From: an uncultured virus (IMG/VR IMGVR_UViG_2508501054_000004)
Taxonomy: Duplodnaviria > Heunggongvirae > Uroviricota > Caudoviricetes
Reading direction: 5' to 3' (one strand)
Length of the DNA stretch: 64,000 nucleotides
IMG/VR virus record: IMGVR_UViG_2508501054_000004
Shown here one piece after another: positions 1-64,000 of this stretch. The notes beneath the pieces were generated by a model that worked only from the letters and a program-made list of their open reading frames with translations, was not told where the DNA came from and did no database searches. Position 1 is the stretch's first letter. Each line of letters starts with the position of its first letter. Both the position numbers and the translations under genes were made by a program.

Positions 1-585
1 TTAGGTTTGTATGATGTGTGCGAATGTTAATGCTATTACTTTGTCTTCAAATTCAACGTGCATTTTTTCAATTGTAGTTATGCAATCTTTGTCGATACCC
101 AATACATCCCACGCTGGCCGACTTTTTTTTTGTCTGGAGTTAATCCATTGGCGATAAATCAATGTCTGCTCTTTTGAGTAGCTAATTTCACCACTTGAGT
201 TTTGTGTGAAAACTGGGTGTAATCGTTCCTGTTTGAAATTTGATATTTGCTCAAAAAGCGCTTCTGATACACGGAAAAAATACTCTGGATGTAGAATTTT
301 TTCTAAATGATTCATATCTAAGGCTTCGCTGTCGCGTAATTCATTGCTGGTGCTTCTCAGACTGCGCACAAAGTCGGTGATGGAAATGCCGAACTCGTTA
401 AGCGCCATGAATGTAAGAAGTAAAGCAACCTTTCCTACTATTGGATAGATTTCTGCGTAAGGATAACGTTCGAGTTCGAGTGCGTTGTTATGGGCTATCG
501 CATCTCTAGCTCCTTTTATGATTTTAAAATCACTTTCGGTTATGTTGATTATTTTAGTGATTTCAAGATCGGTTTTACTCATCAC
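1..585 (-). CDS. hypothetical protein, AT-rich cargo, directly downstream of the ApeA-like gene
   Basis: 194-aa complete ORF; low GC; 16 bp from upstream ORF. Confidence 0.7.
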   Translation of the reverse strand: MMSKTDLEITKIINITESDFKIIKGARDAIAHNNALELERYPYAEIYPIVGKVALLLTFMALNEFGISITDFVRSLRSTSNELRDSEALDMNHLEKILHPEYFFRVSEALFEQISNFKQERLHPVFTQNSSGEISYSKEQTLIYRQWINSRQKKSRPAWDVLGIDKDCITTIEKMHVEFEDKVIALTFAHIIQT

Positions 586-601
586 GTAATCATACTTTTC
601 C

Positions 602-1984
602 TTAAATGTTCTTTGTATCTGTTTGTCGGGTAGNNNNNNNNNNNNNNNNNNNNNNNNNNNNNNNNNNNNNNNNNNNNNNNNNNNNNNNNNNNNNNNNNNN
701 NNNNNNNNNNNNNNNNNNNNNNNNNNNNNNNNNNNNNNNNNNNNNNNNNNNNNNNNNNNNNNNNNNNNNNNNNNNNNNNNNNNNNNNNNNNNNNNNNNNN
801 NNNNNNNNNNNNNNNNNNNNNNNNNNNNNNNNNNNNNNNNNNNNNNNNNNNNNNNNNNNNNNNNNNNNNNNNNNNNNNNNNNNNNNNNNNNNNNNNNNNN
901 NNNNNNNNNNNNNNNNNNNNNNNNNNNNNNNNNNNNNNNNNNNNNNNNNNNNNNNNNNNNNNNNNNNNNNNNNNNNNNNNNNNNNNNNNNNNNNNNNNNN
1001 NNNNNNNNNNNNNNNNNNNNNNNNNNNNNNNNNNNGCACAGCGGCTCTTTCAGATTTTCTGTCTGTTTTTAACGGCGGAGCGTCGATGCGCGAGATAACA
1101 TCTGTGTATGAGTCTAATAAGGTCACATAGCCTAGCACTCGGTACTCCCAAAAGCCCTTGTACCTCCGCATTCCGGCAAGCCTAGCCCAGATAGTCTCTC
1201 GATATGGGGAGTTATAGTAGCGAGCAAGTAAGTCTGGCCAATGCGCGTCTAGCGTCTTGCGACGTATCAACGAGTACCGCCAAAATTGATTTTTCTGAAA
1301 TGTTCTTTTAGGTTTTTCGACTGCAGGGAAGTACGTAGGCATGTATTGCCGGTTTGCGTCAGCAACCCAAATGCGTGTTATAGATATAGGGTATGCTATC
1401 AATATGGACAAAAGGCTAGCGAGCTGGCTAGGCTTTTCCAAGATCTCTGAAAAAGCAAAGGGCTTATCGTCTTTGGTGAATGTGAAATGTACGTACTCGC
1501 GAATGACACGTTTTTCAGACTTGATTTGAACGGATGAATCTATATCGCTGTTTATATGGAAGCTGTCGAGCGGGGTTCTAACTGTGGCCTTTATTGGGGG
1601 CGGGGGATCCCTCCAAATAATACTTTCACCTGGTTTGCTGCAAACGTGCTGGTCGTACAAAAACCATTCGGATATATTCGAATATCTTACTGTTATGCTA
1701 TCAACGCCGCTGTCCACTTTGCCGCATACTATAATGTCGGCGTATATGGTGAAGTATTCAAGGGAGCAGTCTATAAGGGTAAAAATGTCTCCGCTTTCGG
1801 TTTTAGCAGTTAAGTTGCTTTCTTCGTCCAAGGCATGTATTGAAAAAAAGCCATCAATTTCTACTCTGACAAATGTCCCGGCTCCAAACTTAAGTATTCC
1901 TGAGCCAAGCAGCTCATTCTGATTGTCATACATTTCGACTGCGTATTCATAGTCTTTTGAAAAGCACAGCTCGTTGATCATCAT
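602..1984 (-). CDS. ApeA-like (ApeA N-terminal domain + probable HEPN) protein; C-terminal part in assembly gap
   Basis: N-terminal pattern (FTLIDC, VRYSNISEWF, LLSILIAYP) resembles ApeA-NTD/HEPN proteins; catalytic region would fall in the N gap 634-1035. Confidence 0.55.
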   Translation of the reverse strand: MMINELCFSKDYEYAVEMYDNQNELLGSGILKFGAGTFVRVEIDGFFSIHALDEESNLTAKTESGDIFTLIDCSLEYFTIYADIIVCGKVDSGVDSITVRYSNISEWFLYDQHVCSKPGESIIWRDPPPPIKATVRTPLDSFHINSDIDSSVQIKSEKRVIREYVHFTFTKDDKPFAFSEILEKPSQLASLLSILIAYPISITRIWVADANRQYMPTYFPAVEKPKRTFQKNQFWRYSLIRRKTLDAHWPDLLARYYNSPYRETIWARLAGMRRYKGFWEYRVLGYVTLLDSYTDVISRIDAPPLKTDRKSERAAVXXXXXXXXXXXXXXXXXXXXXXXXXXXXXXXXXXXXXXXXXXXXXXXXXXXXXXXXXXXXXXXXXXXXXXXXXXXXXXXXXXXXXXXXXXXXXXXXXXXXXXXXXXXXXXXXXXXXXXXXXXXXXXXXXXXXXXXTRQTDTKNI

Positions 1985-2049
1985 TACATCCTGTAGTCTG
2001 GTCGACGCTTAACGCGACCGTGACTATACTGGTATGCACGTACAATGTC

Positions 2050-2346
2050 TTATGGATACCTGCACCACCATGACTGGCCGTAGGCACAACCGTCGACATG
2101 CTCAATCCCACTGAGGACGAAGCCGTTCTGAGCCATCGTTGCCAGCGTGACGTCCAGCAATTCTGGAAGCCTCTGTTCTTCCTTCGGCATACCCACGTCG
2201 ATCCACGCGACGGTAGAGTGTCTGCCTAGATACTCGGAGTGAGTAGACCGGACTATTACGTTCCCCTGTATCGCCTCATAACGGCCCCGCTCTCGGCGTT
2301 CCAACGCCACCCCCTTGCGCCTCATTGGAATGACCAAGACCTGCAT
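2050..2346 (-). CDS. conserved Pseudomonas phage hypothetical protein
   Basis: 98-aa ORF from ATG 2346, ending FVLSGIEHVDGCAYGQSWWCR, a motif typical of small prophage-end genes. Confidence 0.6.
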   Translation of the reverse strand: MQVLVIPMRRKGVALERRERGRYEAIQGNVIVRSTHSEYLGRHSTVAWIDVGMPKEEQRLPELLDVTLATMAQNGFVLSGIEHVDGCAYGQSWWCRYP

Positions 2347-3343
2347 CAGGCGGCACTNNNNNNNNNNNNNNNNNNNNNNNNNNNNNNNNNNNNNNNNNNN
2401 NNNNNNNNNNNNNNNNNNNNNNNNNNNNNNNNNNNNNNNNNNNNNNNNNNNNNNNNNNNNNNNNNNNNNNNNNNNNNNNNNNNNNNNNNNNNNNNNNNNN
2501 NNNNNNNNNNNNNNNNNNNNNNNNNNNNNNNNNNNNNNNNNNNNNNNNNNNNNNNNNNNNNNNNNNNNNNNNNNNNNNNNNNNNNNNNNNNNNNNNNNNN
2601 NNNNNNNNNNNNNNNNNNNNNNNNNNNNNNNNNNNNNNNNNNNNNNNNNNNNNNNNNNNNNNNNNNNNNNNNNNNNNNNNNNNNNNNNNNNNNNNNNNNN
2701 NNNNNNNNNNNNNNNNNNNNNNNNNNNNNNNNNNNNNNNNNNNNNNNNNNNNNNNNNNNNNNNNNNNNNNNNNNNNNNNNNNNNNNNNNNNNNNNNNNNN
2801 NNNNNNNNNNNNNNNNNNNNNNNNNNNNNNNNNNNNNNNNNNNNNNNNNNNNNNNNNNNNNNNNNNNNNNNNNNNNNNNNNNGNNNNNGGCTTTGTGTCC
2901 GATTTTTGTGCAAACCCAGATGCGATGAAAGCCATGCTCCGGCACATGCCACCCGTGGGGTTGTGTAGGGGGGCGGCAATTGCACAATATGCAAGCTTGT
3001 GCAGAAAAATGTCAGCGCCTTGCGCAGCAGGCACCAGGTCCTCCTGAGGGGCTACCTTGGCGCCAAAAGCCTAGCCCGCTTGGGCGAAAAGATGGAAAAT
3101 GGTTGGTGAGCCGAGATTTCTAAATCTGTGCTGATCTATTGGGTGAATCCCTATTGGGTGGGGCCAGCATGAATGCAAGCTGATCAACCCCCGTTTCTCG
3201 TGGCCTGCGGCCTATTCCAAAGTAAAAAGAGATTTGCGCAGAACTGCACCGGTCGTGATCTCTACTGACGATGTTGGTATTAGCCTAAACTGTCTGGCCG
3301 ATAAAATGCAGGCGTACCAACCAGACCTACGAGTTATACGCAG

Positions 3344-3553
3344 CTAGAGTACTGAGCGTCCTAGTGCCTTGGCGGCAGATGCACGAACCTCAGTCGGATA
3401 GGCAGAGCTTTTCATCACGTCGTTCAGGGCGTCTCTTGCAGAGACAAAACCGGTAAAACCTAAGCCTTCTGCCGCACCAGCTCGCACCTCGTTAGGATAT
3501 GCAGAACTCTTCATGGTACTGATCAATGACTCCACAACTTTGTTATTGTCCAT
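3344..3553 (-). CDS. small two-repeat HEAT-like protein
   Basis: internal repeat MKSSAYPNEVRAGAAEGLG / MKSSAYPTEVRASAAKALG; GGGAG RBS. Confidence 0.65.
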   Translation of the reverse strand: MDNNKVVESLISTMKSSAYPNEVRAGAAEGLGFTGFVSARDALNDVMKSSAYPTEVRASAAKALGRSVL

Positions 3554-3588
3554 AACAACTCCCTCTGGCGATAATTATTCAAGTGCGT

Positions 3589-3921
3589 TTATGCACAATT
3601 TTCTTCTACTCTATGGGAAACGACTTTGGACATTCCAATGCCCAAAGCTTGAAGCACCTTGAGAATTGTAGATAGCTTGGGATCCCCACCCACGGCAATA
3701 GATCGATAGAGGCTACCTCTTGCTAATCCAGTGTTCTGAGAAAGATTGACCATGCCACCTCTCGCTTCGATCAATCGACGGATGGCTACAAGAAACGCAT
3801 CCTCCCCACCGATCTCGTCAATTTCCTCCAGCGCTACAGATAGGTATTCGATGGCAAATGCTTCGTCATCACGAAGCATCGCGAGAACGCTTTCATCATG
3901 AGAACGAGTAAGAGTTGTCAT
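3589..3921 (-). CDS. addiction module antidote protein (HigA-like, HI1420 type HTH)
   Basis: EYLSVALEE...ARGGMVNLSQNTGLARGSLYRS...GDPKLSTILKVLQALG; overlaps toxin stop (ATGA). Confidence 0.85.
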   Translation of the reverse strand: MTTLTRSHDESVLAMLRDDEAFAIEYLSVALEEIDEIGGEDAFLVAIRRLIEARGGMVNLSQNTGLARGSLYRSIAVGGDPKLSTILKVLQALGIGMSKVVSHRVEENCA

Positions 3922-4226
3922 TTCTTTTTCACCTTTTGCGACTTCCAGAGTGCCTTAGCTTGATCAATGTCATTTTGTTGCCTGTCCTTTGCGCCACCGC
4001 CCAATAGGAAAAGAACTTCCTGACCTTCAATCACGTAATACACACGAAACCCGGGACCGAAATCCAGCTTCATCTCAAAGACCTCGTCGCCAACCGGCTT
4101 GGTTTTCCCGAAATGGCCGAGGGCGGCTCGGTCAACTCTAGTGGTGATTCTCGCCTTGGATCGTGTCAAGCCAAGCTTGGTAGATATCCACTCCGTTGGC
4201 AGACGTACGTGTTTCACTTCGTACAA
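3918..4226 (-). CDS. RelE/HigB-family addiction module toxin (HI1419 type), N-terminus possibly scrambled
   Basis: KARITTRVDRAALGHFGKTKPVGDEVFEMKLDFGPGFRVYY...LLGGG.KDRQQNDIDQAK; TTG start 4226. Confidence 0.8.
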   Translation of the reverse strand: MYEVKHVRLPTEWISTKLGLTRSKARITTRVDRAALGHFGKTKPVGDEVFEMKLDFGPGFRVYYVIEGQEVLFLLGGGAKDRQQNDIDQAKALWKSQKVKKK

Positions 4227-5684
4227 GGCAAAATGTACCCTAGAAGAGACACTGCGGTGATTGAATCTTTCAATCGGCAGCACGGTCATTGATCAAAAAT
4301 GAGTCGAACACCTCGGCGCGATGGCAAGGTGATATGAGAGGAGTGTATCGCGTACTCATAGGCATAGGGAGAGACCAAAGCGCTCAGGCAAACTTGAGAT
4401 CCCTAAGGTTTAGTATGGGTATCTTTCGGACAGCCCAGCGAAACGTTGCTTATGGGTATCTGCAGCGCTTCGTCCGAAGCGCCTCTCCCCCGGGCGACTT
4501 CGCTTTTCTAGATGAAATGTGACTGATATGCGGGAATTCGTTCTGATTAACGTCGTGGGGTCGAAAAATAGCGATATGAGCGATACGCATATTGAATCTA
4601 GGCTGGAGGCCACGGTTTTACTGGGCTCTGCGTATTACATCGGAAGGTAATATGAAGCGATATGAAAGGTAATATTTTCCTGAAACCCCCGGATTCATTG
4701 GGTTTTAGGAAATGAAAATATAGCTTTAGTAAAAGGTAATAATATCGCTTTCGTATCGATTNNNNNNNNNNNNNNNNNNNNNNNNNNNNNNNNNNNNNNN
4801 NNNNNNNNNNNNNNNNNNNNNNNNNNNNNNNNNNNNNNNNNNNNNNNNNNNNNNNNNNNNNNNNNNNNNNNNNNNNNNNNNNNNNNNNNNNNNNNNNNNN
4901 NNNNNNNNNNNNNNNNNNNNNNNNNNNNNNNNNNNNNNNNNNNNNNNNNNNNNNNNNNNNNNNNNNNNNNNNNNNNNNNNNNNNNNNNNNNNNNNNNNNN
5001 NNNNNNNNNNNNNNNNNNNNNNNNNNNNNNNNNNNNNNNNNNNNNNNNNNNNNNNNNNNNNNNNNNNNNNNNNNNNNNNNNNNNNNNNNNNNNNNNNNNN
5101 NNNNNNNNNNNNNNNNNNNNNNNNNNNNNNNNNNNNNNNNNNNNNNNNNNNNNNNNNNNNNNNNNNNNNNNNNNNNNNNNNNNNNNNNNNNNNNNNNNNN
5201 NNNNNNNNNNNNNNNNNNNNNNNNNNNNNNNNNNNNNNNNNNNNNNNNNNNNNNNNNNNNNNNNNNNNNNNNNNNNNNNNNNNNNNNNNNNNNNNNNNNN
5301 NNNNNNNNNNNNNNNNNNNNNNNNNNNNNNNNNNNNNNNNNNNNNNNNNNNNNNNNNNNNNNNNNNNNNNNNNNNNNNNNNNNNNNNNNNNNNNNNNNNN
5401 NNNNNNNNNNNNNNNNNNNNNNNNNNNNNNNNNNNNNNNNNNNNNNNNNNNNNNNNNNNNNNNNNNNNNNNNNNNNNNNNNNNNNNNTGGTTTTTTTGTA
5501 CGCGAATATGATTTTAAAGCATAGATAATCCGAGGGGCTTCCGGCCTATTGTACGCCCGACAGGAGTCCTCGTGAGGGCGATTATGCTCACGATTCTTTC
5601 GGAGCTACCGATATCCTTATAGATGCCGATTACCAGCTCTCGTACTGGGAAACGATACCGAACGTCGATCTTTCATGGTAATTA

Positions 5685-5704
5685 TACTGTTTTTATGTAC
5701 AGTA
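5685..5704. promoter_or_regulatory. LexA (SOS) box
   Basis: TACTGTTTTTATGTACAGTA = CTG-N10-CAG with TA flanks. Confidence 0.7.
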
Positions 5705-5834
5705 CTCGGAGTGGCGCATTCCCTTGACTGCTCATCTGAACCCGCGGATCAAAAGCTTGACTAATCTACATAGAAGCTGATAATCCGCATCCAAACGAAA
5801 CAATGCCCCAAGGACTGGGGGAGCGAGGTACACC

Positions 5835-6395
5835 GTGGTGCTTAACGATCAAAAGGTAGCCCAAATGGCGGCTTTCTTTTTGTGCCGCCGAGGTGGGACG
5901 ATGTCATATCTGAAGCTGATGAAGCTTCTCTATCTTTCCGACCGCGAAGCTATTGATCGCTTCAATCGACCAATCTCTGATGACAGCATGGTCTCCATGG
6001 AGCATGGGCCTGTGCTTTCACGCACGCTTGATCTCATGAAACAGAAAATTCCGAGCGATGGCTGGAATCATTGGGTGACGTCCCCTACTCACACATACGA
6101 TGTGAGCCTGAAATGCGGCGTCACTGATTGGGAAGAGCTTGATGAGCTTTCAAGAGCTGATTTGGACGTTCTCGAGTCTGTGTGGAAAAAATTTGGACAT
6201 ATGGATCGTTACCAGCTCAGAGATTACACTCATGATTGCCTTCCTGAGTGGGAGAATCCGGGCCGATCCTCTAGGCCTATCGATCCTGCTTCCCTTCTGC
6301 AGGCATTGGGAAGAGGTGCAGAGGTAACGAGCGAACAGGCGCGTGAGCTTCAAGAGCGCAAAAAGCTTCGGCTCAAGGTACTTCAGTTGGTGTGA
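5835..6395 (+). CDS. Panacea (DUF4065/SocA-like) antitoxin
   Basis: LKLMKLLYLSDRE...PISDDSMVSMEHGPV...YQLRDYTH...PEW signature. Confidence 0.85.
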   Translation: MVLNDQKVAQMAAFFLCRRGGTMSYLKLMKLLYLSDREAIDRFNRPISDDSMVSMEHGPVLSRTLDLMKQKIPSDGWNHWVTSPTHTYDVSLKCGVTDWEELDELSRADLDVLESVWKKFGHMDRYQLRDYTHDCLPEWENPGRSSRPIDPASLLQALGRGAEVTSEQARELQERKKLRLKVLQLV

Positions 6396-6794
6396 ATGAC
6401 AGGGAATGCTTTTAGGAAAGGGACGCTTCTGATTCTCACGGGGCCTGTACCACACTTCCATATTGTAATGAATGACCCCGTTTTCTCTGGTGAGCACGGG
6501 AAAAATTGTGTTCTGGTAGTTAATATTTCAAGCGTAAAGCCGAATATTTACCACGATCCTACGTGCGTGCTCGATGTCGGCTGTCATGACTTCGTCAAAA
6601 GACCTAGCTGGGTTGTGTATGAAGGCGCAACGGTTATGGATGTTGCCCGCATTGATTCTCAAATATTGACGCGTGACATCAGCACGGACGACCCAGTGAC
6701 GGAGGCCGTGTTCGCCCTAGTGCGTATGGGGTTTGATGGTTCGCCACAAGTAAAGCCAAAAATACGCCGATTCCTCAGGATCCATGAGATCTAA
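6396..6794 (+). CDS. putative toxin partner of the Panacea antitoxin (PemK/MazF-like fold suspected)
   Basis: directly abuts antitoxin; HFHIVMNDP...VVNISS...GCHDFVKRPSWVVY pattern. Confidence 0.55.
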   Translation: MTGNAFRKGTLLILTGPVPHFHIVMNDPVFSGEHGKNCVLVVNISSVKPNIYHDPTCVLDVGCHDFVKRPSWVVYEGATVMDVARIDSQILTRDISTDDPVTEAVFALVRMGFDGSPQVKPKIRRFLRIHEI

Positions 6795-7939
6795 TCTGCA
6801 GATGGATTGACGGTTGGCACGCTCAGGTCGTACACATCCATCATAGACTCATCCTTGTGGCCTGAGGCCTGCTGCTTATCTGCCCTGGTCCCAGCCGTAT
6901 CGGTGATCCCCTTCCGTTTGAAGTCGTGCATTCCAAATCGCTGAGCCTCTGTGAGGACGCTTTTGTCGATGGCCTGAACTATCAGCCGCTGGAATGCGGT
7001 GTCGAGCCCCGACTTGGATAGCTGCCCGCCGCTGGCTGAAACGATCAGGAAGCGCTGATCTGCCCGGAAAGGAACCGGCTTCTTTAGTCTTTGCCACGTC
7101 TCTGTTCTGACGGCCTTCGCTGCATCCCAGGCCGCACGCAGACGCGGTGTCCACCTCACAATGTTGTCCCGGCTGCCTTTCCGGCGGTTGGTCAGCACAC
7201 CTTCATCCAGCTCGTTCTCGTCGGTCAATGTGATCGTCTCAATACCGCGCAAGCGACACAGATACCCGATTTCCATCACATACCAAAGGTATGGCGAGCA
7301 CGCGCCTTTCTCGCCGCGCTTGAGCTGTCCCTGCTGGTGAGCAAACTTGATAAGGTCGACCATCACTGTTGAATCTGGCAGACGGCGTTGTTTGCGTTCT
7401 TTGGGCGCCTCAATGCCTTTGGCCGGGTTGTCGGTCACAAACCCACGATTTCGCCCCCACTGCATCAGACGGCGCAGGTAGCGCAGCGCATGTGCGGCTT
7501 TCGATGGTGTACCAGCTTCGGCGATCTTGTCGATGATCCGCTGGACCATTGCCGGGGTAAACTTCTTCACATCGAGTTCGCCCAGGGGTTTATCCAGTTT
7601 TGTGGGGTAGGCCACCAGGACTTCCCGCGAGTAGCAGTAGTCGTCTTGAGTCTTCTTTGAAAGTTCCTTGAACTGCTGGCTCCTGTGAAACTCATCGCAT
7701 AGGTATTGGAGGCTATCGCGATCCACGCCGCTACGCTCTTCTACGAGGCGATGAAGTTCTGAGAGTGTGACGTTTGCTGCGCACAAATTAGCGCGCTGGC
7801 GTCGACCTGCCTCATTGAAGTACAGCGTGTACCAGCGGCCCGAGCCCCGGTGATCGAAATAGACATCGCGGGGAATCGCAGTCTGATCAATGTACTGTGG
7901 GATGTTCGGGTTGTGCTGGCGCTTCCTTCCTCGCTTCAT
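6791..7939 (-). CDS. int: tyrosine recombinase / phage integrase
   Basis: CRLRGIE, HDFKRKG, SGH...DVY catalytic motifs; homologous to 52195-53343. Confidence 0.92.
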   Translation of the reverse strand: MKRGRKRQHNPNIPQYIDQTAIPRDVYFDHRGSGRWYTLYFNEAGRRQRANLCAANVTLSELHRLVEERSGVDRDSLQYLCDEFHRSQQFKELSKKTQDDYCYSREVLVAYPTKLDKPLGELDVKKFTPAMVQRIIDKIAEAGTPSKAAHALRYLRRLMQWGRNRGFVTDNPAKGIEAPKERKQRRLPDSTVMVDLIKFAHQQGQLKRGEKGACSPYLWYVMEIGYLCRLRGIETITLTDENELDEGVLTNRRKGSRDNIVRWTPRLRAAWDAAKAVRTETWQRLKKPVPFRADQRFLIVSASGGQLSKSGLDTAFQRLIVQAIDKSVLTEAQRFGMHDFKRKGITDTAGTRADKQQASGHKDESMMDVYDLSVPTVNPSAD

Positions 7940-8142
7940 ACGATATCCGCGTCATACTTTTCTTGATCAATTGGCTTGAGCCCACCTGCTTGGTTCACTA
8001 AGTCAACAGTGGTCCAAGGCCCCTTCCTTCCGAGGAATATTCTGATTCCTTCGCCGCGTAACGCCTTCTCAACGTCTGCTCGACGCGTATAGCCGGTGAT
8101 CCGTTGCAGTTCTTCAAATTCAATCACTTTGGCGACGCTCAT
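7936..8142 (-). CDS. DUF4224-like putative excisionase
   Basis: ELQRITGYTRRADVEKAL; coupled upstream of integrase; paralogue at 53340-53552. Confidence 0.75.
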   Translation of the reverse strand: MSVAKVIEFEELQRITGYTRRADVEKALRGEGIRIFLGRKGPWTTVDLVNQAGGLKPIDQEKYDADIV

Positions 8143-8408
8143 ACCGTTGCGCCTCTTATTCTTTGAAAGAAAAAGTCTTGCCGAAGTTGTTTAATCAACG
8201 CTTCGACTTCATTTCTGGTGTGGGGAAGACATGAAATAACACTCAAGTCGAGATTCATCGAGCTTATATTTTTTAACGTTACGCCTGCCGGTTGTCCTGT
8301 CCGGAACGACCTGCACAGTGCTCGTTTGATTGCTCTCTCAACGAATACGGTGAGGAGCTGAAAGCCGACGATCATGCCGGTCAGAATGATGATGTGCTGT
8401 GCTTGCAT
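8139..8408 (-). CDS. hypothetical protein with N-terminal hydrophobic helix
   Basis: 89-aa ORF coupled to the xis-like gene. Confidence 0.5.
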   Translation of the reverse strand: MQAQHIIILTGMIVGFQLLTVFVERAIKRALCRSFRTGQPAGVTLKNISSMNLDLSVISCLPHTRNEVEALIKQLRQDFFFQRIRGATV

Positions 8409-8482
8409 GTGCTGTGTCCTTGGGTAAGCCCGTCGCCGGATCGGTGGTGAGAGGGCGGCGGCGGGCCGAAGCGTGGTGAGGG

Positions 8483-9292
8483 TTAAGCCAGGGTGAAATT
8501 GCCGATGGTCAGGTCAGTTGACTCGCCGACTTCCTGCGCTACGACCTGCTTGAACTCTTGGGCAAGGTCTTCGCGCAATTGCGCCTCGCCGATCCAGCGC
8601 AGTCGGAGCACAGGCTGATCACCACCGGTGAGCACAGCGACGCGTAGCTGAATGGTCCGAGCCTGCAAACCTTCATAGGGAATGACGCTGAACAGCAGCT
8701 CGGCAGGAAGGCCATCTGCCGACTTGGCTTCGATCTGCTCCATCGCCGAACGAGAGGCGCTCATGTCGCCGACGACGTGTTCGCTTTTGCGGGCCTGTTC
8801 AATGGTGATGGAGCGAATCGCCCCGGCAGCTCGGCGCACTTCAATCTGCGTTCCGTCCTGAGTCAGCGCCTGAAGGTTCGGTGCCCAGTCTTCAATGAAG
8901 TCGCTCAGCTCTTTTTGAGCGTGTTTGGACCCGGCTGCGCGCTCCAGAGCGACAAAAGCAGCAGTCTTCTTCAGGGTGAGCCTGGCCCGGAAGTCCCCAT
9001 GGCCTGGATTGTCCTGATCGCCGAGGTTGAAGAAGACGGTGCATGTCATGTCATCACTGTCCACGAAGCCTGATGTGCTGCCGTCGGCCTGGGCTTGCAC
9101 GTACTCACTGAAATCTTTGAGTGAGGACGTCTCAAGCGACCCTCGGAATCGGCTGCGGGTCTGTTGAAACTTCTCCAGACTGACCACCGTTACGGTCTCG
9201 GGGAGGGCTATCGATGGGGTGAAGGTGTCCAGCGCCTTGGCGTTTGCGAGTACGGCGGTGTCCTGGATCAACTGGATTGCTTTGGCTTCCAT
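8483..9292 (-). CDS. DUF2303 (YfdQ-like) phage protein
   Basis: RFRGSLETSSLKDF...FNLGD..NPGHGD...QKELSDFIEDW. Confidence 0.85.
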   Translation of the reverse strand: MEAKAIQLIQDTAVLANAKALDTFTPSIALPETVTVVSLEKFQQTRSRFRGSLETSSLKDFSEYVQAQADGSTSGFVDSDDMTCTVFFNLGDQDNPGHGDFRARLTLKKTAAFVALERAAGSKHAQKELSDFIEDWAPNLQALTQDGTQIEVRRAAGAIRSITIEQARKSEHVVGDMSASRSAMEQIEAKSADGLPAELLFSVIPYEGLQARTIQLRVAVLTGGDQPVLRLRWIGEAQLREDLAQEFKQVVAQEVGESTDLTIGNFTLA

Positions 9293-9335
9293 GAATCATT
9301 TCCTGCTGTGGTGAGAGGTATGGAAAAACGGTGTG

Positions 9336-9686
9336 TTACGACCTGCTTGGGATAGGGGCGGCTTTGCGATCAAACATCTGGTCTGCCGCAGGCGTTTCTG
9401 GAAACAGCGTCAGACGACCGCCTTCGCCTACATACATCGGCGTATCGAGTGTGGTGTCCTCGGTACGACTGCCGCGCTTGGTGGGTACTTTGTAGGCCAG
9501 CTTGTGGTTGACCGTTATCTGGTGGCTGTCGGCAATTTGCTTGAGCGAAAACGTTAGTGTCACAGTGCCGACTTTTTTGTTGTCGACCACGCCTGCAGCT
9601 ACCTCGGAGAGCGCGTGACCGATCTGGTCGGCAAAGACGCCTGCGTTGAGTTCGCCGATGAACTCGGCTGTGTCCGTGGGTTTCAT
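9336..9686 (-). CDS. YfdP-like phage protein
   Basis: FIGELNAGVF...HKLAYKVPTKRG...TPMYVGEGGRLTLF; usual partner of DUF2303. Confidence 0.75.
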   Translation of the reverse strand: MKPTDTAEFIGELNAGVFADQIGHALSEVAAGVVDNKKVGTVTLTFSLKQIADSHQITVNHKLAYKVPTKRGSRTEDTTLDTPMYVGEGGRLTLFPETPAADQMFDRKAAPIPSRS

Positions 9687-9735
9687 GTCCGGTGCCTCTG
9701 GTTGATGTCACTGGGAGGCAGTGACCACCTTTGAA

Positions 9736-9978
9736 TCAGGCCGCTTCCGACTTGGCTTGTGCATCGAGGTAAGCAGCGAGATCGTGCAGGTACACCACCG
9801 GCTGGCCCTTGTTCGATCCACCCAGCCGGGTCACCTTGAGGTTGATGCGGCCTGCGTTGATCTTGCGGAGCAGGTAGCGATCACTCGATATGTGCGAGAA
9901 ATACCGTTCCCGCACAGTGCCCAGTGTGGGGCAGGGCGTGGCGAACTCTTCCCGGAGCTGACTTAACGTCTCACTCAC
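9736..9978 (-). CDS. pyocin activator PrtN-family protein
   Basis: VRERYFSHIS...RKINAGRINL...VYLHDLAAYLD; GTG start coupled to upstream stop. Confidence 0.8.
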   Translation of the reverse strand: MSETLSQLREEFATPCPTLGTVRERYFSHISSDRYLLRKINAGRINLKVTRLGGSNKGQPVVYLHDLAAYLDAQAKSEAA

Positions 9979-10349
9979 GCAGCGTCCTCCCCGTGCCCCT
10001 CCTTTTGGGGCACCAACTGAAGGCGAATCAGCTCCGCGAGACCCTCTTTCGATTTGCCGGTTGCAGCCGCGCAAAGCCGCCCCTCTCTGTCTGCAACCAC
10101 TGCGCCATATGGGCGCTCGGGGCTGCGCGTGGGGGTCACATAGGCGACTTGACCCTCAAGCAGTACAGAGTCGACAGCCCGAAATACTTCCGCCAATTCG
10201 GCAGTAACAGGCGGCAAACCGTCCAGCATGCTGAGTGCCTCTGAGGTTGCGCCGATCAATGTTGAGCGACTTACGATGGTTGGGTGGTTCAGGTGCAAAG
10301 GAACCAGTTTCAGCGCGCATACGGCGTGAGTAATTGCGTTCAGAGTCAT
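9975..10349 (-). CDS. hypothetical phage protein
   Basis: 124-aa ORF translationally coupled on both sides. Confidence 0.7.
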   Translation of the reverse strand: MTLNAITHAVCALKLVPLHLNHPTIVSRSTLIGATSEALSMLDGLPPVTAELAEVFRAVDSVLLEGQVAYVTPTRSPERPYGAVVADREGRLCAAATGKSKEGLAELIRLQLVPQKEGHGEDAA

Positions 10350-10621
10350 GCTGCGGCGTCCTTCTTCGTGTTGGTGATGCCAAGCTGGTCTGAAAGCCAG
10401 GTAACACCCGCCTCCTTGACCATCACCACTGCATAGTGGCTGTAGGCATGAATGTTCTTGTTCCAGCGGCTGCGCGAATCTACGTAGAGGTAGCCTTGGT
10501 CGCGGTGCTTGGATGCGAGCTCGCCTGCCTGGGTCAGCACGCCTATTTCTCGCAACTTTGCTCGAAATGTCCGTGGCTTCATGCCCAGAATCGTTGCTGT
10601 AGCGTCGAGGGTTCTGTTCAT
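10346..10621 (-). CDS. phage antirepressor KilAC-domain protein
   Basis: TATILGMKPRTFRAKLREIG...HRDQGYL...VKEAGVTWL. Confidence 0.75.
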   Translation of the reverse strand: MNRTLDATATILGMKPRTFRAKLREIGVLTQAGELASKHRDQGYLYVDSRSRWNKNIHAYSHYAVVMVKEAGVTWLSDQLGITNTKKDAAA

Positions 10622-10631
10622 GACGAGTGCC

Positions 10632-11204
10632 TCAGGCCACGGCCAGCAAACCGCGTGAGCGGATGGCGCGATACAGCTCGTCCAGTGCGCCATACAGCTC
10701 TTGAAGGCCGCTGTCGTTGGTTAGTACCAAGTCGTCCGGGTGGACTGACACACCTGCTTCGCTGATGTGGGGATTAACTTCGGCTGCGTCTGGTCGGTAG
10801 AGGTGAATGACCGTCCCGCCCCGTTTGCGGATGAAGTCAGCCTCGTTTTCGAAGCGGACATCGCTCACGACAAAGCCCGGCACGCCGTCGAACACCGCAC
10901 TGAGGCAATCAAGGTTCTGTTCGGCGAGGTCGACCCACAAGTTGGCGCTGATCATGTGACGGCCCCACTCGGTGCCGAGAAGTTGCATCAACTGGCGAGG
11001 TGAACGGCCCAGCCAGTCGATGGGCTGTTCCTTTTTGTCGCCTTCGAAATCCTCGGGACTGAGGTTGAATATGGCCATTATGCCGTCGCGCAACGGGTCG
11101 GCGAATGCGTAGCACTCAAACCCGTGATCGTGGGCCAGGTGACTGGCTGCGGTTGTTTTGCCGGAGCGGGCAGGGCCGGTGAGGCCGATCAGGATCTGCT
11201 TCAT
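10632..11204 (-). CDS. deoxynucleotide monophosphate kinase
   Basis: GLTGPARSGKTT P-loop, FADPLR, RQLMQLLGTEWGR, VSDVRFENEA, HISE. Confidence 0.9.
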   Translation of the reverse strand: MKQILIGLTGPARSGKTTAASHLAHDHGFECYAFADPLRDGIMAIFNLSPEDFEGDKKEQPIDWLGRSPRQLMQLLGTEWGRHMISANLWVDLAEQNLDCLSAVFDGVPGFVVSDVRFENEADFIRKRGGTVIHLYRPDAAEVNPHISEAGVSVHPDDLVLTNDSGLQELYGALDELYRAIRSRGLLAVA

Positions 11205-11395
11205 GCCGCATCACCTCCCCATGGACCGAAGTCATCGACTGCCGGTGCAGGTGCTGCTTTCGCATCTCTGCTTTTTGGCGGGATGATCAGGAGAAGGCCG
11301 GTTTGGCGCTGAGTGGTGGCGATAGATTCGCGATTGGAGGCCGCTGCCGGGTGGAGATACACCGGGCAGCGGGTATTGCGCTGAATGGTTTGCAT
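11201..11395 (-). CDS. first gene of leftward early operon, hypothetical
   Basis: 64-aa ORF, VYLHPAAA motif, coupled to kinase. Confidence 0.65.
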   Translation of the reverse strand: MQTIQRNTRCPVYLHPAAASNRESIATTQRQTGLLLIIPPKSRDAKAAPAPAVDDFGPWGGDAA

Positions 11396-11429
11396 GGCTC
11401 GTACTCTGTGGTGAGAGGGGTACGAGACA

Positions 11430-11471
11430 AAATTAGTACTACTGCTTATTTATGTCAACAGTAATACTTAT
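11430..11471 (-). promoter_or_regulatory. leftward early promoter with two operator copies
   Basis: minus strand TTGACA-N17-TAATTT (11458-11430); operators ATTAGTactACTGCT (11432) and AACAGTaatACTTAT (11457). Confidence 0.65.
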
Positions 11472-11509
11472 AATTTGATGCAAAATTAGATTTCCTGCTG
11501 ATTTTTCTT

Positions 11510-12325
11510 TTAGAGAAGGACCGAATACCAGAAGACTTTACCAATCACTCGGATGTGATCGCGCACGTAATCACCGTCATAGCGCTCGTCAGGATGTTCT
11601 TCGGCGTTGTAGCTTCGAAGGCGCAATCCTGATCCTGGAAGGCGGTACAAGACTTTCACGCGAAGCTGACCGTCGTGATCGATGGCGTACATTTTCCCGT
11701 CTTGGATTGCCGTGACAGCAGTATCAACCCCAACTGTGCTTCCATCTGGCAATACCGGTTCCATGCTGTTCCCGTGAACTGGAACGCAGCCTGCCGTGTT
11801 CGGATCGATACCCTTCTTCTGCAGAGTCCGTTTGCCGAAGCGCAGCATCCTTCCGTTTGTTTCAAGCATAACTTCGGAGCCTTTACCTGCTGAAAGTTCT
11901 ACTTCTTTGAAAAAAGGCAGTTCAACCTCGTCCGGGTCGAGAGGGGTCTTGTCATCCCATTCTTCAATCGGGATCAACGCGTGAGCGGAGGCCGAAGGGG
12001 GGCCATCTAGGTCTCCTTCTTGAAGGTCCATAGAAAACGGTGTCCCAACCACCGGGTATTTGATGAACCTCGCAAGGCGTGGGCTCACCTGCTCGTAGCT
12101 GAAGCCTAAGACGTTTGAAAACTTGGATAAAGCGTTGAAATTCAGTGGAATTTTCCCATTGAGGTACTGACTCACAACGCTCTGTCCTGCCCAACCGCAT
12201 AGATCAGCGATCCTTTCCTGTGTGAGTGATTTGTCCTCACGTTTTTTGGCCAAGTAGAAGTCTTTCAACCGCTTCGCCTCAGCGGCACGGATTTCGGGGG
12301 TAGGGTTAAGCAGGTCATAGGTCAT
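11510..12325 (-). CDS. cI: CI-like repressor (HTH + S24 peptidase)
   Basis: LTQERIADLCGWAGQSVVSQYLNG HTH; SAG.G cleavage region, GNSMEP and VKVL catalytic motifs; likely start ATG 12325. Confidence 0.92.
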   Translation of the reverse strand: MTYDLLNPTPEIRAAEAKRLKDFYLAKKREDKSLTQERIADLCGWAGQSVVSQYLNGKIPLNFNALSKFSNVLGFSYEQVSPRLARFIKYPVVGTPFSMDLQEGDLDGPPSASAHALIPIEEWDDKTPLDPDEVELPFFKEVELSAGKGSEVMLETNGRMLRFGKRTLQKKGIDPNTAGCVPVHGNSMEPVLPDGSTVGVDTAVTAIQDGKMYAIDHDGQLRVKVLYRLPGSGLRLRSYNAEEHPDERYDGDYVRDHIRVIGKVFWYSVLL

Positions 12326-12337
12326 GGCTGTCAATTT

Positions 12338-12411
12338 ATAAGCAAGACTTATTATTTCCAAACAGGCGGGCTGATATTTTTCTTGCGCTAATTTAGAAGT
12401 ATCACTAATAT
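12338..12411. promoter_or_regulatory. rightward operator/promoter region with three operator copies
   Basis: ATAAGCaagACTTAT (12338), AACAGGcggGCTGAT (12361), AGAAGTatcACTAAT (12395); TTGCGC-N17-TAATAT promoter. Confidence 0.6.
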
Positions 12412-12442
12412 TTTTACGTAGACGCCCTTCGAGGACACTAGG

Positions 12443-12775
12443 ATGCCGGATGAAATTGGAGTGATGCTTTGTGAATTTGCCAAGGGCAAGACGCAGCCCG
12501 AGCTGGCTGGCCTGCTCAGCGTGTCGCAAAGTGCCGTATCGCAAATGCTGAATTCTGATCGTGATATCAGGGTTCGAATCGGTTCTGACGGCAGTTGTCT
12601 TGCCTACGAGATCAGGCCCATAGGTAATAGAAAAAACCTAAAGCTGCTTAAAGAAAAAGTCGCAGGGCCGGGGACCTCTCACCACAAGATTCCCCCGACC
12701 CAGCAACGGCAGTGCAAAACACTGCCAACTCCGCCGACCAGGTCCTCTCACCACAAGAATCGCCTGGTTGGCTAG
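12443..12775 (+). CDS. cro: Cro-like protein (true end probably near 12651; likely 1-bp indel in A run)
   Basis: KTQPELAGLLSVSQSAVSQM HTH divergent from cI. Confidence 0.8.
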   Translation: MPDEIGVMLCEFAKGKTQPELAGLLSVSQSAVSQMLNSDRDIRVRIGSDGSCLAYEIRPIGNRKNLKLLKEKVAGPGTSHHKIPPTQQRQCKTLPTPPTRSSHHKNRLVG

Positions 12776-12883
12776 AACGATGAACCGTGCCGCACAGCAC
12801 GTTTAGCACAGCACATCGGTCGTGGTCGTAGGATAGGGCGTGCCCCTGCCTGTGGCTACACCGTAAACGGGGATTTTACGGTT

Positions 12884-13372
12884 ATGAGTCGCACGGATCT
12901 TTTGCCTGACGCTGGTCAGGTACTTTCGTTGCGTCAGGCGCTTTATCGCGCCGGGCGCGATTACAAGGGCGGGGTTACTGCCCTTGCCCACGACATGGTG
13001 TTGGACAACGACACCCTCCAGAAAAAGCTGAAGCTTGATGAAGAGCGACGCTGGCTCAATCCGGATGAGCTTGAGGATGTCATTCGTCTTACCGGCAGCC
13101 CGCTTTTGCTCGACGCTTTGATGCGGCCAGCAGCAGCTGTTTGGTACCAGCCGGAGCCTGTCGCTGCTACTCAGGATGCGCTCAAGTCGGTAGGCAAGCT
13201 TCTAACGGAAACGGGCGAGTTCGTTTCGGGCATGCATAACGGTGCTGCCGACGGTGTATGGGAACTGCACGAAGTCGCTCTGCTGGAGAAGCAGGGCAAT
13301 GACATCATTCGTGCGGTGCTGGGCATCATGGCCGGCGCTCGTCTGGCGATGGAGGATCGCGCCAATGGCTGA
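12884..13372 (+). CDS. phage regulatory CII-family protein
   Basis: ALYRAGRDYKGGVTALA...LQKKL; position after cro. Confidence 0.75.
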   Translation: MSRTDLLPDAGQVLSLRQALYRAGRDYKGGVTALAHDMVLDNDTLQKKLKLDEERRWLNPDELEDVIRLTGSPLLLDALMRPAAAVWYQPEPVAATQDALKSVGKLLTETGEFVSGMHNGAADGVWELHEVALLEKQGNDIIRAVLGIMAGARLAMEDRANG

Positions 13373-13571
13373 CGATATCGACCGCGCTACGGAACAGGCT
13401 CAGTACCTTTTGGACGTCGCTCTGTTTAAGCATCGCCGAATCCCGACCAGTTTGGTCAGCTCACAGTTCTGTGAAGACTGCGACGATCCGATCCCGGAGC
13501 CACGCCGTGCTGCCATTGTTGGCTGCGAGACGTGTATTCACTGTCAGTCGCTGCGGGAGCAGCGTAGATGA
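13365..13571 (+). CDS. TraR/DksA C4 zinc-finger protein
   Basis: MADDIDRA...CEDCDDPIPEPRR...CETCIHCQ. Confidence 0.9.
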   Translation: MADDIDRATEQAQYLLDVALFKHRRIPTSLVSSQFCEDCDDPIPEPRRAAIVGCETCIHCQSLREQRR

Positions 13572-16261
13572 GTGATCGTCCAATCCCGCTTTCAGCTTGG
13601 GCACGTCGCTACTGTGAGACATTCAATTTTGCGTTAGTACCGATACATCCGGGCGAGAAAGGCCCGAAGGGAAGGGGGTGGAACCAGCCTGGCAAGTACA
13701 TCGTTGATCCTGCCAAGGCCGAAGCGTTCTGGACTAAAAATCCAAACCACAACCTCGGCGTTGTGCTCGGGCCGAGTCGGGTCTGTTCGTTGGACGTCGA
13801 CGATGTACAGTGGACGCGGTTCGTCCTGTACGAACTGTTGGGCGTTGATCTGGACGCGCTTGCACTGGCTTTCCCGACTGTCGTTGGCAACCCTCTGCGG
13901 TTCCGGGTTCTGTTTCAGGTCCCTGAAGGGCTGGAACTGACGCGGCACTCCCTGTCTTGGCCCAATGAAAACGACCCGGATGGGTCAAAGCACAGGGCAA
14001 TCATGCTGAAGGCAAACGCTGCTCGGGAGGCGGGCGATACGGCCAGAGAGGCCTTGTATCGAGCAGATGCCGAGCAGTACAAGCGGTTCACAGTGTTTGA
14101 ATTGCGTGCAGGATTGGTGCAGGACGTACTGCCTCCCTCCATTCATCCAGGCACCGGCCAGCCATACACCTGGCGCACGCCGCCTGATGCTTCGGGGCTT
14201 CCGGTTCTGATCAGCGATCTGCTGAATGTCTGGAACAACTGGGACGTCTTCAAACGGGGCGCTGAGGCTGCGTGCCCATGGCTGCCGAAGGACGCCAAGC
14301 CTACTGGCAAACAAAAGCCGAAACCCAAGCCAGCCCTTGTAGGTGGCAGGCGGCCGTCTGTCATTGACGAATTCAACAACTGCCACGACGTCGAAGAGAT
14401 ATTGCGCAGCCACGGCTACACCAAGCGCGGGGGCAAATGGCTGTATCCGCAAAGTAGTACCGGGCTGCCGGGGATCACCGTGGCGGAAGGCAAGGTGTAT
14501 TCGCACCATGCGGCTGATCCACTGGCCAACGGTCACCAGAACGATGCATTCGAAGTGTTCTGCTTACTGGAGCATGGCGGTGATCAGTCCAAGGCGGTGA
14601 AGGAAGCGGCGCGCATGCTAGGCATGCAGTCGACCCGACCCAGCGCAAGCGATCTTCCCCCAGCCCCAACTGAGGGTAGCGACACACCAGATGCAGCAGC
14701 ACCGGACGCGCCAAGTGAGGCGGCTCCTGCACCTGACGGGGGGGCGGGGGAGGAGCTGACCATCGAGCAGGTGCTGCGCCGTTTTGCGTTGGTAGAAGGC
14801 ACCACGCATGTGTGGGACTTCGATAAGTCTCGGGCGATGAAGAAGTCGGCTTTTGAAGCGCGCGTGGGAAAGCCCATTGCCAAGCTTTGGCTTGATGCCA
14901 CGGACAAGAAGCTGATCGCTGACGAGCAGGTGAAGGACATTGAGCAGGCCCGGAAAATGGCGGGCAAGAAGGGCGGTGCGCTGGGCATGCGCCCCACGGA
15001 ACGTTACGTCTATATCGACGGTACCAAAGACGTTTGGGATCGAGAGAAGAAACGCCGGATCGCCGAGGGGGCCGTCAAGATGGCCTTGGGCGACACCTAT
15101 GCGCTCTGGTTGAACAGCAGCGAGCGGCGGGTGGTGGACGTCGAACACATTGTCTTCGACCCGACCATGACGAAGGACCCCAGCATTTACATCAACACCT
15201 TTGACGGCCTGCCATTGGAGCCGGTCAACGACGACGCGGCGTGCGCCAACCTGCGCTGGCTGATTTCATTCCTCTGTAACCATGATGAGGCTGCTGCACT
15301 GTGGCTGACTCGTTGGCTTGCATATCCGTTGCAACACCTCGGGGCCAAGATGGATACGGCGGTTCTGATGCACTCCACCATGGAAGGCTCGGGCAAAAGC
15401 CTGTTGTTCGCCGACACCTTCGGTGCGCTCTATGGCCAGTACGCCGCGACAGTTGGCCAGACCCAGTTGGAGAGCAACTTCAACGCCTGGCAAAGCAGGA
15501 AGATGTGGGCTGTGTTCGAAGAGGTGGTCAGCCGCGATCAGCGTTACAACCAGGTCGGTAAGATCAAGCACTTGGTCACCGGTAAGACCGTGCGCATGGA
15601 GTCGAAGTTCATCAACGGCTGGGAGGAGGCCAACCACATGAACGCGGTGTTTCTCAGCAACGAGATCCTGCCGTGGCCGATAAGTGACAGTGACCGACGG
15701 ATGTTGGTCATGTGGCCGATGGAAACCTTGCCGGTCGCTCGACAGAAAGCCATCGGCCGCGAGCTGGAGAATGGCGGTGTTGCCGCGCTCTACGGCTGGC
15801 TGTTGCGTGTGGATCTGGGCGACTTCAATGAACGCACCCGCCCGCCCAGCACTGCTTCACGCGAGCGGCTGGTTGCGCTCAGTCGGGCCGGGTGGCAAAC
15901 GTTTCTGTACCTTTGGCGGTATGGCGAATTGGGGAGAGGGCTCTGGGGGGTATGTCTTTCGACGGACCTCTACGCCTTGTTTCTGGAGTGGTGTCAGCGC
16001 AACAAAGAGCACGTGATGAGCCAGACGAAGTTCTCGCTGTTCATCAGTTCGGAGGTGGAGAAGACCCGGTCAATACCCTGGACTGAGCGCAATGATCGGC
16101 GCTTCGGCGCTTTCTTCGTGCCCGATGATCCTGAGGCTTCCCTTCCCCCATCAATGAGAGCGCCGGACTTAGGCGTTGCCGTTGAGGCCTGGCGGGCCAA
16201 GGCGCGCCTTGCGGGATGGAGCGTGGACAGCTGGGACCACGTGAAGGGGGTCGTAGTATGA
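13568..16261 (+). CDS. bifunctional primase-polymerase / SF3-type helicase (DUF5906)
   Basis: N-terminal prim-pol (KGP..GW, NLGV, LDVD, PPSIHP); C-terminal EGSGKS Walker A, FEE Walker B, SN motif C. Confidence 0.9.
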   Translation: MSDRPIPLSAWARRYCETFNFALVPIHPGEKGPKGRGWNQPGKYIVDPAKAEAFWTKNPNHNLGVVLGPSRVCSLDVDDVQWTRFVLYELLGVDLDALALAFPTVVGNPLRFRVLFQVPEGLELTRHSLSWPNENDPDGSKHRAIMLKANAAREAGDTAREALYRADAEQYKRFTVFELRAGLVQDVLPPSIHPGTGQPYTWRTPPDASGLPVLISDLLNVWNNWDVFKRGAEAACPWLPKDAKPTGKQKPKPKPALVGGRRPSVIDEFNNCHDVEEILRSHGYTKRGGKWLYPQSSTGLPGITVAEGKVYSHHAADPLANGHQNDAFEVFCLLEHGGDQSKAVKEAARMLGMQSTRPSASDLPPAPTEGSDTPDAAAPDAPSEAAPAPDGGAGEELTIEQVLRRFALVEGTTHVWDFDKSRAMKKSAFEARVGKPIAKLWLDATDKKLIADEQVKDIEQARKMAGKKGGALGMRPTERYVYIDGTKDVWDREKKRRIAEGAVKMALGDTYALWLNSSERRVVDVEHIVFDPTMTKDPSIYINTFDGLPLEPVNDDAACANLRWLISFLCNHDEAAALWLTRWLAYPLQHLGAKMDTAVLMHSTMEGSGKSLLFADTFGALYGQYAATVGQTQLESNFNAWQSRKMWAVFEEVVSRDQRYNQVGKIKHLVTGKTVRMESKFINGWEEANHMNAVFLSNEILPWPISDSDRRMLVMWPMETLPVARQKAIGRELENGGVAALYGWLLRVDLGDFNERTRPPSTASRERLVALSRAGWQTFLYLWRYGELGRGLWGVCLSTDLYALFLEWCQRNKEHVMSQTKFSLFISSEVEKTRSIPWTERNDRRFGAFFVPDDPEASLPPSMRAPDLGVAVEAWRAKARLAGWSVDSWDHVKGVVV

Positions 16262-16274
16262 GTACCTCTAAAAG

Positions 16275-16567
16275 TGTGTTGGGTGTGTTGGGTATGTTTT
16301 GGGTTGGTTTTGGCAACCCGACACAGATCAAACGCCCAGTTTTCGAGGGGTGCAGACGTGTGTGTTGGGTGTGTTGGGTTTGGCGTCGCGTGCGCGCATG
16401 CGTGACGTTATTAATGCCGGTTAAAGCGCAGTTATTTTTTCTCCATGCGAGGACCGACGAACCCGACAAACCCAACACACCTAACACACTCTTTATTAAT
16501 TCATTGTTTTTAAAAGGTTTTAAGTGTGTTGAGTCTGTGTTGGGTAGGGCGTTTTGTGTGTTGGGTT
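16275..16567. repeat. iteron-like TGTGTTGGG direct and inverted repeats, candidate replication origin
   Basis: about 8 copies of (G)TGTGTTGGG or variants, inverted CCC(A/G)ACA copies and an AT-rich tract, immediately after the primase/helicase. Confidence 0.7.
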
Positions 16568-16589
16568 CAGATTTCGAGAGGAAAGGGCA

Positions 16590-17072
16590 TTGATCAAGGA
16601 AATCGAAGCGTTGATGGTGCATTGGGGCGAGCAGATGCGCGAGCGCGGCCAAGGCGGCGGCTTGGGCAGCCAGATGGGGGCCATTATCGAATGGGGCGGC
16701 GCGCCGCCGCGTGGTACGCCGGGCTCTCGGATACCTGGCGGTGCTGGGTGCGGGATTGATCACATTGCCAGTGAGGTTCAGGCAGCGGTGGCTGAGCTGG
16801 AACGGTCAGGCCGTGCACCGTTGGCACGGTTGGCACTGGAGCGTTATTGCGCCATGGCGACGGTCCGCGATCAGATGAAAGCGGTCGGTATTGCCGAAGG
16901 CGCTGATAGGACTTATCGCAACTGGGTTGATCGCCTGCATCAGCAAGTCCTGCTGATTCTCACACTGCGCAGCGGTTCGACACGTGGCTACCCGGTTGGA
17001 CCGCAAACCAACCGCCATCTGAAGGTGGCGACAGGTGTCTCAAGAGCGATTGGAATCCCTCGAGCGCTCTGA
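16590..17072 (+). CDS. PA0613-like putative late regulator (Q-like)
   Basis: IKEIEALMVHWGEQ...RY...RTYRNWVDRLHQQV; located between replication and lysis; TTG start. Confidence 0.6.
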   Translation: MIKEIEALMVHWGEQMRERGQGGGLGSQMGAIIEWGGAPPRGTPGSRIPGGAGCGIDHIASEVQAAVAELERSGRAPLARLALERYCAMATVRDQMKAVGIAEGADRTYRNWVDRLHQQVLLILTLRSGSTRGYPVGPQTNRHLKVATGVSRAIGIPRAL

Positions 17073-17073
17073 C

Positions 17074-17160
17074 TGTGTAATTGCATTCACTTGACCACCT
17101 GTTTGCATTGGACTTGACCAGTCATTTCCATTTCTTAATGACCAGTTGTTTGCAGTTGAT
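17074..17160 (+). repeat. degenerate 22-24 bp tandem repeats, possible IS21-family end remnant
   Basis: TGT start, then TTGCATT...TGACCA units at 17081, 17103, 17126 and a partial unit at 17150. Confidence 0.45.
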
Positions 17161-17336
17161 GGGTGTCAGCGGGTGACACTCATGGGGAGTTCGCCAGCCG
17201 AGCACTGAAGGACTGCAACCGACCCGAAGCTGCCCTTGACGGAGGGCAGTTCACGGAACGAAGGTGGCGATACCTCAAATCAGAATCGCTACTGAACCGG
17301 CAGCGGCCTACGACATGATTAGTCTTCTACAGCTGA

Positions 17337-19058
17337 TTAAAGGCCATTGCATTCGAGGGTCGGTCTCGGTTTGGCCAGTCGGGGGTATATGACTGAGATC
17401 CAGGCAATTGGAGTGTTGGGATCGAATTCATCCTTCACCTGACGCAGCTGTTTGAGCTGCGGGAAATCCTCTGCTGCTGCGCTCAACGCCATCACCGCAC
17501 CAGAAGTGTCGCCACCAAGGCGACATCGCTCTGCTAGTGCAAGCCCCATGCAGGCTTCCACGTTGCGTGGAGCATTGATGCCATTCTTCGTGTGCCGCCT
17601 CTTGTAATAGAGATTTAGCTGCGCCTGGTGGTCGGCAATTGTCCAGCTGGCATCACGTCCCATCAGCGCCTGCGCGATCAGGGAATCTACGCTCGGCTGA
17701 TTCAGCAGATTGATCTCAACCGACGAGAATTCTCTTCTGGTGCTCTCAGTTCCAAGGAAATAGTCGGACAAGTAGGCAAGTCCCAGAAACGCTATCTTCA
17801 TTTCTTTGGCCATCTGGGGCATGAGTTTGAAGCCTTTCTCAATCACCAGCGTCGGATGGTGAAGCTTGCGGTCTGGAAAATCGACCAAACATTGGTCAAT
17901 CAGTCGTACGAGGCCTTCGAGGTGTCTCCTGGGCGTTTTGCTATCGAAACTGTCGGGGTTGTACAACCAGTGCTTGGGGTCGATCTGAATTCTCAACAAG
18001 CTCGGATTATCCCACTCGTATTCGCAAGGCTGATGATCGACCTTTTCTGCCTTGCGGACGTATTCAATGATCACCGCTCTTACTAGGCGAAATAGCCCCT
18101 CAAAGGTGAAGGTGAGCTTGCCATCATCCTCATAAGTTTCGACGTGACTGGCGAAATGAAGAAATTCCTTGGACAGTGGCTTGAGTGAGTGAACGTAGCT
18201 GGAGCGCACGTTGTAGAGGTTCTGTAACGCTGCCTCCAGGTCACGGCGGCCAATAGGATGCTTTTGCGTGTCGGCTTGTACCGTGAAGTAATCCGCTGGC
18301 AAGTGAGCTTGGATGAACTGTACAAATCGATGGCCCAAACGCGGATGAATGACATCTAGTACCGCGTCCCTCACCGCTTGCGCGGGTTCTTCATCGACAC
18401 CCGCCAGCGCTTTATCTACCCCTCGCCTTTTCAGATCAGGAACGTCTGACCACTGAGGTTCATGACCATCAAATTTCTGCACCAGAGACTCCGTACACAT
18501 CACCAGCAACGTGTAGGCCAAATTGAGGTCATCACTCATCCTGTGGACTGCGGCGATATAGGTTCTGATCGACTGGATCACCGCGAGATAGGTCACGCGC
18601 CGCAGCCCGATCAACTGCTTGGTGAAGTCCTCGAAGGCTTTGATGGCGGAGACATCTGCCCGGACTGAAGCATCATAGAAGCGCGTAAGCCGCTCACTGG
18701 GATGTGGTTGCCCGGGCCGGCGTCGTTGATTCAACAATCGTTCTGCGATGTGGACATCGGGCGAACAGATGACCCGCAAACTGAACGAGGCCACGTCTGC
18801 AAAGTCGTCGATATAGGCTCCCATTGTTCGAGATACGAGAATGCCAGGCGCCGGTTCAGCCGCCTCCATGTACTCCTGCATCTCATACCCAAGCGCCGTT
18901 GGCGTATGGGTAGTGTCCATGCTGGTCAGCGACCCTGCCTTGGTCGTAACCCGGTTTGTCACCCCAAGACTAAAGTTGGTATAGACCACACCCTTAAGAA
19001 CTGTAATCCGAGGGTCGTCACGGTTGGTGAATAGCTTTCCTGTTGCGGCTTGCAGCAT
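17337..19058 (-). CDS. cargo protein with HEPN-like RxxxxH motif, candidate anti-phage RNase
   Basis: ATG 19058 with AGGAG RBS; AYTLLVMCTESL and LYNVRSSYVH motifs. Confidence 0.65.
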   Translation of the reverse strand: MLQAATGKLFTNRDDPRITVLKGVVYTNFSLGVTNRVTTKAGSLTSMDTTHTPTALGYEMQEYMEAAEPAPGILVSRTMGAYIDDFADVASFSLRVICSPDVHIAERLLNQRRRPGQPHPSERLTRFYDASVRADVSAIKAFEDFTKQLIGLRRVTYLAVIQSIRTYIAAVHRMSDDLNLAYTLLVMCTESLVQKFDGHEPQWSDVPDLKRRGVDKALAGVDEEPAQAVRDAVLDVIHPRLGHRFVQFIQAHLPADYFTVQADTQKHPIGRRDLEAALQNLYNVRSSYVHSLKPLSKEFLHFASHVETYEDDGKLTFTFEGLFRLVRAVIIEYVRKAEKVDHQPCEYEWDNPSLLRIQIDPKHWLYNPDSFDSKTPRRHLEGLVRLIDQCLVDFPDRKLHHPTLVIEKGFKLMPQMAKEMKIAFLGLAYLSDYFLGTESTRREFSSVEINLLNQPSVDSLIAQALMGRDASWTIADHQAQLNLYYKRRHTKNGINAPRNVEACMGLALAERCRLGGDTSGAVMALSAAAEDFPQLKQLRQVKDEFDPNTPIAWISVIYPRLAKPRPTLECNGL

Positions 19059-19626
19059 TGGCGCTCCTGCTGAACGAATCCCTGTACTAAGACTGCGCGT
19101 AACGACGTGGCTTGCTCGCAAGGCCTCCGCAACAATTGGGAAACCTGTGGATCTGCTCAATCGAGGCGCGCAGTCGTCACAGCAGATGGACTGTGCCGCT
19201 GATAATAGACAGAAAACACAGACTTGACGCCATTTACATACTGGCAGCAGCTGCGGGAGCGCGCGTCTATACAAATCCTGCACTGCGATGGGTTGCAGAT
19301 GGATTCAGATTACACCGGAGGTTCTAGGTAGTGCGGTCTTCTGGGCCTTCTGGATTGTACTCATAGTGGCCTGTTCCGGACTTCAACGATAACTGGAGAC
19401 AGCCCTCGAATTGTTGACCGACCGGTATCGGATGAAGCAGCGCTTGTTGAACGTCCGCTTTTGGCCGATTGCCGCCCCCCCTATGAGGGACAGCAAGCGG
19501 CTAAAACCCGCCACTCCCCGCGGGCAGTTTTCAATCAGCGCCACCAGTTTGGAGAGCAGCCCGGTTGACCCCGCAAAGTAAGCCACTCAATATGCTGTGA
19601 ATCAATCAGCAGGGATGATCACCGAC

Positions 19627-20115
19627 ATGGCCTTTGACGCGTATTTGAAAATTGACGGAATTCCAGGTGAGGCTCTTGACGCTCAATTTAAGGACTGGAT
19701 AGAAATGGAAAATTTCGACCTAGGAGCAAGCCAGTCCGCCTCGGTCACGGCGACCAGTGCAGGCGGAGCAACGAGTGGTCGTNNNNNNNNNNNNNNNNNN
19801 NNNNNNNNNNNNNNNNNNNNNNNNNNNNNNNNNNNNNNNNNNNNNNNNNNNNNNNNNNNNNNNNNNNNNNNNNNNNNNNNNNNNNNNNNNNNNNNNNNNN
19901 NNNNNNNNNNNNNNNNNNNNNNNNNNNNNNNNNNNNNNNNNNNNNNNNNNNNNNNNNNNNNNNNNNNNNNNNNNNNNNNNNNNNNNNNNNNNNNNNNNNN
20001 NNNNNNNNNNNNNNNNNNNNNNNNNNNNNNNNNNNNNNNNNNNNNNNNNNNNNNNCAAGGGGGCGGTCAGGTGGTGGGCGGTTGGGATGCAATTTCCAAC
20101 AAGGTATACGCCTGA
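19627..20115 (+). CDS. hcp: Hcp1-family T6SS tube protein (middle in gap)
   Basis: MAFDAYLKIDGIPGEALDAQFKDWIE...SAGGATSGR ... GGWDAISNKVYA. Confidence 0.92.
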   Translation: MAFDAYLKIDGIPGEALDAQFKDWIEMENFDLGASQSASVTATSAGGATSGRXXXXXXXXXXXXXXXXXXXXXXXXXXXXXXXXXXXXXXXXXXXXXXXXXXXXXXXXXXXXXXXXXXXXXXXXXXXXXXXXXXXXXXXXXXXQGGGQVVGGWDAISNKVYA

Positions 20116-20133
20116 TATCACACAAGGAGATGT

Positions 20134-20667
20134 ATGCCCATGGACACCCAATCAATAGATACCAACAAAGTAGCGTACTGCACTTTTGAATTGACAGGCC
20201 AGCCGATGAGCCAGCTGAAGTGCAGTAATAATGAAAGCTATGAGGCTTTTTCAGGATTAACTGGCTTCGCCAACGATCCTGCTGCAGTGGGTGATCTAAA
20301 ACAGGGGCCACTGCCGCCTGGCCGATATTATATTCTTGATCGGGAAAGCGGCGGAAGAATGGGCTGGCTCCGAGAGCCGATCTCAGATTTGTTTGCCCGG
20401 ACTGATCGGAGTCATTGGTTTTCACTTTACCGTGACGACGGAAGTATTGATGATGAAACGATCGTCAGCAACGTGACGAGAGGTAATTTCAGACTGCACC
20501 CTATAGGTCCCCTAGGCTTAAGCGAGGGATGTGTCACCATGACATCTCAACTTGGCTTTGATCAACTAAGCATTTACTTGCGTAATATGGATGGAGACAG
20601 AATTCCCGGATCCGAAAAAAAATACTTTGGAGTTTTAGATGTCATTGACCCCAGGAACAAGAAATAA
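20134..20667 (+). CDS. DUF2778/Tlde1-like cell-wall-targeting T6SS effector
   Basis: AFSG...GPLPPGRYYILDRESGG...RGNFRLHP.G..GLSEGCVT (HxxGxxxxSxGC-type motif). Confidence 0.85.
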   Translation: MPMDTQSIDTNKVAYCTFELTGQPMSQLKCSNNESYEAFSGLTGFANDPAAVGDLKQGPLPPGRYYILDRESGGRMGWLREPISDLFARTDRSHWFSLYRDDGSIDDETIVSNVTRGNFRLHPIGPLGLSEGCVTMTSQLGFDQLSIYLRNMDGDRIPGSEKKYFGVLDVIDPRNKK

Positions 20668-20957
20668 TGCGCTTTATTAGAGCCACCATTAAAGTCTTTG
20701 CTGTAATTATAGTAGCCTCCATTATGACGCGAACCCTGATACTCAGCGGATTGGTGCGGACCGGATTAGAAACACCAGTTGGCAATGCAATTTATTTGTC
20801 CCTGCACGATGTATTCAGTGTCAACGGGATAGAGGATGCGGAAACAATGGTAATCTTTACGGTACTAATTGCCTCTTTAATCATTGTGACTTTTCTGGCC
20901 TGGTTGCTGGCCAAACTGGTGACCAAATACTCTTCATGGATGAAGAATAAATATTAG
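20667..20957 (+). CDS. small two-TM membrane protein, putative immunity to DUF2778 effector
   Basis: TAATG overlap with effector; two hydrophobic helices; homologue at 51796-52077. Confidence 0.7.
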   Translation: MRFIRATIKVFAVIIVASIMTRTLILSGLVRTGLETPVGNAIYLSLHDVFSVNGIEDAETMVIFTVLIASLIIVTFLAWLLAKLVTKYSSWMKNKY

Positions 20958-21306
20958 ATTCCGTGGCTTTCCATTAGCTACCATCTGTCGTTCGGATCTC
21001 GCTGACAACGGTTTGCCAAGCCTATCCGCCGAGTGACTGCTTCTGGCCGTTCCCTGCCGGTCGCCACTACCGCTTACGTTGAACAAGTCTATGCATTACG
21101 TTTTCTGACCGTCCGTCCGGTTAGATTGTCGTATTGTGGTCGTATTGATGTTGCATTGCGGTCGCATCGTGACCAACCTTTAAATAGCTCTTTTCGGTTT
21201 TTCCGAACGTCGGTACAACGTGGGCACGATCTGCGATTTGCGCCTGAATCGCAGCCAGAGCACCCGCTGTGCATGCTTCAACCAGCCATCCCCAAGGCTG
21301 TCACCA

Positions 21307-21330
21307 ACCCCGCCTCGGCGGGGTTTTTCA
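21307..21330 (+). terminator. intrinsic terminator in late leader (tR'-like)
   Basis: ACCCCGCC-TC-GGCGGGGT followed by a T tract, upstream of holin. Confidence 0.7.
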
Positions 21331-21360
21331 TTTCAGCTCCCCCGGAAGGGTGGCAACCGG

Positions 21361-21684
21361 ATGCGCACCATGCCCGACAAACCAGATACGTGGGCCAGGA
21401 TCGTGGCGGCCATTTCAAATCCACTGTGGCAGGGCATGATTATGGCCATCGTCGTTTCTCTACTGCGCATCCTCTACGACGCCAAAGAAACCAGTAAGCG
21501 TAGGATCTTATTCGAAGCGCTGATCTGCGGTTCGTTGAGTCTGGTCGCGTCCAGCCTGATTGAGTGGATGACCTGGCCGCCCAGCTTGTCGGTAGCTGCA
21601 GGTGGAACGATTGGCTTTCTTGGCGTTACGGCCATTCGCGAATTGGTGGCCCGCTTCATTGGCCGGAAGGTGGATTCACTATGA
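21361..21684 (+). CDS. lambda-family holin
   Basis: MRTMPDKPDTW..., three TM segments, EALICG, GGTIGFLGV..IRE. Confidence 0.9.
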   Translation: MRTMPDKPDTWARIVAAISNPLWQGMIMAIVVSLLRILYDAKETSKRRILFEALICGSLSLVASSLIEWMTWPPSLSVAAGGTIGFLGVTAIRELVARFIGRKVDSL

Positions 21685-22067
21685 AGGCTATCGCCGCTGC
21701 AATCATCATCGCGCTGGTGGGTGTCCTGCTCGTCGGCATTCAGCAGTACCGGGTCGTCGCATTGCGCGGCGAAGTGGAAGTGGAAGCAACTGCCAAGAAA
21801 ATAGCGCTCGACGCCAATCTCGAAAGCGAGGCCACCATCACCACGTTGCGCGCCGAGGCCCAACGTAACGCTGCCTATCTGAAGGACTTGAATCAACGGA
21901 TCAAGGCCAGCGAAAACAAAGCCAAACAGGCGAGGAAAGAATTTGAAGACCTCAAGCGCAACAGCAAGCCCGTTCGTGATTGGGCTTCTCAGCCTTTGCC
22001 TGACGGCCTGCGCGGCAAAGCCGGTGGTGGTCACAAAAACGTCAGCGGTTCGAATCGAACCCCCTGA
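21681..22067 (+). CDS. i-spanin (Rz/LysB-like)
   Basis: N-terminal TM, coiled coil, VRDWASQPLP. Confidence 0.8.
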   Translation: MKAIAAAIIIALVGVLLVGIQQYRVVALRGEVEVEATAKKIALDANLESEATITTLRAEAQRNAAYLKDLNQRIKASENKAKQARKEFEDLKRNSKPVRDWASQPLPDGLRGKAGGGHKNVSGSNRTP

Positions 22068-22215
22068 GTTGATTCCTTGCGAACGCATCAACGCCGATGA
22101 GGCGGACCTTCGTTCGAACGGCGACGTCTGGGAGCTGAAGGATCAGGCCATCAAGCTGCTCGACACCTGCGCCGATCAGGTCGACGCCCAGATCCTGCGC
22201 AGTCAGAGCAAGTAG
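21943..22215 (+). CDS. o-spanin lipoprotein (Rz1/LysC-like)
   Basis: overlaps i-spanin; lipobox LTAC; C...NGD...CADQVD. Confidence 0.8.
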   Translation: MKTSSATASPFVIGLLSLCLTACAAKPVVVTKTSAVRIEPPELIPCERINADEADLRSNGDVWELKDQAIKLLDTCADQVDAQILRSQSK

Positions 22216-22269
22216 CCGAGGCCACTGGCTTCATGCCCCATCTGGGGGCACGCCAAGCCCCTGTTTTTT

Positions 22270-22316
22270 GGGTCCTCCCTGAGGGGGGCTCCCTACACGG
22301 GTACGTGGACTCGCGG
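22270..22316 (+). other. lambda-type cos site (cosQ + cosN)
   Basis: GGGTCCT, 23 bp ending ACG, GGTACGTGGACT, CGCGG; same layout as lambda cos; just upstream of terS. Confidence 0.75.
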
Positions 22317-22370
22317 TTCTTGTGCAGCTGAGTTTTTTGCAGGGATGTCCGTCTTTCTAAAGGGTTGTGT

Positions 22371-22892
22371 ATGGGTAGGAAAGTCAGCAAGGCCGACTTG
22401 GGTGAGATCGTTGGCCGGGACGAACGCACCCTGACCCGGTGGCAACACGAAGGCATGCCGGTGGTTGAGTTTGGTCTGGGTCGTGGCAACGAAAACCAGT
22501 ACGACACCGAAGCGGTGGTCCAGTGGCTGATGCAGCAGGCCTCGCTCAACGGCAAGAAAGAATCGTCGCGTGACAGGCTTGACCGGGTTCGGGCCAACCG
22601 TGAAGAGCTGGCGCTGGCCAAGGAACTTGGGGAGGTGGTGATCGCCTCCGACATGATCCAGCGCTTCGAGGCCATGATCATGTCGGCCAAGGTCGAACTG
22701 CTTAATACATTTCCAGATGTGCTCGCCGCTGAGCTATCAGCCCGGTATGGCATAGAGGTGGACGATCTACTGATTCGTGAGCCCATCGAGGCAATCCTGA
22801 GAAGGCTATCGGACTATGACAATGATGCTGACTCAGTTGGAGATTCTGACGAATCGCCATACCCGGAGGGCCTTGAGGAAGACGGCGAGTGA
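22371..22892 (+). CDS. terminase small subunit (Nu1-like)
   Basis: VSKADLGEIVGRDERTLTRWQHEGMP wHTH, YDTEAVVQW. Confidence 0.9.
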   Translation: MGRKVSKADLGEIVGRDERTLTRWQHEGMPVVEFGLGRGNENQYDTEAVVQWLMQQASLNGKKESSRDRLDRVRANREELALAKELGEVVIASDMIQRFEAMIMSAKVELLNTFPDVLAAELSARYGIEVDDLLIREPIEAILRRLSDYDNDADSVGDSDESPYPEGLEEDGE

Positions 22893-24825
22893 GTCCCTGC
22901 ACAAGGCCTGTTTGAAGTGGGCTCCACCGCCGCGCATGAGCATCATCGAGTGGGCGGACAAGTATCGCTGGCTCTCCGCCGAAGAGGCTGCACGGCCGGG
23001 TAAATACCGGTTCGATGTGACCCCGCATTTGGTCTGGCCAGGTGGCCCACTTGAGGCGCTGGACGATCCAAACGTTACAGAAATCGTAGGGCGCAAGTCT
23101 GCGCAGGTGGCCTGGACGTCGGGCGTGTTGGGTAACGCCCTGGGCAAGTGGATCGACATCGATCCGTCTCCGATCCTGGTGCTGTTTCCCAAAGCAGAAG
23201 CGGCCAAGCAGTATGTGGGCGAAAAGCTTGAGCCCATGATTGAGGCGACGCCCCGGCTTCGCAAGAAGGTCGATCTACGCAGTCGCAAGCTGCAGCAACG
23301 CCAGGACTTCAAGCGTTTTCCGGGCGGCTTTCTGAAAATGGTGGGCTCCAACAGTCCGGCGAGCGTGAAGTCCACGCCGGTGCCGAGAGTCGCTGTCGAG
23401 GAGCCTGATGACTGCAACCTCAACCTGCGAGGGCAGGGGGACAGCATCAAGCTGGCTAAGGAACGTTTGAAGACGTTTCGCCGCTCGAAAATCATCATCG
23501 GCGGCACCCCGACCATCAAGGGGTTGTCGGCCATTGATGCGGAGCTGGAAATCTCCGACAAGCGCGAAGGGCTCGTGCCTTGCCACGAATGCGGACAGTC
23601 GCACGCGTTGAGCTTCGACAATCTGTTCTGCGCGGACGATCCCGACTATCACCACGAGGTGTATGGCAAGAAGCGGCCGGAACATGCTTATTACGCCTGC
23701 CCACACTGCGGCTGTTCGTGGGATGACAACCAGAAAAACGCGAACCTCAAACACGGCCGTTGGGTCGCTACGGCCGAGTTTAGGGGGATTGCCGGTTACA
23801 TTCTCAACGAGCTGTACGCCACCTTCTGGGGATCGCGCTTCCAGGCGCTGATGGAGAAAAAGCTTCAGGCCGAGCACGCCGCGTCCCACGGCAACATCGG
23901 GCCGATGATCGCCTTCGTCAACAGCTCCAAGGGGGAGAGTTACGAATACAAAAGCGATGCACCCAAAACCGATGAGCTGGAAAAGCGGGCTGAGCCTTAC
24001 GCAGAGCTGACGGCACCCAATGGTGTGCTGCTGATTACGGTGGGCGTCGACGTTCAGGGGGACCGGCTGGCGCTGGTCATCATCGGCTGGGGCCGGGGTG
24101 AAGAATCGTGGCGACTGTACTGGGGGGAGCTGTACGGTAATCCCATCGATCCGCATGACGCCGTTTGGCAGGAACTGGATCGGCTAATCGCCAAGCCTGT
24201 GGCGACAGAGGGCGGAGCGCAGCTGGTCATTTCCGCCGTGAGTATCGACAGCTCGGACGGCAACACCAGCGACGCGGTCTACGGGTACGTTCGGGATCGG
24301 CAGCGCTACAACATCATGGCGATCAAAGGTGCGTCGATTGACAGCCGTGATAAGGAAATCTTTACCCGGCCGTCCCCGTCGGTTGACTCCTCCCAGGACA
24401 ACACCAAAGCGTCGAAATATGGCTTGCGCGTCTACATCGTCGGAACCCACAAGGCCAAGACGCTGATCGACGGACGTCTTCGACTCACCGGCGCAGGGCC
24501 GGGGCGGATGCACTGGTACAGCGAGATCCGCTCGGACTACTACGAGCAGCTCACCAATGAAGTGCTGGCCCCGCACGCTCGCAACCCCAGCAAGATGGTG
24601 TGGCAGAAGAAGGCGGGTCGCCGCAACGAAGCGCTGGATTGCGAAGTGTATGCACTGCATGCGGCCAGAAGCTTGAAGACCCATCTGTTACGCGAACATG
24701 AGTGGGAGCAGCTGGAGCAACAATTGCTGCAGCCCACTCTTTTCAACACCGAGCAGGCCGTCACTCCTGTGCCACGTAAAGCGAATGCTCGCGGTCGTGG
24801 CACGCGCAGCCGTGCAGGCTATTAG
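22816..24825 (+). CDS. terminase large subunit (GpA family); start uncertain
   Basis: KSAQVAWT, GGTPTIKG, CHECG/CPHCG, GVDVQ, RNEALDC. Confidence 0.93.
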   Translation: MTMMLTQLEILTNRHTRRALRKTASESLHKACLKWAPPPRMSIIEWADKYRWLSAEEAARPGKYRFDVTPHLVWPGGPLEALDDPNVTEIVGRKSAQVAWTSGVLGNALGKWIDIDPSPILVLFPKAEAAKQYVGEKLEPMIEATPRLRKKVDLRSRKLQQRQDFKRFPGGFLKMVGSNSPASVKSTPVPRVAVEEPDDCNLNLRGQGDSIKLAKERLKTFRRSKIIIGGTPTIKGLSAIDAELEISDKREGLVPCHECGQSHALSFDNLFCADDPDYHHEVYGKKRPEHAYYACPHCGCSWDDNQKNANLKHGRWVATAEFRGIAGYILNELYATFWGSRFQALMEKKLQAEHAASHGNIGPMIAFVNSSKGESYEYKSDAPKTDELEKRAEPYAELTAPNGVLLITVGVDVQGDRLALVIIGWGRGEESWRLYWGELYGNPIDPHDAVWQELDRLIAKPVATEGGAQLVISAVSIDSSDGNTSDAVYGYVRDRQRYNIMAIKGASIDSRDKEIFTRPSPSVDSSQDNTKASKYGLRVYIVGTHKAKTLIDGRLRLTGAGPGRMHWYSEIRSDYYEQLTNEVLAPHARNPSKMVWQKKAGRRNEALDCEVYALHAARSLKTHLLREHEWEQLEQQLLQPTLFNTEQAVTPVPRKANARGRGTRSRAGY

Positions 24826-24835
24826 AGGTTCAATC

Positions 24836-25051
24836 ATGACTGACGCACAAATGCGCCTGGAGCAAGTACGGGCGGCGATCTCTGACGTCCTTAAAAAAGG
24901 TCAGCGTCTCAAAAGAGCAGATCGCGAGATCTATAGGGCCGAGCTCGACAGCCTGCGCTTGCTGGAGCAGCAGTACGCCAAAGAGGTCGCGCTGGAACAG
25001 GCATCGCTGCAGGGCAGGGGGCGTAATCGCATCTCCTACATGGTGATTTGA
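24836..25051 (+). CDS. gpW-like head completion protein
   Basis: 71-aa ORF between terminase and portal. Confidence 0.7.
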   Translation: MTDAQMRLEQVRAAISDVLKKGQRLKRADREIYRAELDSLRLLEQQYAKEVALEQASLQGRGRNRISYMVI

Positions 25052-25053
25052 TT

Positions 25054-26655
25054 ATGGGTTTTTTCCGTAAAGACCCTGCCGAGTTGTTGATGCGAGAGGC
25101 ACTCAAGCTCGCCAAGTCTGTGTCTGAAGGGTCGCCTGCCAAAGCGCAGGGTGGCGGTGGCGGGGTTGAAACCCGCTGGCGCGGTGCATCCCGTGTGCTG
25201 CGTAGCATGGCAGGCTGGATTCCGGGATTGGGCAGTGCCAGGCGCGACCTGCACCACAGCGAGCGGCGCATGCTGGTAGCCCGGTCGCGTGATGCCATGC
25301 GCAACCATCTGATCGCTCGGGCGGCTATCACCCGTCTGCGCACCAATGTGGTCGGCACCGGCCTGGTCTGCCGTGCGCAGATCGATCATATCGCTGTCGG
25401 CATCGACGAGCAGCAGGCCGAGCAACTCAATGCTCAACTGGATAGGATCTGGTCGCTGTACGCCGATGACCCCCGCGAGTGTGATGCCGAAGCCACGCTC
25501 AATCACTACCAACTGCAGGCGCTGGTGCTCATATCGGCCATGGTCTGCGGCGACGTTCTGATCGCCAGCCCCGACGATGAGCGTCCGGGATGCATCTTCA
25601 GCACCCGTTTGCAGTTGATTGAATCGGATCGTGTCTGCAATCCCGACGGGGGTATGGACCGCGCAGACATGGTTGAAGGTGTCGAGTTTGACCGGTTGGG
25701 AGCCCCCTTGGCGTATCACGTCTGCAACGGCTATCCCAATGAGTATTTGGCAGGGCAGAACCTGGCATGGGAGCGCCTGCCTGCTTTCGGCGATACGACC
25801 GGCAGGCGTCGGGTTATGCATGTCATGTCGGACAAGGAAAGACCGGGCCAGAAGCGAGGCGCTCCCTACCTGGCTCCGGTGCTGGAACCGCTGCAGAAGC
25901 TGGAGCGCTACAGCAGTGCTGAGTTGATGGCAGCGGTTATCTCCGCGATGTTCACGGTGTTCATCAAAAAGAACAACGACTTCAACGTCTCCAACTTGCC
26001 CATGTCCGCCATGGGTAACGAGGGCGCGGGTGGTGACACCACCGACGATGGTGAGCTGGCATTGGGGGAGGGGGCCATTGTGGACCTGGGTATGGGCGAG
26101 GAGCCGGTGGTAGCAAACCCGGCTCGACCCAACGCCCAGTTCGACCCTTTCTTCACGGCGGTCGTTAAAGAGATTGGCGCGGCGCTGGAACAGCCGATGG
26201 AAGAGTTGCTGCTGCATTACAGCAGCAGTTACAGCGCGGCTCGCGCTGCGATGCTGCAGGCGTGGCGGTTCTACAGCGTTCGGCGCTGGTGGCTGGCTTG
26301 TGACTTCTGTCAGCCCAGCCGAGAGTTGATCATTGATGAGGCGGTGGCCAGAGGGCTGATCCACCTGCCGGGTTATTCAGATCCTGCGAAGCGTAAAGCC
26401 TATTGTCAGGGGATCTGGATCGGCCCGGCGCGAGGCGCTATCGATGAGCTCAAAGAGGCCAATGCAGCCGGTAAGCGAATCGAAATCGGGGTCAGCAACG
26501 AAACCCTCGAAACGGCCGCGATGACGGGCGAGCCCTGGCAGCAGGTCTATCGCCAGCGTGTTCGCGAGGTCGAGCAGCGACGCGCAGACAACCTGCACAT
26601 GTTGCCCAAAGGCGGCGTTATCGCTGACCCACCCACACCACCCAACGAGGAATAA
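25054..26655 (+). CDS. portal protein, lambda family
   Basis: ARSRDAMRN, VVGTGL, RPGQKRGAP, SYSAARAAML, IDELKEA. Confidence 0.93.
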   Translation: MGFFRKDPAELLMREALKLAKSVSEGSPAKAQGGGGGVETRWRGASRVLRSMAGWIPGLGSARRDLHHSERRMLVARSRDAMRNHLIARAAITRLRTNVVGTGLVCRAQIDHIAVGIDEQQAEQLNAQLDRIWSLYADDPRECDAEATLNHYQLQALVLISAMVCGDVLIASPDDERPGCIFSTRLQLIESDRVCNPDGGMDRADMVEGVEFDRLGAPLAYHVCNGYPNEYLAGQNLAWERLPAFGDTTGRRRVMHVMSDKERPGQKRGAPYLAPVLEPLQKLERYSSAELMAAVISAMFTVFIKKNNDFNVSNLPMSAMGNEGAGGDTTDDGELALGEGAIVDLGMGEEPVVANPARPNAQFDPFFTAVVKEIGAALEQPMEELLLHYSSSYSAARAAMLQAWRFYSVRRWWLACDFCQPSRELIIDEAVARGLIHLPGYSDPAKRKAYCQGIWIGPARGAIDELKEANAAGKRIEIGVSNETLETAAMTGEPWQQVYRQRVREVEQRRADNLHMLPKGGVIADPPTPPNEE

Positions 26656-26657
26656 CC

Positions 26658-27890
26658 ATGCCCCGCGCATTGGAGCTGGCTGCATCGCAGCCTTGGCTGA
26701 TGCTGCCTGACGCCCTGGATAACCTGCTGACCATTGCTGATCGCATGGGCGATCCGGGTGCGTTGGAGAGCAAAACCGGTATTCGGCTGGAGAACAGCCG
26801 CACGGTCAGCGTTCGCAACGGCGTCGCCATCATCCCGGTGGTCGGTCCGGTTTTTCGCTACGCCAATCTGTTTACCGAGATAAGTGGCGCGACCAGCACC
26901 CAGGTACTGGCCACCGACCTGCAGTCGGCACTGGATGACCCAAGCATCAAGTCCATCATCCTCAATATCGACAGCCCTGGCGGGGTGGCGGCGGGCATCA
27001 ACGAGCTGGCTGACCAGATCCATGCGGGACGCGCGCGCAAGCGCATTGTGGCCTACGTCGGTGGAACGGGGGCCAGCGCTGCTTACTGGCTGGCGTCTGC
27101 GGCCAGCGAGATTGTCATCGATGAGACGGCATTGCTCGGCAGCATCGGCGTTGTGGTGGAAGCCGTGGTCGAGGGGGAGGCTAGCAGCGGCCGCAAGCGC
27201 TACCAGATTGTCAGCCGCAACGCTCCCAACAAACGGCTCGACATGGCCACCGAAGAGGGGCGCGCCAAGGTCGGTGAAACCGTGGACGCAATGGGCGAGG
27301 TGTTTGTGGCTAAGGTCGCCCGCAACCTTGGTGTGGCATCCGACGCTGTTCCTGCAATGGGAGATTTTGGCGGCTTGCGGGTAGGTGTAGCAGCCGTTGA
27401 ATCGGGTCTTGCACACCGCCTGGGCTCGCTGGAAGGACTAATTACTGAACTGGCCAAACCGGCCGCGACACAACTGAGGACATTCACTATGACCACCGTC
27501 AACTCCACCGCTCAGCTGCGCGAAGCACTGGCCGCTGGTACCGACCCAAACACCATCGAAATTGCCCAGGCCAGCCAGTCCGAACTGGAGAGCGCACGTA
27601 CGCAAGCCAGCTCGCAGGCAGTCACCGCCGAGCGTGAACGGATCAAGGGCATCAACGGCTTGGCCAGCAAGGGGTTCGAGGCTGAGATCACGGCGGCCAT
27701 CGATTCCGGGGCCTCGGTCGAGGCAACCGCCTTGCAGTTGTTCAAGGCTGCCCAGGACCGTGGCATTTCGTTGAGCGCCATTAAGGCCGAAAGCACCCGT
27801 GCGTCGACTTCTACACCCGCCGATGGCAACGCTCAGGGTGAGCGCAAAGCCGTAGTCGGAGCCATTGTCGCGGGCGCTTCGCGTCGCTGA
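26658..27890 (+). CDS. S49 head maturation protease with C-terminal scaffold
   Basis: IDSPGG, ASAAYWLASAA, GSIGV; AERERIKGI tail. Confidence 0.92.
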   Translation: MPRALELAASQPWLMLPDALDNLLTIADRMGDPGALESKTGIRLENSRTVSVRNGVAIIPVVGPVFRYANLFTEISGATSTQVLATDLQSALDDPSIKSIILNIDSPGGVAAGINELADQIHAGRARKRIVAYVGGTGASAAYWLASAASEIVIDETALLGSIGVVVEAVVEGEASSGRKRYQIVSRNAPNKRLDMATEEGRAKVGETVDAMGEVFVAKVARNLGVASDAVPAMGDFGGLRVGVAAVESGLAHRLGSLEGLITELAKPAATQLRTFTMTTVNSTAQLREALAAGTDPNTIEIAQASQSELESARTQASSQAVTAERERIKGINGLASKGFEAEITAAIDSGASVEATALQLFKAAQDRGISLSAIKAESTRASTSTPADGNAQGERKAVVGAIVAGASRR

Positions 27891-27903
27891 TCAGGAGAAC
27901 ATC

Positions 27904-28254
27904 ATGAGTAATCCAACCCGTCAGACCTACGTCCCCAGTCATCTCTCCGCAGGTGCATTCCCTGTGGTGATTGAGACCGCAATCATTGCGGCAGGCCAGA
28001 AACTCAAGCGCGGCGCGGTGCTCGGTCAGGTCGAAGCCTCGGGCGAGTACGTGCTCAGCGCCGCCGTTGCCGACAACGGCTCTCAGGCACCCAAAGCTGT
28101 GCTCGACCAAGACGTAGACACCACCGGCGGTGCTTTTCCAGCATCAATCCTTCTCACCGGCGAGGTGCTGGGCTCTGAGCTCATGTTGGGCGAAGGCCTG
28201 TCACTCGCAAAAGCAAAAGCAGCCCTGCGGCCGCTGTGCCTGTTCATTCGTTAA
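27904..28254 (+). CDS. head decoration protein (gpD-like)
   Basis: GQKLKRGAVLG...DGSQ-type motif; between protease and capsid. Confidence 0.85.
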   Translation: MSNPTRQTYVPSHLSAGAFPVVIETAIIAAGQKLKRGAVLGQVEASGEYVLSAAVADNGSQAPKAVLDQDVDTTGGAFPASILLTGEVLGSELMLGEGLSLAKAKAALRPLCLFIR

Positions 28255-28266
28255 CCGGAGCTTCTG

Positions 28267-29295
28267 ATGGATATTTTTGACACCCGTACCATGCTTGAAG
28301 CCGTCGAGCAGATGCCCACGGCGCGACGGTTTCTCCTGAGCACGTTCTTCAATGGCGGCAGTCCCGTGACGTTCCCCACCAAAACGGTGGACATTGATAT
28401 CGTCAAAGGCCAGCGCAAAATGGCACCGTTTGTTCATCCGCGCCTGCCCGGCAGCATTTCGCTTCGTGACGGTTACCGGACTGACTCCTACGCGCCGCCG
28501 TACATCCAGCCCAAGCGTGAAACGACCGCTGAGCTGGTCCTCAAACGCTCGGCAGGGGACAACCCTTTCTCCAGCCGGTCGCCTTTGGAGCGGGCAGGCC
28601 AGATGCTGGGCAAGGATCTGCGCGATCTGGACGACGAGATCATTCGTCGCGAGGAGTGGATGTGTGCCCAGGCACTGACCACCGGCAAGGTGCGGGTGCT
28701 GGGCGACGGCGTTGATGACACGATCGACTTCCTGATGGCCAACGATCACAAGATCACGCTGGGCACCGGGCAGTGGGGCACCGACAACTCCGATCCGATT
28801 GGTAACCTGCGCACCTGGAAACGCAAGATTGCCAAAGACTCCGGCCGCACTGCCAACACTGCTGCGCTGAGCGGTGAGGCGCTTGATGCATTTCAGTCCA
28901 ACCTGACGGTCATCAAGCAACTGAACACTCGCCGCGTAGACATGGGCCTGATCAAGCCAGAAGAGCTGCCAGACGGCGTCACCTATCTGGGCTACCTGAA
29001 CGATCCGGGCGTCGACCTTTACGGTTATGACGAGTGGTACCTGGATGACGAGGGCGATGAGCAGCCCATGATCCCAGCAGGCGGTTTGATTCTGGGCGCG
29101 ACGTCCACGCGTAACGCCATGCTTTACGGTGCGATTCAGGATCTGGAAGCCATCGAGAGCGGGCTGGTCGAAGCGGCACGCTTCCCCAAGAGCTGGACGA
29201 CCCAGGAGCCGAGCGCCCGCTGGTTGAAGCTGCAGAGCGCGGCACTCGCCGGTTTGCTTGAGCCGGACGCATTCATCTACGCCAAGGTGGTGTGA
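28267..29295 (+). CDS. major capsid protein E
   Basis: RKMAPFVHP, PPYIQPK, IIRREEWMCAQAL. Confidence 0.93.
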   Translation: MDIFDTRTMLEAVEQMPTARRFLLSTFFNGGSPVTFPTKTVDIDIVKGQRKMAPFVHPRLPGSISLRDGYRTDSYAPPYIQPKRETTAELVLKRSAGDNPFSSRSPLERAGQMLGKDLRDLDDEIIRREEWMCAQALTTGKVRVLGDGVDDTIDFLMANDHKITLGTGQWGTDNSDPIGNLRTWKRKIAKDSGRTANTAALSGEALDAFQSNLTVIKQLNTRRVDMGLIKPEELPDGVTYLGYLNDPGVDLYGYDEWYLDDEGDEQPMIPAGGLILGATSTRNAMLYGAIQDLEAIESGLVEAARFPKSWTTQEPSARWLKLQSAALAGLLEPDAFIYAKVV

Positions 29296-29296
29296 G

Positions 29297-29518
29297 ATGG
29301 CCAAGAAGCCCGGCTATATCGTGGTGGATGGCTGCATTCAGGAGGGACGCAACGTCATCCTCAGAGGCAGCCCATACACTCCGGCCAGCAAAGAGATGGA
29401 GGATGCGCTGGTTGCAGAGGGGCGTATCGCCATGAGCACGGACCCTCGGGCGCAAGAGGCCCTCCAGTCCCAGGCAGCTAGCGGTGGCGATACTGACGAC
29501 GCCACTGACGGTGACTGA
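29297..29518 (+). CDS. small head-associated protein
   Basis: 73-aa ORF right after capsid gene. Confidence 0.6.
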   Translation: MAKKPGYIVVDGCIQEGRNVILRGSPYTPASKEMEDALVAEGRIAMSTDPRAQEALQSQAASGGDTDDATDGD

Positions 29519-29520
29519 TC

Positions 29521-29835
29521 ATGAGCTTTCGAGAACTGGCTGAGGACATGGACGCCCAGATTCTTGAATCTCTGGGCGATGTCGCAACCGTCGACGGACG
29601 CGATATCGCGGGGTTTCTTTCAATCCCGTGGCTGCAACCCAAGCTCGGACGCATCAACACCGGCATCAGGGAGCCGCACTTCGCGATACGTGTTCATGAT
29701 GCTACTGCGGTTGCGATTGGTCAGATCGTCTCCATCGACCTGCCTGAGCAGGACGGTGGCGGTCGGTATGACCTGGTCGGCCTGGAGCCTGACGGTACCG
29801 GCTGGGTATCTCTTATCCTGAGGCTTAAGCGATGA
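29521..29835 (+). CDS. head-tail joining protein
   Basis: EPDGTGWVSLIL C-terminal motif; synteny. Confidence 0.7.
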   Translation: MSFRELAEDMDAQILESLGDVATVDGRDIAGFLSIPWLQPKLGRINTGIREPHFAIRVHDATAVAIGQIVSIDLPEQDGGGRYDLVGLEPDGTGWVSLILRLKR

Positions 29836-30488
29836 GCATAGGCAGCTTCTACAAGCAGTCAGCCAAGGACGGCATGATCACCCTGCAGCCTTCTGCGGCT
29901 GACCTGGAAGCGTTCAAGGACTTTGCTGCAGCGGTTCCCAAAGCTGCGGCAGCGGCCCAGCGGCGAGCCATCAACAAGACGCTACGCTGGTTGCGCACGC
30001 ACATTGCCAGGGCAGTTGGGCGGCAAGAGCGCATCGCGGTCGCAGCCGTTCGGCAACGCCTCCGGGCCTACCCGGTCAGCGGTGGCGCGATGCGCGGCAA
30101 GCTTTGGTTTGGTCTGGATGCCATTTCTGCCAGTCGTATCGGCCGTGCGCGTCAGAGCCGTACCGGCGTATCCGTTGCCGGTCGCCGTTATCAGGGCGCG
30201 TTCTTCAAAACGGTTTACGGCGGCAGTCCCGATATCTGGATCCGCACCGCGAGCAAGCACTTCGACTCAGGTGCGTATGCGGAGACAAGACAAGGCAAAC
30301 GTCGCTCCGGCTTTATCGAAGAAAACGGCAGCCGCTTTCCATTGGCCAAAGCCAAGGTATCGCTTGAAGAGGCGAGGCCACATTTCGACAGCTGGGTGAA
30401 ACGTGCTGATGAGCGCCTGCTGGAGATCCTCAAGCAGGAGTTCAATTACGAACTGCAGAAGCACTTGAAAGGAACTGCCCGTGCCTGA
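29832..30488 (+). CDS. minor tail protein Z-like
   Basis: RRAINKTLRWL...LWFGLD...GAFF. Confidence 0.75.
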   Translation: MSIGSFYKQSAKDGMITLQPSAADLEAFKDFAAAVPKAAAAAQRRAINKTLRWLRTHIARAVGRQERIAVAAVRQRLRAYPVSGGAMRGKLWFGLDAISASRIGRARQSRTGVSVAGRRYQGAFFKTVYGGSPDIWIRTASKHFDSGAYAETRQGKRRSGFIEENGSRFPLAKAKVSLEEARPHFDSWVKRADERLLEILKQEFNYELQKHLKGTARA

Positions 30489-31008
30489 CCAAGCGTTCAG
30501 TCTTGATTCGCTTTACGAAGCGATGGAGCGACACATCAGTGCCGCGATAGTCGGGCTTGAGTACGTCGGCACCATGCCGGACATGCTTGAGCAGGTCGCT
30601 GTGCCAGCTGTGCTGATCGAACTGGTGGAACTGGAGCCAGGTGTTGATCAGGGCACCGGGGAAATGGCCTTGATTGCCCGGTTCGAAGCACGGGTCATCG
30701 TGGGGTCAGAGCGCGAGCAATGTCAGCAGCAGGCAGCCTTTGCAGCCTCGCAACTTGCTGTCCTGCTCAGGCTGCAAACCTGGGGGCTTGAAGTCGAGCC
30801 TTCCGAGTTTGTCCGGGCCGCGCAGGACTGGTCGCGTCCCGAGCTGGACGGCTACGCGGTCTGGGTCGTCGAGTGGACTCAGGGGATCTACCTCGGCGAG
30901 GAGGAATGGCCGTGGCCAAATGAGCCGCCCGGCACGCTGGTGTTCGCGTTCAGTCCCGACACCGGGCGTGACAACGAAAACCACTACCAATCGCCTGAGG
31001 ACATGTGA
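30481..31008 (+). CDS. tail completion/terminator-like protein
   Basis: synteny; [13 protein letters not shown] motif. Confidence 0.65.
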
Positions 31009-31592
31009 TGAGTTTCGCGTTGGCTGAACATGACCGCATGCTGGCTGGTGTGGTGAAGGACTGCTACGTCGTAGCGCTGGACCTCACCGCTTCACCTCCG
31101 GTCTGTCGTGTTTCAGACGGAAACTGGGTGAGTGCCTGGGTGCGCTGGCACAGCGTTGCGGCGGGCAAGGCGCGACACTGGCGGGCACCGACCCTTGGTG
31201 AGCAGGGCACGTTGTTCAGTGCCAGCGGTGACGTGTCGCAGGGCACGTTCATTCCGGGGCTGTATGGCAATGCCGGTGCCCAGCCTGATAACCGCGACCA
31301 TGTCGAAGTCTGGCGCTTTGACGACGGCGGCTCCCTGATCTACGACTGGCAGGCCAACACTTACACAATTGATCTGCCCTCGGGAACGGTGGCTGTCACA
31401 GTCGGAGCCAGCTCGGCCGTTGTGACCGATGACTCTATCACTGCGACCGCCGGAACGATCACTGCCAAGGCAGCCACGATCACGCTGGATGGCAATGTCA
31501 CGATCAGCGGAACGCTCGCCGTAGTCGGTGATATCCATGGCGGCGGGCAGATTATCGACACGGGTGGCAACACCCCGAACCACAAGCACTGA
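31008..31592 (+). CDS. baseplate assembly protein V (spike)
   Basis: [26 protein letters not shown]-terminal HKH. Confidence 0.9.
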
Positions 31593-31596
31593 CCCG

Positions 31597-31617
31597 GCCC
31601 GCACTGCGGGCTTTTTA
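31597..31617 (+). terminator. intrinsic terminator
   Basis: GCCCGCA-C-TGCGGGC followed by TTTTT. Confidence 0.6.
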
Positions 31618-31634
31618 ATGTCTGGAGATATCTG

Positions 31635-31913
31635 ATGGCGACAGTAAAAATCGATAAGGCTTCTGGTGATCAACCAGCAGCACCAACAAGCCAGGTCACA
31701 CCCACGGCGATATCGGTTGCGGACGCCGTGTCTCCTCCCGCGCCCGCAGTAGCGGTGCGGATGTATCGAGACAATCTGTTCACCTCGCGCACGCTGATTC
31801 TGCCGGATGAACGCACGCTCGCCGTCGCCAAAGGGATCGTCACGGCGCAGGCAGATGACACCGTCGCGCTGGAGTATTTGCGTGCACACCCGGACCTTGA
31901 GCCGCTGGAGTAA
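31635..31913 (+). CDS. hypothetical tail-region protein
   Basis: 92-aa ORF with GGAG RBS between V and W. Confidence 0.65.
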   Translation: MATVKIDKASGDQPAAPTSQVTPTAISVADAVSPPAPAVAVRMYRDNLFTSRTLILPDERTLAVAKGIVTAQADDTVALEYLRAHPDLEPLE

Positions 31914-31916
31914 TTC

Positions 31917-32243
31917 ATGATCGGAATGGATCGCCGTACCGGTCAGCCCGTCTCCGGCCTGGCGCACCTGCGGCAGTCCATCGAAGACATCCTCACTACA
32001 CCTATTGGCAGCCGCCGCATGCTGCCAGAGTACGGCAGCAAGATCAGGCGATTCGTGGACTTGCCCGTCAATGATGGTTGGAAGAGCGCCGTGCAGGCCG
32101 AGGTAGCAAGATCGCTTTCACGCTGGGAGCCGCGCCTTCGCCTTGAGCGGGTGAGGGTGATCGCCGTTCTGAACGGACAGGTTACTTTGCAATTGACAGG
32201 CACCTACCTCGGTGACAACGCAGTATTGGAGGTAACGGCATGA
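31917..32243 (+). CDS. baseplate wedge protein W (gp25 family)
   Basis: HLRQSIEDILTTPIGSRRM.PEYGS, RWEPR. Confidence 0.92.
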   Translation: MIGMDRRTGQPVSGLAHLRQSIEDILTTPIGSRRMLPEYGSKIRRFVDLPVNDGWKSAVQAEVARSLSRWEPRLRLERVRVIAVLNGQVTLQLTGTYLGDNAVLEVTA

Positions 32244-33141
32244 GCCTGATCGAATTGTCGGCGCTGCCCGCGCCCCAGGTGCTCGAAGACCTGGACTTTG
32301 AAGAGGTCTATCAGGGAGAGCTGAGTGCATTTCGTCAGCACATGGGCGATAACTGGAGCGCCTTGCTGGAAAGTGATCCGGTAACAAAACTGCTTGAGCT
32401 GGGCGCTTATCGGCGGCTTCAGAATCGCGCCCGAGTCAACGATGCGGCCAAGGCTCTGCTGCTGGCGTATGCCCGAAAGGCGGATCTCGATCAGTTGGCG
32501 GCCAACGTTAATCTCAAGCGCCTGGAGATTCAGGCTGCAGATCTGAACGCCGTGCCGCCTACCGCTGCGGTCATGGAGGAAGATGACGCTTTACAGGAGC
32601 GTGTTCAGCTGGCCTATGAAGGTCTCACCACGGCGGGGCCTCGAAACAGTTACATCCTGCATGCTCGCAATGCGTCGGCGCTGGTGGCCGACGCAACCGC
32701 TGAGAGTCCCTCTCCAGCCGTGGTGGTCGTCACGGTGCTCGCGCTCGAAGGCAGCGGTGTGGCCAGTGCGGATCTGCTGGAGATCGTTCGGCTCAACCTC
32801 AGTGACGATGATGTGCGTCCCTTGGCGGATCGCCTGACAGTACAAAGCGCAGAGATCCTGCCCTACCGAATCAATGCGGTCGTTCATATGACGGGCAGTG
32901 GTCCTGAAACCGAGGCGACTCTGGCCGAATGCAAAAGCCGTCTGCAAGACTGGATCAATCCCCGAAGACGGCTGGGNNNNNNNNNNNNNNNNNNNNCCTT
33001 GAGGTTGCTCGTTCAGGCGTAGATGCGCAGTTGCACATCAGCGGTGTCAGCCGGGTTGATCTGCAGGGCTGGACCGATATCCGCCCGACGAAGGCGCAGG
33101 CAGCCTGGTGCGAAGCATTCACTGTGACGCGGGGGAGTTGA
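32240..33141 (+). CDS. baseplate J protein (interrupted by 20-nt gap)
   Basis: LESDPVTKLLE, TAGPRNSY, VRPLADRLTV; C-terminus HISGVSRV...QAAWC continues after gap. Confidence 0.9.
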
Positions 33142-33142
33142 G

Positions 33143-33748
33143 ATGACCAGCTTGCTCCCCCTCAATAGCACTCCGCTTGAGCGTGCCATTGAAGTTGCGA
33201 CGGATGAAGTGACCCAGATTCCACTGCGCACTTTGTACAACCCACAGACCTGTCCCGCGCACTTGCTCTACCACCTTGCGTGGGCCTGGTCTGTGGACCG
33301 TTGGGATGATGGATGGTCTGAGCCGGTAAAGCGTGCAGCCATTGCCGCTTCGTTCTTCATCCATGAACGCAAAGGGACGATTGGCGCTATACGCCGAGTG
33401 GTTGAACCGCTTGGCTACCTCATCGATGTCCTGGAATGGTGGCAGGCCGTACCTGAGGGCATCCCCGGTACTTTTGCCCTCAAGGTGGGTGTGCTGGACA
33501 CCGGCATCACCGAGGAGATGTATCAGGAACTGACGGCCCTGATCGATGACGCCAAACCTGTCAGCCGTCACATGCTGGAACTGGCCATCAGCCTTGAAAC
33601 GACCGGCCGTTTCTACATCGCCGCTTCGGTCTCTGAAGGCGACGAAATCGATGTTTACCCACCGGTACCGCGTGACATTGAAGTCACGGGGCATATGGGG
33701 CTGGGTGGGCGTGAAACCACTATCGATACTCTGGATGTCTTCGCATGA
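33143..33748 (+). CDS. phage tail protein I
   Basis: SLLPLNSTPLE, CPAHLL..LAWAWSVDRWD, KGTIGA. Confidence 0.92.
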   Translation: MTSLLPLNSTPLERAIEVATDEVTQIPLRTLYNPQTCPAHLLYHLAWAWSVDRWDDGWSEPVKRAAIAASFFIHERKGTIGAIRRVVEPLGYLIDVLEWWQAVPEGIPGTFALKVGVLDTGITEEMYQELTALIDDAKPVSRHMLELAISLETTGRFYIAASVSEGDEIDVYPPVPRDIEVTGHMGLGGRETTIDTLDVFA

Positions 33749-35814
33749 TCGATCAGACTTCGCAATTCTTTGCCACCCTGACCAATGTCGGTGCGGCAAA
33801 GCAGGCCAATGCCGATGCCCTCGGTGTGCCTTGGAAAATAGCTCAAATGGGTGTGGGTGATGCCAATGGTGCTGACCCGGTGCCAGATGCTTCACAGAAA
33901 AAACTGATCAACGAGCGCCGTCGTGCTCCGCTCAATCAGCTCAAGGTTGATCCGGCCAACAACGCGATCATTATCGCCGAGCAGGTTATCCCTGCTGAAG
34001 TCGGTGGCTTCTGGATTCGTGAAATTGGCTTGTACGATACGGATGGGGATCTGGTGGCGGTTGCGAACTGCGCGCCGTCGTACAAGCCGTCACTGGCACA
34101 AGGGTCTGGGCGCACGCAGATCGTGCGCATCAACCTGCTGGTCAGCAATACCAGCAATGTCGAGTTGCGCATTGACCCAACGGTTGTGCTGGCAACACGT
34201 TCCTTTGTGGATCTGCGGATTCAAGAAGAGCTTTCCAAACTCGACAATAAACAATCGGCTCGTGCTGCTACGACCGGCCCCATTGCCCTTGTTGGCATCC
34301 AGACGGTCGATGGCGTTGCGCTCGTTGCAGGCGACCGGGTGCTGGTGAAAAATCAGGCCAGCGGCAAAGACAATGGTCTGTACTCAGTCGTCGCGGGTAA
34401 TGCCTGGTTGCGCGTCGTTGACGCGGATGTAAGCGTGGAGGTGACACCTAACCTGATGGTCAGCGTCGAGCAGGGTGACACGTTGTTCGACACGCTTTGG
34501 CAGTTGACGACAAATGCGCCAATTACCTTGGGTACGACTGCGCTGGCGTTCGAGCAAGTGGCAGGTCCGACTGGCGTTTTACCCGGTACTTACAACCGGG
34601 TCACGGTAGACCGACGCGGCCTGGTGATGGCCGGTTTCAACCCGACCACCCTGGGCGGTTACGGTATCGCTGATGCTTACAGCAAGACGGACATTGATGC
34701 GCGGGTGGCGGCGTTGCAGCCCAAACTCGGGTTTGTTCCTGTGCAGCAGGGCACTGGCGCGGGCCAACTGAACAATCAGGTCAGGCTCGGCTGGTCGGGG
34801 AGCGCGCTAAAGGCTGCTGTTGATAATACTGATTTGGGCAACCTCTGGTATTCGGGCAACTTTGACCCGGCCACCAAGGCCAATGTGGGCAGCACGTTGT
34901 TTGCTTACGGCATCACCGATGCCTACACCAAGGCGGAGGTTGATCAGCGAGTTTCAGAGCGCGCTTTAAGGACAGAGGTGTATGCCAAGTCCGACGTCTA
35001 TACCAAGACTGAAACCGATGCACGTGACGCGCAACGGCCGCTTGCGGACAGCATCACGAACATCGGGCTTGCGGCCAATGACCCGACCCAGCCTTACATG
35101 CGGCGTGCCAGTGACAACACGACGTATTTTCTTCAGACGAGGCTTGGCTTTGTGCCTGTCCAGCAAGGTACCGGGGCAGGCCAGTTAAACAACCTGATCA
35201 AGATCGGATATACGTCCGCAGGTCAGGTTAAGTTGGCGGTCGATAACACCGACTTCGGGAATCTCTGGTATTCCGGCAACTTTGATCCGTCCAAAAAAGC
35301 GAACGTCGGTTCGACGTTGTTTGCATACGGAATTACCGATGCTTACACCAAGGCTGAGGTCGATGCGCGTGATGTTGAACGTGCTTTAAAGACCGAGGTT
35401 TATAGCAAGGGCGATGTCTACACAAAAGCAGAAACTGATACGCGCGTTGCAACACGGCCAGTAGCTGACTCAATCACGCATGTAGGCTTTGCGGGAGATA
35501 ATTCAGCAGCGCCCTACATGCGGCGCGCTGCCGACAGTGCAGTTTATTATCTGGTCAGCGACCTGAACCTCGGGGCAAAGGTTGCGGCGCAGGGGCTTAC
35601 CGGCATTGGGCAATACGCATTTGCGCGAGTCATTACCGCCTACGGAAATTCAATTAACCAGGGCACTTCAGTCCCCGGCTCTAACCTTATTTTCAGTTCC
35701 ACGGCTGTGGGTGATGGCACAAGCAGCAACTCCGGCGCTATCGCAATAGGTGTTTGGCGCGCCCATGGTGCTTTCAACAATACAGAGCGCACGCTCTTTC
35801 AACGAATCCAGTAG
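33745..35814 (+). CDS. tail fibre protein H with duplicated 139-aa module
   Basis: P2-H N-terminus (TLTNVG, VGGFWIREIGL); repeated LGFVPVQQGTG module. Confidence 0.9.
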   Translation: MIDQTSQFFATLTNVGAAKQANADALGVPWKIAQMGVGDANGADPVPDASQKKLINERRRAPLNQLKVDPANNAIIIAEQVIPAEVGGFWIREIGLYDTDGDLVAVANCAPSYKPSLAQGSGRTQIVRINLLVSNTSNVELRIDPTVVLATRSFVDLRIQEELSKLDNKQSARAATTGPIALVGIQTVDGVALVAGDRVLVKNQASGKDNGLYSVVAGNAWLRVVDADVSVEVTPNLMVSVEQGDTLFDTLWQLTTNAPITLGTTALAFEQVAGPTGVLPGTYNRVTVDRRGLVMAGFNPTTLGGYGIADAYSKTDIDARVAALQPKLGFVPVQQGTGAGQLNNQVRLGWSGSALKAAVDNTDLGNLWYSGNFDPATKANVGSTLFAYGITDAYTKAEVDQRVSERALRTEVYAKSDVYTKTETDARDAQRPLADSITNIGLAANDPTQPYMRRASDNTTYFLQTRLGFVPVQQGTGAGQLNNLIKIGYTSAGQVKLAVDNTDFGNLWYSGNFDPSKKANVGSTLFAYGITDAYTKAEVDARDVERALKTEVYSKGDVYTKAETDTRVATRPVADSITHVGFAGDNSAAPYMRRAADSAVYYLVSDLNLGAKVAAQGLTGIGQYAFARVITAYGNSINQGTSVPGSNLIFSSTAVGDGTSSNSGAIAIGVWRAHGAFNNTERTLFQRIQ

Positions 35815-35822
35815 GTCTAAAT

Positions 35823-36365
35823 ATGTCCAATGTATTAAATGCCCGCAATCCGTACTGGTCTTCTCAGGCTCGCGCTACCATCGAATTGATGGTGGTTTTC
35901 GAGGGGCTGGAGGAAACACATGGAGAGTTACCGTTCACGGCTTCTCCCCACGACCCAGAACCCCACGGTGTAGAGCTGTACGAACGAGCCTTGGCGGGTG
36001 AGTTTGGCCCGGTTCAAGACACGCCGATTGAGCTGGTGCGTGTGCAGGTCATGTGCGCTCGTGGCGACCGTTCGGCTGCAGCCACTGCCCGTATTGATGA
36101 GCTGGTCAATCAGTACGAGGAGTTGCAGGACGCCGTGTCACTGGATATGGCGACCGACGACCAGCGCAAAGCGCTGCCCGCTGTCAGGGCTGAGATTGAT
36201 GCGTATCGTCTGTATCGCGTGCAGCTCGGCCAGCTCGATACGAAGCCTGGCTACCCGCTGGACTTTGAATGGCCTACGCCGCCTGCGAATCCGTTCGTGT
36301 ACGAGCCGCCCGAGCCGGAAGCTCCTGCGCAGGACGTCAGCGACGACGATCAGCAAAGCACCTAA
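35823..36365 (+). CDS. tail fibre assembly chaperone
   Basis: LPFTASPHDPEPHG..LYERAL.GEFG; YRVQL...WPTPP. Confidence 0.8.
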   Translation: MSNVLNARNPYWSSQARATIELMVVFEGLEETHGELPFTASPHDPEPHGVELYERALAGEFGPVQDTPIELVRVQVMCARGDRSAAATARIDELVNQYEELQDAVSLDMATDDQRKALPAVRAEIDAYRLYRVQLGQLDTKPGYPLDFEWPTPPANPFVYEPPEPEAPAQDVSDDDQQST

Positions 36366-36440
36366 CGCCCCGCACTGACGGGGCGTTTTCTTACCCGCTA
36401 TTCGCATTCCACCAATAACCCCGCTGATCGGGGTTTTTTC
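36364..36440 (+). terminator. two tandem intrinsic terminator-like hairpins
   Basis: AACGCCCCG..CGGGGCGTTTT and AACCCCG..CGGGGTTTTTT. Confidence 0.65.
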
Positions 36441-36458
36441 GTTTCTGGAGATCGTCTT

Positions 36459-37622
36459 ATGAGTTTCTTCCACGGCGTGACCATGACGGCCGTCGACACG
36501 GGCGCACGTACCATTTCGTTGCCCACGTCCTCGATCATCGGTCTGGTCGATACGTTTACCGAGGCCCCCGGTTACAGCGCCAAGGCCAATGACCTGGTGC
36601 TGATCACTTCCGAGCGCGAAGCCATTGCAGCGTTTGGTCCTGACTCGGCGATTACTAAAGCCTGTCAGGCGGTCTACGTGCGGGCCAAGGCGGTGATCGT
36701 TGCTTGTGGCGTTGCCAAACTGGACGATGCTGCCCTGCAAACTTCCGCCATCATCGGCGGTGTCAAAGCCGATGGCACACGTACCGGGCTCCAGGCACTG
36801 CTCGATGGCAAGAGCCGCTTCAATGCCCAGCCACGACTGCTGATCGCGCCCAAGCACAGCTCGATTCTGGCGGTCGGCACCGCTATGGCTGCATTGGCAG
36901 ACAAACTGCGGGCGCTGCCGATCTTCGATGGCCCCAACACCACAGACGAAGCGGTCATGGCGTATGCCAAGAACTTCGGCCGCAAGCGCTCTTTCATGGT
37001 CGACCCCGGTGTCCAGTATTGGGATACGACGGCCAGTGAGACGGTCGATGCACCGGGCTCCGCGTGGGTGGCGGGCCTGTTCGCTTGGACCGACGCGGAG
37101 TACGGCTTCTGGGCGTCGCCGTCGAACAAAGAGTTTGCAGGCATCACGGGCACCAAGCGGCCCATCGAGTTTCTGGACGGTGACGAAACCTGCCGGGCCA
37201 ATCTGCTCAACAACGCCAATATCGCCACCATCATCCGTGATGACGGCTATCGGTTGTGGGGCAACCGCACGCTCAGTAGCGATCCCAAATGGGCGTTCGT
37301 CACCCGCGTGCGCACCATGGACATCGTCATGGACGCGATCCTCTACGGGCACAAGTGGGCGGTCGACCGCTCGATCACTGCCACCTACGTCAAGGATGTG
37401 ACCGAGGGCCTGCAGGCGTTCATGCGTGATCTGAAGAATCAGGGTGCGATCATCAACTTTGAGGTATTCGCGGATACCGAGTTGAACACGGCCAGCCAGC
37501 TGGAGCAGGGCAAGGTGTACTGGAACATCCGTTTCACCGACGTGCCGCCTGCCGAAAACCCCAACTTCCGCGTTGAAGTCACCAATCAATGGCTGACCGA
37601 AGTGCTCGACTCTGCCGCTTAA
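36459..37622 (+). CDS. contractile tail sheath protein (FI)
   Basis: FFHGVT, GFWASPSNK, RLWGNRT. Confidence 0.95.
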   Translation: MSFFHGVTMTAVDTGARTISLPTSSIIGLVDTFTEAPGYSAKANDLVLITSEREAIAAFGPDSAITKACQAVYVRAKAVIVACGVAKLDDAALQTSAIIGGVKADGTRTGLQALLDGKSRFNAQPRLLIAPKHSSILAVGTAMAALADKLRALPIFDGPNTTDEAVMAYAKNFGRKRSFMVDPGVQYWDTTASETVDAPGSAWVAGLFAWTDAEYGFWASPSNKEFAGITGTKRPIEFLDGDETCRANLLNNANIATIIRDDGYRLWGNRTLSSDPKWAFVTRVRTMDIVMDAILYGHKWAVDRSITATYVKDVTEGLQAFMRDLKNQGAIINFEVFADTELNTASQLEQGKVYWNIRFTDVPPAENPNFRVEVTNQWLTEVLDSAA

Positions 37623-37634
37623 GGAGCTGCAACG

Positions 37635-38144
37635 ATGGCAATGATTCCCGAAACACTGAGCAATCTGAACCTGTTTGTGGACGGTGTCAGTTTTCAGGGC
37701 GACGTGCCCAGCCTGACCCTGCCCAAGATGACGCTCAAGACTGAAGAGCATCGTGGCGGTGGCATGGACTTGCCGGTTGAGCTGGACATGGGCATGGAAA
37801 AGCAGGAGTCCAACTTCACCACCACGGGCGTGCGTCGCGAGTCCCTGAAGTTCTTCGGTCTGGCGGATGGCACGGCCTTCAACGGCGTGTTCCGTGGTGC
37901 CTTTAAAGGGCTCAAGGGCAAGATCACCCCGGTCGTGGTGACCCAGCGGGGCCGACTCAAAGAGGTCGACATGGGGGACTGGAAAGCGGGTGACAAGGCC
38001 GAGATCAAACACGCGGTCGCGCTCACGTACTACAAGCTGGAAGTAGATGGCCGTGTGGTCTACGAGATCGATGCGCTGGGCATGAAGCGCGTGATCAATG
38101 GTGTCGATCAACTCGCGGCAGAACGTTCCGCCCTTGGCCTCTGA
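37635..38144 (+). CDS. tail tube protein (FII)
   Basis: NLFVDG, RGGGMD, DMGDWKAG, INGVDQL. Confidence 0.95.
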   Translation: MAMIPETLSNLNLFVDGVSFQGDVPSLTLPKMTLKTEEHRGGGMDLPVELDMGMEKQESNFTTTGVRRESLKFFGLADGTAFNGVFRGAFKGLKGKITPVVVTQRGRLKEVDMGDWKAGDKAEIKHAVALTYYKLEVDGRVVYEIDALGMKRVINGVDQLAAERSALGL

Positions 38145-38160
38145 TAGAAGGAAACATCCT

Positions 38161-38463
38161 GTGTCTCAAGTAAATACCAATCCGAAGTGGATGACCCTGA
38201 CGGCCGAGAGTGTGTCGGTGAAGCTGACCAAGCCTGCAGAGGTCAACAGCGTTCAGGTCGACACCATCACCATGCGTGCCCCTACCGTGCGCGATGTGCG
38301 CACCGCCCAGGCAGCTGCCAACGGCGACGACGAACAACGCGAGCTGAACCTGTTTGCATCCCTGGCCGAGATGGGCGTCCGCGATCTTGAAGGGCTGTCC
38401 CTCAAGGACTACAGCCGCCTGCAGGCCGGTTATTTTCGCCTGGTGCGCGACGACGAGCTTTGA
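38161..38463 (+). CDS. tail assembly chaperone E
   Basis: ITMRAPTVRD, DLEGLSLKDY; GTG start with AAGGA RBS. Confidence 0.85.
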   Translation: MSQVNTNPKWMTLTAESVSVKLTKPAEVNSVQVDTITMRAPTVRDVRTAQAAANGDDEQRELNLFASLAEMGVRDLEGLSLKDYSRLQAGYFRLVRDDEL

Positions 38464-38575
38464 CCCCGCATTGCAGAGGCTCGCGGCGAAGCGGCTCGCA
38501 AAAGAGCTGGGTTTTTCGTCGGCGGAAATCATGTCCATGTCTTTCTCGGACATGATCTGGTGGCTCACGGACTGA
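38459..38575 (+). CDS. E' extension of tail chaperone (+1 frame)
   Basis: LGFSSAEIMSMSFSDMIWW resembles P2 E'; no own RBS; begins at CTTTGAC. Confidence 0.65.
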   Translation, partial: FDPALQRLAAKRLAKELGFSSAEIMSMSFSDMIWWLTD

Positions 38576-38601
38576 GCCCATCCCAACATCAGAGGTGAGT
38601 G

Positions 38602-41343
38602 ATGGCGAACAATCTGGCATTGGGCCTGGTGATTGGCGGCGCTGTCAGCCCGACTGTGGGTGCGGCGTTCAATACCGTTGAAAGCCGCATCAAGAAGCTG
38701 GAGCAGCGCGGTAATCAGGCCAAGGTGCTGAGAAACACGATTGGCGAAACCATGCGCCTGCGTGATGAGTGGAAGAAAGCGCACGACAGTGGTGCTGCAT
38801 CGGCCTCTGGTCTGCTGCGCAAGCTTGAGACCAACCTCGACACGCTGCGTAAACAGGGTGTTCAGGTCGGTAAGCTCAGGCAGGAATATCAGTCCCTTGA
38901 CCGTGTGGCCAGAAGCATGGACCTCAAGGTCATGGGGCATCAACAGATCGAGCAGGGCAAGGCCGGGCTCAAGTCGGGGATCGGCACCGCCGTCGCCGGT
39001 GTGGGCGCAATGGCTGTGCCGACCAAGATCAGTGCCGACTATCAGGCAATCATCCGGGACATCGCCATCAAGGCCGGTGTAGCCAATCAGCCGCAGGAAG
39101 CGGAACTGACGAACTCGGTCATCAAGACCTCGCAAGACACCGGCATGGCACGCAATGATGTGGCCGACCTGGTCAATAAGCTGGTTGGCGCAGGCATGAG
39201 CCTGGACAAGGCACTGTCCTACGCGCCGGTTGCAGCGAAGTTTGCGGTCGGGCAGGGGGCCAGCGGCAACGACACGGCCAACATGATTCAGGCGCTGCAG
39301 CAGAATGCCAAGATCACCGACCCCAAGGTCATGGAAAAAGCCCCCGAGGCAATTGCCATGCAGGGCCAGGCGGGCAGCTTTGAAGCCAGCGACATGGCTC
39401 GCTGGTTTCCGCAGTTGCTGGCGGGCATGGGCAAGTTGGGTGTCACCGGCATGGATTCGGTGAGCCAGCTCGGCGCAATGCTGCAGGTCCAGATGAAAAC
39501 GGCCGGTGGTTCGGATGAGGCCGCCAACAACCTGAAGAACTGGATGGAGAAGATTGGCTCCACCGACGTGGTGAAGTCGTACAAGGACGTCGGTATCGAT
39601 TATCAGGGCTCGCTGAACACCGGTATCCAAAAGGGCATGTCGACCCTTGAGTCCAGCTTCGCGCTGGCCCAGCGATACATCGAAAAGACAGACCCTGAAA
39701 AAGCCAAAAAAATGAAGGAGGCAACTGCCAAGATCAGCAAGGAGGCGGATCCGGCGAAAGCCAAAGAGATGCTGGACTCGCTGGAGCAGGCGCTGCGCAC
39801 TGGCGATCTGTTTGCCGATATGCAGGTCAAGGCTGCACTGACCGCTTACACGCAGAACCGCGCGCTGTATGAGCAGCTGAAAAAAGACTCACAGAATGCT
39901 TCGGGGATCCTCGACAAGAACCTGGCGGAGCGCCGCGGTGCGTCGTCGCAGATCTGGGCCGAGACGTTCCAGGCCGTCAACGATTCCATGCGCAGCATTG
40001 GTGACGCGATACGCCCGGTCACTGATGCGGTTGCGAAGGGCATCACCGCAACGGCAAAAGAGTTCACGGCCCTGTCTGATACTTCCAAGCCGGTGGTGCT
40101 GGCCATCGCATCAATAGGCACTGGGCTTCTGGCACTGAAGTCCGCAGCCGGTGTGTTCAAAATCGGCAAGGGCCTGCTCAACATTGGGCGTGGATCACTG
40201 GGCGGCAATCCGAACAAGGTACAGAAAGTCTACGTCCCAAACTCTGGCGACAAAGACGATAAGTCCGATGGGAAGCTCGGCGCAGTCAAAGGCTTGCTGG
40301 AAACCGGTCTCAAAGCTTTTAAAGGCAAGGACAAAGCAAAAGTTAAGGGTAAGGACACAGCTGATGCTGACGGCAAGGGTGGCGATGACGATGCTGATGA
40401 CGACGCAGAGGAAAGCGGCAAGACCGGCTTTGATCCGGTCGATACCGGCCTGAAGATCCTCGATCTGTTTGGTGAGGGTGGCAACGACTCTGATGGTGCC
40501 AAGGGCGGCAGCAGCTCTGAGCCGCAGAAGGTCTTTGTGGTCAACGCCAGTGCGTTCGGTGGTGGTTCGGATGCACCGGGGGATCAACGCCGGTCACGGC
40601 GCAGCCGTCGGCGTGGTGCTGCAGGTGGTGCTGGTGGTCGACGCGCAGGACCTCCGCGCCCTCCGATGCCGCCAGCTCCTCCTGTACCCGCAGGCCGACT
40701 GGCGCGGTTGGCCGGTGCCGCAGGCAAGCTCGGCAGCGTTGCCAAGATGGTCCCTGGCGCGAAGTTTCTGGATGCGGGCATGCTCGCTCTGGACACGTAC
40801 CAAAACGCCGAGACCCAAGACGAGAAAGCAGAAGGCTACGGCGGCGCTGCGGGTGGGCTGGCCGGCGCATTGGCAGGCGGAGCGGCGGGTGCCGCGATTG
40901 GCTCTATCGTGCCGGTGATCGGTACGGCCATCGGCGGCGCGGTCGGTGCCTTTCTTGGCGGCATGGGCGGGCAGGATATCGGTGGCTTTCTGGGCAAAGC
41001 GCTGTTTGGCTCAGATGAAAAAACCGAGGACGTCGCTGACAAGGGCGGTGATGCCAAACCTTCTGCCGCACCTGGCGATGTGGTCAAAGCGATGGCGGCA
41101 GTCGCACCCGCCCCTCTGGCATTGCCCGCAGTCGTCAAGGCTGCCGAGCAGAGCAAGCCTGAACCCACCAAGGTCGACCAGCAATTCACCTTCTCGCCGA
41201 ATATGCCCGTCAACGTACAAGGCGATGTAAAGGACCCGGCACAGCTGGCAAGGGACATCGCACCGTTTCTGCAGCGCCAATTTGAAGAGTTCAGTCGGCA
41301 GGCGGCTGCCCGCCAATTGTTTGATGCCCCGCACGTGGGTTGA
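38602..41343 (+). CDS. tail tape measure protein
   Basis: about 913 aa, Ala/Gly rich, GSFEASDMARWFP, EAANNLKN. Confidence 0.92.
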   Translation: MANNLALGLVIGGAVSPTVGAAFNTVESRIKKLEQRGNQAKVLRNTIGETMRLRDEWKKAHDSGAASASGLLRKLETNLDTLRKQGVQVGKLRQEYQSLDRVARSMDLKVMGHQQIEQGKAGLKSGIGTAVAGVGAMAVPTKISADYQAIIRDIAIKAGVANQPQEAELTNSVIKTSQDTGMARNDVADLVNKLVGAGMSLDKALSYAPVAAKFAVGQGASGNDTANMIQALQQNAKITDPKVMEKAPEAIAMQGQAGSFEASDMARWFPQLLAGMGKLGVTGMDSVSQLGAMLQVQMKTAGGSDEAANNLKNWMEKIGSTDVVKSYKDVGIDYQGSLNTGIQKGMSTLESSFALAQRYIEKTDPEKAKKMKEATAKISKEADPAKAKEMLDSLEQALRTGDLFADMQVKAALTAYTQNRALYEQLKKDSQNASGILDKNLAERRGASSQIWAETFQAVNDSMRSIGDAIRPVTDAVAKGITATAKEFTALSDTSKPVVLAIASIGTGLLALKSAAGVFKIGKGLLNIGRGSLGGNPNKVQKVYVPNSGDKDDKSDGKLGAVKGLLETGLKAFKGKDKAKVKGKDTADADGKGGDDDADDDAEESGKTGFDPVDTGLKILDLFGEGGNDSDGAKGGSSSEPQKVFVVNASAFGGGSDAPGDQRRSRRSRRRGAAGGAGGRRAGPPRPPMPPAPPVPAGRLARLAGAAGKLGSVAKMVPGAKFLDAGMLALDTYQNAETQDEKAEGYGGAAGGLAGALAGGAAGAAIGSIVPVIGTAIGGAVGAFLGGMGGQDIGGFLGKALFGSDEKTEDVADKGGDAKPSAAPGDVVKAMAAVAPAPLALPAVVKAAEQSKPEPTKVDQQFTFSPNMPVNVQGDVKDPAQLARDIAPFLQRQFEEFSRQAAARQLFDAPHVG

Positions 41344-41352
41344 GGAAAGTTT

Positions 41353-42198
41353 ATGGCTTATGCAGAGCAGCTGCAGTCATCGTTGAAATACCTGATTGCA
41401 GCGGGAGAGGTGGGACGCCGTAGTCTGGATGACATGCTCGGTCCCTTGAACGGGGCCGTAGGCGATATGACAGGGGCTGCTTCGGAACTGGAGAACATCC
41501 CGTTCATTGGCCCGGCCATTGGTGAAAAACTGCAACGCACCATGCGGGGCATCAGTGTCGCGCAGACAAAGGTGGGGCAGGTGGCGGCGATGTACGGGCA
41601 GGCAACCAGTGCAGCATCGCAAGTGCAGGAGCGTATGGGGGCGCTGCAAGAGCAGGCGTCCAAGGCCGGAGCCGCGATCAATCGGGTGGCGGGAAGCGTC
41701 AGTCCGGCGCTGGGCAACATTGTGCCGACTGGCAGCTTTGCAAACCAGATGACACCGGCTCCCGAGGCGGTGAAACCGTTTCCGCATCTGCTGATTATTC
41801 AGCCGCTCAAGCCTGAAGCGCAGCCGTACTACTTCAACCTGGACACGGCTGCTTTCGATGAGCTTCGCAGACAGACCGCGTTCCGCTGGGCCGGGCAAGA
41901 GCGCTTGACGCGCAGCATTGCGCAACAGGCGGTTGGCCTCGGTGACGATAAGCTGAGTTTGAAGGGCGCCATTTTTCCCGGCTTCAAGGGCGGCCTCAAG
42001 CAACTGGATACCTTGCGCAGCATGGGGCGCAACTTACAGCCTCTGAGCCTGACTACAGGCTACGGCGAAGTGCTGGGCAACTGGTGCCTGCTCAGTGTAG
42101 ATGAAGAACAGAGCAACCTGCTGGCCGGGGGGATTCCCCGCAAACAGGGCTTTTCACTGGAGTTTGTGAGCTATGGCAACGATCTGCAGAACGTCTGA
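41353..42198 (+). CDS. tail protein U family
   Basis: FRWAGQERL, LTTGYGEVLGNW, PRKQGFSLEF. Confidence 0.85.
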   Translation: MAYAEQLQSSLKYLIAAGEVGRRSLDDMLGPLNGAVGDMTGAASELENIPFIGPAIGEKLQRTMRGISVAQTKVGQVAAMYGQATSAASQVQERMGALQEQASKAGAAINRVAGSVSPALGNIVPTGSFANQMTPAPEAVKPFPHLLIIQPLKPEAQPYYFNLDTAAFDELRRQTAFRWAGQERLTRSIAQQAVGLGDDKLSLKGAIFPGFKGGLKQLDTLRSMGRNLQPLSLTTGYGEVLGNWCLLSVDEEQSNLLAGGIPRKQGFSLEFVSYGNDLQNV

Positions 42199-42379
42199 CG
42201 GAGATCTGCTGGACACCATCTGCCAGCAGTATTACGGGCACCTGAACGGTAGCGTTGAGGCGGTACTGGATGCAAATCAGGGCTTGGCCGATGAGCCTCA
42301 GCCCTATCGGGCGGGCGTGCAGATCCTGTTGCCGGATCTGCTCACCCAGACCGAGGAAGTGATTCAGCTCTGGGGCTAG
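42173..42379 (+). CDS. tail protein X
   Basis: GDLLDTIC..YYG...VLDANQGL...LWG. Confidence 0.9.
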   Translation: MATICRTSDGDLLDTICQQYYGHLNGSVEAVLDANQGLADEPQPYRAGVQILLPDLLTQTEEVIQLWG

Positions 42380-42471
42380 CTGCCAGCCGGTTCACATCCA
42401 ACTTTTATCAACACTCGGCGGCGGATTCTGGTGAGTCCGTCATGCCTTGCCATGGCTATTAAGAAGGTCTC

Positions 42472-43515
42472 ATGAAGCCTGCATTCCGAATTGTTGCGGA
42501 CAGCAACGACATTACGGCGTTGATCAACGACCGTTTGTTGCTTCTGCGCACAAGCGACAAGCCTGGCATGGAGTCAGATGAGTTTGAGCTGCGCATCGAC
42601 GACAGGGATCGGGCCGTTTCACTTCCTGCGCGTGGTGCGGACATCGAGATATACCTCGGTTACGAAGGGCATAGTCTGACCCGACTGGGTCTTTACACCG
42701 TTGATGACATCGAAGCATCCGGTCCCCCTGATACCTTGGTCATTCGCGGGAAGGCCAGCGATATGCGCGGCAGCGGTCGGACCACCCGCTCCGGCAGTTG
42801 GGAGAATGTCCCCCTGCAGCAGATCGTTAGCGATGTTGCTGCACGTAATGGCTGGAAGCCGGTGTGTACCGTCACGACAAAGGTGCCTCGCGTCGATCAA
42901 CTCGATGAGTCGGATTACAACTTCATCACCCGGGTGGCCAAGAAGTATGACTGCACTGCGAAAGTTGCAGATGGCAAGTTGTTGGTGCTGCCTCGGCAAG
43001 ACGGGTTGAGCGCGAGCGGTAAGGCCCTGGGGGTCATAACGATTCGTCGTCACGACGTGGCACGCTGGCAGTTTCGACTCAGCGACAAGACGACACAGAA
43101 AGCTGTCCAGGCCAAGCATCTGGATAAGAAGACTGGAAAGCTGCAGGTAGTTGAGCTGAGCAACGATCAATCCCCTAACGGCCTCCCACCCGTTCATACC
43201 GACCGCCACATCCATCCCAATAAGTCCGCTGCTGAGCAGGCAGCCAAGGCGCGCCTCGCGGCATTCAATCGCAGTACCGCAGGTGTTCGGCTGGAAATGG
43301 CTGGGCGCACCGATCTGTTCTCAGAGCGAATGATCAATGCCTTGGACTTCAAGGTCGGCCTTGATGGCGAGTACTTGGTTGATTCGGTGGAGCAGGTATT
43401 CACCCAGTCTGGCTGGACTACGGCAGTGGAGTGCAACGGCGGGAAATCCGGCAAGGCCAAGGCGAAAGGCAAGAAAAAGAAAGAGAAAAAGCCGGTCAAG
43501 GTCGTACAGCTTTAA
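42472..43515 (+). CDS. late control / baseplate hub protein D
   Basis: GMESDEFELRIDD, LGYEG, DQLDESD. Confidence 0.9.
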   Translation: MKPAFRIVADSNDITALINDRLLLLRTSDKPGMESDEFELRIDDRDRAVSLPARGADIEIYLGYEGHSLTRLGLYTVDDIEASGPPDTLVIRGKASDMRGSGRTTRSGSWENVPLQQIVSDVAARNGWKPVCTVTTKVPRVDQLDESDYNFITRVAKKYDCTAKVADGKLLVLPRQDGLSASGKALGVITIRRHDVARWQFRLSDKTTQKAVQAKHLDKKTGKLQVVELSNDQSPNGLPPVHTDRHIHPNKSAAEQAAKARLAAFNRSTAGVRLEMAGRTDLFSERMINALDFKVGLDGEYLVDSVEQVFTQSGWTTAVECNGGKSGKAKAKGKKKKEKKPVKVVQL

Positions 43516-43553
43516 CCGACCAGCTCAACACCTACTCATCAGGAGAACCATGC

Positions 43554-44099
43554 ATGTCGATTACCACGCAGCAGTTGCTGCAGATCCTCCCCAACGCCAG
43601 CTCCCGAGCTGGCGTTTTTGTTCCTGTCCTAAACGTTGCGATGAGCAAATACGCCATCGTCACCAGATTGCGCATGGCTGCATTTCTGGCGCAGGTTGGG
43701 CACGAGTCCGGCCAGCTCCGCTACGTGCGCGAGCTGGGCAGCGATCAATATCTCGACAAGTACGATACCGGGCGGCTGGCTGAACGCCTTGGTAACACTC
43801 CAGAGGACGATGACGATGGTCAGTTGTATCGGGGTAGGGGGCTCATTCAGATCACCGGGCGAGACAACTACGCCGCGTGCGCAGAGGCATTAGGGCTGGA
43901 TCTTCTTAAACATCCCGAACTCCTGGAGCGTCCAGAGCATGCAGCCATGTCGGCAGGCTGGTTCTGGCATCGAGCTGGACTCAATACCTTGGCGGATAAA
44001 GGGGATTTCCTGACGATCACCAAACGCGTCAATGGCGGCACCAATGGCTTGGCAGATCGGCAAATGCTCTACGAGCGTGCCTTGAAGGTTTTGGCCTGA
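43554..44099 (+). CDS. glycoside hydrolase family 19 endolysin
   Basis: FLAQVGHESG, YRGRGLIQITGRDNY, TKRVNGGTNGL. Confidence 0.93.
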   Translation: MSITTQQLLQILPNASSRAGVFVPVLNVAMSKYAIVTRLRMAAFLAQVGHESGQLRYVRELGSDQYLDKYDTGRLAERLGNTPEDDDDGQLYRGRGLIQITGRDNYAACAEALGLDLLKHPELLERPEHAAMSAGWFWHRAGLNTLADKGDFLTITKRVNGGTNGLADRQMLYERALKVLA

Positions 44100-44267
44100 T
44101 CGAGCTATGGGCAGTTCAGCCCTGAGCGGAAAGAGTCACTGCAGCAAATTGAAAAAGAGCGACCAGTCGAGATGCGTCAACATCGCGGCTGGTCACTGTT
44201 CCCGCAGATTACCCCTGCAAGTCCAGCCAAGGCTCTCGCTTCGTGCACAAAGCAGAGCGAGCCTAGC

Positions 44268-44287
44268 ACCTGTCTATATATACAGTA
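44268..44287. promoter_or_regulatory. LexA (SOS) box upstream of methylase
   Basis: CTG-TCTATATATA-CAG at 44270-44285. Confidence 0.8.
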
Positions 44288-44302
44288 AAGGTCTTGCTTT
44301 TT

Positions 44303-45097
44303 ATGTCCACACCTATCATCCCTTGGATGGGCGGCAAACGCCGCCTTGCCGACCGTCTCATCCCGCTGTTCCCACCCCACGAATGCTATGTTGAAGTGTT
44401 CGCTGGCGGTGCGGCCCTCTACTTCATGCGTCCCCAGGCAGCCCCGGTTGAGGTCTTGAACGACATCAACGGAGATCTGGTCACGCTGTATCGCGTCGTC
44501 CAAAACCACCTTGAAGAATTCGTCCGCCAGTTCAAATGGGCGCTCAGCTCGCGCCAGGTATTTGAGTGGCAGAAGATGACCCGCCCCGAAACCCTCACTG
44601 ACATCCAGCGCGCAGCCCGGTTCTTCTACCTGCAGCACCACGCCTTCGCAGGCAAGGTGAGTGGCCAGACGTTCGGGACCGCCACGACGGGACCTGCCAT
44701 CAATCTGCTGCGGATCGAGGAAAATCTGTCTGCGGCCTGGCAGCGGTTGTCAGGTACGTACGTGGAGAATCTGCCGTGGCTCGAATGTGCCGAGCGCTAC
44801 GACCGGCCTCACACGTTCCACTACATGGACCCGCCTTACTGGCAGACGGCCGGGTATGGTGTGGATTTTCCGTTTGAAAACTATGAGCGAATGGCCGACT
44901 TCATGCGACGCTGCAAGGGAAAGGTTATGGTCAGCATCAACGACCACCCTGACATACGGCGGGTGTTTGAAGGCTTCCATTTTGAAACGGTGGACATTCG
45001 CTACAGCACAGCGAACCAACGAAAGGGAGGGGCTGATGTCAGCGGTGAGTTGGTAATCATGAGTTGGGAGCCTAATGCGCTTGGGGGACTGTTTTGA
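44303..45097 (+). CDS. DNA adenine methyltransferase (Dam/D12 class)
   Basis: WMGGK, YVEVFAGGAA, ND, DPPY. Confidence 0.93.
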   Translation: MSTPIIPWMGGKRRLADRLIPLFPPHECYVEVFAGGAALYFMRPQAAPVEVLNDINGDLVTLYRVVQNHLEEFVRQFKWALSSRQVFEWQKMTRPETLTDIQRAARFFYLQHHAFAGKVSGQTFGTATTGPAINLLRIEENLSAAWQRLSGTYVENLPWLECAERYDRPHTFHYMDPPYWQTAGYGVDFPFENYERMADFMRRCKGKVMVSINDHPDIRRVFEGFHFETVDIRYSTANQRKGGADVSGELVIMSWEPNALGGLF

Positions 45098-45304
45098 TGT
45101 TCGCTTCTGCTCCCTTCCCAAACCGCCGGATCCAATAATTTAACTTCTAAACCGAAGCTGACGTTCTCGCGCAACGGAAAGAAAGGCCGCTTTGTGACTG
45201 TCCTTTGTCACAAAATGCACTTGCAGTATGAAAGGTAGCATTCACGACCGTCAGCCGTGGTACACCTCGTATAGCAAACATATCAGAGGTCCGCTGAGCC
45301 ACCA

Positions 45305-47953
45305 TCAGACCTGCGGGGCGTCTATCGCCTCGTCAAGCTTGATGATGGTATCTAGCATGCGCCGAACGATAACTGCATCGAACTCTTCCGCACGGTCCCC
45401 TTCATGGGTTCCTTTGTTCAGGCAGTTCCACTCGACTTTGTGCTTATCGCGGTATCCAAGTATCTCGCCCAGGTGCGGCACGGCCTCTTGGAAAACGGCC
45501 ACGTCTTTCCCGGCGAGGAACTTGTGGAGCCCCGTCGCCAAGCTCATGAGGTCAGGGTCGCCCGGCCCCCTCATCCCAACACTGATCTGTGCCTGCAGAT
45601 TCTTACTTGCAATCTTCTTCCAAAGACGGTTGAGCTCTTCTTCGAACGCTTTCCGAATGTAACTCAGGGAGTCGCGAATACGACCATCCTCGTAGCTGCG
45701 GGTCGCTACCGTTAGGTAGTGGCGGGGCGAGTCGAGCTTCACGGTGATCTTCTTTGCTGCGAACGGTGCGAGAAAGTCGATCCGGGTCACCGTTTCCTTA
45801 TATTTTTTCATCGGCACGGCGTTCTCAAGGCGCTTTACGAAATCCTCACCGTGGGTCGTGACGATGAGTTGCCTCTTGCCGACTTCTTCTGGATTTAAGA
45901 TAAGGTCGATGATCGCGCTACGGTGCTCATCGTCGATCGAGTTTACGACATCGTCGAATATCAGGAACGGGAGGCGGTCTCTGGTGATCTTTGCCAACAG
46001 GATTGCGAGCCCAAGGCACCGTATGTGACCTTCGCTCAGTACCTGGAGCGCGTCGCACTTGTCCCCGTTCTCGAACTCAATCTCTATCCTGGCCCCTGCG
46101 GCCGTCGGCAACTTCAGTGAGTTGAGCCTGTCGGAGGGATGATCATTCTTGTTGATCTCGTTGTAAAACTTGAGGGTCTTCTCGTTGAGATCCGCAGCCA
46201 AGGCCAAGGGAAGTCCGGTGTTATAGGCCAGGAGTTTTAGGCGGAACGAGTTGTAGGCCATACTGTAGCTCCAGCTTCTCTCTACCCCTGGTTTCTCGGC
46301 TTCCGCCTCCCTGATGAGATCTTCGTTCTCTTGGTTGAACTTCTCGATAGCCTGTGTCGCCTCCTTCTCGCTTTTCGCGTTCGCAGTAACGAGGGTCGAG
46401 ATGGCCACAACTTCCTCGAGGTCCCTGGTGATCGCCAGGTTATCGTCCTCTAGGTTCTTGATCGCGGCTTTGGATTGTTCGACCTTTGCGTTATGGGTGG
46501 CGGTCGCATCCTTCAGCTCCTGTAGGAGCCCGCGCAATTCCGGCACTGCTCGGAGAAAGGTCTCGATGCCCACCGGGTCCTTAGCGTCGGACGCCTCAGT
46601 GCTGAACGAGCCAACCTCGGGCGCTCTGGCGAATCCGACAGCCGTGGCGGACGCCGGAAGCTTGGCGATTGTTGAAATCAAGTCCCGCCAGCCGAGGTCG
46701 AGTGCCTCCCGGATTTCCTTGATCCGTTCTTCGGCGCTCAGGGCGGCGTCGAAGTGCTTCAGCTTTTCCTCCGAATTGCTGTAGGGATCGACCGGAACTA
46801 CGAGTTGTCCGTCTCGGTAGAGTTCGGAGGCGCATGCAGGGCACTCGTTCTCAAACTTTTCGCGGTTTCCCTGGATCGCGACGTAAAGGTCCCGAAGAGA
46901 AAGTTGGTCCTTGTATTGGTTGAGGAACGCTTCCGATTCCGCCTTCTCTTTGATGAGCGGAAGTAGTTCGTCGACTCTGGCGAGGAGGAAGTCTGTTTCG
47001 GGATCGGTGGCCGTTTTGAGGTTATGCAGGCGGCCGATCTCGGTGTTATTCGCCTTTTGCTTGCCACCATTGCCGTCGGTTCCGGTTAGGTCGGCCTTAA
47101 TTTCCTCGAGGTCCTTGCACTCGGGGTATTTTGATAGCAGGACGGCGCCTCGTATTTCAGCGGCTTTGGCTTTTTCCGGGAGGCCCTCGAGGGTTACCCT
47201 GTGTCCGGCGAGGACCTTCGCCCGTTCCGCGAGATTCCTCCCATTCTTTCCAACTAACTCGGCCAGGTAAGTGTCAAGGCTATCGTTGAACTGCGTTGCG
47301 AACGCGTTGAACTCTTCCAAGCCGAACAGCGCCGCCAACCGCGCCTGCTGGGCTACCGGGGTATTGGCCGCAACTCGTGCGAATCCGTCGATTCGATTCT
47401 TTTCGATGAAGCAGAATTCGAAACTTCGGAGGTCCGCTTTTACTTCGATTCCTTTCTCCTTCGCGGTATCTCCATACAGGACAGGTTTCGCTGACCTCCT
47501 CGATGTGGCGTTCCTGATGTAGTCCGAGACAGGGATCCGCTTCGAATCCGCTTCGTGGATCGAGGCGAGCAATCCGTATTCGAGAGCCTCGCAGAGACTC
47601 GACTTTCCCGTCCCGTTCGGTCCGTAGACGAAGGTGTACGGATTCTTGAATTCGAAAGTGTGCTTATCGGAGAACCCACGAAAGTGCTCGACTTCCACTT
47701 TGGTTAGCCGGACGATCTCGCTTTCTTTGGCGTTCGCTTCATCGACCGCGATTTCGAGTACCGAAGGCGCTGCCTCCCCCTTATCGACGATCAGTTTTGC
47801 CAAGACTTTACCGCGTCGGCCTCCGGCTGATCCGACCGCCGCGATTTCGTCGAAGCCGCCCAATATCAGGTTGACTAGTTTTTTCTCATATTCGGTTAGA
47901 GTCGGGGCCGACTTGACCAAGAAACGTTTGAATTCGACTAGTGATTTGGACAT
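45305..47953 (-). CDS. Rad50/RloC-like ABC ATPase with zinc hook and C-terminal HEPN-like domain
   Basis: GPNGTGKS, CPAC hook in coiled coil, LSEG signature, IFDD, TTH; C-terminal RKAFEE...NKGTH. Confidence 0.75.
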   Translation of the reverse strand: MSKSLVEFKRFLVKSAPTLTEYEKKLVNLILGGFDEIAAVGSAGGRRGKVLAKLIVDKGEAAPSVLEIAVDEANAKESEIVRLTKVEVEHFRGFSDKHTFEFKNPYTFVYGPNGTGKSSLCEALEYGLLASIHEADSKRIPVSDYIRNATSRRSAKPVLYGDTAKEKGIEVKADLRSFEFCFIEKNRIDGFARVAANTPVAQQARLAALFGLEEFNAFATQFNDSLDTYLAELVGKNGRNLAERAKVLAGHRVTLEGLPEKAKAAEIRGAVLLSKYPECKDLEEIKADLTGTDGNGGKQKANNTEIGRLHNLKTATDPETDFLLARVDELLPLIKEKAESEAFLNQYKDQLSLRDLYVAIQGNREKFENECPACASELYRDGQLVVPVDPYSNSEEKLKHFDAALSAEERIKEIREALDLGWRDLISTIAKLPASATAVGFARAPEVGSFSTEASDAKDPVGIETFLRAVPELRGLLQELKDATATHNAKVEQSKAAIKNLEDDNLAITRDLEEVVAISTLVTANAKSEKEATQAIEKFNQENEDLIREAEAEKPGVERSWSYSMAYNSFRLKLLAYNTGLPLALAADLNEKTLKFYNEINKNDHPSDRLNSLKLPTAAGARIEIEFENGDKCDALQVLSEGHIRCLGLAILLAKITRDRLPFLIFDDVVNSIDDEHRSAIIDLILNPEEVGKRQLIVTTHGEDFVKRLENAVPMKKYKETVTRIDFLAPFAAKKITVKLDSPRHYLTVATRSYEDGRIRDSLSYIRKAFEEELNRLWKKIASKNLQAQISVGMRGPGDPDLMSLATGLHKFLAGKDVAVFQEAVPHLGEILGYRDKHKVEWNCLNKGTHEGDRAEEFDAVIVRRMLDTIIKLDEAIDAPQV

Positions 47954-48438
47954 ATGCGCTCGCGTAGGAATTGTTGTCGATTATTTGGTCGGGCGCGGCA
48001 TGTCGGCACGATGCCTCCATTCTATGCAAAAGCATTTTCGGGGAAAGCAGTATTCGATGTTTTGTGGAAGATGGCGAGGCACCAGTCGGCGAATTTTGGC
48101 CTATAGCGGACGCGCAATCCTAGACTGTCGGATGTGCACTTTGAGCCGGGTGCCTCGGACAAAAGCTAGGCTCTTCTTCCTCTCGACCCTACCATTGGAG
48201 CCTAAAATGATGATCGTCCGGGTTGGGGCGTTTTCTGACTGTCGAGATTGAACGAAATCGGCCTGTAGCTGCCCTTAACATAAGGTAGAAAGCGGCCAAA
48301 AAGCGATCAGATGCCAGCATTGCAGATCGCTAAAAAGATAAACGCCAAAGCGCGGGCTTAAACCCCGCCTTTATAGGATAGAGCGATAGAGTAGAACCAG
48401 ACATGGTGCTTATGAATTAAAAATACTCTAGTGTTATT

Positions 48439-49065
48439 TTAATTTCTTTTCGGACGCGACGGGATCGATTTTCCTAGTTCAGCGGCTGATGCTCTCAGGG
48501 AATGCCTGTGTAAGAGATTTTCGACGATGTCCATCACAAGTGTTACGTCAGCCGATTGAAGAACATATCCTCTATGAGCGGCCGCATGGCCAGCATCAAG
48601 AGCAACTTCGAGTATCTCTTGGTCTACAGAGCTCAAATGCCCACAGCGCACAAGTGCTGCAAGCTTTTTGGCAAAGCCGCCAACGTCACCAATAGTAGCG
48701 TTGATGTAAATATCTATGAGCGCCCTAACTCCCATAATGGCCAACCTACGGCTGTCTGTGTGTAGCGCTCTGTATACCTCTTGCAGAAGAGACTGCCAGT
48801 CATCTGGAAGCTTCGACATCCAAGGTGGGCTCTTTCTGGATATCCTAGGTGGAAAGTACTCAGTCTCTGCACTCATATCATAGTCTGAGTGCCAATGCTC
48901 TATTTTGAATAAAATGCTTTGGCATCCACGACACGACCATATCCTGTATATGGTTCCCCACTCTTCCCAGGGATCGCGATCTGTATTTGCCTCGCTGACG
49001 GCGTACTGCCTGACCTCGTCGTGCATTGTCCAGCTCGCGCAACGATTGCAATGGGCACTACTCAT
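48439..49065 (-). CDS. DUF4145-domain (HEPN-like) protein with N-terminal zinc ribbon
   Basis: CNRC...CRGC; EVYRAL...GVRALID...GHAAAH. Confidence 0.8.
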   Translation of the reverse strand: MSSAHCNRCASWTMHDEVRQYAVSEANTDRDPWEEWGTIYRIWSCRGCQSILFKIEHWHSDYDMSAETEYFPPRISRKSPPWMSKLPDDWQSLLQEVYRALHTDSRRLAIMGVRALIDIYINATIGDVGGFAKKLAALVRCGHLSSVDQEILEVALDAGHAAAHRGYVLQSADVTLVMDIVENLLHRHSLRASAAELGKSIPSRPKRN

Positions 49066-49429
49066 TATTTGCTCCCGAGATCATCTCTTCGTCACTGATC
49101 TGTTCAGGGTTCGGTGGTGCTGGGAATACTTGGATTGCGTAGATAGCTAAGTTTTTCGAAATCTCCGCCAAGCGGCTGGCGAAACCCGTGTCCCAGTGCG
49201 TTTAAGTGGCGGTAAATTTTTTCCTCCCCCGTAGCATATCTTGGGGCCATTGCGTCGGCTCCTTTTGCTCCGTTCAACCTCGAAAAACGCCTGATGTTTT
49301 CGATCCGCGCGTTCGTTATGACTGAGCAGAATAGCGCCTCGTGATCGGTACGCGTAAGGATTTGTACGTTGAATTGTACGCATTGCAGAAAAACAAAAGG
49401 CCTGCATCGCTGCAAGCCCTTGTTTTATA

Positions 49430-49474
49430 TGGTGCCGGCACCAGGAGTCGAACCCGGGACCTACTGATTACAAG
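49430..49474 (-). other. att site: 3' fragment of tRNA-Thr(UGU)
   Basis: minus strand CTTGTAATCAGTAGGTCCCGGGTTCGACTCCTGGTGCCGGCACCA (anticodon loop to CCA); 5' half of tRNA absent. Confidence 0.9.
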
Positions 49475-49791
49475 GAAGGTGCTTTTAACCTATAGATCAA
49501 TGACTTGCAGCTTTTTTTATTACGTGCCCATGACGTGGAGGCGATGACCTACGTGAGGTCGTGGCGCGTTATTACGTGGCACGAAGAGCGCTGATGACTA
49601 GGGCTACCAGTCGAGGGGTGGTTGCGTCCCAAGGCGTCTAAATGGCGTATACGGGATTAGGGGGCGTATCAGCTAGGCACGGGGGCAGCTCTCATCGTGC
49701 AATCAGACCAAGCACACTCTAGGCTGGTAAAAGAAGAAGAAACATAGCTAATATTTGCCTTCGAAATTTTGAAAAGCAAGGAGCTGCGATT

Positions 49792-50417
49792 ATGTCTTTT
49801 GATGCTTTTATGAAAGTTGATGGTGTTGAGGGCGAGTCTCTTGACGATGGTCACAGAGGTTGGATCGAGCTGCTTTCTTATCANNNNNNNNNNNNNNNNN
49901 NNNNNNNNNNNNNNNNNNNNNNNNNNNNNNNNNNNNNNNNNNNNNNNNNNNNNNNNNNNNNNNNNNNNNNNNNNNNNNNNNNNNNNNNNNNNNNNNNNNN
50001 NNNNNNNNNNNNNNNNNNNNNNNNNNNNNNNNNNNNNNNNNNNNNNNNNNNNNNNNNNNNNNNNNNNNNNNNNNNNNNNNNNNNNNNNNNNNNNNNNNNN
50101 NNNNNNNNNNNNNNNNNNNNNNNNNNNNNNNNNNNNNNNNNNNNNNNTGCAAGGGCTCCCACATCAAAAATGTGACCATCCGAATCCATCGAGCGGGAAC
50201 TGAAAAATTCAAGTACCTGGATATAGTGCTTGAAGAGGTGCTGATTGCGTTGGTGAGTGGGCAAGGTGCAGAACAATCTGGCTTTCCTGTCGAAGTTGTA
50301 ACTTTAAATTACGGTCGAATAAAGTTTGAGTACTCACAACAGCGACGTGCTGATGGTGGGAGTGCGGGTATCGTTTCCGGTGGCTGGGACAGGACCGCTA
50401 ACAAGCCATTTGCGTAA
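49792..50417 (+). CDS. hcp: Hcp1-family T6SS tube protein (middle in gap)
   Basis: MSFDAFMKVDGVEGESLDDGHRGWIE ... EVVTLNYGRIKFEYSQQ...GWDRTANK. Confidence 0.9.
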
Positions 50418-50429
50418 GGAAACGTATTT

Positions 50430-51275
50430 ATGTCTGATGATGGAAGCTTTCGCGTCATCCTCAATTTTGCCCAAATGGCGGCGATACTCGCTCATGAGTC
50501 CCTTACGCCTGCTGAAATTATGTCTAACCGTATATTTGGCAGTCTTCGACTCGTCGGCGGCATCATTGAACTTGCCGGTTCGGGCGTCTTGTGTGCATTA
50601 CCTGAGCCTACGATGATTTCAAAAGTCGGCTGTGTGGCAATGGGAGTTCATGCTTCTGACCAGCTGTCAGCCGCATCAACGCAGATTGTAACAGGAAAAC
50701 AAACCGATTCTTATGCATTCAAAGCCGGGATGACTGCGGCAGAGGCATTGGGGGCTTCTCGAGAAACTGGTCAGGTTATTGGGCTAGCTACTGAGTTTGT
50801 GGTTCCCCTGACTACTGCTTCCATGTACAACGCATTTCGAGTTTCCTCGATACGCGCTGGCAGAATGACGATTGAAGTTAGTGAAAAACCCAAAAACTTG
50901 CCCAGAAAAGATCCAGGTGGTCATACACGGCGGGATCATTTTCAAAAAGATATTTCCGGATTACAGCAACGCTTTAAGAAGGTAAGGTCGGCGACTGTAA
51001 TGTCTACATTTGAAAAGATGGATATTGCAGAATGGGCAGTAAGCCAAACATTAAAAGCAAATCGTCTCAGAATTCTAATGTATTCCAAAACTCAATTTAT
51101 TCGTAAGAGCAATCGACTAGTCTTGGACTTTGATGCTAAGCAGGAGGTGGGTTGGGGCATATACCGTTCAGCGCCAGATATCCCAGTAGCCATGACAAAG
51201 GTGAGGGTGATTATAGAGTTTGTAGAATTTAATCACATGCCCAGGTACATCCTTACTGCCTTCCCGATTCCTTGA
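50430..51275 (+). CDS. putative T6SS effector with hydrophobic N-terminus and CdiA-CT RNase A-like toxin domain
   Basis: GGHTRRDH...MSTF...YILTAFP pattern; follows hcp. Confidence 0.7.
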   Translation: MSDDGSFRVILNFAQMAAILAHESLTPAEIMSNRIFGSLRLVGGIIELAGSGVLCALPEPTMISKVGCVAMGVHASDQLSAASTQIVTGKQTDSYAFKAGMTAAEALGASRETGQVIGLATEFVVPLTTASMYNAFRVSSIRAGRMTIEVSEKPKNLPRKDPGGHTRRDHFQKDISGLQQRFKKVRSATVMSTFEKMDIAEWAVSQTLKANRLRILMYSKTQFIRKSNRLVLDFDAKQEVGWGIYRSAPDIPVAMTKVRVIIEFVEFNHMPRYILTAFPIP

Positions 51276-51285
51276 GGTTTTTGTA

Positions 51286-51657
51286 ATGCGCGGATATATG
51301 GAATTGATAAGCTTTATGAAAGAATTGAGTGATGGAATACTCGATCATCTACCTGAAGAGCAAAGGGTAGGGCAGCTTACCGTTGAAGAGGTAATCGAGA
51401 AATGGATGTCAAGTAAGTCTTACTGCTCCAGCCTCTCGCTGAGAAAAGATATAGAGACATATATAAGTCTTCAAAAATCTGGCGATTTTTCAGTTGACGA
51501 GATACTGTCGTGGTATGACCTTTGTTTCATTCCTGAAAGGTTTGGAGTTGATGAGCATGTTTTTTTTAGTGATGTGCTAAAATCAATAAATTTTCATATA
51601 GAAGAGAAGAGGAAGTTTTTTTTTATTAAATACTTTGGCTGGTTAGGGTTTAAGTGA
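51286..51657 (+). CDS. putative cognate immunity protein
   Basis: acidic AT-rich 123-aa ORF 10 bp after toxin. Confidence 0.65.
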   Translation: MRGYMELISFMKELSDGILDHLPEEQRVGQLTVEEVIEKWMSSKSYCSSLSLRKDIETYISLQKSGDFSVDEILSWYDLCFIPERFGVDEHVFFSDVLKSINFHIEEKRKFFFIKYFGWLGFK

Positions 51658-51751
51658 TTATATCTAAATTCCTACAGATAAGATCTTGATGAGGTCAATG
51701 CTGCGCGCTTGATTCAGCTTGACAGCAGTGTGGCGATTTGCCAGGCTGAAT

Positions 51752-51796
51752 TATTATGGAGTGTTGGATGTGGTAGGTTCTAGGGATAATAAATAA
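51752..51796 (+). pseudogene. 3' remnant of a DUF2778/Tlde1-like effector
   Basis: encodes YYGVLDVVGSRDNK*, versus YFGVLDVIDPRNKK* at end of 20134-20667; same TAATG junction. Confidence 0.75.
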
Positions 51797-52077
51797 TGCG
51801 CATCATTAAAGTTATCTTGTCAGTATTCGTTGTTATCTTGTTGACCATATTTTTAGCTCGTTTCATGATTGATAGCGGGCTGGCTCAAGCCGGGCTTGAT
51901 ACCCCCGTGGGTAATTCTATATACATCCTGATGAAAAATCTTTTTGGCGTAGCTGGAGGCGAGAGTGGAGAAGGGATTGTAATTGATATGGTAATAACTG
52001 CATCTTTCATTTTTGTTGTCCTGGCGTGTTGGTTGCTTTCAAAACTAAAGGCAGAAATCTCTCGGATGAAAACTTAG
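51796..52077 (+). CDS. orphan membrane immunity protein, homologue of 20667-20957
   Basis: SGLAQAGLDTPVGNSIY vs SGLVRTGLETPVGNAIY; WLLSKL vs WLLAKL. Confidence 0.75.
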   Translation: MRIIKVILSVFVVILLTIFLARFMIDSGLAQAGLDTPVGNSIYILMKNLFGVAGGESGEGIVIDMVITASFIFVVLACWLLSKLKAEISRMKT

Positions 52078-52137
52078 CTGACGTCCATAAGTGCTGTGGC
52101 GGACAATTGATTAGTTTTCCTGAGTTTGTTCTTTAAT

Positions 52138-52162
52138 AAGCCGCTAACTAGCGGCTTTTTTA
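52138..52162 (+). terminator. intrinsic terminator closing hcp cassette
   Basis: AAGCCGCTA-AC-TAGCGGCTT followed by a T tract. Confidence 0.75.
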
Positions 52163-52194
52163 TACCCAGCACATAGGTTGTCCCACGAGGGCTC

Positions 52195-53343
52195 TCATGT
52201 CCGAGAGGGGTTCACCAGAGGAACGCTTAGATCGTAGACATCCATCATCGCCCCGTCCCGGTGACCGCTAGCTTCCTGTTTGTCCGCCCTATTGCCAACC
52301 GTGTCGGTGATACCCCGCCGCTTGAGGTCATGCAGGCCAAAGCGTTGTTCGGCTATGATGGTGCCGTCCTCAATGGCCGAGGTGATGAATCGTTGCCAGG
52401 CCGTATCCAGACTGGATTTACGTAAAGCACCACCGTGGCTGGCCACGATGATGTAGCGTCGATCAGGACGGATCGGAACGACCGTTGATTTGCATGCCCA
52501 CACCTTGGCCCGGTAGGCCTTCGCTCCCTCCCAGGCGGCGCGCAGACGTGGCGTCCAGCGGACAATGTTGTCCCGGCTGCCCTTGCGCCGGTTGGTCATA
52601 ATCCCTTCAGCCAGTTCATGGGCATCTGTCAGCGTGATGGTCTCAATGCCCCGCAAGCGGCACAGGTAACCGATCTCCATCACGTAGCTCAGGTATTCCG
52701 GACAGCCGCCTTTTTCGTTCCTGGCCAGGCGGCCAAATGCCAAGGCGCGGTCGACCAACGTTTCCATGACCTGGTGCTCCGGTAAACGTCGGCGTTTGCG
52801 CTCAACAGGCGCTTCAATGCCTTGCGCCGGATTGCTGTCGAGATAGCCCCGGTTGCGCCCCCATTGCAGTACCCGGCGCAGGTAGCGCAGGACATGCGCC
52901 GCTTTGGACGGCGTGCCTTCGTCGGCCAGGCGATCGACAATCCGCTGGATCAATGCTGCCGTGAATTTCTTCACCAGCAGATCCCCCAACGGCTTGCCAA
53001 GCCTGGTAGGGATCCCCAGCAGGACGTCCCGCGAATAGCAGTAGTCGCTGTGAGTCTTGAGGCTGAGTTTCTTGTAACGATCGCTCAGGTGAAACTGCGC
53101 GCAGACGTAACGCAATGTACCTTTATCGACGCCCGAGGTTTGCTCCATTATCTGGTGCAACTCGGCCAGGCTCACGTCAGCAGGTGCCACATTGCGCCGG
53201 CGCTGTTTGCCGGTCTCGTCGTAATGCAGCGTGTACCAGACGCCGGCGTTGCGATGATCAAAATAGATGGCCGCTGGAAGAGCGGCCTGGTCGATATACG
53301 GGGGGATGTGCGGATTGTGCTTCCGCCTACGCGCTTTCCTCAT
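52195..53343 (-). CDS. int: tyrosine recombinase / phage integrase
   Basis: CRLRGIE, HDLKRRG, SGH...DVY; start MRKARR at 53343. Confidence 0.92.
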   Translation of the reverse strand: MRKARRRKHNPHIPPYIDQAALPAAIYFDHRNAGVWYTLHYDETGKQRRRNVAPADVSLAELHQIMEQTSGVDKGTLRYVCAQFHLSDRYKKLSLKTHSDYCYSRDVLLGIPTRLGKPLGDLLVKKFTAALIQRIVDRLADEGTPSKAAHVLRYLRRVLQWGRNRGYLDSNPAQGIEAPVERKRRRLPEHQVMETLVDRALAFGRLARNEKGGCPEYLSYVMEIGYLCRLRGIETITLTDAHELAEGIMTNRRKGSRDNIVRWTPRLRAAWEGAKAYRAKVWACKSTVVPIRPDRRYIIVASHGGALRKSSLDTAWQRFITSAIEDGTIIAEQRFGLHDLKRRGITDTVGNRADKQEASGHRDGAMMDVYDLSVPLVNPSRT

Positions 53344-53552
53344 AGAATATCGGTGCCATAACTCTCTGAGGTTACAGGCTCTATGCCCGCAGCATGGTGG
53401 ATGAGGTCCAACGTCGTCCACGGACCAGTGCGCCCCCGGAACATGCGGATCCCCTGAGTGATCAGCGAGCGTTCGACGTCGGAGCGGCGTTGGTAGCCGG
53501 TGATGCGCTGCAGGTCCTCAAAAGTGAGAACGTTGCTTGTTTGGGAGTTCAT
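53340..53552 (-). CDS. DUF4224-like putative excisionase
   Basis: DLQRITGYQRRSDVERSL; coupled to integrase. Confidence 0.75.
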   Translation of the reverse strand: MNSQTSNVLTFEDLQRITGYQRRSDVERSLITQGIRMFRGRTGPWTTLDLIHHAAGIEPVTSESYGTDIL

Positions 53553-53628
53553 GATTGCTCTCTATCTCAAGCAGCAATCAGGGCAGTGTAACGTCCCGCC
53601 CTGATGCTCAAAGCCAGAACCTGACGGC

Positions 53629-53865
53629 TCAATTACTGGGGGAGGGGATGTCGAGAATGCTGGCCAGAACGCGCATGTCGTTGGCGCTCAGATCACCTTG
53701 GGTCGTGGCCTGTGTGGCCAGGCTTTCAAGTCGCCCGCGAGCGTGCGGAGTCTTGTGCACCTGATAACTGATCAATGCTGCGCCGATCAGGGCGATAGTC
53801 AGCAGGTTTTGGGATGGTGTGCTAGCCTTTGGATCGCTGCTGCTTGGGTGTTCCGTCTTCATCAC
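53629..53865 (-). CDS. hypothetical phage protein
   Basis: 78-aa ORF with AGGAG RBS and upstream hairpin. Confidence 0.6.
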   Translation of the reverse strand: MMKTEHPSSSDPKASTPSQNLLTIALIGAALISYQVHKTPHARGRLESLATQATTQGDLSANDMRVLASILDIPSPSN

Positions 53866-53946
53866 CGTACTCCTAGTAGTGGTTGGTACTGGGGAGCTGC
53901 AACTCCTCAGTACCGTTCTTTTGCCGACATCGTTGGCGTCAGTTTC

Positions 53947-54249
53947 TTATGGCTGCAGTCCTGCCCTGCGCACCAGGTGAATCACCAAGTCTTCCAGATC
54001 GACCAGATCTTCCGTCTCTGATTGCCATTCCAGCACCGCCTGGATCTGACCCCGGCTGCATTCCAGGACTAAAAGCTCCTGCTTTGTGGCGCTCCGAACT
54101 TCCAGAATCTCTACCAAGCCAGCAGCGCTGTATGCCTCGGCATGTACCAGTTGGTTTGCTTCCCCGATCCAGTCGTGCAGTTCCTTCAAATGTTTGAGCT
54201 GCTTCGTAGCACCTTGCCCACCTTCGCCCGTGATGACTTGAATGTGCAT
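53947..54249 (-). CDS. hypothetical phage protein
   Basis: 100-aa ORF with GAGGAGG RBS; P-loop-like start. Confidence 0.65.
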   Translation of the reverse strand: MHIQVITGEGGQGATKQLKHLKELHDWIGEANQLVHAEAYSAAGLVEILEVRSATKQELLVLECSRGQIQAVLEWQSETEDLVDLEDLVIHLVRRAGLQP

Positions 54250-54273
54250 ATGTGTTCCTCCTCGTGGTAGCGA

Positions 54274-56967
54274 TCAAGCGGCCTGAAAAATCCAGCACCG
54301 GACGGTTTTCGGCTTGTCGGCGGCGTCGATATCCCAGGACGAACACACGTTGCGGTTTGTCTCGATAAACTTCGGGCACTTGCTGGTTTTCAGGTGGCGT
54401 TTGAGCTCAACCAGATCCGGGACTTTCTGTCGTTTGTTTGCGGCAGCCTCGGCGAAGTCGTTTAGGTTGACGGCAATCAGCCCCTCATTGCGGGAGTGGT
54501 TCAGCGCACCAGCGTGGCTGTTCAGGTACTCGTAAAGCTCCCAGAACTCAACGACCATCGGGTGATCAGCGTTGATTGCCAGTTGTCGCTCTTTGGCCAT
54601 GCTTTGAACCTCGGCATGGGCAGCGTCAACCTGGTGCTGCTGCAGCGGCACGACATGCATGAGGGCGTCGACCAGCGCATGCAACTGGGCGTGGTTCTTG
54701 GCAATACGCACCGTGCGGATCTCGGGCAACTGCAGCAGCCGCTGTTCATAGAGCGGCACACTCGCTTTCACCGTCTGCATCACTTGCGCTTCCCGGGTTG
54801 TTGCCATCAACAGAAAGCCACTCACCTTGTCGACTGGCATCTGCTCGAGCTCTTCCACCAGCAGTTTGGTTTTGGCTGTCTGGCCATCCTTTGTCATACC
54901 GACGTGGGCTATCCGCTGCAGGATGGGCTCTGAGGCGTTCACAGCATGGTTTTGGGCGAACACAAAAGCACCGCGGAACGGCGGTTCCCGCGTGTCGTTG
55001 CCGTTGTTCTTGACCCCGGTCGACCGGACGCTACGGCCGTTGTAAGCGGTTTTCAGCTCGTCCCAGTCGTACTGCTTAGTCGCGCTGCCATCGGTCTTTT
55101 CCCGTTCGGATTCGATCAGCACGACCGGTAGGTTGCCGACCTGGGCGAAGTTACGAGCGCGGGCTACCGGTGTGCCCTTGGATGGGTCAAAGCCTTCGTA
55201 GTCGAGGCGACCAAGCAGCTTCCACAGAAACTCGATCAGCGTGGACTTACCCGCACCGGCTTCGCCGACCACCTCAAGAAACAGATAGCTCTTCTGGTGT
55301 TGCCGGATCTGCTCCGCGAACAATGCTCCAAGCCAGTACGCCAGAACGACGATTCCTTTGGCCCCAAAGCACTGCCACAGAATGTCGAGCCAGCGCATTG
55401 TGAACTTGTTCAGATCGGTGTTGATGTTCAGCGTGACGGACTGACTGAGCGTTTTAATGCTCAGTTTCTCCATGTCGAAAAAGTCTTCCTCGTTCAGTTT
55501 GTAAACCTTGCCGTCGCGCACGGCCACGTCGCCGTAAACGTAGGCACCGTGTTCGCGGGTGTAGCCGGTGAAGTCGATTGTCTGCACGGTCTTGAGCGCG
55601 TTTGTCTGCTCCTCAATGAACGCGTCCAGTTGCTGCGTGGTGCCGGTGAACATCCCACCGGGTGCGATCCCGAGCAGTCGTTTCTTGAACTCGGCGGAAG
55701 AGGCGATCTGCGAGCTGGTAAAGGTGTTCTTGATCGGCGCTGCGTCGTGGGCAAACGTGATCCGGAAGTAGTACCAGGACTCGTCGGTTAGCTTGTTCTC
55801 CTGGTAGTACAGCGCTTTGGGGTTGCAAGTGGCAATCCGCTGAATCGCGCCACACTGCTGCATGGCCTTGGCCCGGCGCTGCTTGTCGTTCAGTAACTGA
55901 TCGTCCTGATGCTCGCTGTCCTCGAGGTCTTGCATGGCCCGGTTGAATTTCTCCAGATCAAGCTTGAACCAGTAGAGGCGGTTACCAAACTCAAGGTGGA
56001 ATTCACTACGGCGTTTCCAGTCGAAAAGCACCAACGCTTTTTCCGTTGCGTTGTCGGCGATCAGCAGAGCTCCGTGGTGCCTGGCAACAGTCAGGTCCTT
56101 CTGGGTCTGCTCAGTCCGCTTGTCATCCTCATCGATGGCCCACCAACGCTGGTGCAGATCGTTCCAGTCGACCTTGCGACCGTCACGCTGGGGGATCTGG
56201 GCAGCCTCGCAGACAAAGCCCAGTTCTCGCGCCTGGCGAACCCAGCGCTTGGTGTACGCGTGTGCGCCTGGCTCGTTGTCCAATGCCCACACCAGCTTCG
56301 GTAATTTGCCGTCACGGTCTTTGGCGAGGCGCTTCAATGACTCGTCAGGAAATGCATTGGACGACATAGCGGATACTGCTGCCACGCCGTGATGCACCAG
56401 CGCGATAGCATCAAAGATCCCCTCGACAATCCACAGCTCTTTGACGTCCAGCAGCTCGACACACGGGGGGCACCACCACACGCCTTTGTAGCTTTCGCCT
56501 GGTTTGAAGCGCGCCTTCATTTTCCCGAATCGGGCAGGGCGATCAATCAACCGCTCCCAGTAGCCACCTTTATCTAGTGCGAACCGCACAGTGGCGCTGC
56601 CTGCGTCATGCTGTGACGAAAAGAAAGTGTCTTGAGTGAACCAGCCGGTGATCAACGACATGTCGAAGCTGCGGGCGAATTCCATGTAGGCGCGAGCCGT
56701 TGCGGTAGGGGCGTTATCGGTCGCGGGTGCGCGCTTGCTCCAATCCTCAAACAGGTCGTCGTAAATCTCTTTGACGTGCAGCGTGTGACCACACTTCTCC
56801 TGCCGGCCGCAAATCAACTGCCAAGGGCTGTCAAAGCGTGTGTAAAGCTCCTTTTTGTTGCACTTGGGGCAGGTGCCGCCGCGCATATAGTTGGTTGATT
56901 TGCGGAGCTTCAATCCGTAATCGGATTGAATGCGCTGCAGAACGTCGTGGCGTAGATCGTCTCTCAT
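54274..56967 (-). CDS. Toprim primase / helicase replication protein
   Basis: CPKC...C..C zinc finger, IVEGIFDA and ALDNE Toprim motifs, GEAGAGKST Walker A. Confidence 0.9.
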   Translation of the reverse strand: MRDDLRHDVLQRIQSDYGLKLRKSTNYMRGGTCPKCNKKELYTRFDSPWQLICGRQEKCGHTLHVKEIYDDLFEDWSKRAPATDNAPTATARAYMEFARSFDMSLITGWFTQDTFFSSQHDAGSATVRFALDKGGYWERLIDRPARFGKMKARFKPGESYKGVWWCPPCVELLDVKELWIVEGIFDAIALVHHGVAAVSAMSSNAFPDESLKRLAKDRDGKLPKLVWALDNEPGAHAYTKRWVRQARELGFVCEAAQIPQRDGRKVDWNDLHQRWWAIDEDDKRTEQTQKDLTVARHHGALLIADNATEKALVLFDWKRRSEFHLEFGNRLYWFKLDLEKFNRAMQDLEDSEHQDDQLLNDKQRRAKAMQQCGAIQRIATCNPKALYYQENKLTDESWYYFRITFAHDAAPIKNTFTSSQIASSAEFKKRLLGIAPGGMFTGTTQQLDAFIEEQTNALKTVQTIDFTGYTREHGAYVYGDVAVRDGKVYKLNEEDFFDMEKLSIKTLSQSVTLNINTDLNKFTMRWLDILWQCFGAKGIVVLAYWLGALFAEQIRQHQKSYLFLEVVGEAGAGKSTLIEFLWKLLGRLDYEGFDPSKGTPVARARNFAQVGNLPVVLIESEREKTDGSATKQYDWDELKTAYNGRSVRSTGVKNNGNDTREPPFRGAFVFAQNHAVNASEPILQRIAHVGMTKDGQTAKTKLLVEELEQMPVDKVSGFLLMATTREAQVMQTVKASVPLYEQRLLQLPEIRTVRIAKNHAQLHALVDALMHVVPLQQHQVDAAHAEVQSMAKERQLAINADHPMVVEFWELYEYLNSHAGALNHSRNEGLIAVNLNDFAEAAANKRQKVPDLVELKRHLKTSKCPKFIETNRNVCSSWDIDAADKPKTVRCWIFQAA

Positions 56968-57203
56968 GAATGCTTCACTGCTTTGAGGCTTTGACTCAGG
57001 GCTGCCATAAGGCGTTTTTGCGCTGCCATAACAGGGACGTGGGCGAGGATTGCGCCATGGCGTTGGCCGTCCGCTACGAAGCGGTATTGGTCGTCGTACC
57101 AGTATTCATTGAGCCTCAGGCGATACTGTTCACGCAGTGCTTCAAGCAGTGCTTGAGCCTCTGCCTGGGGCAATTGAGCGGTGACGATCACGGCGTTGGC
57201 CAT
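56964..57203 (-). CDS. hypothetical phage protein
   Basis: 79-aa ORF coupled to primase. Confidence 0.65.
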   Translation of the reverse strand: MANAVIVTAQLPQAEAQALLEALREQYRLRLNEYWYDDQYRFVADGQRHGAILAHVPVMAAQKRLMAALSQSLKAVKHS

Positions 57204-57273
57204 CGTTAAACCTCGAATTTGGGCGCAGCTCACCCATACCCACTGGAGTGGGGCAGGCAATGTTTGGGGGTGT

Positions 57274-57636
57274 TTAAGTGGCGGGGGAGACGGGTTTGCC
57301 GTGGCCGGCAGCGATCAGGTGTTCGTAGATCAGATGAACAGGTACGGACCAGGCGAGCCCACGAATGGGATCACTGATCACTACTGTCATTTCTGCGCTT
57401 GCTTGAAGGTCTATACGCTGGCGACCGATGACGGCCAGAACGTTGCTGTAGGCCTGGTGCACCAGATGGTTCGCAAAAGACTCTTTGACCTCAAAGCTTT
57501 CGACCAGGTGATCGGTCGTTCGACTGAGCAGTTGGCCTAGATCGCCCAAATGCTCGCCCTGATGGCGCTCGATAAATGCCTGAGCTGCAGCGCGGATGGT
57601 CTCTTGATAATCCCTATCAGCTGGTACGTTATTCAT
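57274..57636 (-). CDS. hypothetical phage protein
   Basis: 120-aa ORF coupled to upstream gene. Confidence 0.65.
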   Translation of the reverse strand: MNNVPADRDYQETIRAAAQAFIERHQGEHLGDLGQLLSRTTDHLVESFEVKESFANHLVHQAYSNVLAVIGRQRIDLQASAEMTVVISDPIRGLAWSVPVHLIYEHLIAAGHGKPVSPAT

Positions 57637-58112
57637 TTTTCAGTCCCTGATTTAGCGCGGTACAGATCGATAGCTGCTAACACTTCGGCATGACGTGCAG
57701 CCATGTGCAGGTTATGTGCATTGAGAATGTGTTCTGCCTCGGCCTCATTGATGCAACCGTCCGCAAGTGCCTTGGCAATTTCCTGGTCGACGCATCCACG
57801 CTTTGCCGCCGCTTGAATGGAAAGGGCGTACATCTCGACGTTGTCCAGCGAATCAGGATCAGCCACCGGAACGAACAGGCCGCCGTACATCGATGCTACA
57901 TAGTTGGGAAGATGCTGAGTTCCGGATTCCTGCTCTAACTGGAACAACTGAGCATCAGTGAGCGGGCGACTGTTGTTATTCTCGTAGGCGTGGTTATCAA
58001 ACTTTTTCAAGGCAAGACCAATCCGAGCTGCAGCGCATTCACGTCCGCCTGGATAACTGCAGATGATCGCGCTAACTACTTCACGGCGTGTCTTTAGAAC
58101 TGGACTTTTCAT
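57633..58112 (-). CDS. YmfL/CII-like regulatory protein
   Basis: IICSYPGGRECAAARIGL..KKFDN..YE. Confidence 0.75.
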   Translation of the reverse strand: MKSPVLKTRREVVSAIICSYPGGRECAAARIGLALKKFDNHAYENNNSRPLTDAQLFQLEQESGTQHLPNYVASMYGGLFVPVADPDSLDNVEMYALSIQAAAKRGCVDQEIAKALADGCINEAEAEHILNAHNLHMAARHAEVLAAIDLYRAKSGTEK

Positions 58113-58141
58113 GTTCTGCTTTTCCCTGCTCATCATCACTA

Positions 58142-58342
58142 TTACTGTGCAATCACGCCGTCTTTGATACCCAGCAACACCGCGGCGCGATGTGCCTCCC
58201 CACGGCGACCCTTGAGCCTCCCGTTCAAAAGGTCGCTGACCAAATTTTTGTTCAGGTTATGTTTTCGGCTGAATTCCGCAATGCTGACCCCCTTGTGATC
58301 GAGAGCTGCTCGGGCTTGCTCGGGCGTAACGGTGGCGGGCAT
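58142..58342 (-). CDS. BcepMu gp16-family DNA-binding protein (Cro/Cox-like)
   Basis: TPEQARAAL..KGVSIAEFSR...RGEAHRAAVLLGIK. Confidence 0.85.
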   Translation of the reverse strand: MPATVTPEQARAALDHKGVSIAEFSRKHNLNKNLVSDLLNGRLKGRRGEAHRAAVLLGIKDGVIAQ

Positions 58343-58434
58343 GATGTGTACTCTGTTTGTTCGTGGTTGATTCTGTTGGTCTGTGGTGATTCTTGGTCAA
58401 ATTATTGATCAAGTCAAGCGTGGTGAATAAAAAT

Positions 58435-58782
58435 ATGTACATTGCTGACGGAGTAGGTGATCGCCTAAAGGAAGAGCGCGAGCGCTTGGGCTTGAGTCAA
58501 ACTGAATTTGGAACAAGGCTTCGAGTTAGTCGTGGAACTCAGAAAAACTACGAGCTCGGCGCGAACTCATTGGATCTTCGTTACGTCGCAGCTCTTGTGG
58601 ATCATGGCGTCGACGCGGGATACGTTCTGACTGGGCACCGCTCACCTGCTCCAGGACAAGGGTTGAAGCCGGATGAAGCAGATCTTGTAGATCAGTACAG
58701 ACGCCTCCCTGTAAATGATCAGAAAACTGTTCGTCGGATCGTGAAGTCCATGGCGGCTGAAGCAGATGAAGCTTCGAAATAA
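58435..58782 (+). CDS. XRE-family repressor (C-like)
   Basis: GDRLKEERERLGLSQTEFG...TQKNYE; divergent from gp16-like gene. Confidence 0.88.
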   Translation: MYIADGVGDRLKEERERLGLSQTEFGTRLRVSRGTQKNYELGANSLDLRYVAALVDHGVDAGYVLTGHRSPAPGQGLKPDEADLVDQYRRLPVNDQKTVRRIVKSMAAEADEASK

Positions 58783-58797
58783 AGTGCAACGGTTCAT

Positions 58798-59058
58798 GTG
58801 AAAGACTGGTTTTCATTTCTCAACGTATCTACTGAAGCGTCGATACCGTCGCCTCCAAATGATTCTAATGGAGCCGTAAGTATGTGGGACTGCAATAATT
58901 TCCAGCGTCTAAATCTTGAAAAATCCGGTCATCGTTGGATTGAACTCACAGAGCTAGAGACTGATTTAATTGAGCTTTTCCGTCAGATGCCTGAGGTCGA
59001 ACGCAAGCAAATTCACCGCATCGCTGGCTATTTGGTGAGGCCTGTTGAAGATGAGTAA
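58798..59058 (+). CDS. hypothetical protein (start uncertain)
   Basis: ELTELETDLIELFRQM resembles repressor C-terminal helices. Confidence 0.5.
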   Translation: MKDWFSFLNVSTEASIPSPPNDSNGAVSMWDCNNFQRLNLEKSGHRWIELTELETDLIELFRQMPEVERKQIHRIAGYLVRPVEDE

Positions 59059-59124
59059 AAATCTCGTGCGATATTGAACTGCACGTGAACCTTCTATCGC
59101 CGGCTCATTTGGTCGGCGGTTTGC

Positions 59125-59385
59125 TCATGCCGTTGCCTGCCGCCCCAGCTGCTCAAACAATTCTTTCTGCTTGTCTGGAGTCAGATCACGCAAGCGATCA
59201 AACAGCATCACGTCCAGCTGTTGCCCCGACGGCCTGAGTGTGTGCGAAAACATCAGATTGGCCACCCATGTGTGCCCGCACTTTGCATCAAGGCATTGGC
59301 AGTACAACTTCACATACGCTCTCGTCACTTCCTCCCTTGAGCTGATTCGTCCCTTGTGCGCGCACGTCGTGCAATAAATTCTCAT
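59125..59385 (-). CDS. ogr: Ogr/Delta-like zinc-finger late activator
   Basis: CTTC...LYCQC....CGHTW...FSHTLRPS. Confidence 0.9.
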   Translation of the reverse strand: MRIYCTTCAHKGRISSREEVTRAYVKLYCQCLDAKCGHTWVANLMFSHTLRPSGQQLDVMLFDRLRDLTPDKQKELFEQLGRQATA

Positions 59386-59460
59386 ATTCCCTCCCCAGGG
59401 CCATCTTATGGCTACTATTTTGCCATATCTGTAATGGCATTATCTGTGCTTTCGGTCATA

Positions 59461-60480
59461 TCAAGCCGTTACAGATGTATCCGGCACCGTTTTCCAGGCA
59501 AACCGCCTGTCTTCCCGCAACGTCGCATTAGCCTGGTCAAATAGCTGACAGATCGGCCTGATCTCGTTGCTGGTGTAAACGCGATCGATCTTCTCGATGT
59601 CACCGAAACCGCCACTGTTCTCCGGGATGATTCCGGCCAGGGCCGGGTTCATGCGCCAGGCCGCGATCACGTCATTGCGCGTGATGTTCTTCACCTTCTC
59701 CAGTTCGTCCTTGGCCTGGAAATCACCCACCGGGATTATCTGAATGGCCTTCTCGGAACCGCCCGGAATGTTGACGAACATCGACCGGAAGTTGCCCACG
59801 CCCTTGCTGGCCGTGATCTGGGCACGTAGCTCGTCTTCGTCCTCTTCGGTCAGGTTCGGGTCGTTGGTGTAGAAGATGTATCCCGCATGCGCGCCGTTGC
59901 TGTAGTAACGCCGGCGAAACAGTGTTGCTGCCTCGTTGAGCAGCAGTGCCTGCAGACCGCCCAGGTACTCAGGCACGCCGTAAATGTTCTGTTCGACGTC
60001 GTAGTTGAGGACGTGCTCAATCTCGTCCGCGTCGAACTCCGTCTCTCGCCCGTTCTGCTCCAACTGGATGAATCCACCGTCGACCTTGACCCGCATGTTG
60101 ATGGCCGGCAGGTGTCGCAGCTCCAGAATCTGGCCCAGCAGGTTAGGCACCCGGTAGAAATACGCTTCGCCAAACACCATGAAGTCCAGCGCAGCCCTAC
60201 CTATTTCGGCCACTGACAGGCCGGCTGAAGGCATGAACTCACGCAGCAGCAGATTGCGTTTGAACCCTGGTATCGCGCCGTGGTGTGCGTTGGCTTTGAG
60301 CAGCTTGGCCAGCCCCCTGCGTGAGACTGGCGGCGTGAAGATGCGACCGTCGTCGCTGGCGAACACGCCCAGGTACTGCGCGATGTTGTCGGTCAGCACT
60401 GATTCCGGCGCACCGAACGTGAATGCACGCATGGGCCGTTGCGCCGGTTTTTCCTGCTGCAGGGTTTTGGGTTTTGCCAT
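59461..60480 (-). CDS. portal protein (P2 gpQ / PBSX family)
   Basis: AFTFG.PE, QNIYGVPEY, EAATLFRRRYYSNGAHAG, GFGDIEK. Confidence 0.95.
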   Translation of the reverse strand: MAKPKTLQQEKPAQRPMRAFTFGAPESVLTDNIAQYLGVFASDDGRIFTPPVSRRGLAKLLKANAHHGAIPGFKRNLLLREFMPSAGLSVAEIGRAALDFMVFGEAYFYRVPNLLGQILELRHLPAINMRVKVDGGFIQLEQNGRETEFDADEIEHVLNYDVEQNIYGVPEYLGGLQALLLNEAATLFRRRYYSNGAHAGYIFYTNDPNLTEEDEDELRAQITASKGVGNFRSMFVNIPGGSEKAIQIIPVGDFQAKDELEKVKNITRNDVIAAWRMNPALAGIIPENSGGFGDIEKIDRVYTSNEIRPICQLFDQANATLREDRRFAWKTVPDTSVTA

Positions 60481-62293
60481 GGGAAGTTGATCCAGTGAGT
60501 GCGTAGCGACTGCGCCGCTGTTTGTCCGTGTTGAGGGGTTCGTACTGCAGGGCGTGCATGACCGCCCAGGCCACGTCCGCGTGACCTGTCGCGTCGGTTC
60601 GCGACGCGCTGTAGGTCACCTGGCCGCTGGCGGTTGTGCCGCGCTTGATTGTCAGGAAGGCCTGGGCGATATCGTTCCAGCCGGCGTCCCACTCGATGCG
60701 GCTGCCTTGGATGGTGTCCTGCGCCTTGAGCACCAATAGGTTCTTGGTTTCCAGGCTGTAGTGGATCGAGGTCGCACGCGGGTAGAAGTCGCGCACCAGG
60801 TCGAAGACGCCGTAGCCGATGCCGGTCGTGTCGATCCCGATGTGCTGAACGTTGAAGCGCTCGGTCAGCTTCTTGACCTGCTCGGCCTGGTACTTAAATG
60901 ACTGACCACGCCAGCTGTGCTTCTCCAGGATCCGGAACTTGCCGCCGTTCTCCAGCGGCGGTGCGATGACCACGCACGTCGCATCGTCGCGTGTCCGGCT
61001 CGGGTCGTAACCGATCCAGACCGGGCTGTTGCCATACGGGCGCGGATCGTCCGGGTCGAAGTCGGCCCACAAGGATAGGTCCGAATAGCAGCGCTCCAGA
61101 TCTGCCAGGGAAAACGCGCTCTGGCTGCTGTCGATGAATTTGCACATGAACAGCTGCTGGAACTTGTCGTCGTCGTACTCCAGCTGCAGTTGCTCAAGGT
61201 CGAACAGATCGCAGCCGCCGGCAATCGCATCCAGGATGGTGATTACCTTGCGCCATTGACCGTCCGGACACAGCGCCCCGGCAGATATCTGTTTGTCGCT
61301 CGGCCAGGGATCTTTAGCCGCCTTGCGTTTGCTGTTGCGGAATTTCTCACCCTGCCAGAACGGATAGGCTTGGTGCGAGACGGCGCTGGGCGTTGAGAAG
61401 TAGGTTTTGCGCCACTTCTTATGGGTCGCCATGGCGCTGGCCACGGTGTTCAGTTTCTCGAAGTCGCGGATCCAGAAATATTCGTCGACGTACACATGGC
61501 CATGGTGACCCTGCGCGGTGCTGCTGTTGGTGCTGAGAAAGCGCAGCTCGGCCCAGGGCTTGCCGTCCTTGCTGAGTACGATCGGGTTGCCGGTCAGCTC
61601 CAGACCGAACCACGCCTGGGCAAAGGCGATGATGTAGCTGCGGAAAATCTCGGACTGGGCGCGGCTGGCCGACAGGAACACCTGGTTATCGCCGGTCAGC
61701 ACCGCGTCCATGAAAGCTTCGCCGGCGAAGTAGTAGGTCAGGCCCACCTGGCGGCTTTTGAGGATGTTCCGGATTCTGGCGGTCAGCGGGTTCTGTTTCG
61801 CGGCGAACAGCTCTTTCTGGTAGCCGTACATTTTGCTGATGAACTTGTCGAGAAAGTCCACTTCGCGCAGCTCGCTGACGTCGTTCTTGACCTTCTTTTC
61901 CCGCTTCTTGCCGTCGCGCTTGCCACGCTCCCGACGCTCACTGCGTTGATCATCGCGGCGATGGCCATCGTCGCCCTGGTCATCACGAACCGGCGCAACC
62001 ACCGGCTTTACACACTGCTTAACCAGGCGTTCGCGAACGGTCGTCAACCGGTCCAGTTCGTCCAGCTCGCCCTTGGTCAGCGAGTCGGCTTTCTCCAGAA
62101 GCAAGGTGATACGCCGGCTGACGGCGGTCAGCGGTTCTTCATCCGTCAGCATGTCTTCCCAGCCACCAATGCGAATCCAGTGGTACACGATCCGGATGTT
62201 GGGCAGGTTCAACTGCACCTGAATTTCCTTGGCCTTGTGACGGCGTAGAAACAGGCGTTTGGCGGCTTCTTTGACTTCGGTTGAGTAGTACAT
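60239..62293 (-). CDS. terminase ATPase subunit (P2 gpP)
   Basis: ILKSRQVGLT, FLSASRAQ, DEYFW, FSTPS, GYDPSR, GHAD. Confidence 0.93.
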   Translation of the reverse strand: MYYSTEVKEAAKRLFLRRHKAKEIQVQLNLPNIRIVYHWIRIGGWEDMLTDEEPLTAVSRRITLLLEKADSLTKGELDELDRLTTVRERLVKQCVKPVVAPVRDDQGDDGHRRDDQRSERRERGKRDGKKREKKVKNDVSELREVDFLDKFISKMYGYQKELFAAKQNPLTARIRNILKSRQVGLTYYFAGEAFMDAVLTGDNQVFLSASRAQSEIFRSYIIAFAQAWFGLELTGNPIVLSKDGKPWAELRFLSTNSSTAQGHHGHVYVDEYFWIRDFEKLNTVASAMATHKKWRKTYFSTPSAVSHQAYPFWQGEKFRNSKRKAAKDPWPSDKQISAGALCPDGQWRKVITILDAIAGGCDLFDLEQLQLEYDDDKFQQLFMCKFIDSSQSAFSLADLERCYSDLSLWADFDPDDPRPYGNSPVWIGYDPSRTRDDATCVVIAPPLENGGKFRILEKHSWRGQSFKYQAEQVKKLTERFNVQHIGIDTTGIGYGVFDLVRDFYPRATSIHYSLETKNLLVLKAQDTIQGSRIEWDAGWNDIAQAFLTIKRGTTASGQVTYSASRTDATGHADVAWAVMHALQYEPLNTDKQRRSRYALTGSTSHGKTQNPAAGKTGATAHACIHVRCAGISADRQHRAVPGRVRQRRRSHLHAASLTQGAGQAAQSQRTPRRDTRVQTQSAAA

Positions 62294-62454
62294 GGGCCGC
62301 AGTCTATGCGGCGAAAACGCGGAAAACGTGCAGTTAAAATCCGTGTTTCTCCTATAAATCAAATATAGGTGAAGCGCGAAAGTAAACCGTTTGTTGGAGG
62401 CGTTGCGGCTCCCTATCTTGGGGCCTCAACTTACCGATGAGCGCAGTTCTTCCC

Positions 62455-63387
62455 ATGCCCCGTTCCCTTGTCAGCTTCTGGAAACGCGTCGCCACCAGCG
62501 GTCCTACCGTAGATGGTCGCGTCATCACGCCCCAGGAACTGCGCGACATCGCCGAGACGTACAGCACTACTACTTACACGGCCACCATCTGGTCCGAACA
62601 TGACCGCTGGCCAGGCTCCTACGGCACCGTGTTTGCCGTGCGCCTGATTGAGGATGTCGAGGGGCTGGCCCCCGGCCAAGTCGCGCTGGAAGCGCAGTTG
62701 AAGCCCAACCAAAAGCTGCTGTGGCTCAACGACCAAGGCGAAAAGCTCTTCACCAGCATCGAGATCATGCCCGACTTCGCTGGCACCGGTAGGGCGTACC
62801 TGACCGGCCTGGCCGTCACCGACGAACCGGCGAGCCTGGGCACTCAAGAACTCTACTTCTCCCGCAACCCCGGCAACCCCGGAAAGCGCGTGCATTACGC
62901 GGCTGCCGTCCCGCTGGGTTCGATTGGTGAAGACGAACCGCAAGGCGAGGTGGCCAAGCTGTTCAGCATGTTCACCGGCCTGTTCAAGCGCTTTGGCATT
63001 GAAGAGGTGCCAGCCGAAACCACCCCGCAAACCCCTACCGAGAGCAAACCCCCAATGGATGAAGCTACAGCCAAAGCGCTGCAGGCCTTGATCGAACAGC
63101 AACTGATCGTCACTGCCGGCATTCAGGCGCTGATTGACAGTTTCGCAGAGGCACCGCCGGCACCCGACCAGGCCCCGATCGACGACGTACAGACGGCGGT
63201 CGATGACATCGTGGCCACCGCCGAAGACGAAAAGCAGTTGAGCCGCAAGGGCTCGTCCAACGCCGCAGTGCTGGCCGGCATGAACAAGCTGCAGGCGCAA
63301 TTCAGCGCGTTGCTGGACAAGCCGGAAGGTCGCCACCTGGCACGCACCACCGGTGCCGCTGACCCTAAACCGAAGCGGGTGCTCTGA
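62455..63387 (+). CDS. capsid scaffolding protein (P2 gpO)
   Basis: VATSGPTVDGRVI, QGEKLFTSIE, YLTGLAVTDEPASLGT. Confidence 0.93.
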   Translation: MPRSLVSFWKRVATSGPTVDGRVITPQELRDIAETYSTTTYTATIWSEHDRWPGSYGTVFAVRLIEDVEGLAPGQVALEAQLKPNQKLLWLNDQGEKLFTSIEIMPDFAGTGRAYLTGLAVTDEPASLGTQELYFSRNPGNPGKRVHYAAAVPLGSIGEDEPQGEVAKLFSMFTGLFKRFGIEEVPAETTPQTPTESKPPMDEATAKALQALIEQQLIVTAGIQALIDSFAEAPPAPDQAPIDDVQTAVDDIVATAEDEKQLSRKGSSNAAVLAGMNKLQAQFSALLDKPEGRHLARTTGAADPKPKRVL

Positions 63388-63388
63388 C

Positions 63389-64000
63389 ATGGCCCAGTCA
63401 CTGAGCGCATTCGGCGCGAAAATGTTCGCGGCTCTGCAGGTTTCCCTGGCTGAGTCTTACGGTGTCGAGTTGGCCAGCAAGACGTTCAGCGTCGAGCCAT
63501 CGATTGCCCAGGAACTCAACGAGGCGATCACCCACAAGTCCGATTTCCTACAGCGCATCAACGTCATCGGCGTGACTGAGATCAAGGGTCAAAAGGTGTT
63601 CCTGGGCGTGTCGGGTCCTGTGACCGGTCGCACCAACACCAAGACCACCGATCGCGAAGCCAAGGACGCATCGGCGCTGGATGACAGCACCTACGAGCTG
63701 TTCTCGACTGAATCTGACGTCAGCCTGCCTTACGCCAAGATCGACGCCTGGGCCAAGTTTCCGGACTTCCAGCAGCGCTACTCCGCCGCAGTGCAGAAGC
63801 AGATCGCACTCGACCGTCTGATGATCGGCTTCCACGGCCTCAAAGCGGCTGCGCAAACCAATCTCACTGAATTCCCGATGCTGCAGGACGTGAACAAGGG
63901 TTGGTTGCAGATCGCTCGCGAGCAGATCCCTGAGCAGGTTCTCAAGGAAGGCAAGGTCGCTGGAAAGGTGACGCTGGGCGAAGGCGGCGACTATGCCAAC
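63389..64000 (+). CDS. major capsid protein (P2 gpN), truncated by window end
   Basis: ATG 63389: ...FSVEPSIAQEL...SDFLQRINV...DAWAKFPDFQ...ALDRLMIGFHG...LQDVNKGWLQ; absent from ORF track. Confidence 0.92.
   Translation, partial: MAQSLSAFGAKMFAALQVSLAESYGVELASKTFSVEPSIAQELNEAITHKSDFLQRINVIGVTEIKGQKVFLGVSGPVTGRTNTKTTDREAKDASALDDSTYELFSTESDVSLPYAKIDAWAKFPDFQQRYSAAVQKQIALDRLMIGFHGLKAAAQTNLTEFPMLQDVNKGWLQIAREQIPEQVLKEGKVAGKVTLGEGGDYAN

Follow-up and report, generated by a model that had tools for sequence, protein, structure and literature searches.

Hairpins that display the same short sequence, CCTCTCACCAC, in their loops recur among the early genes of a lambda-like Pseudomonas prophage with two divergent early operons, and the locus raises the question of what reads this sequence and what it controls. 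The prophage lies in a stretch of 64,000 nucleotides, hereafter the window, which holds exactly five full copies. An earlier reading made from the sequence alone (the sequence-only reading) had placed these correctly, on the minus strand at 8444-8454, 9308-9318 and 11408-11418 and on the plus strand at 12675-12685 and 12744-12754, and had correctly put all five on the sense strand of the two operons. By exact-match count, 0.04 copies are expected (the shuffle mean) and none of 100 shuffled windows reached five. Allowing up to one mismatch recovered the same five sites (1.02 expected; 1 of 100 shuffles reached five). The stems named in that reading are all present and differ between copies, and we add GGGCCGGGGA/UCCCCCGACCC for the copy at 12675. 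All five stems in the window are different, with loops of 15-20 nt (7-22 nt in relatives). Early gene blocks in this prophage and in more than 100 relatives are marked by hairpins with the same loop, which most likely constitute an RNA control signal.

The left-operon copies lie 20-50 nt 5' of start codons whose genes are free of translational coupling; gene junctions that lack the motif are overlapping and translationally coupled. Hairpin L1 (11399..11426, minus strand) has the stem CUCGUAC/GUACGAG with the motif in its loop. An inner pairing, UCU/AGA, covers a weak Shine-Dalgarno sequence, and 2 nt separate the end of the 3' arm from the AUG (11395) with which the first PL gene (64 aa, phrog_13491) begins. 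This distance is 1-4 nt in every lineage, and the arrangement seen in the window is also that of Lodos, LPPA56, PG1 and pAN. A putative PL promoter, read by eye, precedes L1 on the minus strand at 11430..11458 (TTGACA at 11458-11453, 17 nt, TAATTT at 11435-11430); the consensus scan did not list it because its -10 element matches at 3 of 6 positions, and a PL-like promoter also precedes L1 in relatives. L1 would thus lie at the 5' end of the PL transcript, the predicted start falling at its stem or a few bases 5' of it; RNA-library contigs that align here do not resolve transcript ends. The gene that follows encodes p64 (11201..11395, minus strand), a 64-aa protein that is always the first gene product 3' of L1 and belongs to a conserved set of 53-69-aa proteins without a known family.

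In element L2 (9286..9326, minus strand) the motif abuts AGGAAA, the Shine-Dalgarno sequence of the DUF2303 gene, on its 5' side. The minimum-energy stem of L2 is a weak outer pairing, UUUCCAU/AUGGAAG, that includes the start codon at 9292, and at 39 unique sites of relatives the motif likewise precedes the Shine-Dalgarno sequence directly, by 1-6 nt. As had been claimed, the initiation regions of the genes that start at 9292 and 11395 are covered by the stems at 9308 and 11408, respectively. Hairpin L3 (8428..8466, minus strand) consists of the stem GCCCGCCGCCG/CGGCGACGGGC, with one C.A mismatch, and a 17-nt loop beginning CCUCUCACCAC (8444-8454). It lies 19 nt 5' of the AUG (8408) for an 89-aa hydrophobic protein, with xis and int next. 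Two CACAGCAC boxes (8394-8401 and 8409-8416, minus strand) stand on either side of this AUG and belong to the usual ribosome-binding region of this phage group. Both L2 and L3 are 2-3 kb inside the left operon and adjoin ribosome-binding sites. The partial copy reported at 8473-8482 on the minus strand, CCCTCACCAC, is present as well (as CCCUCACCAC), directly 3' of the stop codon of the DUF2303 gene and outside any hairpin. It may be vestigial, since few relatives retain it; in L168 this short form makes up the loop of L1.

In the right operon, hairpin R1 (12665..12701, plus strand) holds the motif at 12675-12685 in the loop of the stem GGGCCGGGGA/UCCCCCGACCC, which has a mismatch and a bulge, and its loop carries an inner UCU/AGA pairing. 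Hairpin R2 (12733..12772, plus strand; motif at 12744-12754 in the loop) has the stem GCCGACCAGG/CCUGGUUGGC with one G.U pair. It is followed by the AUG (12780) of an 8-codon mini-ORF and then by two CACAGCAC boxes (12793..12814, plus strand), in the same tandem layout as at L3. The R copies come after cro, 130-210 nt from the start of cII, and in 85 of 95 unique contexts the cro stop codon is 21-26 nt 5' of the first R motif. The cro-cII spacer is long, untranslated and C-rich. In most single-hairpin relatives an open frame runs from the AUG after the proximal R copy, in phase, into cII; elsewhere this AUG is off frame, stopped early or absent, and the group of the window has the 8-codon ORF. 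In this prophage cro itself is frameshifted, and its ORF reads through R1 and R2. An ACAGCAC box, which in this phage group usually fills the gap from the Shine-Dalgarno sequence to the AUG, occurs 33-64 nt 3' of the motif at R (proximal copy; 79/113), L3 (52/57) and L1 (38/72), and at none of 45 L2 sites, against a background of 1.3%.

We examined 110 CII-anchored loci, 80 viral (854,847 bases) and 30 from genomes, and counted copies of the motif 10-mer in the viral set. On the plus strand, all 107 copies lie 120-210 nt 5' of cII; on the minus strand, all 157 lie left of the repressor gene. Random orientation in other phages, named beforehand as a possible refutation, was not borne out: 264 of 264 exact copies in the 80 viral loci are sense, and none is antisense or displaced. 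At least one exact copy precedes cII in 79 of the 80 viral and 26 of the 30 genome loci. Five Pseudomonas genomes contain 3-10 copies each, 2-5 of them in the prophage early region (5 of 5 in G005), and a reversed-pattern control gave 2-5 copies. Outside the prophage the 10-mer is at background level, and it is not a host element. A search of Rfam 15 gave no match at the gathering threshold in the whole window, and at E up to 5 the region 8000-13600 yielded only an irrelevant 18-bit snoRNA match. As far as Rfam and the literature searched show, the element is undescribed, as had been supposed.

What is new is that every phage lineage has its own loop variant, carried by all 4-6 copies of a genome (with one exception, in L166). 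The window-type variant is CCUCUCACCA. CCUCUAC is found at 5/5 sites of LPPA56 and 4/5 of L166, CUCUCAC at 4/4 sites of Lodos and Turba, and CUCACCA at 6 hairpin or ribosome-binding sites of pAN. CUUACCA occurs six times in the entire 37-kb genome of PG1, each time in the sense orientation and in the early region. A single base, the one that distinguishes CUUACCA from CUCACCA, separates PG1 from pAN at every homologous site, although their L1 and L3 flanks are nearly identical. Two variants can share one host (Lodos and LPPA56 in P. aeruginosa; PG1 and pAN in S. stutzeri), and the superfamily core stays similar from P. syringae phages to S. stutzeri phages. These concerted variants argue for a trans-acting partner specified by the phage. 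The opposite proposal, a site for a host factor that dispenses with any phage reader (Rho loading, S1 or 30S standby binding, or a NusB/NusE boxA variant), is the least probable of those we considered. The loops match the preference of Rho and S1 for C-rich, G-poor sequence kept single-stranded, they occur in gaps that are not translated, and the core CUCU is common to the motif and the host boxA. However, phages of one host species carry different, genome-uniform variants, the host chromosome does not use the motif, and its best pairing with 16S rRNA is a bulged match in the rRNA body. The canonical boxA of the host rrn leader, CGCTCTTTAACAA, differs from the motif and is absent here: with up to three mismatches it has no match on the sense strand near any copy, and 9 in the window against 12.7 expected.

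Folding placed the motif inside a loop in all five minimum-energy structures, in agreement with the sequence-only reading. Fold energy clearly beats shuffles at two hairpins only, those at 11408 (z -3.1; 2/200) and 12744 (z -2.6; 3/200); the copies at 8444 (z -1.1), 12675 (z -1.3) and 9308 (z +0.06) are indistinguishable from shuffles on energy alone. Absence of covariation in relatives had been offered as a second possible refutation, yet the stems of the L3 class do covary. Among 52 relatives, 6 of 12 stem pairs are altered on both sides, a score matched by none of 500 shuffles, and 85.9% of cells are paired compared to 34-61% with the partners slid. Native hairpin flanks fold at -14.4 kcal/mol, swapped partners at -6.2 and random places at -7.6. 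The helix is thus retained through compensatory changes, both in the L3-class alignment and in the comparison of native with swapped arms. The alignment of the R hairpins is not scorable with a single register; the L3-derived model scores 58.8 bits at L3 of the window and 16.8 bits at R2. The fixed loop on variable stems, which had first drawn attention to the locus, is conserved, orientation-specific and covarying, and points to single-strand recognition by a partner in trans.

The sense-strand signature of an RNA helix, tolerance of G.U over A.C, was not found, with 31 internal A.C events versus 17 G.U; of 85 arm clusters, 49 fold better as the antisense strand and 19 as the sense strand. 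This lack of strand asymmetry is what a DNA-level signal would show, with the hairpins forming in single-stranded DNA as priming or loading sites for the phage primase-helicase, or serving as recombination linkers at module borders. The borders of an exchangeable immunity cassette adjoin L1 and R1, contigs of a relative diverge from the window at 11431 and 12655, and the orientation flips across the immunity region, as expected of a lagging-strand signal if an origin lay there. We nevertheless judge such a signal quite improbable. The copies are placed exactly with respect to Shine-Dalgarno sequences, start codons and the beginning of the PL transcript, and they are missing from the rest of the genome (all six PG1 copies are early). 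Hairpins and covarying stems are not required of recombination linkers. The origin for primases of this type is usually in or near the primase gene, and from there all copies would meet one fork direction.

We regard a translational operator, acting as RNA and read by a phage-specified partner, as the best reading, and hold it tentatively. It builds on the observed anatomy, conservation, covariation and concerted loop variants; that the element works as RNA, has a partner in trans and affects translation is what we infer. Between the two options put forward in the sequence-only reading, the anatomy speaks more for translational control than for antitermination. The sequence displayed would be short and single-stranded (core CUYACCA / CUCUCAC; in the window CCUCUCACCAC), set in a hairpin loop whose stem is free in sequence, just 5' of the ribosome-binding region of each early block that initiates translation independently, and also in the untranslated stretch 3' of cro. 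The phage's own partner, a small protein or, as had been suggested and is possible, a small RNA, would read the loop and control initiation at the gene that opens the PL operon, the DUF2303 gene, the membrane-protein/xis/int block and the cII leader. Given a GC-rich host, Rho-dependent polarity downstream would be controlled too. In the copies at 11408, 9308, 12675 and 12744, pairing is possible between CCUCU, the 5' half of the motif, and purine-rich, Shine-Dalgarno-like sequence in the 3' part of the loop, which leaves CACCA(C) at the loop tip; binding at the tip would lock or open the closed initiation region. Several observations count against this operator: three of the five window hairpins are no stabler than shuffles, the sense-strand G.U signature is missing, the R copies are distant from cII and the ORF start after them is not conserved, the candidate reader p64 has no known family and a low-confidence structural model and is nearly the same in PG1 and pAN despite their differing loops, and the frameshifted cro ORF runs through R1 and R2.

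The R copies, and the better folding of the antisense strand, bear on a further account, in which the loops form a sense/antisense network. Of 66 unique regions upstream of cII, 62 have a promoter-like element that points leftward, TAGCCA-17/18-TAnnnT, its -10 variants all retaining T1, A2 and T6. In the window, this putative PRE/pE-like promoter lies on the minus strand at 12830..12858 (TAGCCA at 12858-12853, 17 nt, TATCCT at 12835-12830), and RNA from it would carry the complement of R2 and R1. Such a leftward, probably CII-dependent establishment RNA, starting between R2 and cII, would complement the R loops and the initiation-like box, pair with the cro-cII mRNA in cis and, through loop-loop contact in trans with L1, L2 and L3, shut off left-operon translation toward lysogeny. 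One RNA would then silence both lytic early operons at the lysogeny decision, with the loops as phage-private addressing and their lineage variants as "immunity-like" specificity classes of an RNA network. The motif copies are identical over 11-14 nucleotides, a length that is common in RNA pairing but large for a protein site; R and L3 share box number and spacing within each lineage; the R region resembles a translation-initiation region yet has no conserved ORF; a concerted one-base switch could easily pass via G.U pairing; and the antisense strand folds at least as well as the sense strand in most hairpins. In contrast, the promoter is a consensus match only, pure pairing would not require a similar core across the superfamily, the left copies are without the sense-strand G.U signature, and we know of no precedent in lambda-like phages. 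We consider the network improbable.

A nut-like site of processive antitermination is a less likely alternative to the operator. A phage antiterminator would bind the loop, perhaps with a CA-rich box, and with host Nus factors polymerase would resist mainly Rho-dependent terminators in both early operons. One copy stands at the PL transcript start before the first gene and one or two between the cro stop and cII, in a spacer that is long, untranslated and C-rich; the signal has two parts, a hairpin and a linear box; and the lineage-specific loop classes recall the specificity groups of N and boxB. Placed like lambda N, p64 is small, and its predicted structure is mostly of low confidence (pLDDT 62) and mostly without fixed structure. 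By position it is the counterpart of lambda N or cIII, and it is one candidate for reading the motif. However, its N-terminus (MQTTQHSNTR...) is not arginine-rich, and p64 is 92% identical between PG1 and pAN despite their differing loops. The loops, at 7-22 nt, include no 5-nt pentaloop, and since the stems vary between copies of one phage, a reader cannot contact the stem in the manner of N. The surroundings of the copies hold no boxA-like sequence, the extra copies 2-3 kb into the left operon are always beside ribosome-binding sites, and a scan of the window gave no terminator-like hairpin with a U run 3' of the sites.

Several known systems resemble the element in part. In lambda, boxB is a short stem with a 5-nt GNRA-like loop, nearly identical at nutL and nutR, stem included, and one site follows PL and the other cro. 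The nut/boxB-like character proposed in the sequence-only reading holds for placement, with L1 after the putative PL and R1 and R2 after cro (L2 and L3 being extra), a layout shared by the 80 viral and 26 of the 30 genome loci. Membership of the lambda nut family was rejected: there is no pentaloop boxB and no boxA, and stems differ within one phage. The likeness extends to the sense strand, the hairpin with a linear element, the phage-specific classes and the sites at immunity-cassette borders; unlike nut, the loops here are C-rich and 7-22 nt long, copies deep in the left operon abut ribosome-binding sites, and an N-like arginine-rich protein is not recognisable. CsrA/RsmA sites also present a short fixed motif in unrelated hairpin loops or unstructured at the Shine-Dalgarno sequence, several per transcript and at times paired tens of nucleotides apart, with an expected effect on initiation. 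The present motif has no GGA, is confined to one phage group and varies by lineage, and no CsrA-like protein was found among the early genes. In the MS2/PP7 coat-protein, T4 RegA and Mu Com operators, too, a hairpin holds or abuts the Shine-Dalgarno sequence or AUG and a loop is read sequence-specifically, and with RegA one signal is common to several early messages; here there is no homologous protein, and the loop also occurs far from a proven start codon (R1). P1/P7 c4 RNA and the CopA/CopT kissing loops share with our element repeated short complementary loops on stems free to vary, in which single-base changes set specificity classes and must change together. The candidate antisense RNA here rests on a putative leftward promoter, and Rfam models of c4/CopA-type antisense RNAs have no match in the window. 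HK022 put, compared by its description, occupies the same two early-operon places and acts as RNA in cis. In put the paired stems matter, not the loops, and no specificity partner is needed, whereas here the loops are the conserved part and vary in concert.

Exactly five copies of the 11-mer CCTCTCACCAC are present in the 64-kb window, on the minus strand at 8444-8454 (L3), 9308-9318 (L2) and 11408-11418 (L1), and on the plus strand at 12675-12685 (R1) and 12744-12754 (R2). Dinucleotide-preserving shuffles gave 0.04 exact matches, with none of 100 reaching five, and allowing one mismatch added no site in the window. The sequence-only reading had listed these copies at the same positions and on the same strands, with a partial copy at 8473-8482 and a set of named stems, and all of them are present. 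Upon RNA folding, the motif fell inside a loop in each of the five cases. Stability above that of shuffles was clear only for the hairpins at 11408 (z -3.1) and 12744 (z -2.6), the one at 9308 being no more stable than shuffles (z +0.06). Folding energy alone is thus insufficient for the claim, which is carried by the comparative data. A small hairpin between R1 and R2 (GGCAGTG-CAAAA-CACTGCC, 12708-12726; 7-bp stem, 5-nt loop) recurs in those relatives with two R hairpins.

The prophage is a lambda-like one of Pseudomonas, and the hairpins are set in its immunity and early region. The minus strand encodes the integrase (6791-7939), the excisionase (7936-8142), an 89-aa hydrophobic protein (8139-8408), a DUF2303/YfdQ protein (8483-9292), a phrog_204 protein (9336-9686), p64 (a 64-aa protein, phrog_13491; 11201-11395) and the S24-type CI repressor (11510-12325); the PrtN-like, phrog_8889, KilAC-like and dNMP kinase genes follow in this order between the phrog_204 gene and p64, also on the minus strand. 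On the plus strand are Cro (from 12443) and the CII-like protein (12884-13372), after which come a DksA/TraR-type zinc finger and a primase-helicase. R1 and R2 are positioned 3' of cro. Just 5' of L1, the sequence TTGACA-17-TAATTT was recognized by eye as a putative promoter and is absent from the consensus scan list; with a start there, the leftward early transcript would have the L1 hairpin at its 5' end or a few bases from it. Gene junctions that lack the motif are overlapping and translationally coupled, and the motif marks the larger gaps. The exception is the gap 9686-9736, which carries a different hairpin without the motif (GUCACUG-CCUCC-CAGUGAC, 9707-9725, minus strand), 5' of the phrog_204 gene; its counterpart in relatives is GCCCCUG-CCGUU-CAGGGGC, followed by GAGG-CACAGCAC-AUG. 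The common junction type GGAGGTGATGCGGCATGA carries a strong Shine-Dalgarno sequence for the next gene, and several left-operon proteins end in ...DAA (11195-11215 and other junctions) because stop and start overlap in it.

The cro ORF of the window (12443-12775; 110 aa) spans both R hairpins. In same-immunity relatives, Cro has 69 aa and ends in ...KPKAA, 26 nt before R1, and the ORF stops before the first R motif in 85 of 95 unique contexts. The window cro seems to be frameshifted in an A-run near its normal 3' end, either by true mutation or through an error in sequencing. Public RNA libraries contain contigs of a related prophage that cover parts of both early regions and from which ends, strand and level are not readable. 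They diverge from the window exactly at 11431 and 12655, so that the L1 and R1 hairpins bound the exchangeable immunity cassette (repressor, cro, operators). Between the replication and lysis modules (19597-20957), the prophage carries cargo that resembles a type VI effector module: an ORF in which an Hcp domain (type VI secretion) is represented by its N-terminal part only, a 177-aa protein with a Tlde1 domain, and then a 96-aa ORF.

A near-identical IMG/VR provirus has the same five motif copies. By anchoring on the CII protein, we collected 80 loci from viruses, the best of 145 confirmed relatives, and 30 from named Pseudomonas genomes, including P. syringae, P. viridiflava, P. caricapapayae, P. 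fragariae, P. mandelii, P. lini, P. frederiksbergensis, P. putida, P. entomophila and P. panipatensis. The exact 10-mer CCTCTCACCA is found 264 times in the viral loci (854,847 bases). All 107 copies on the CII strand lie 120-210 nt 5' of the cII start, all 157 on the other strand lie left of the repressor gene, and none is antisense or elsewhere; the proposed restriction to the sense strand thus extends to 264 of 264 copies. At least one exact copy precedes cII in 79 of the 80 viral and 26 of the 30 genome loci. Three full-length viral loci are devoid of an exact left copy, and genome loci of like arrangement have the one-base variant TCTCTCACCA at L1. Five whole Pseudomonas genomes contain the 10-mer 3-10 times each, with 2-5 copies in the prophage early region (5/5 in one genome), and the reversed-pattern control gave 2-5 matches in them. 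As the occurrences outside the prophage are about as many as in the control, the motif belongs to the phage and not to the host, and a host-wide element was rejected on these counts. Prophages of P. syringae, P. viridiflava, P. fluorescens-group species, P. putida and P. entomophila carry the signal, as do the isolated phages Lodos, Turba and LPPA56 of P. aeruginosa and PG1 and pAN of Stutzerimonas stutzeri. Three loci from a tandem-pattern scan (L043, at 2980-3083, L027 and L048) were set aside as unrelated viral contigs without the same element; their DNA palindromes or iteron-like direct repeats include the motif's reverse complement, a chance overlap of patterns.

The 343 sites reduce to 226 unique site sequences with 106 distinct 5' arms. 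In the L3 class (52 sequences), one 12-pair helix is 85.9% paired, compared to 34-61% with the partners slid; six of its pairs have changed on both sides, and its covariation score was reached by none of 500 shuffles. Native flanks around an unpaired motif gave a mean of -14.4 kcal/mol, compared to -6.2 with the 3' flank from an unrelated site and -7.6 at random positions. Conserved and covarying stems, as the idea of a fixed loop on variable stems would have it, are therefore found in relatives for the 52 sequences of this class. The R hairpins exchange arms in like manner (for example GCUGAGCUGGGG/CCCCAGCUCAGC, GGCCGGGGA/UCCCCCGACC, UCGGAAU/ACUCCGA, CAUCCGGCGG/CCGGAUG), and since their pairing registers differ between subgroups (one MAFFT alignment), a single alignment is not scorable. 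At L2, the stem is weak at best (UCCAU/AUGGA, with the start codon in it), and what stays constant is the position of the motif, 1-6 nt 5' of the Shine-Dalgarno sequence. The covariance model built from the L3 class recovered L3 itself (58.8 bits) and did not lift R2 (16.8), R1 (10) and L1 (8.5) out of the noise. What the model captures is mostly stem sequence, and it hardly helps in a family search.

More distant phages of the same gene arrangement have hairpins at the same places with other loops, and the copies agree within a genome. These concerted, lineage-specific loop variants are, for the sequences compared, new here. The loop is CCUCUAC in LPPA56 (R1, R2, L1, L2 and L3; 5/5) and in a P. 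panipatensis prophage (L166; 4/5), CUCUCAC in Lodos and Turba (4/4), CUCACCA in pAN (R1, R2, L1, L2 and two L3-type hairpins with 7-nt loops and 9-bp stems) and CUUACCA in PG1 (R1, R2, L1, L2, L3 and one in the 5' end of the second gene from PL, the putative leftward early promoter). The six CUUACCA copies of PG1 are all that its 37-kb genome contains, and every one is sense. PG1 and pAN are nearly identical in the flanks of L1 and L3 and close in protein identity (p64, 92%; KilAC-like, 93%; primase, 89%), and the same single loop base differs at every homologous site. On such comparisons, inheritance alone cannot be the source of the concert, and it is unlikely that unrelated stems exchanged a 7-nt loop by conversion. 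As neither explains it, the pattern argues for a common phage-specified partner (the reader) that keeps the copies alike. A site for a host factor would be the least probable of the readings we weighed, and very improbable in itself, since phages of one host species have different loop classes. The genome-wide common loop, with single-base differences between close relatives, is a natural specificity-swap experiment and should lead to the reader.

The 3' arm of L1 ends 1-4 nt 5' of the p64 AUG in every lineage. A purine-rich Shine-Dalgarno-like stretch (AGAG, GGAG or GGGA) lies at the 3' end of the L1 loop, where pairing with the motif's 5' part (CUCU or CCC) is possible and would leave CACCA(C) at the tip; for R1 and R2, folding predicts a like inner pairing (UCU/AGA), and L2 could form one as well (CCU/AGG). 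A second element, ACAGCAC, lies 33-64 nt 3' of the motif at 79/113 unique sites for R, 38/72 for L1, 52/57 for L3 and 0/45 for L2 (1.3% in random 80-nt windows). At other genes of these phages, ACAGCAC usually separates the Shine-Dalgarno sequence from AUG/GUG, and hence it belongs to the translation-initiation region and is not a partner private to the hairpin. R has the look of a hairpin with a pseudo-initiation region behind it. The AUG that follows the R box opens an 8-codon ORF in the window group and an in-frame CII extension in most single-hairpin relatives; in the remaining relatives it is off frame, stopped early or missing. The number of boxes (one or two) matches between R and L3 within each lineage.

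We rank first, tentatively, a translational operator. By its position, the signal would mark every point in the early operons at which translation starts de novo, and the hairpin contains or abuts the Shine-Dalgarno sequence or AUG. A phage-specified reader would take hold of the conserved loop tip and so close or open these sites. The terminator scan gave few intrinsic terminators and the host is GC-rich, a setting in which translation control would presumably also set Rho-dependent polarity. Second, and rather doubtful, is a nut-like antitermination site, with which the L1/R layout and the specificity classes are consistent; yet the defining nut features fail, and the extra copies beside ribosome-binding sites are not expected of it. 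Canonical boxA was rejected by comparison with the rrn leader and by a scan near the motif copies. Pairing of the motif to 16S rRNA gave only a bulged 10/12 match in the rRNA body, and the 4.5-kb rrn locus (leader, 16S and start of the spacer, 23S not included) has no exact complement of at least 8 nt.

Between R2 and cII is a leftward promoter-like element, TAGCCA-17-TATCCT (minus strand, 12830-12858), found in 62 of 66 unique regions, with T1, A2 and T6 kept in every -10 variant. Adjoining it within 12830-12882, the perfect palindrome ACCGTAAA/TTTACGGT encloses the cII Shine-Dalgarno sequence; it varies in sequence between lineages and keeps its symmetry. Element and palindrome may constitute a CII-activated establishment promoter with its activator site. 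A second hairpin 3' of R (12776-12835; relatives L096 and L173) has the arms CUACGAC/GUCGUAG around the ACACAGCAC box; L096 and Lodos have UUAUGAC/GUCAUAG as arms, in which the paired changes compensate. No stretch before cII is more conserved than this hairpin and the direct repeat GGTCGTGGTCGT together.

The leftward element could drive a network of antisense loops, as its predicted RNA would carry complements of the R loops and the box. Selection on a sense RNA is expected to tolerate G.U pairs and not A.C mismatches. The opposite was seen, with 31 distinct events of internal A.C mismatch versus 17 of G.U pairs; of the arm clusters, 49 fold better as the antisense strand and 19 as the sense strand, while 7 are equal and 10 weak. 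Relatedness and the C-rich sense strand may account for part of this tendency. The A.C excess and the better antisense folding keep alive the antisense network, which we place third and consider unlikely, and also a signal in single-stranded DNA, a slightly less likely reading still, with which the absent G.U signature of a sense RNA is consistent.

A candidate for the reader is p64, always the first PL gene. Its family has 607 homologues, and all names among the 120 listed are "hypothetical protein"; p64 has no Pfam match, its PHROG family is of unknown function, a PDB profile search gave no match below E 0.65, and the AlphaFold model, with a single helix, is of low confidence (pLDDT 62). The ESM Atlas returned only unnamed clusters for p64 and for the 124-aa phrog_8889 protein. 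Judged by sequence, p64 does not obviously covary with loop class, the window-type and LPPA56 proteins having the core CPVYLHP in common and different loops. CI (28%), PrtN-like (37%) and CII (50%) differ strongly between PG1 and pAN. CI and Cro are excluded as the reader because many immunity types share one loop class. Present sequence data do not allow the reader to be named.

In Rfam, the claim of an undescribed family meets no contradiction, with no match at gathering thresholds in the whole window and no relevant one at loose E-values in 8000-13600. The open-access article texts searched gave no description of the motif or element. Among the matches listed for the motif (DNA and RNA, both strands), all were eukaryotic or from animal or plant viruses and apparently unrelated; the element was not found among those listed for Pseudomonas prophage antitermination and nutR, and early-operon stem-loops gave no match. 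The accessible part of the paper naming Lodos and Turba makes no mention of antitermination, hairpin or stem-loop. To our knowledge, early-gene control in temperate Pseudomonas phages is almost unstudied. We conclude that these phages have in the motif a genuine cis-regulatory signal, widespread and apparently undescribed, the function of which we infer from sequence comparison. If the reader is a new RNA-binding protein or antisense RNA, it would represent a new kind of switch in the lysis-lysogeny circuit and would provide a set of orthogonal RNA parts for Pseudomonas. The concerted, lineage-specific loop variants are an unusual and experimentally convenient property. In placement the element resembles nut sites, and in its presumed working it is closest to CsrA-type or phage-operator signals, which have a short motif in variable hairpins over ribosome-binding sites, and to kissing-loop antisense systems, with their specificity classes set by single bases.

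Follow-up and report, generated by a model that had tools for sequence, protein, structure and literature searches.

Hcp auxiliary modules were described in Vibrio parahaemolyticus, where they work through the resident T6SS (Jana et al. 2022, mSystems, PMC9765294). In that account, an hcp gene outside the main cluster is followed by a cargo effector and a small immunity gene whose product has transmembrane helices, and the modules lie beside integrases, transposases, and phage proteins. The Aux3 element of Vibrio cholerae is reported to excise by site-specific recombination; it is prophage-like (a predicted myovirus), and a PAAR adaptor, the effector TseH, and its immunity gene lie by an integrase within its att sites. 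The study obtained no phage particles from it (Santoriello et al. 2020, PMC7721734). For the Burkholderia temperate phages AB4 and Mana, use of a PAAR-TseV(VRR-Nuc)-TsiV cluster via the host T6SS has been proposed (PMC13366799). In Salmonella, the gene for Tlde1a, a periplasm-acting peptidoglycan toxin, is found in the main T6SS island (SPI-6) with its immunity gene downstream (PMC9638812).

The window analyzed here, a stretch of 64,000 nucleotides (IMG/VR record IMGVR_UViG_2508501054_000004), contains two neighboring prophages, A and B, each carrying an hcp-led gene set. As in V. parahaemolyticus, an hcp gene outside a main cluster is followed by a cargo effector and then a small gene with transmembrane helices, near phage genes; unlike there, the sets lie in defined cargo sites within two prophages, of which one is rated complete, and their predicted effectors are a Tlde1 protein and an RNase A-like toxin rather than DUF4225 effectors (PMC9765294). 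An adaptor-led set by an integrase is shared with Aux3 (PMC7721734), and a temperate-phage moron that amounts to a full T6SS cargo set with AB4 and Mana (PMC13366799), although the sets described there are PAAR-led, with TseH and a nuclease, respectively, as effectors. The novelty implied by a sequence-only reading of the window was therefore overstated: mobile Hcp modules, a prophage-like T6SS cluster, and phage PAAR cassettes appear in these reports (PMC9765294, PMC7721734, PMC13366799).

Cassette A (19627-20957) consists of hcp, a Tlde1 (DUF2778) peptidoglycan toxin gene, and a gene for a 96-aa two-helix membrane protein, in the following setting.

16554..17072, plus strand: PHROG 4300 gene (phrog_4300, E 3.7e-70), weakly PA0613-like; left border of the prophage A hotspot
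19485..21049, plus strand: mobile module A, its limits set by homology; spans a region 5' of hcpA, the genes hcpA and tlde1, the membrane gene, and about 90 nt past it
19627..20115, plus strand: hcpA (PF05638 on the visible N terminus); interior masked in the window
20134..20667, plus strand: tlde1, Tlde1-family (DUF2778) L,D-transpeptidase-like peptidoglycan toxin of 177 aa (Tlde1_dom, PF10908)
20667..20957, plus strand: 96-aa membrane protein with two hydrophobic segments, probable Tlde1 immunity protein
21306..21325, plus strand: terminator-like hairpin separating the holin gene from cassette A (8-bp stem, 6 GC pairs, T run); consensus match only
21358..21684, plus strand: holin (Phage_holin_3_1, E 8.6e-32; phrog_126), right border of the hotspot

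The central part of each hcp gene is masked with N in the window; Hcp was therefore called from what can be read at the ends, and open frames were taken from IMG/VR loci with identical flanks. The 52 visible N-terminal residues of HcpA matched PF05638 positions 1-47 (E 1.9e-9, 38.3 bits; cut-off 23.5), and the frame is open in L007, whose DNA matches the window exactly on either side of the mask (176 aa from GTG, 166 from ATG). The product of 20134-20667 matched Tlde1_dom (E 3e-32, 112 bits; cut-off 30.1) and phrog_14093 (E 5e-69), and a sequence search of PDB chains with it gave no match. Across 16 homologues, W95, R116, S130, G132, and C133 were invariant and H122 was nearly so; the counterparts reported for Salmonella Tlde1a, a member of the same Pfam family with the same His...Ser-x-Gly-Cys motif, are W93, R115, S128, G130, C131, and H121, whereas H129 of Tlde1a is replaced by E131 here (PMC9638812). 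A hydrophobic segment scan of this toxin found neither a segment nor a leader.

The start of the membrane gene overlaps the tlde1 stop (TAATG), and a homologous small two-helix ORF lies 3' of Tlde1 homologues in the aligned Pseudomonas loci and in three phages. Searches of Pfam, PHROGs, and NCBIfam assigned the 96-aa product to no family. Judged from gene order and sequence, the 96-aa protein is probably the immunity protein of Tlde1; this candidate differs from Tldi1a, which is described as Sec-exported and soluble, and the cassette A tlde1 lies in a phage, the Salmonella gene in the main T6SS island (PMC9638812).

Cassette B (49792-52077) comprises hcp, an RNase A-like toxin gene, a small gene that likely encodes an immunity protein, and one for a 93-aa membrane protein.

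49430..49476, minus strand: tRNA-Thr(UGU) 3' part, 47 nt, integrase-proximal att of prophage B; single copy in the window
49792..50417, plus strand: hcpB (PF05638 at both visible ends); interior masked in the window
50430..51275, plus strand: 281-aa toxin with an N-terminal domain (1-160) without family and a C-terminal RNase A-like domain (PF18431)
51286..51657, plus strand: probable immunity protein (123 aa) for the RNase toxin, directly 3' of it; weak CdiI_2 match
51751..51795, plus strand: tlde1 3'-end remnant, by identity to the end of cassette A tlde1
51796..52077, plus strand: orphan membrane protein of 93 aa and of the Tlde1-immunity type, homologous to 20667-20957
52138..52157, plus strand: terminator-like hairpin ending cassette B (8-bp stem, then TTTTTT); consensus match only
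52195..53421, minus strand: P2-like integrase of prophage B, IntB (phrog_1 and phrog_14425)

PF05638 was matched by both visible ends of HcpB, the N-terminal 30 residues at E 1.2e-5 and the C-terminal 89 at E 4e-10, and a 164-aa frame is open in L008, a locus with flanks identical to those of the mask in the window. Since the visible N termini share only 14/30 residues, the two Hcps are clearly different. Residues 164-279 of toxin B matched the whole 113-position RNAse_A_bac model (E 1e-26, 94.4 bits; cut-off 27); its N-terminal part is common to 111 protein clusters, of which the named ones are nearly all Pseudomonas "RNase A-like domain-containing protein," and it showed no leader-like hydrophobic N terminus. 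This C-terminal domain is that of the CdiA-CT RNase A-like toxins, an example of which occurs in Yersinia kristensenii. Unlike a CdiA-CT at its filament tip, toxin B is a free-standing protein beside hcp, and its 123-aa immunity candidate matched CdiI_2 weakly (E 0.0096, 17.1 bits, below the 26.7 cut-off). The tlde1 remnant is identical to the end of cassette A tlde1 at 31/45 nt, compared with 8-14/45 for the three preceding 45-nt blocks and a maximum of 25 among 20,000 random pairs. The adjoining 93-aa protein is 44% identical to the 96-aa protein of cassette A (E 5e-24), and its gene is an orphan because only this 45-nt piece of tlde1 remains in cassette B. The gene is missing from the cassettes of L009 and L010, which are otherwise 92% identical to B and whose homology to it stops at the remnant.

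The gene content that the sequence-only reading gave for both prophages was thus borne out, the Hcp, Tlde1_dom, and RNAse_A_bac profiles all scoring above curated cut-offs. Its placement of cassette A between a late regulator and the holin gene held on the holin side; the proposed regulator (16554-17072) belongs to PHROG 4300, with no known function, and its PA0613_fam match (E 5.4e-5, 23.4 bits) was below the cut-off of 100. Cassette A sits between the early and lysis genes of a provirus with a CheckV completeness of 100%, and the site directly 5' of the holin gene is a cargo hotspot: among 27 related proviruses, it was empty in 16 (250 to 298 nt from the PHROG 4300 gene to the holin gene), held other cargo in 10, and held cassette A in the window's own. 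Lambdoid phages carry toxin morons such as stx between the late regulator and the lysis genes. Cassette A resembles these in lying directly 5' of the holin gene at a site variable among related phages, but it brings a conserved upstream region of its own, along with a terminator-like hairpin, and its upstream neighbor has no shown regulatory role.

Cassette B lies, as had been proposed, between att and integrase, flanked by the tRNA-Thr(UGU) fragment and intB; no whole tRNA was called in the window. In 19/20 Pseudomonas regions, the fragment (95-100% identical) was found 3' of IntB-like integrases, 119-2294 nt from the integrase stop, with other cargo or none between. In G227 and G089, the copy distal to the integrase is a complete tRNA-Thr(tgt) gene, at a distance of 35.9 and 34.4 kb, respectively. 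IntB relatives (62-90% identity) occurred in 22/401 Pseudomonas genomes and adjoined the fragment in every case with enough flanking DNA retrieved. These data support the location of both cassettes inside prophage DNA, at variable cargo sites. The unmasked parts of cassette A have a GC content of 48.6% and cassette B one of 43.3%, compared with 57-59% for the phage backbones.

The modular nature of the cassettes was evident from L006, a B-type phage whose att-int slot is occupied by cassette A: the window's 19485-19782 and 20056-21049 are 96-98% identical to it on a different phage backbone. Conserved DNA extends about 140 nt 5' of hcpA in L006 and about 70 nt in a P. amygdali locus (L004). 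Besides, L009 and L010, B-type phages 84-95% identical, hold cassette B at the same site. The two phages had been called unrelated, which is overstated, as the DNA of their integrase-excisionase modules shows 70-78% identity. Among 13 Tlde1 places from 9 of the 401 genomes, Hcp was directly 5' in 10, PAAR in 1, and neither in 2; among 17 RNase-toxin loci from 15 of these genomes, 9 had an HcpB-type hcp upstream (78-97% identical) and 11 an immunity homologue downstream. This supports the claim that each toxin family is accompanied by an Hcp type of its own. The two modules were mostly orphans at ordinary chromosomal places in other Pseudomonas species; phage carriage is therefore the exception.

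As previously noted, the window is without T6SS apparatus genes: among its scanned ORFs, no core family other than Hcp was matched (22 + 13 Pfam, 62 PHROGs). TssC was present in both relatives with cassette A-like DNA, in 9/9 Tlde1-carrying genomes, and in 349/401 sampled Pseudomonas genomes, a tally that takes in the unpublished G376, G154, and G102. In its visible parts, HcpA shares 62-68% identity with the TssC-contig Hcp of P. amygdali and 95-96% with the Hcp linked to Tlde1 there. In RNA-seq assemblies from four studies, a contig of 2466 nt matched tlde1 and the membrane gene at 97.6% identity, although RNA contigs are no proof of transcription; contig depth was 300-460 versus 7 for the holin-like region in one run and equal to it in run X4 (75.8 versus 77.8). 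Expression of this region is possible.

Both sets are organized like T6SS Hcp auxiliary modules, and we consider it likely that they are such modules, carried as moron cargo by two temperate phages of syringae-group Pseudomonas. This is favored because of the Hcp linkage, catalytic motif, intraprophage position, module exchange, and TssC in relatives, and because neither toxin has a leader-like N terminus, as expected for such cargo. In a lysogen, each phage-borne Hcp would join the tube of a putative host-encoded T6SS, its ring lumen holding the neighboring small effector. Effector A would act as a Tlde1-type L,D-carboxy/transpeptidase damaging peptidoglycan in the recipient's periplasm, and effector B as an RNase A-like nuclease, with a probable role in loading or entry for its N-terminal domain. 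The two-helix protein, its acidic loop probably facing the periplasm, would protect the lysogen from A and the 123-aa protein from B, and secretion of these toxins might kill non-lysogens and benefit the lysogen. The membrane gene of cassette B may be an orphan immunity gene, a relic of an hcp-RNase-immunity unit replacing most of an hcp-tlde1 unit. The earlier observation is thus confirmed and its interpretation partly supported. Against the preferred explanation we count that hcp integrity rests on identical IMG/VR loci, that Tlde1a H129 is E131 here and the two-helix protein is unlike Tldi1a as described (PMC9638812), that the 123-aa protein fails the CdiI_2 cut-off, that 8/17 RNase-toxin loci gave no hcp match with the partial queries used, and that RNA contigs cannot prove transcription, with equal depths in X4.

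A TssC match was also absent in 52/401 genomes. This would suit cassettes that are silent or useless orphan islets, brought to phage cargo sites through illegitimate recombination and used by no host T6SS, the apparatus being absent or incompatible or the cassettes unexpressed; HcpB, only 46-57% identical in its visible parts to the cluster-linked Hcp of P. amygdali, the single cassette A among 27 proviruses, and the lack of cassette B from the B slot in all 19 species genomes point the same way. We regard this as unlikely, however, given that every reading frame is intact (the hcp frames via identical loci), the Tlde1 motif is conserved, the cassettes are 92-98% identical in several other proviruses, the tlde1-membrane region appears in RNA-seq assemblies, and all nine Tlde1-carrying genomes have TssC.

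It is quite improbable that Tlde1 and the two-helix protein serve the phage itself independently of T6SS, e.g., in peptidoglycan remodeling at lysis or phage exclusion, with hcp as a hitchhiker. Lysis genes do lie immediately 3' of cassette A, Tlde1 homologues occur in 96/50,697 phage records, and in the three examined of these (Ralstonia YO356_1, Burkholderia JC1, and phiBtTUL1a) the pair lacks hcp, which also counts against the auxiliary-module explanation; in the phage collection, the visible HcpA piece found no Hcp and the HcpB piece two tiny records only. However, the Pseudomonas trio occupies ordinary chromosomal places with hcp 5' in 10/13, a terminator-like hairpin parts cassette A from the holin gene, and Tlde1 cannot reach the periplasm unaided because it has no export signal. 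Furthermore, phiBtTUL1a also bears a PAAR-VRR_NUC-TsiV cassette, so T6SS cargo is usual on such phages, and cassette B would be left unexplained. There is only a very slim chance that cassette B is a separate islet at tRNA-Thr, outside prophage B and left behind at excision. The right end of this prophage is outside the window, which holds one att copy; the cassette has a GC content of 43% versus 57% for the phage; and none of the 17 species loci has the toxin module near an IntB or att core. Yet the att fragment follows the integrase stop in 19/20 elements with only cargo between, and the single copy between prophage A and intB counts against an islet, for which a separate junction would be required; L009 and L010 hold cassette B, and L006 cassette A, at the same place.

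The auxiliary-module explanation places these two neighboring Pseudomonas prophages as a clear new example of a described way of moving bacterial weapons. New here are the probable Tlde1 immunity protein, the tlde1 remnant in cassette B, cassette A in the slot of a B-type phage, and the occurrence of these modules elsewhere as mostly chromosomal orphans.

Each of the two Pseudomonas prophages in the window carries an hcp-led cassette, as the sequence-only reading had proposed; in the HMM search, the Hcp, Tlde1 and RNase A-like matches were all over the Pfam cut-offs. The same reading had called the two Hcps clearly different and T6SS apparatus genes absent, and both points stood: the visible Hcp N-termini are 47% identical, and no core family except Hcp was matched among the window ORFs scanned (Pfam, PHROGs).

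Features of the two prophages and their cassettes (strand where given)
6791-7939, minus: integrase of prophage A; excisionase and CI and CII-like regulators come next
13568-16261: primase of prophage A, after the CI/CII-like regulators
19627-20115: hcpA
20134-20667: Tlde1_dom protein (PF10908, 112 bits; gathering score, 30.1)
20667-20957: 96-aa membrane protein, cassette A
Later genes of prophage A, in order: holin, Rz, and Rz1; Nu1 and gpA terminase; head; contractile tail; endolysin and Dam methylase
49792-50417: hcpB
50430-51275: RNase toxin, 281 aa; residues 164-279 match the whole RNAse_A_bac model
51286-51657: 123-aa protein; CdiI_2 (PF18593) at 17.1 bits, under the gathering score of 26.7
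51796-52077: 93-aa membrane protein, cassette B
52195-53421, minus: integrase (IntB), first gene of prophage B
After IntB, up to the window end: excisionase, primase, P2-type portal, terminase, and capsid genes

Prophage A, with genes assigned by Pfam and PHROGs, spans about 5.9 to 45.1 kb of the window, and its IMG/VR entry is a 39,189-nt provirus with a CheckV completeness of 100%, whose ends lie at about 5901-45077 (the IMG/VR call, converted by arithmetic from the alignment). No att-like repeats for prophage A were found in the window. The integrase-excisionase modules of the two prophages (7112-8118 and 52516-53522) share 70 to 78% DNA identity and are offset by 45,404 nt throughout; the prophages are otherwise different, and GenBank phages included no close relative for the backbone of either. 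The region left of integrase A (1-6800), broken by three masked runs, probably holds defence and toxin-antitoxin cargo; its genes encode an ApeA_NTD1 protein (1036-1984), a SocA/Panacea protein (5835-6395), and a toxin/antidote pair (3589-4289; phrog "toxin" and dnstrm_HI1420). Past the end of prophage A and before a tRNA-Thr fragment, minus-strand genes at 45305-49065 encode an 882-aa SMC/RecF-like AAA ATPase (AAA_21, AAA_15, AAA_23) and a 208-aa DUF4145 protein. These look like an anti-phage defence pair, and their owner is either prophage A or the chromosome.

Seven N runs interrupt the window, and two of them lie inside the hcp genes, of which the visible ends exceed the Pfam cut-off of PF05638 and the interiors are masked. 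The runs at 19783-20055 (273 nt) and 49884-50147 (264 nt) differ in length from the homologous spans of otherwise identical loci (285 and 133 nt), and thus coordinates and frames across the masks are unreliable. A frameshift in hcpB, suggested by two visible ends in different frames, was rejected as a masking artefact because of this inequality. Both hcp genes have open frames (166 or 176 aa, and 164 aa) in IMG/VR loci that match the window exactly on either side of the masks.

In both cassettes the toxin gene lies directly 3' of hcp, with Tlde1_dom 19 nt past hcpA and RNAse_A_bac 13 nt past hcpB. When the Tlde1 protein was set against the motif His...(S/T)-H-G-C by motif and spacing, H122, S130, G132, and C133 were conserved, and the position of H129 in the Salmonella toxin Tlde1a was occupied by Glu. 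The RNase toxin matched PF18431 with 94.4 bits (gathering score, 27) over model positions 1 to 113 of 113. It is not a CdiA tip: it has 281 aa, its relatives have 154 to 301 aa, it is encoded beside hcp, and no CdiB-type gene was found among the scanned window ORFs. Its N-terminal domain contains one moderately hydrophobic segment and resembled DUF4225 in a feature-based Atlas match (score 0.87), which we treat as a lead; Pfam gave no DUF4225 match in this toxin. Searches of PDB sequences (phmmer and profile) returned no match for Tlde1, a 16-sequence Tlde1 profile, or the RNase toxin.

The candidate immunity genes follow the toxins, and their pairing in both cassettes rests on position, conserved synteny, and topology. 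In cassette B, the probable immunity gene immB encodes the 123-aa protein, for which a second scan gave no CdiI_2 match at an E value of 0.001. The 96-aa and 93-aa membrane proteins are homologous (44% identity; E value, 5e-24), and each has two hydrophobic segments flanking a loop some 35 residues long, in which acidic residues are conserved. The tlde1 stop codon overlaps with the beginning of the 96-aa gene, and a small ORF of the same build lies 3' of Tlde1 homologues in the aligned Pseudomonas loci, as well as in Ralstonia phage YO356_1 and Burkholderia phages JC1 and phiBtTUL1a. Because of the overlap and the recurrence of a two-helix ORF after Tlde1, we infer that the 96-aa protein is a Tlde1 immunity protein, whose loop would lie in the periplasm, where Tlde1 acts. 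Salmonella Tldi1a is Sec-exported (PMC9638812), whereas the candidate here is a two-helix membrane protein. The small membrane protein may represent a new immunity family for Tlde1, ranging from Pseudomonas to Burkholderia and Ralstonia phages.

Cassette A occupies a variable site between a PHROG 4300 gene (16554-17072) and the holin gene. The former had been taken for a late regulator, an assignment that the data do not support, since the gene belongs to a family of unknown function and resembles PA0613 only below the threshold. Twenty-nine IMG/VR loci that encode a PHROG 4300 homologue were compared, of which 27 also contained the holin gene; the interval between them was 250 to 298 nt in 16 of the 27 and held an insert of 1.3 to 4.3 kb in the other 11. 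The combination of hcp, tlde1, the membrane gene, and a 648-aa ORF was found only in the window's own provirus (L076). Inserts elsewhere encoded AAA_21/AAA_15 ATPases with an HNH protein, an AAA_23-type ATPase, a 968-aa DEAD helicase, DUF4279 and DUF2971 proteins, and small ORFs without a known family. The 648-aa ORF (17337-19283, minus) at the same cargo site was absent from all the other 26 of these proviruses; it has no Pfam, PHROGs, or NCBIfam family and groups in the Atlas with hypothetical-protein clusters of Pseudomonadota and Actinomycetota (feature score, 0.98; structural TM, 0.78). Between the primase and PHROG 4300 genes (16273-16566), a GTGTGTTGGGT-rich repeat of 21 to 23 nt recurs in four to five copies, which may be iterons of a replication origin.

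Cassette B had been placed between att and integrase, and comparison with related elements bears this out. IntB-like integrases (62 to 90% identity) were present at 23 places in 22 of 401 sampled Pseudomonas genomes, and 20 downstream regions were compared after one contig-end place and two partial matches were left out. A 47-nt 3' part of tRNA-Thr(UGU), located at 49430-49476 in the window, recurred at 95 to 100% identity in 19 of the 20 regions, the remaining one being only 1871 nt long. The distance from this fragment to the integrase stop codon is 119 to 2294 nt in the relatives and 2719 nt in the window. In genomes G227 and G089, the second copy lies at the opposite end of the element, at a distance of 35.9 and 34.4 kb, and forms a whole tRNA-Thr(tgt) gene; the integrase-side copies were not called as tRNA. 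On this evidence, the fragment is the integrase-proximal att site of prophage B, which places cassette B within the element. That cassette B lies outside the phage has some support and fits these data less well. The window contains no second copy of the fragment, and Rfam gave no match on 48900-49900. In the other 19 genomes, the slot between att and integrase was empty (at most 196 nt) in 8 and otherwise included PIN_12, KAP NTPase, MtlR-like, M78 peptidase, and unknown proteins; none of the 19 had T6SS genes there.

Both cassettes were classified as prophage morons: phage genes lie on either side of them, related phages do without them (hotspot A empty in 16 and otherwise filled in 10 of 27 loci; slot B either empty or holding different genes in 19 relatives), and their GC content is deviant, at 43 to 49% versus 57 to 59% for the phages (unmasked DNA, 48.6% in A and 43.3% in B).

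The 3' end of cassette B retains a recombination scar. The 45 nt preceding the 93-aa gene are identical to the last 45 nt of cassette A tlde1 at 31 positions and, in frame, read as the Tlde1 C terminus; three 45-nt blocks before this remnant gave only 8 to 14 identities, and the maximum among 20,000 random pairs was 25. Two loci from B-type phages (L009 and L010) have a cassette B 92% identical to that of the window, without exactly the remnant, the membrane gene, and a terminator-like hairpin, and their homology to the window stops at about 51745-51750. Given the remnant and this break, cassette B is a composite, in which an hcp-RNase-immunity unit was fused to the 3' end of an hcp-tlde1-immunity unit; one effector displaced another, and an orphan of the probable immunity gene stayed behind.

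Cassette A was also found in a phage slot of the B type. A 14.9-kb IMG/VR contig (L006) has a B-type integrase region 95% identical to that of the window, and its att-integrase slot contains a type III effector-like Peptidase_C58 gene together with cassette A (96 to 98% identical), the cassette being inverted relative to the window's cassette B. The segment common to both spans 19485-21049, including roughly 140 nt ahead of hcpA that are partly conserved in P. amygdali as well. The Peptidase_C58 gene (YopT/AvrPphB-type; positions 4050-4892 of the contig) stands beside cassette A, and thus one phage slot combines type III effector-like and T6SS cargo.

Beyond these elements, Tlde1 homologues occurred at 13 places in 9 of the 401 genomes, directly preceded by Hcp in 10, by PAAR in 1, and by neither in 2; in P. 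amygdali ICMP 3918 the trio (Tlde1 78% identical) adjoins a tyrosine integrase. The RNase toxin was present in 15 of the 401 genomes. An HcpB-type hcp lies directly upstream in 9 of 17 loci (78 to 97% identical in the visible parts), no hcp was found upstream in the other 8 with partial queries, and an immB homologue follows in 11; neither an IntB homologue nor the att core was within 1.5 kb in any of the 17. HcpB may be a dedicated Hcp type that travels with the RNase A-like toxin, which we put forward as a testable item. Four chromosomal RNase-toxin loci of Pseudomonas (L120, L123, L124, and L133) carry, in tandem, either another toxin fragment or another immunity homologue, and resemble arrays that grew by repeated displacement. 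Among 50,697 GenBank phage records, 96 had Tlde1 homologues (88 Ralstonia, 7 Burkholderia, and 1 Salmonella genome record) and none had the RNase toxin; the visible HcpA piece matched nothing in that collection, and the visible HcpB piece matched two records of 1.4 to 2.1 kb. Phage carriage of Hcp-led cassettes is therefore rare in what was searched. In the isolated temperate Burkholderia phage phiBtTUL1a (L003), a Tlde1/two-helix gene set (5004-5743; annotated as hypothetical) and a PAAR-VRR_NUC-TsiV cassette (7270-9680) lie within 4 kb, next to the integrase.

The closest named relatives (P. tremae, P. amygdali, P. avellanae, P. syringae, and P. savastanoi) point to the P. syringae group. 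TssC (PF05943) was present in both genomes with cassette A-like DNA (G002 and G003). Of the 401 sampled genomes, 349 had TssC, including every one of the nine that carry Tlde1; this tally takes in three unpublished genomes (G376, G154, and G102). Against the Hcp encoded on the TssC contig of P. amygdali, visible HcpA is 62 to 68% identical and visible HcpB 46 to 57%.

We consider it likely that each phage-borne Hcp enters the tube of a host T6SS with the neighbouring effector as cargo, and that the genes downstream of each effector protect the lysogen and its kin. Tlde1 would attack peptidoglycan in the recipient periplasm, and the RNase would act in the cytoplasm after entry, perhaps aided by its N-terminal domain. 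The cassettes could instead be inert passengers, a reading that has some support and fits less well. A promoter scan found sites no more numerous than in shuffles. Fourteen RNA-seq runs contained 35 to 40% of the sampled words of 20056-22300, and contigs assembled from four runs of four studies included one of 2466 nt, 97.6% identical across 20056-21047, which extends upstream and, on the other side, departs from the window sequence 31 nt beyond 21047, an arrangement like that of L006. Depth was 300 to 460 on the cassette contigs versus 7 on the holin-like region in one run (X8) and equal on both in another (X4); such contrasts, and the uncovered parts of 20056-24000, are not evidence of silence. 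These contigs are compatible with transcription of the cassette A region in culture but are no proof of it. A phage-serving role for Tlde1 and the membrane protein is likewise supported to some degree and fits less well than delivery through a host T6SS; cassette A lies in the interval before the holin gene, and 104 proteins scanned around the Tlde1 places in Pseudomonas (about 20 kb around nine places, five scanned fully, two partly, and two unscanned with the same ORF layout) belonged to ordinary chromosomal families only, as at a galactarate locus between DHDPS-family and GntR-family genes, with no phage structural or T6SS core families.

Hcp auxiliary modules of V. parahaemolyticus combine a cargo effector with a small immunity protein of the membrane, use the resident T6SS, and adjoin integrases, transposases, and phage proteins (PMC9765294); the prophage-like Aux3 of V. 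cholerae has PAAR-TseH-TsiH beside an integrase, inside att sites (PMC7721734); and Burkholderia temperate phages carry PAAR-TseV-TsiV, proposed by the authors to be used through the host T6SS (PMC13366799). The cassettes described here therefore belong to a known kind. A word search of open-access main text found no paper on Hcp-led cassettes in complete prophages and no description of a two-helix Tlde1 immunity protein; PMC11699363 and PMC12994826 had no bearing on phage-borne Hcp cassettes, and phage and tailocin loci were removed from the data of the latter. What is new is modest: a candidate immunity family, an effector-displacement scar, and two defined phage cargo slots otherwise holding defence-like genes.

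It is conceivable, though we think it rather doubtful, that the slots upstream of the holin and between att and integrase are exchange points, where prophages of one cell would trade entire Hcp-effector-immunity units, both among themselves and with the chromosome, and which would alternatively hold anti-phage defence genes. A lysogen would then use its own T6SS to kill nonlysogenic kin, the prophage would be a greenbeard-like element that clears competitors without it, and the orphan immunity gene of cassette B would shield carriers of phage B from carriers of the Tlde1 cassette.

Complete temperate phages of a plant-associated Pseudomonas carry Hcp-type T6SS weapon and antidote sets, and the exact sites of carriage are now placed. 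The antibacterial weapons stand at the two phage sites that in related phages hold anti-phage defence-like genes. If it is true that lysogens kill nonlysogens in this way, phage spread would be coupled to bacterial kin competition.
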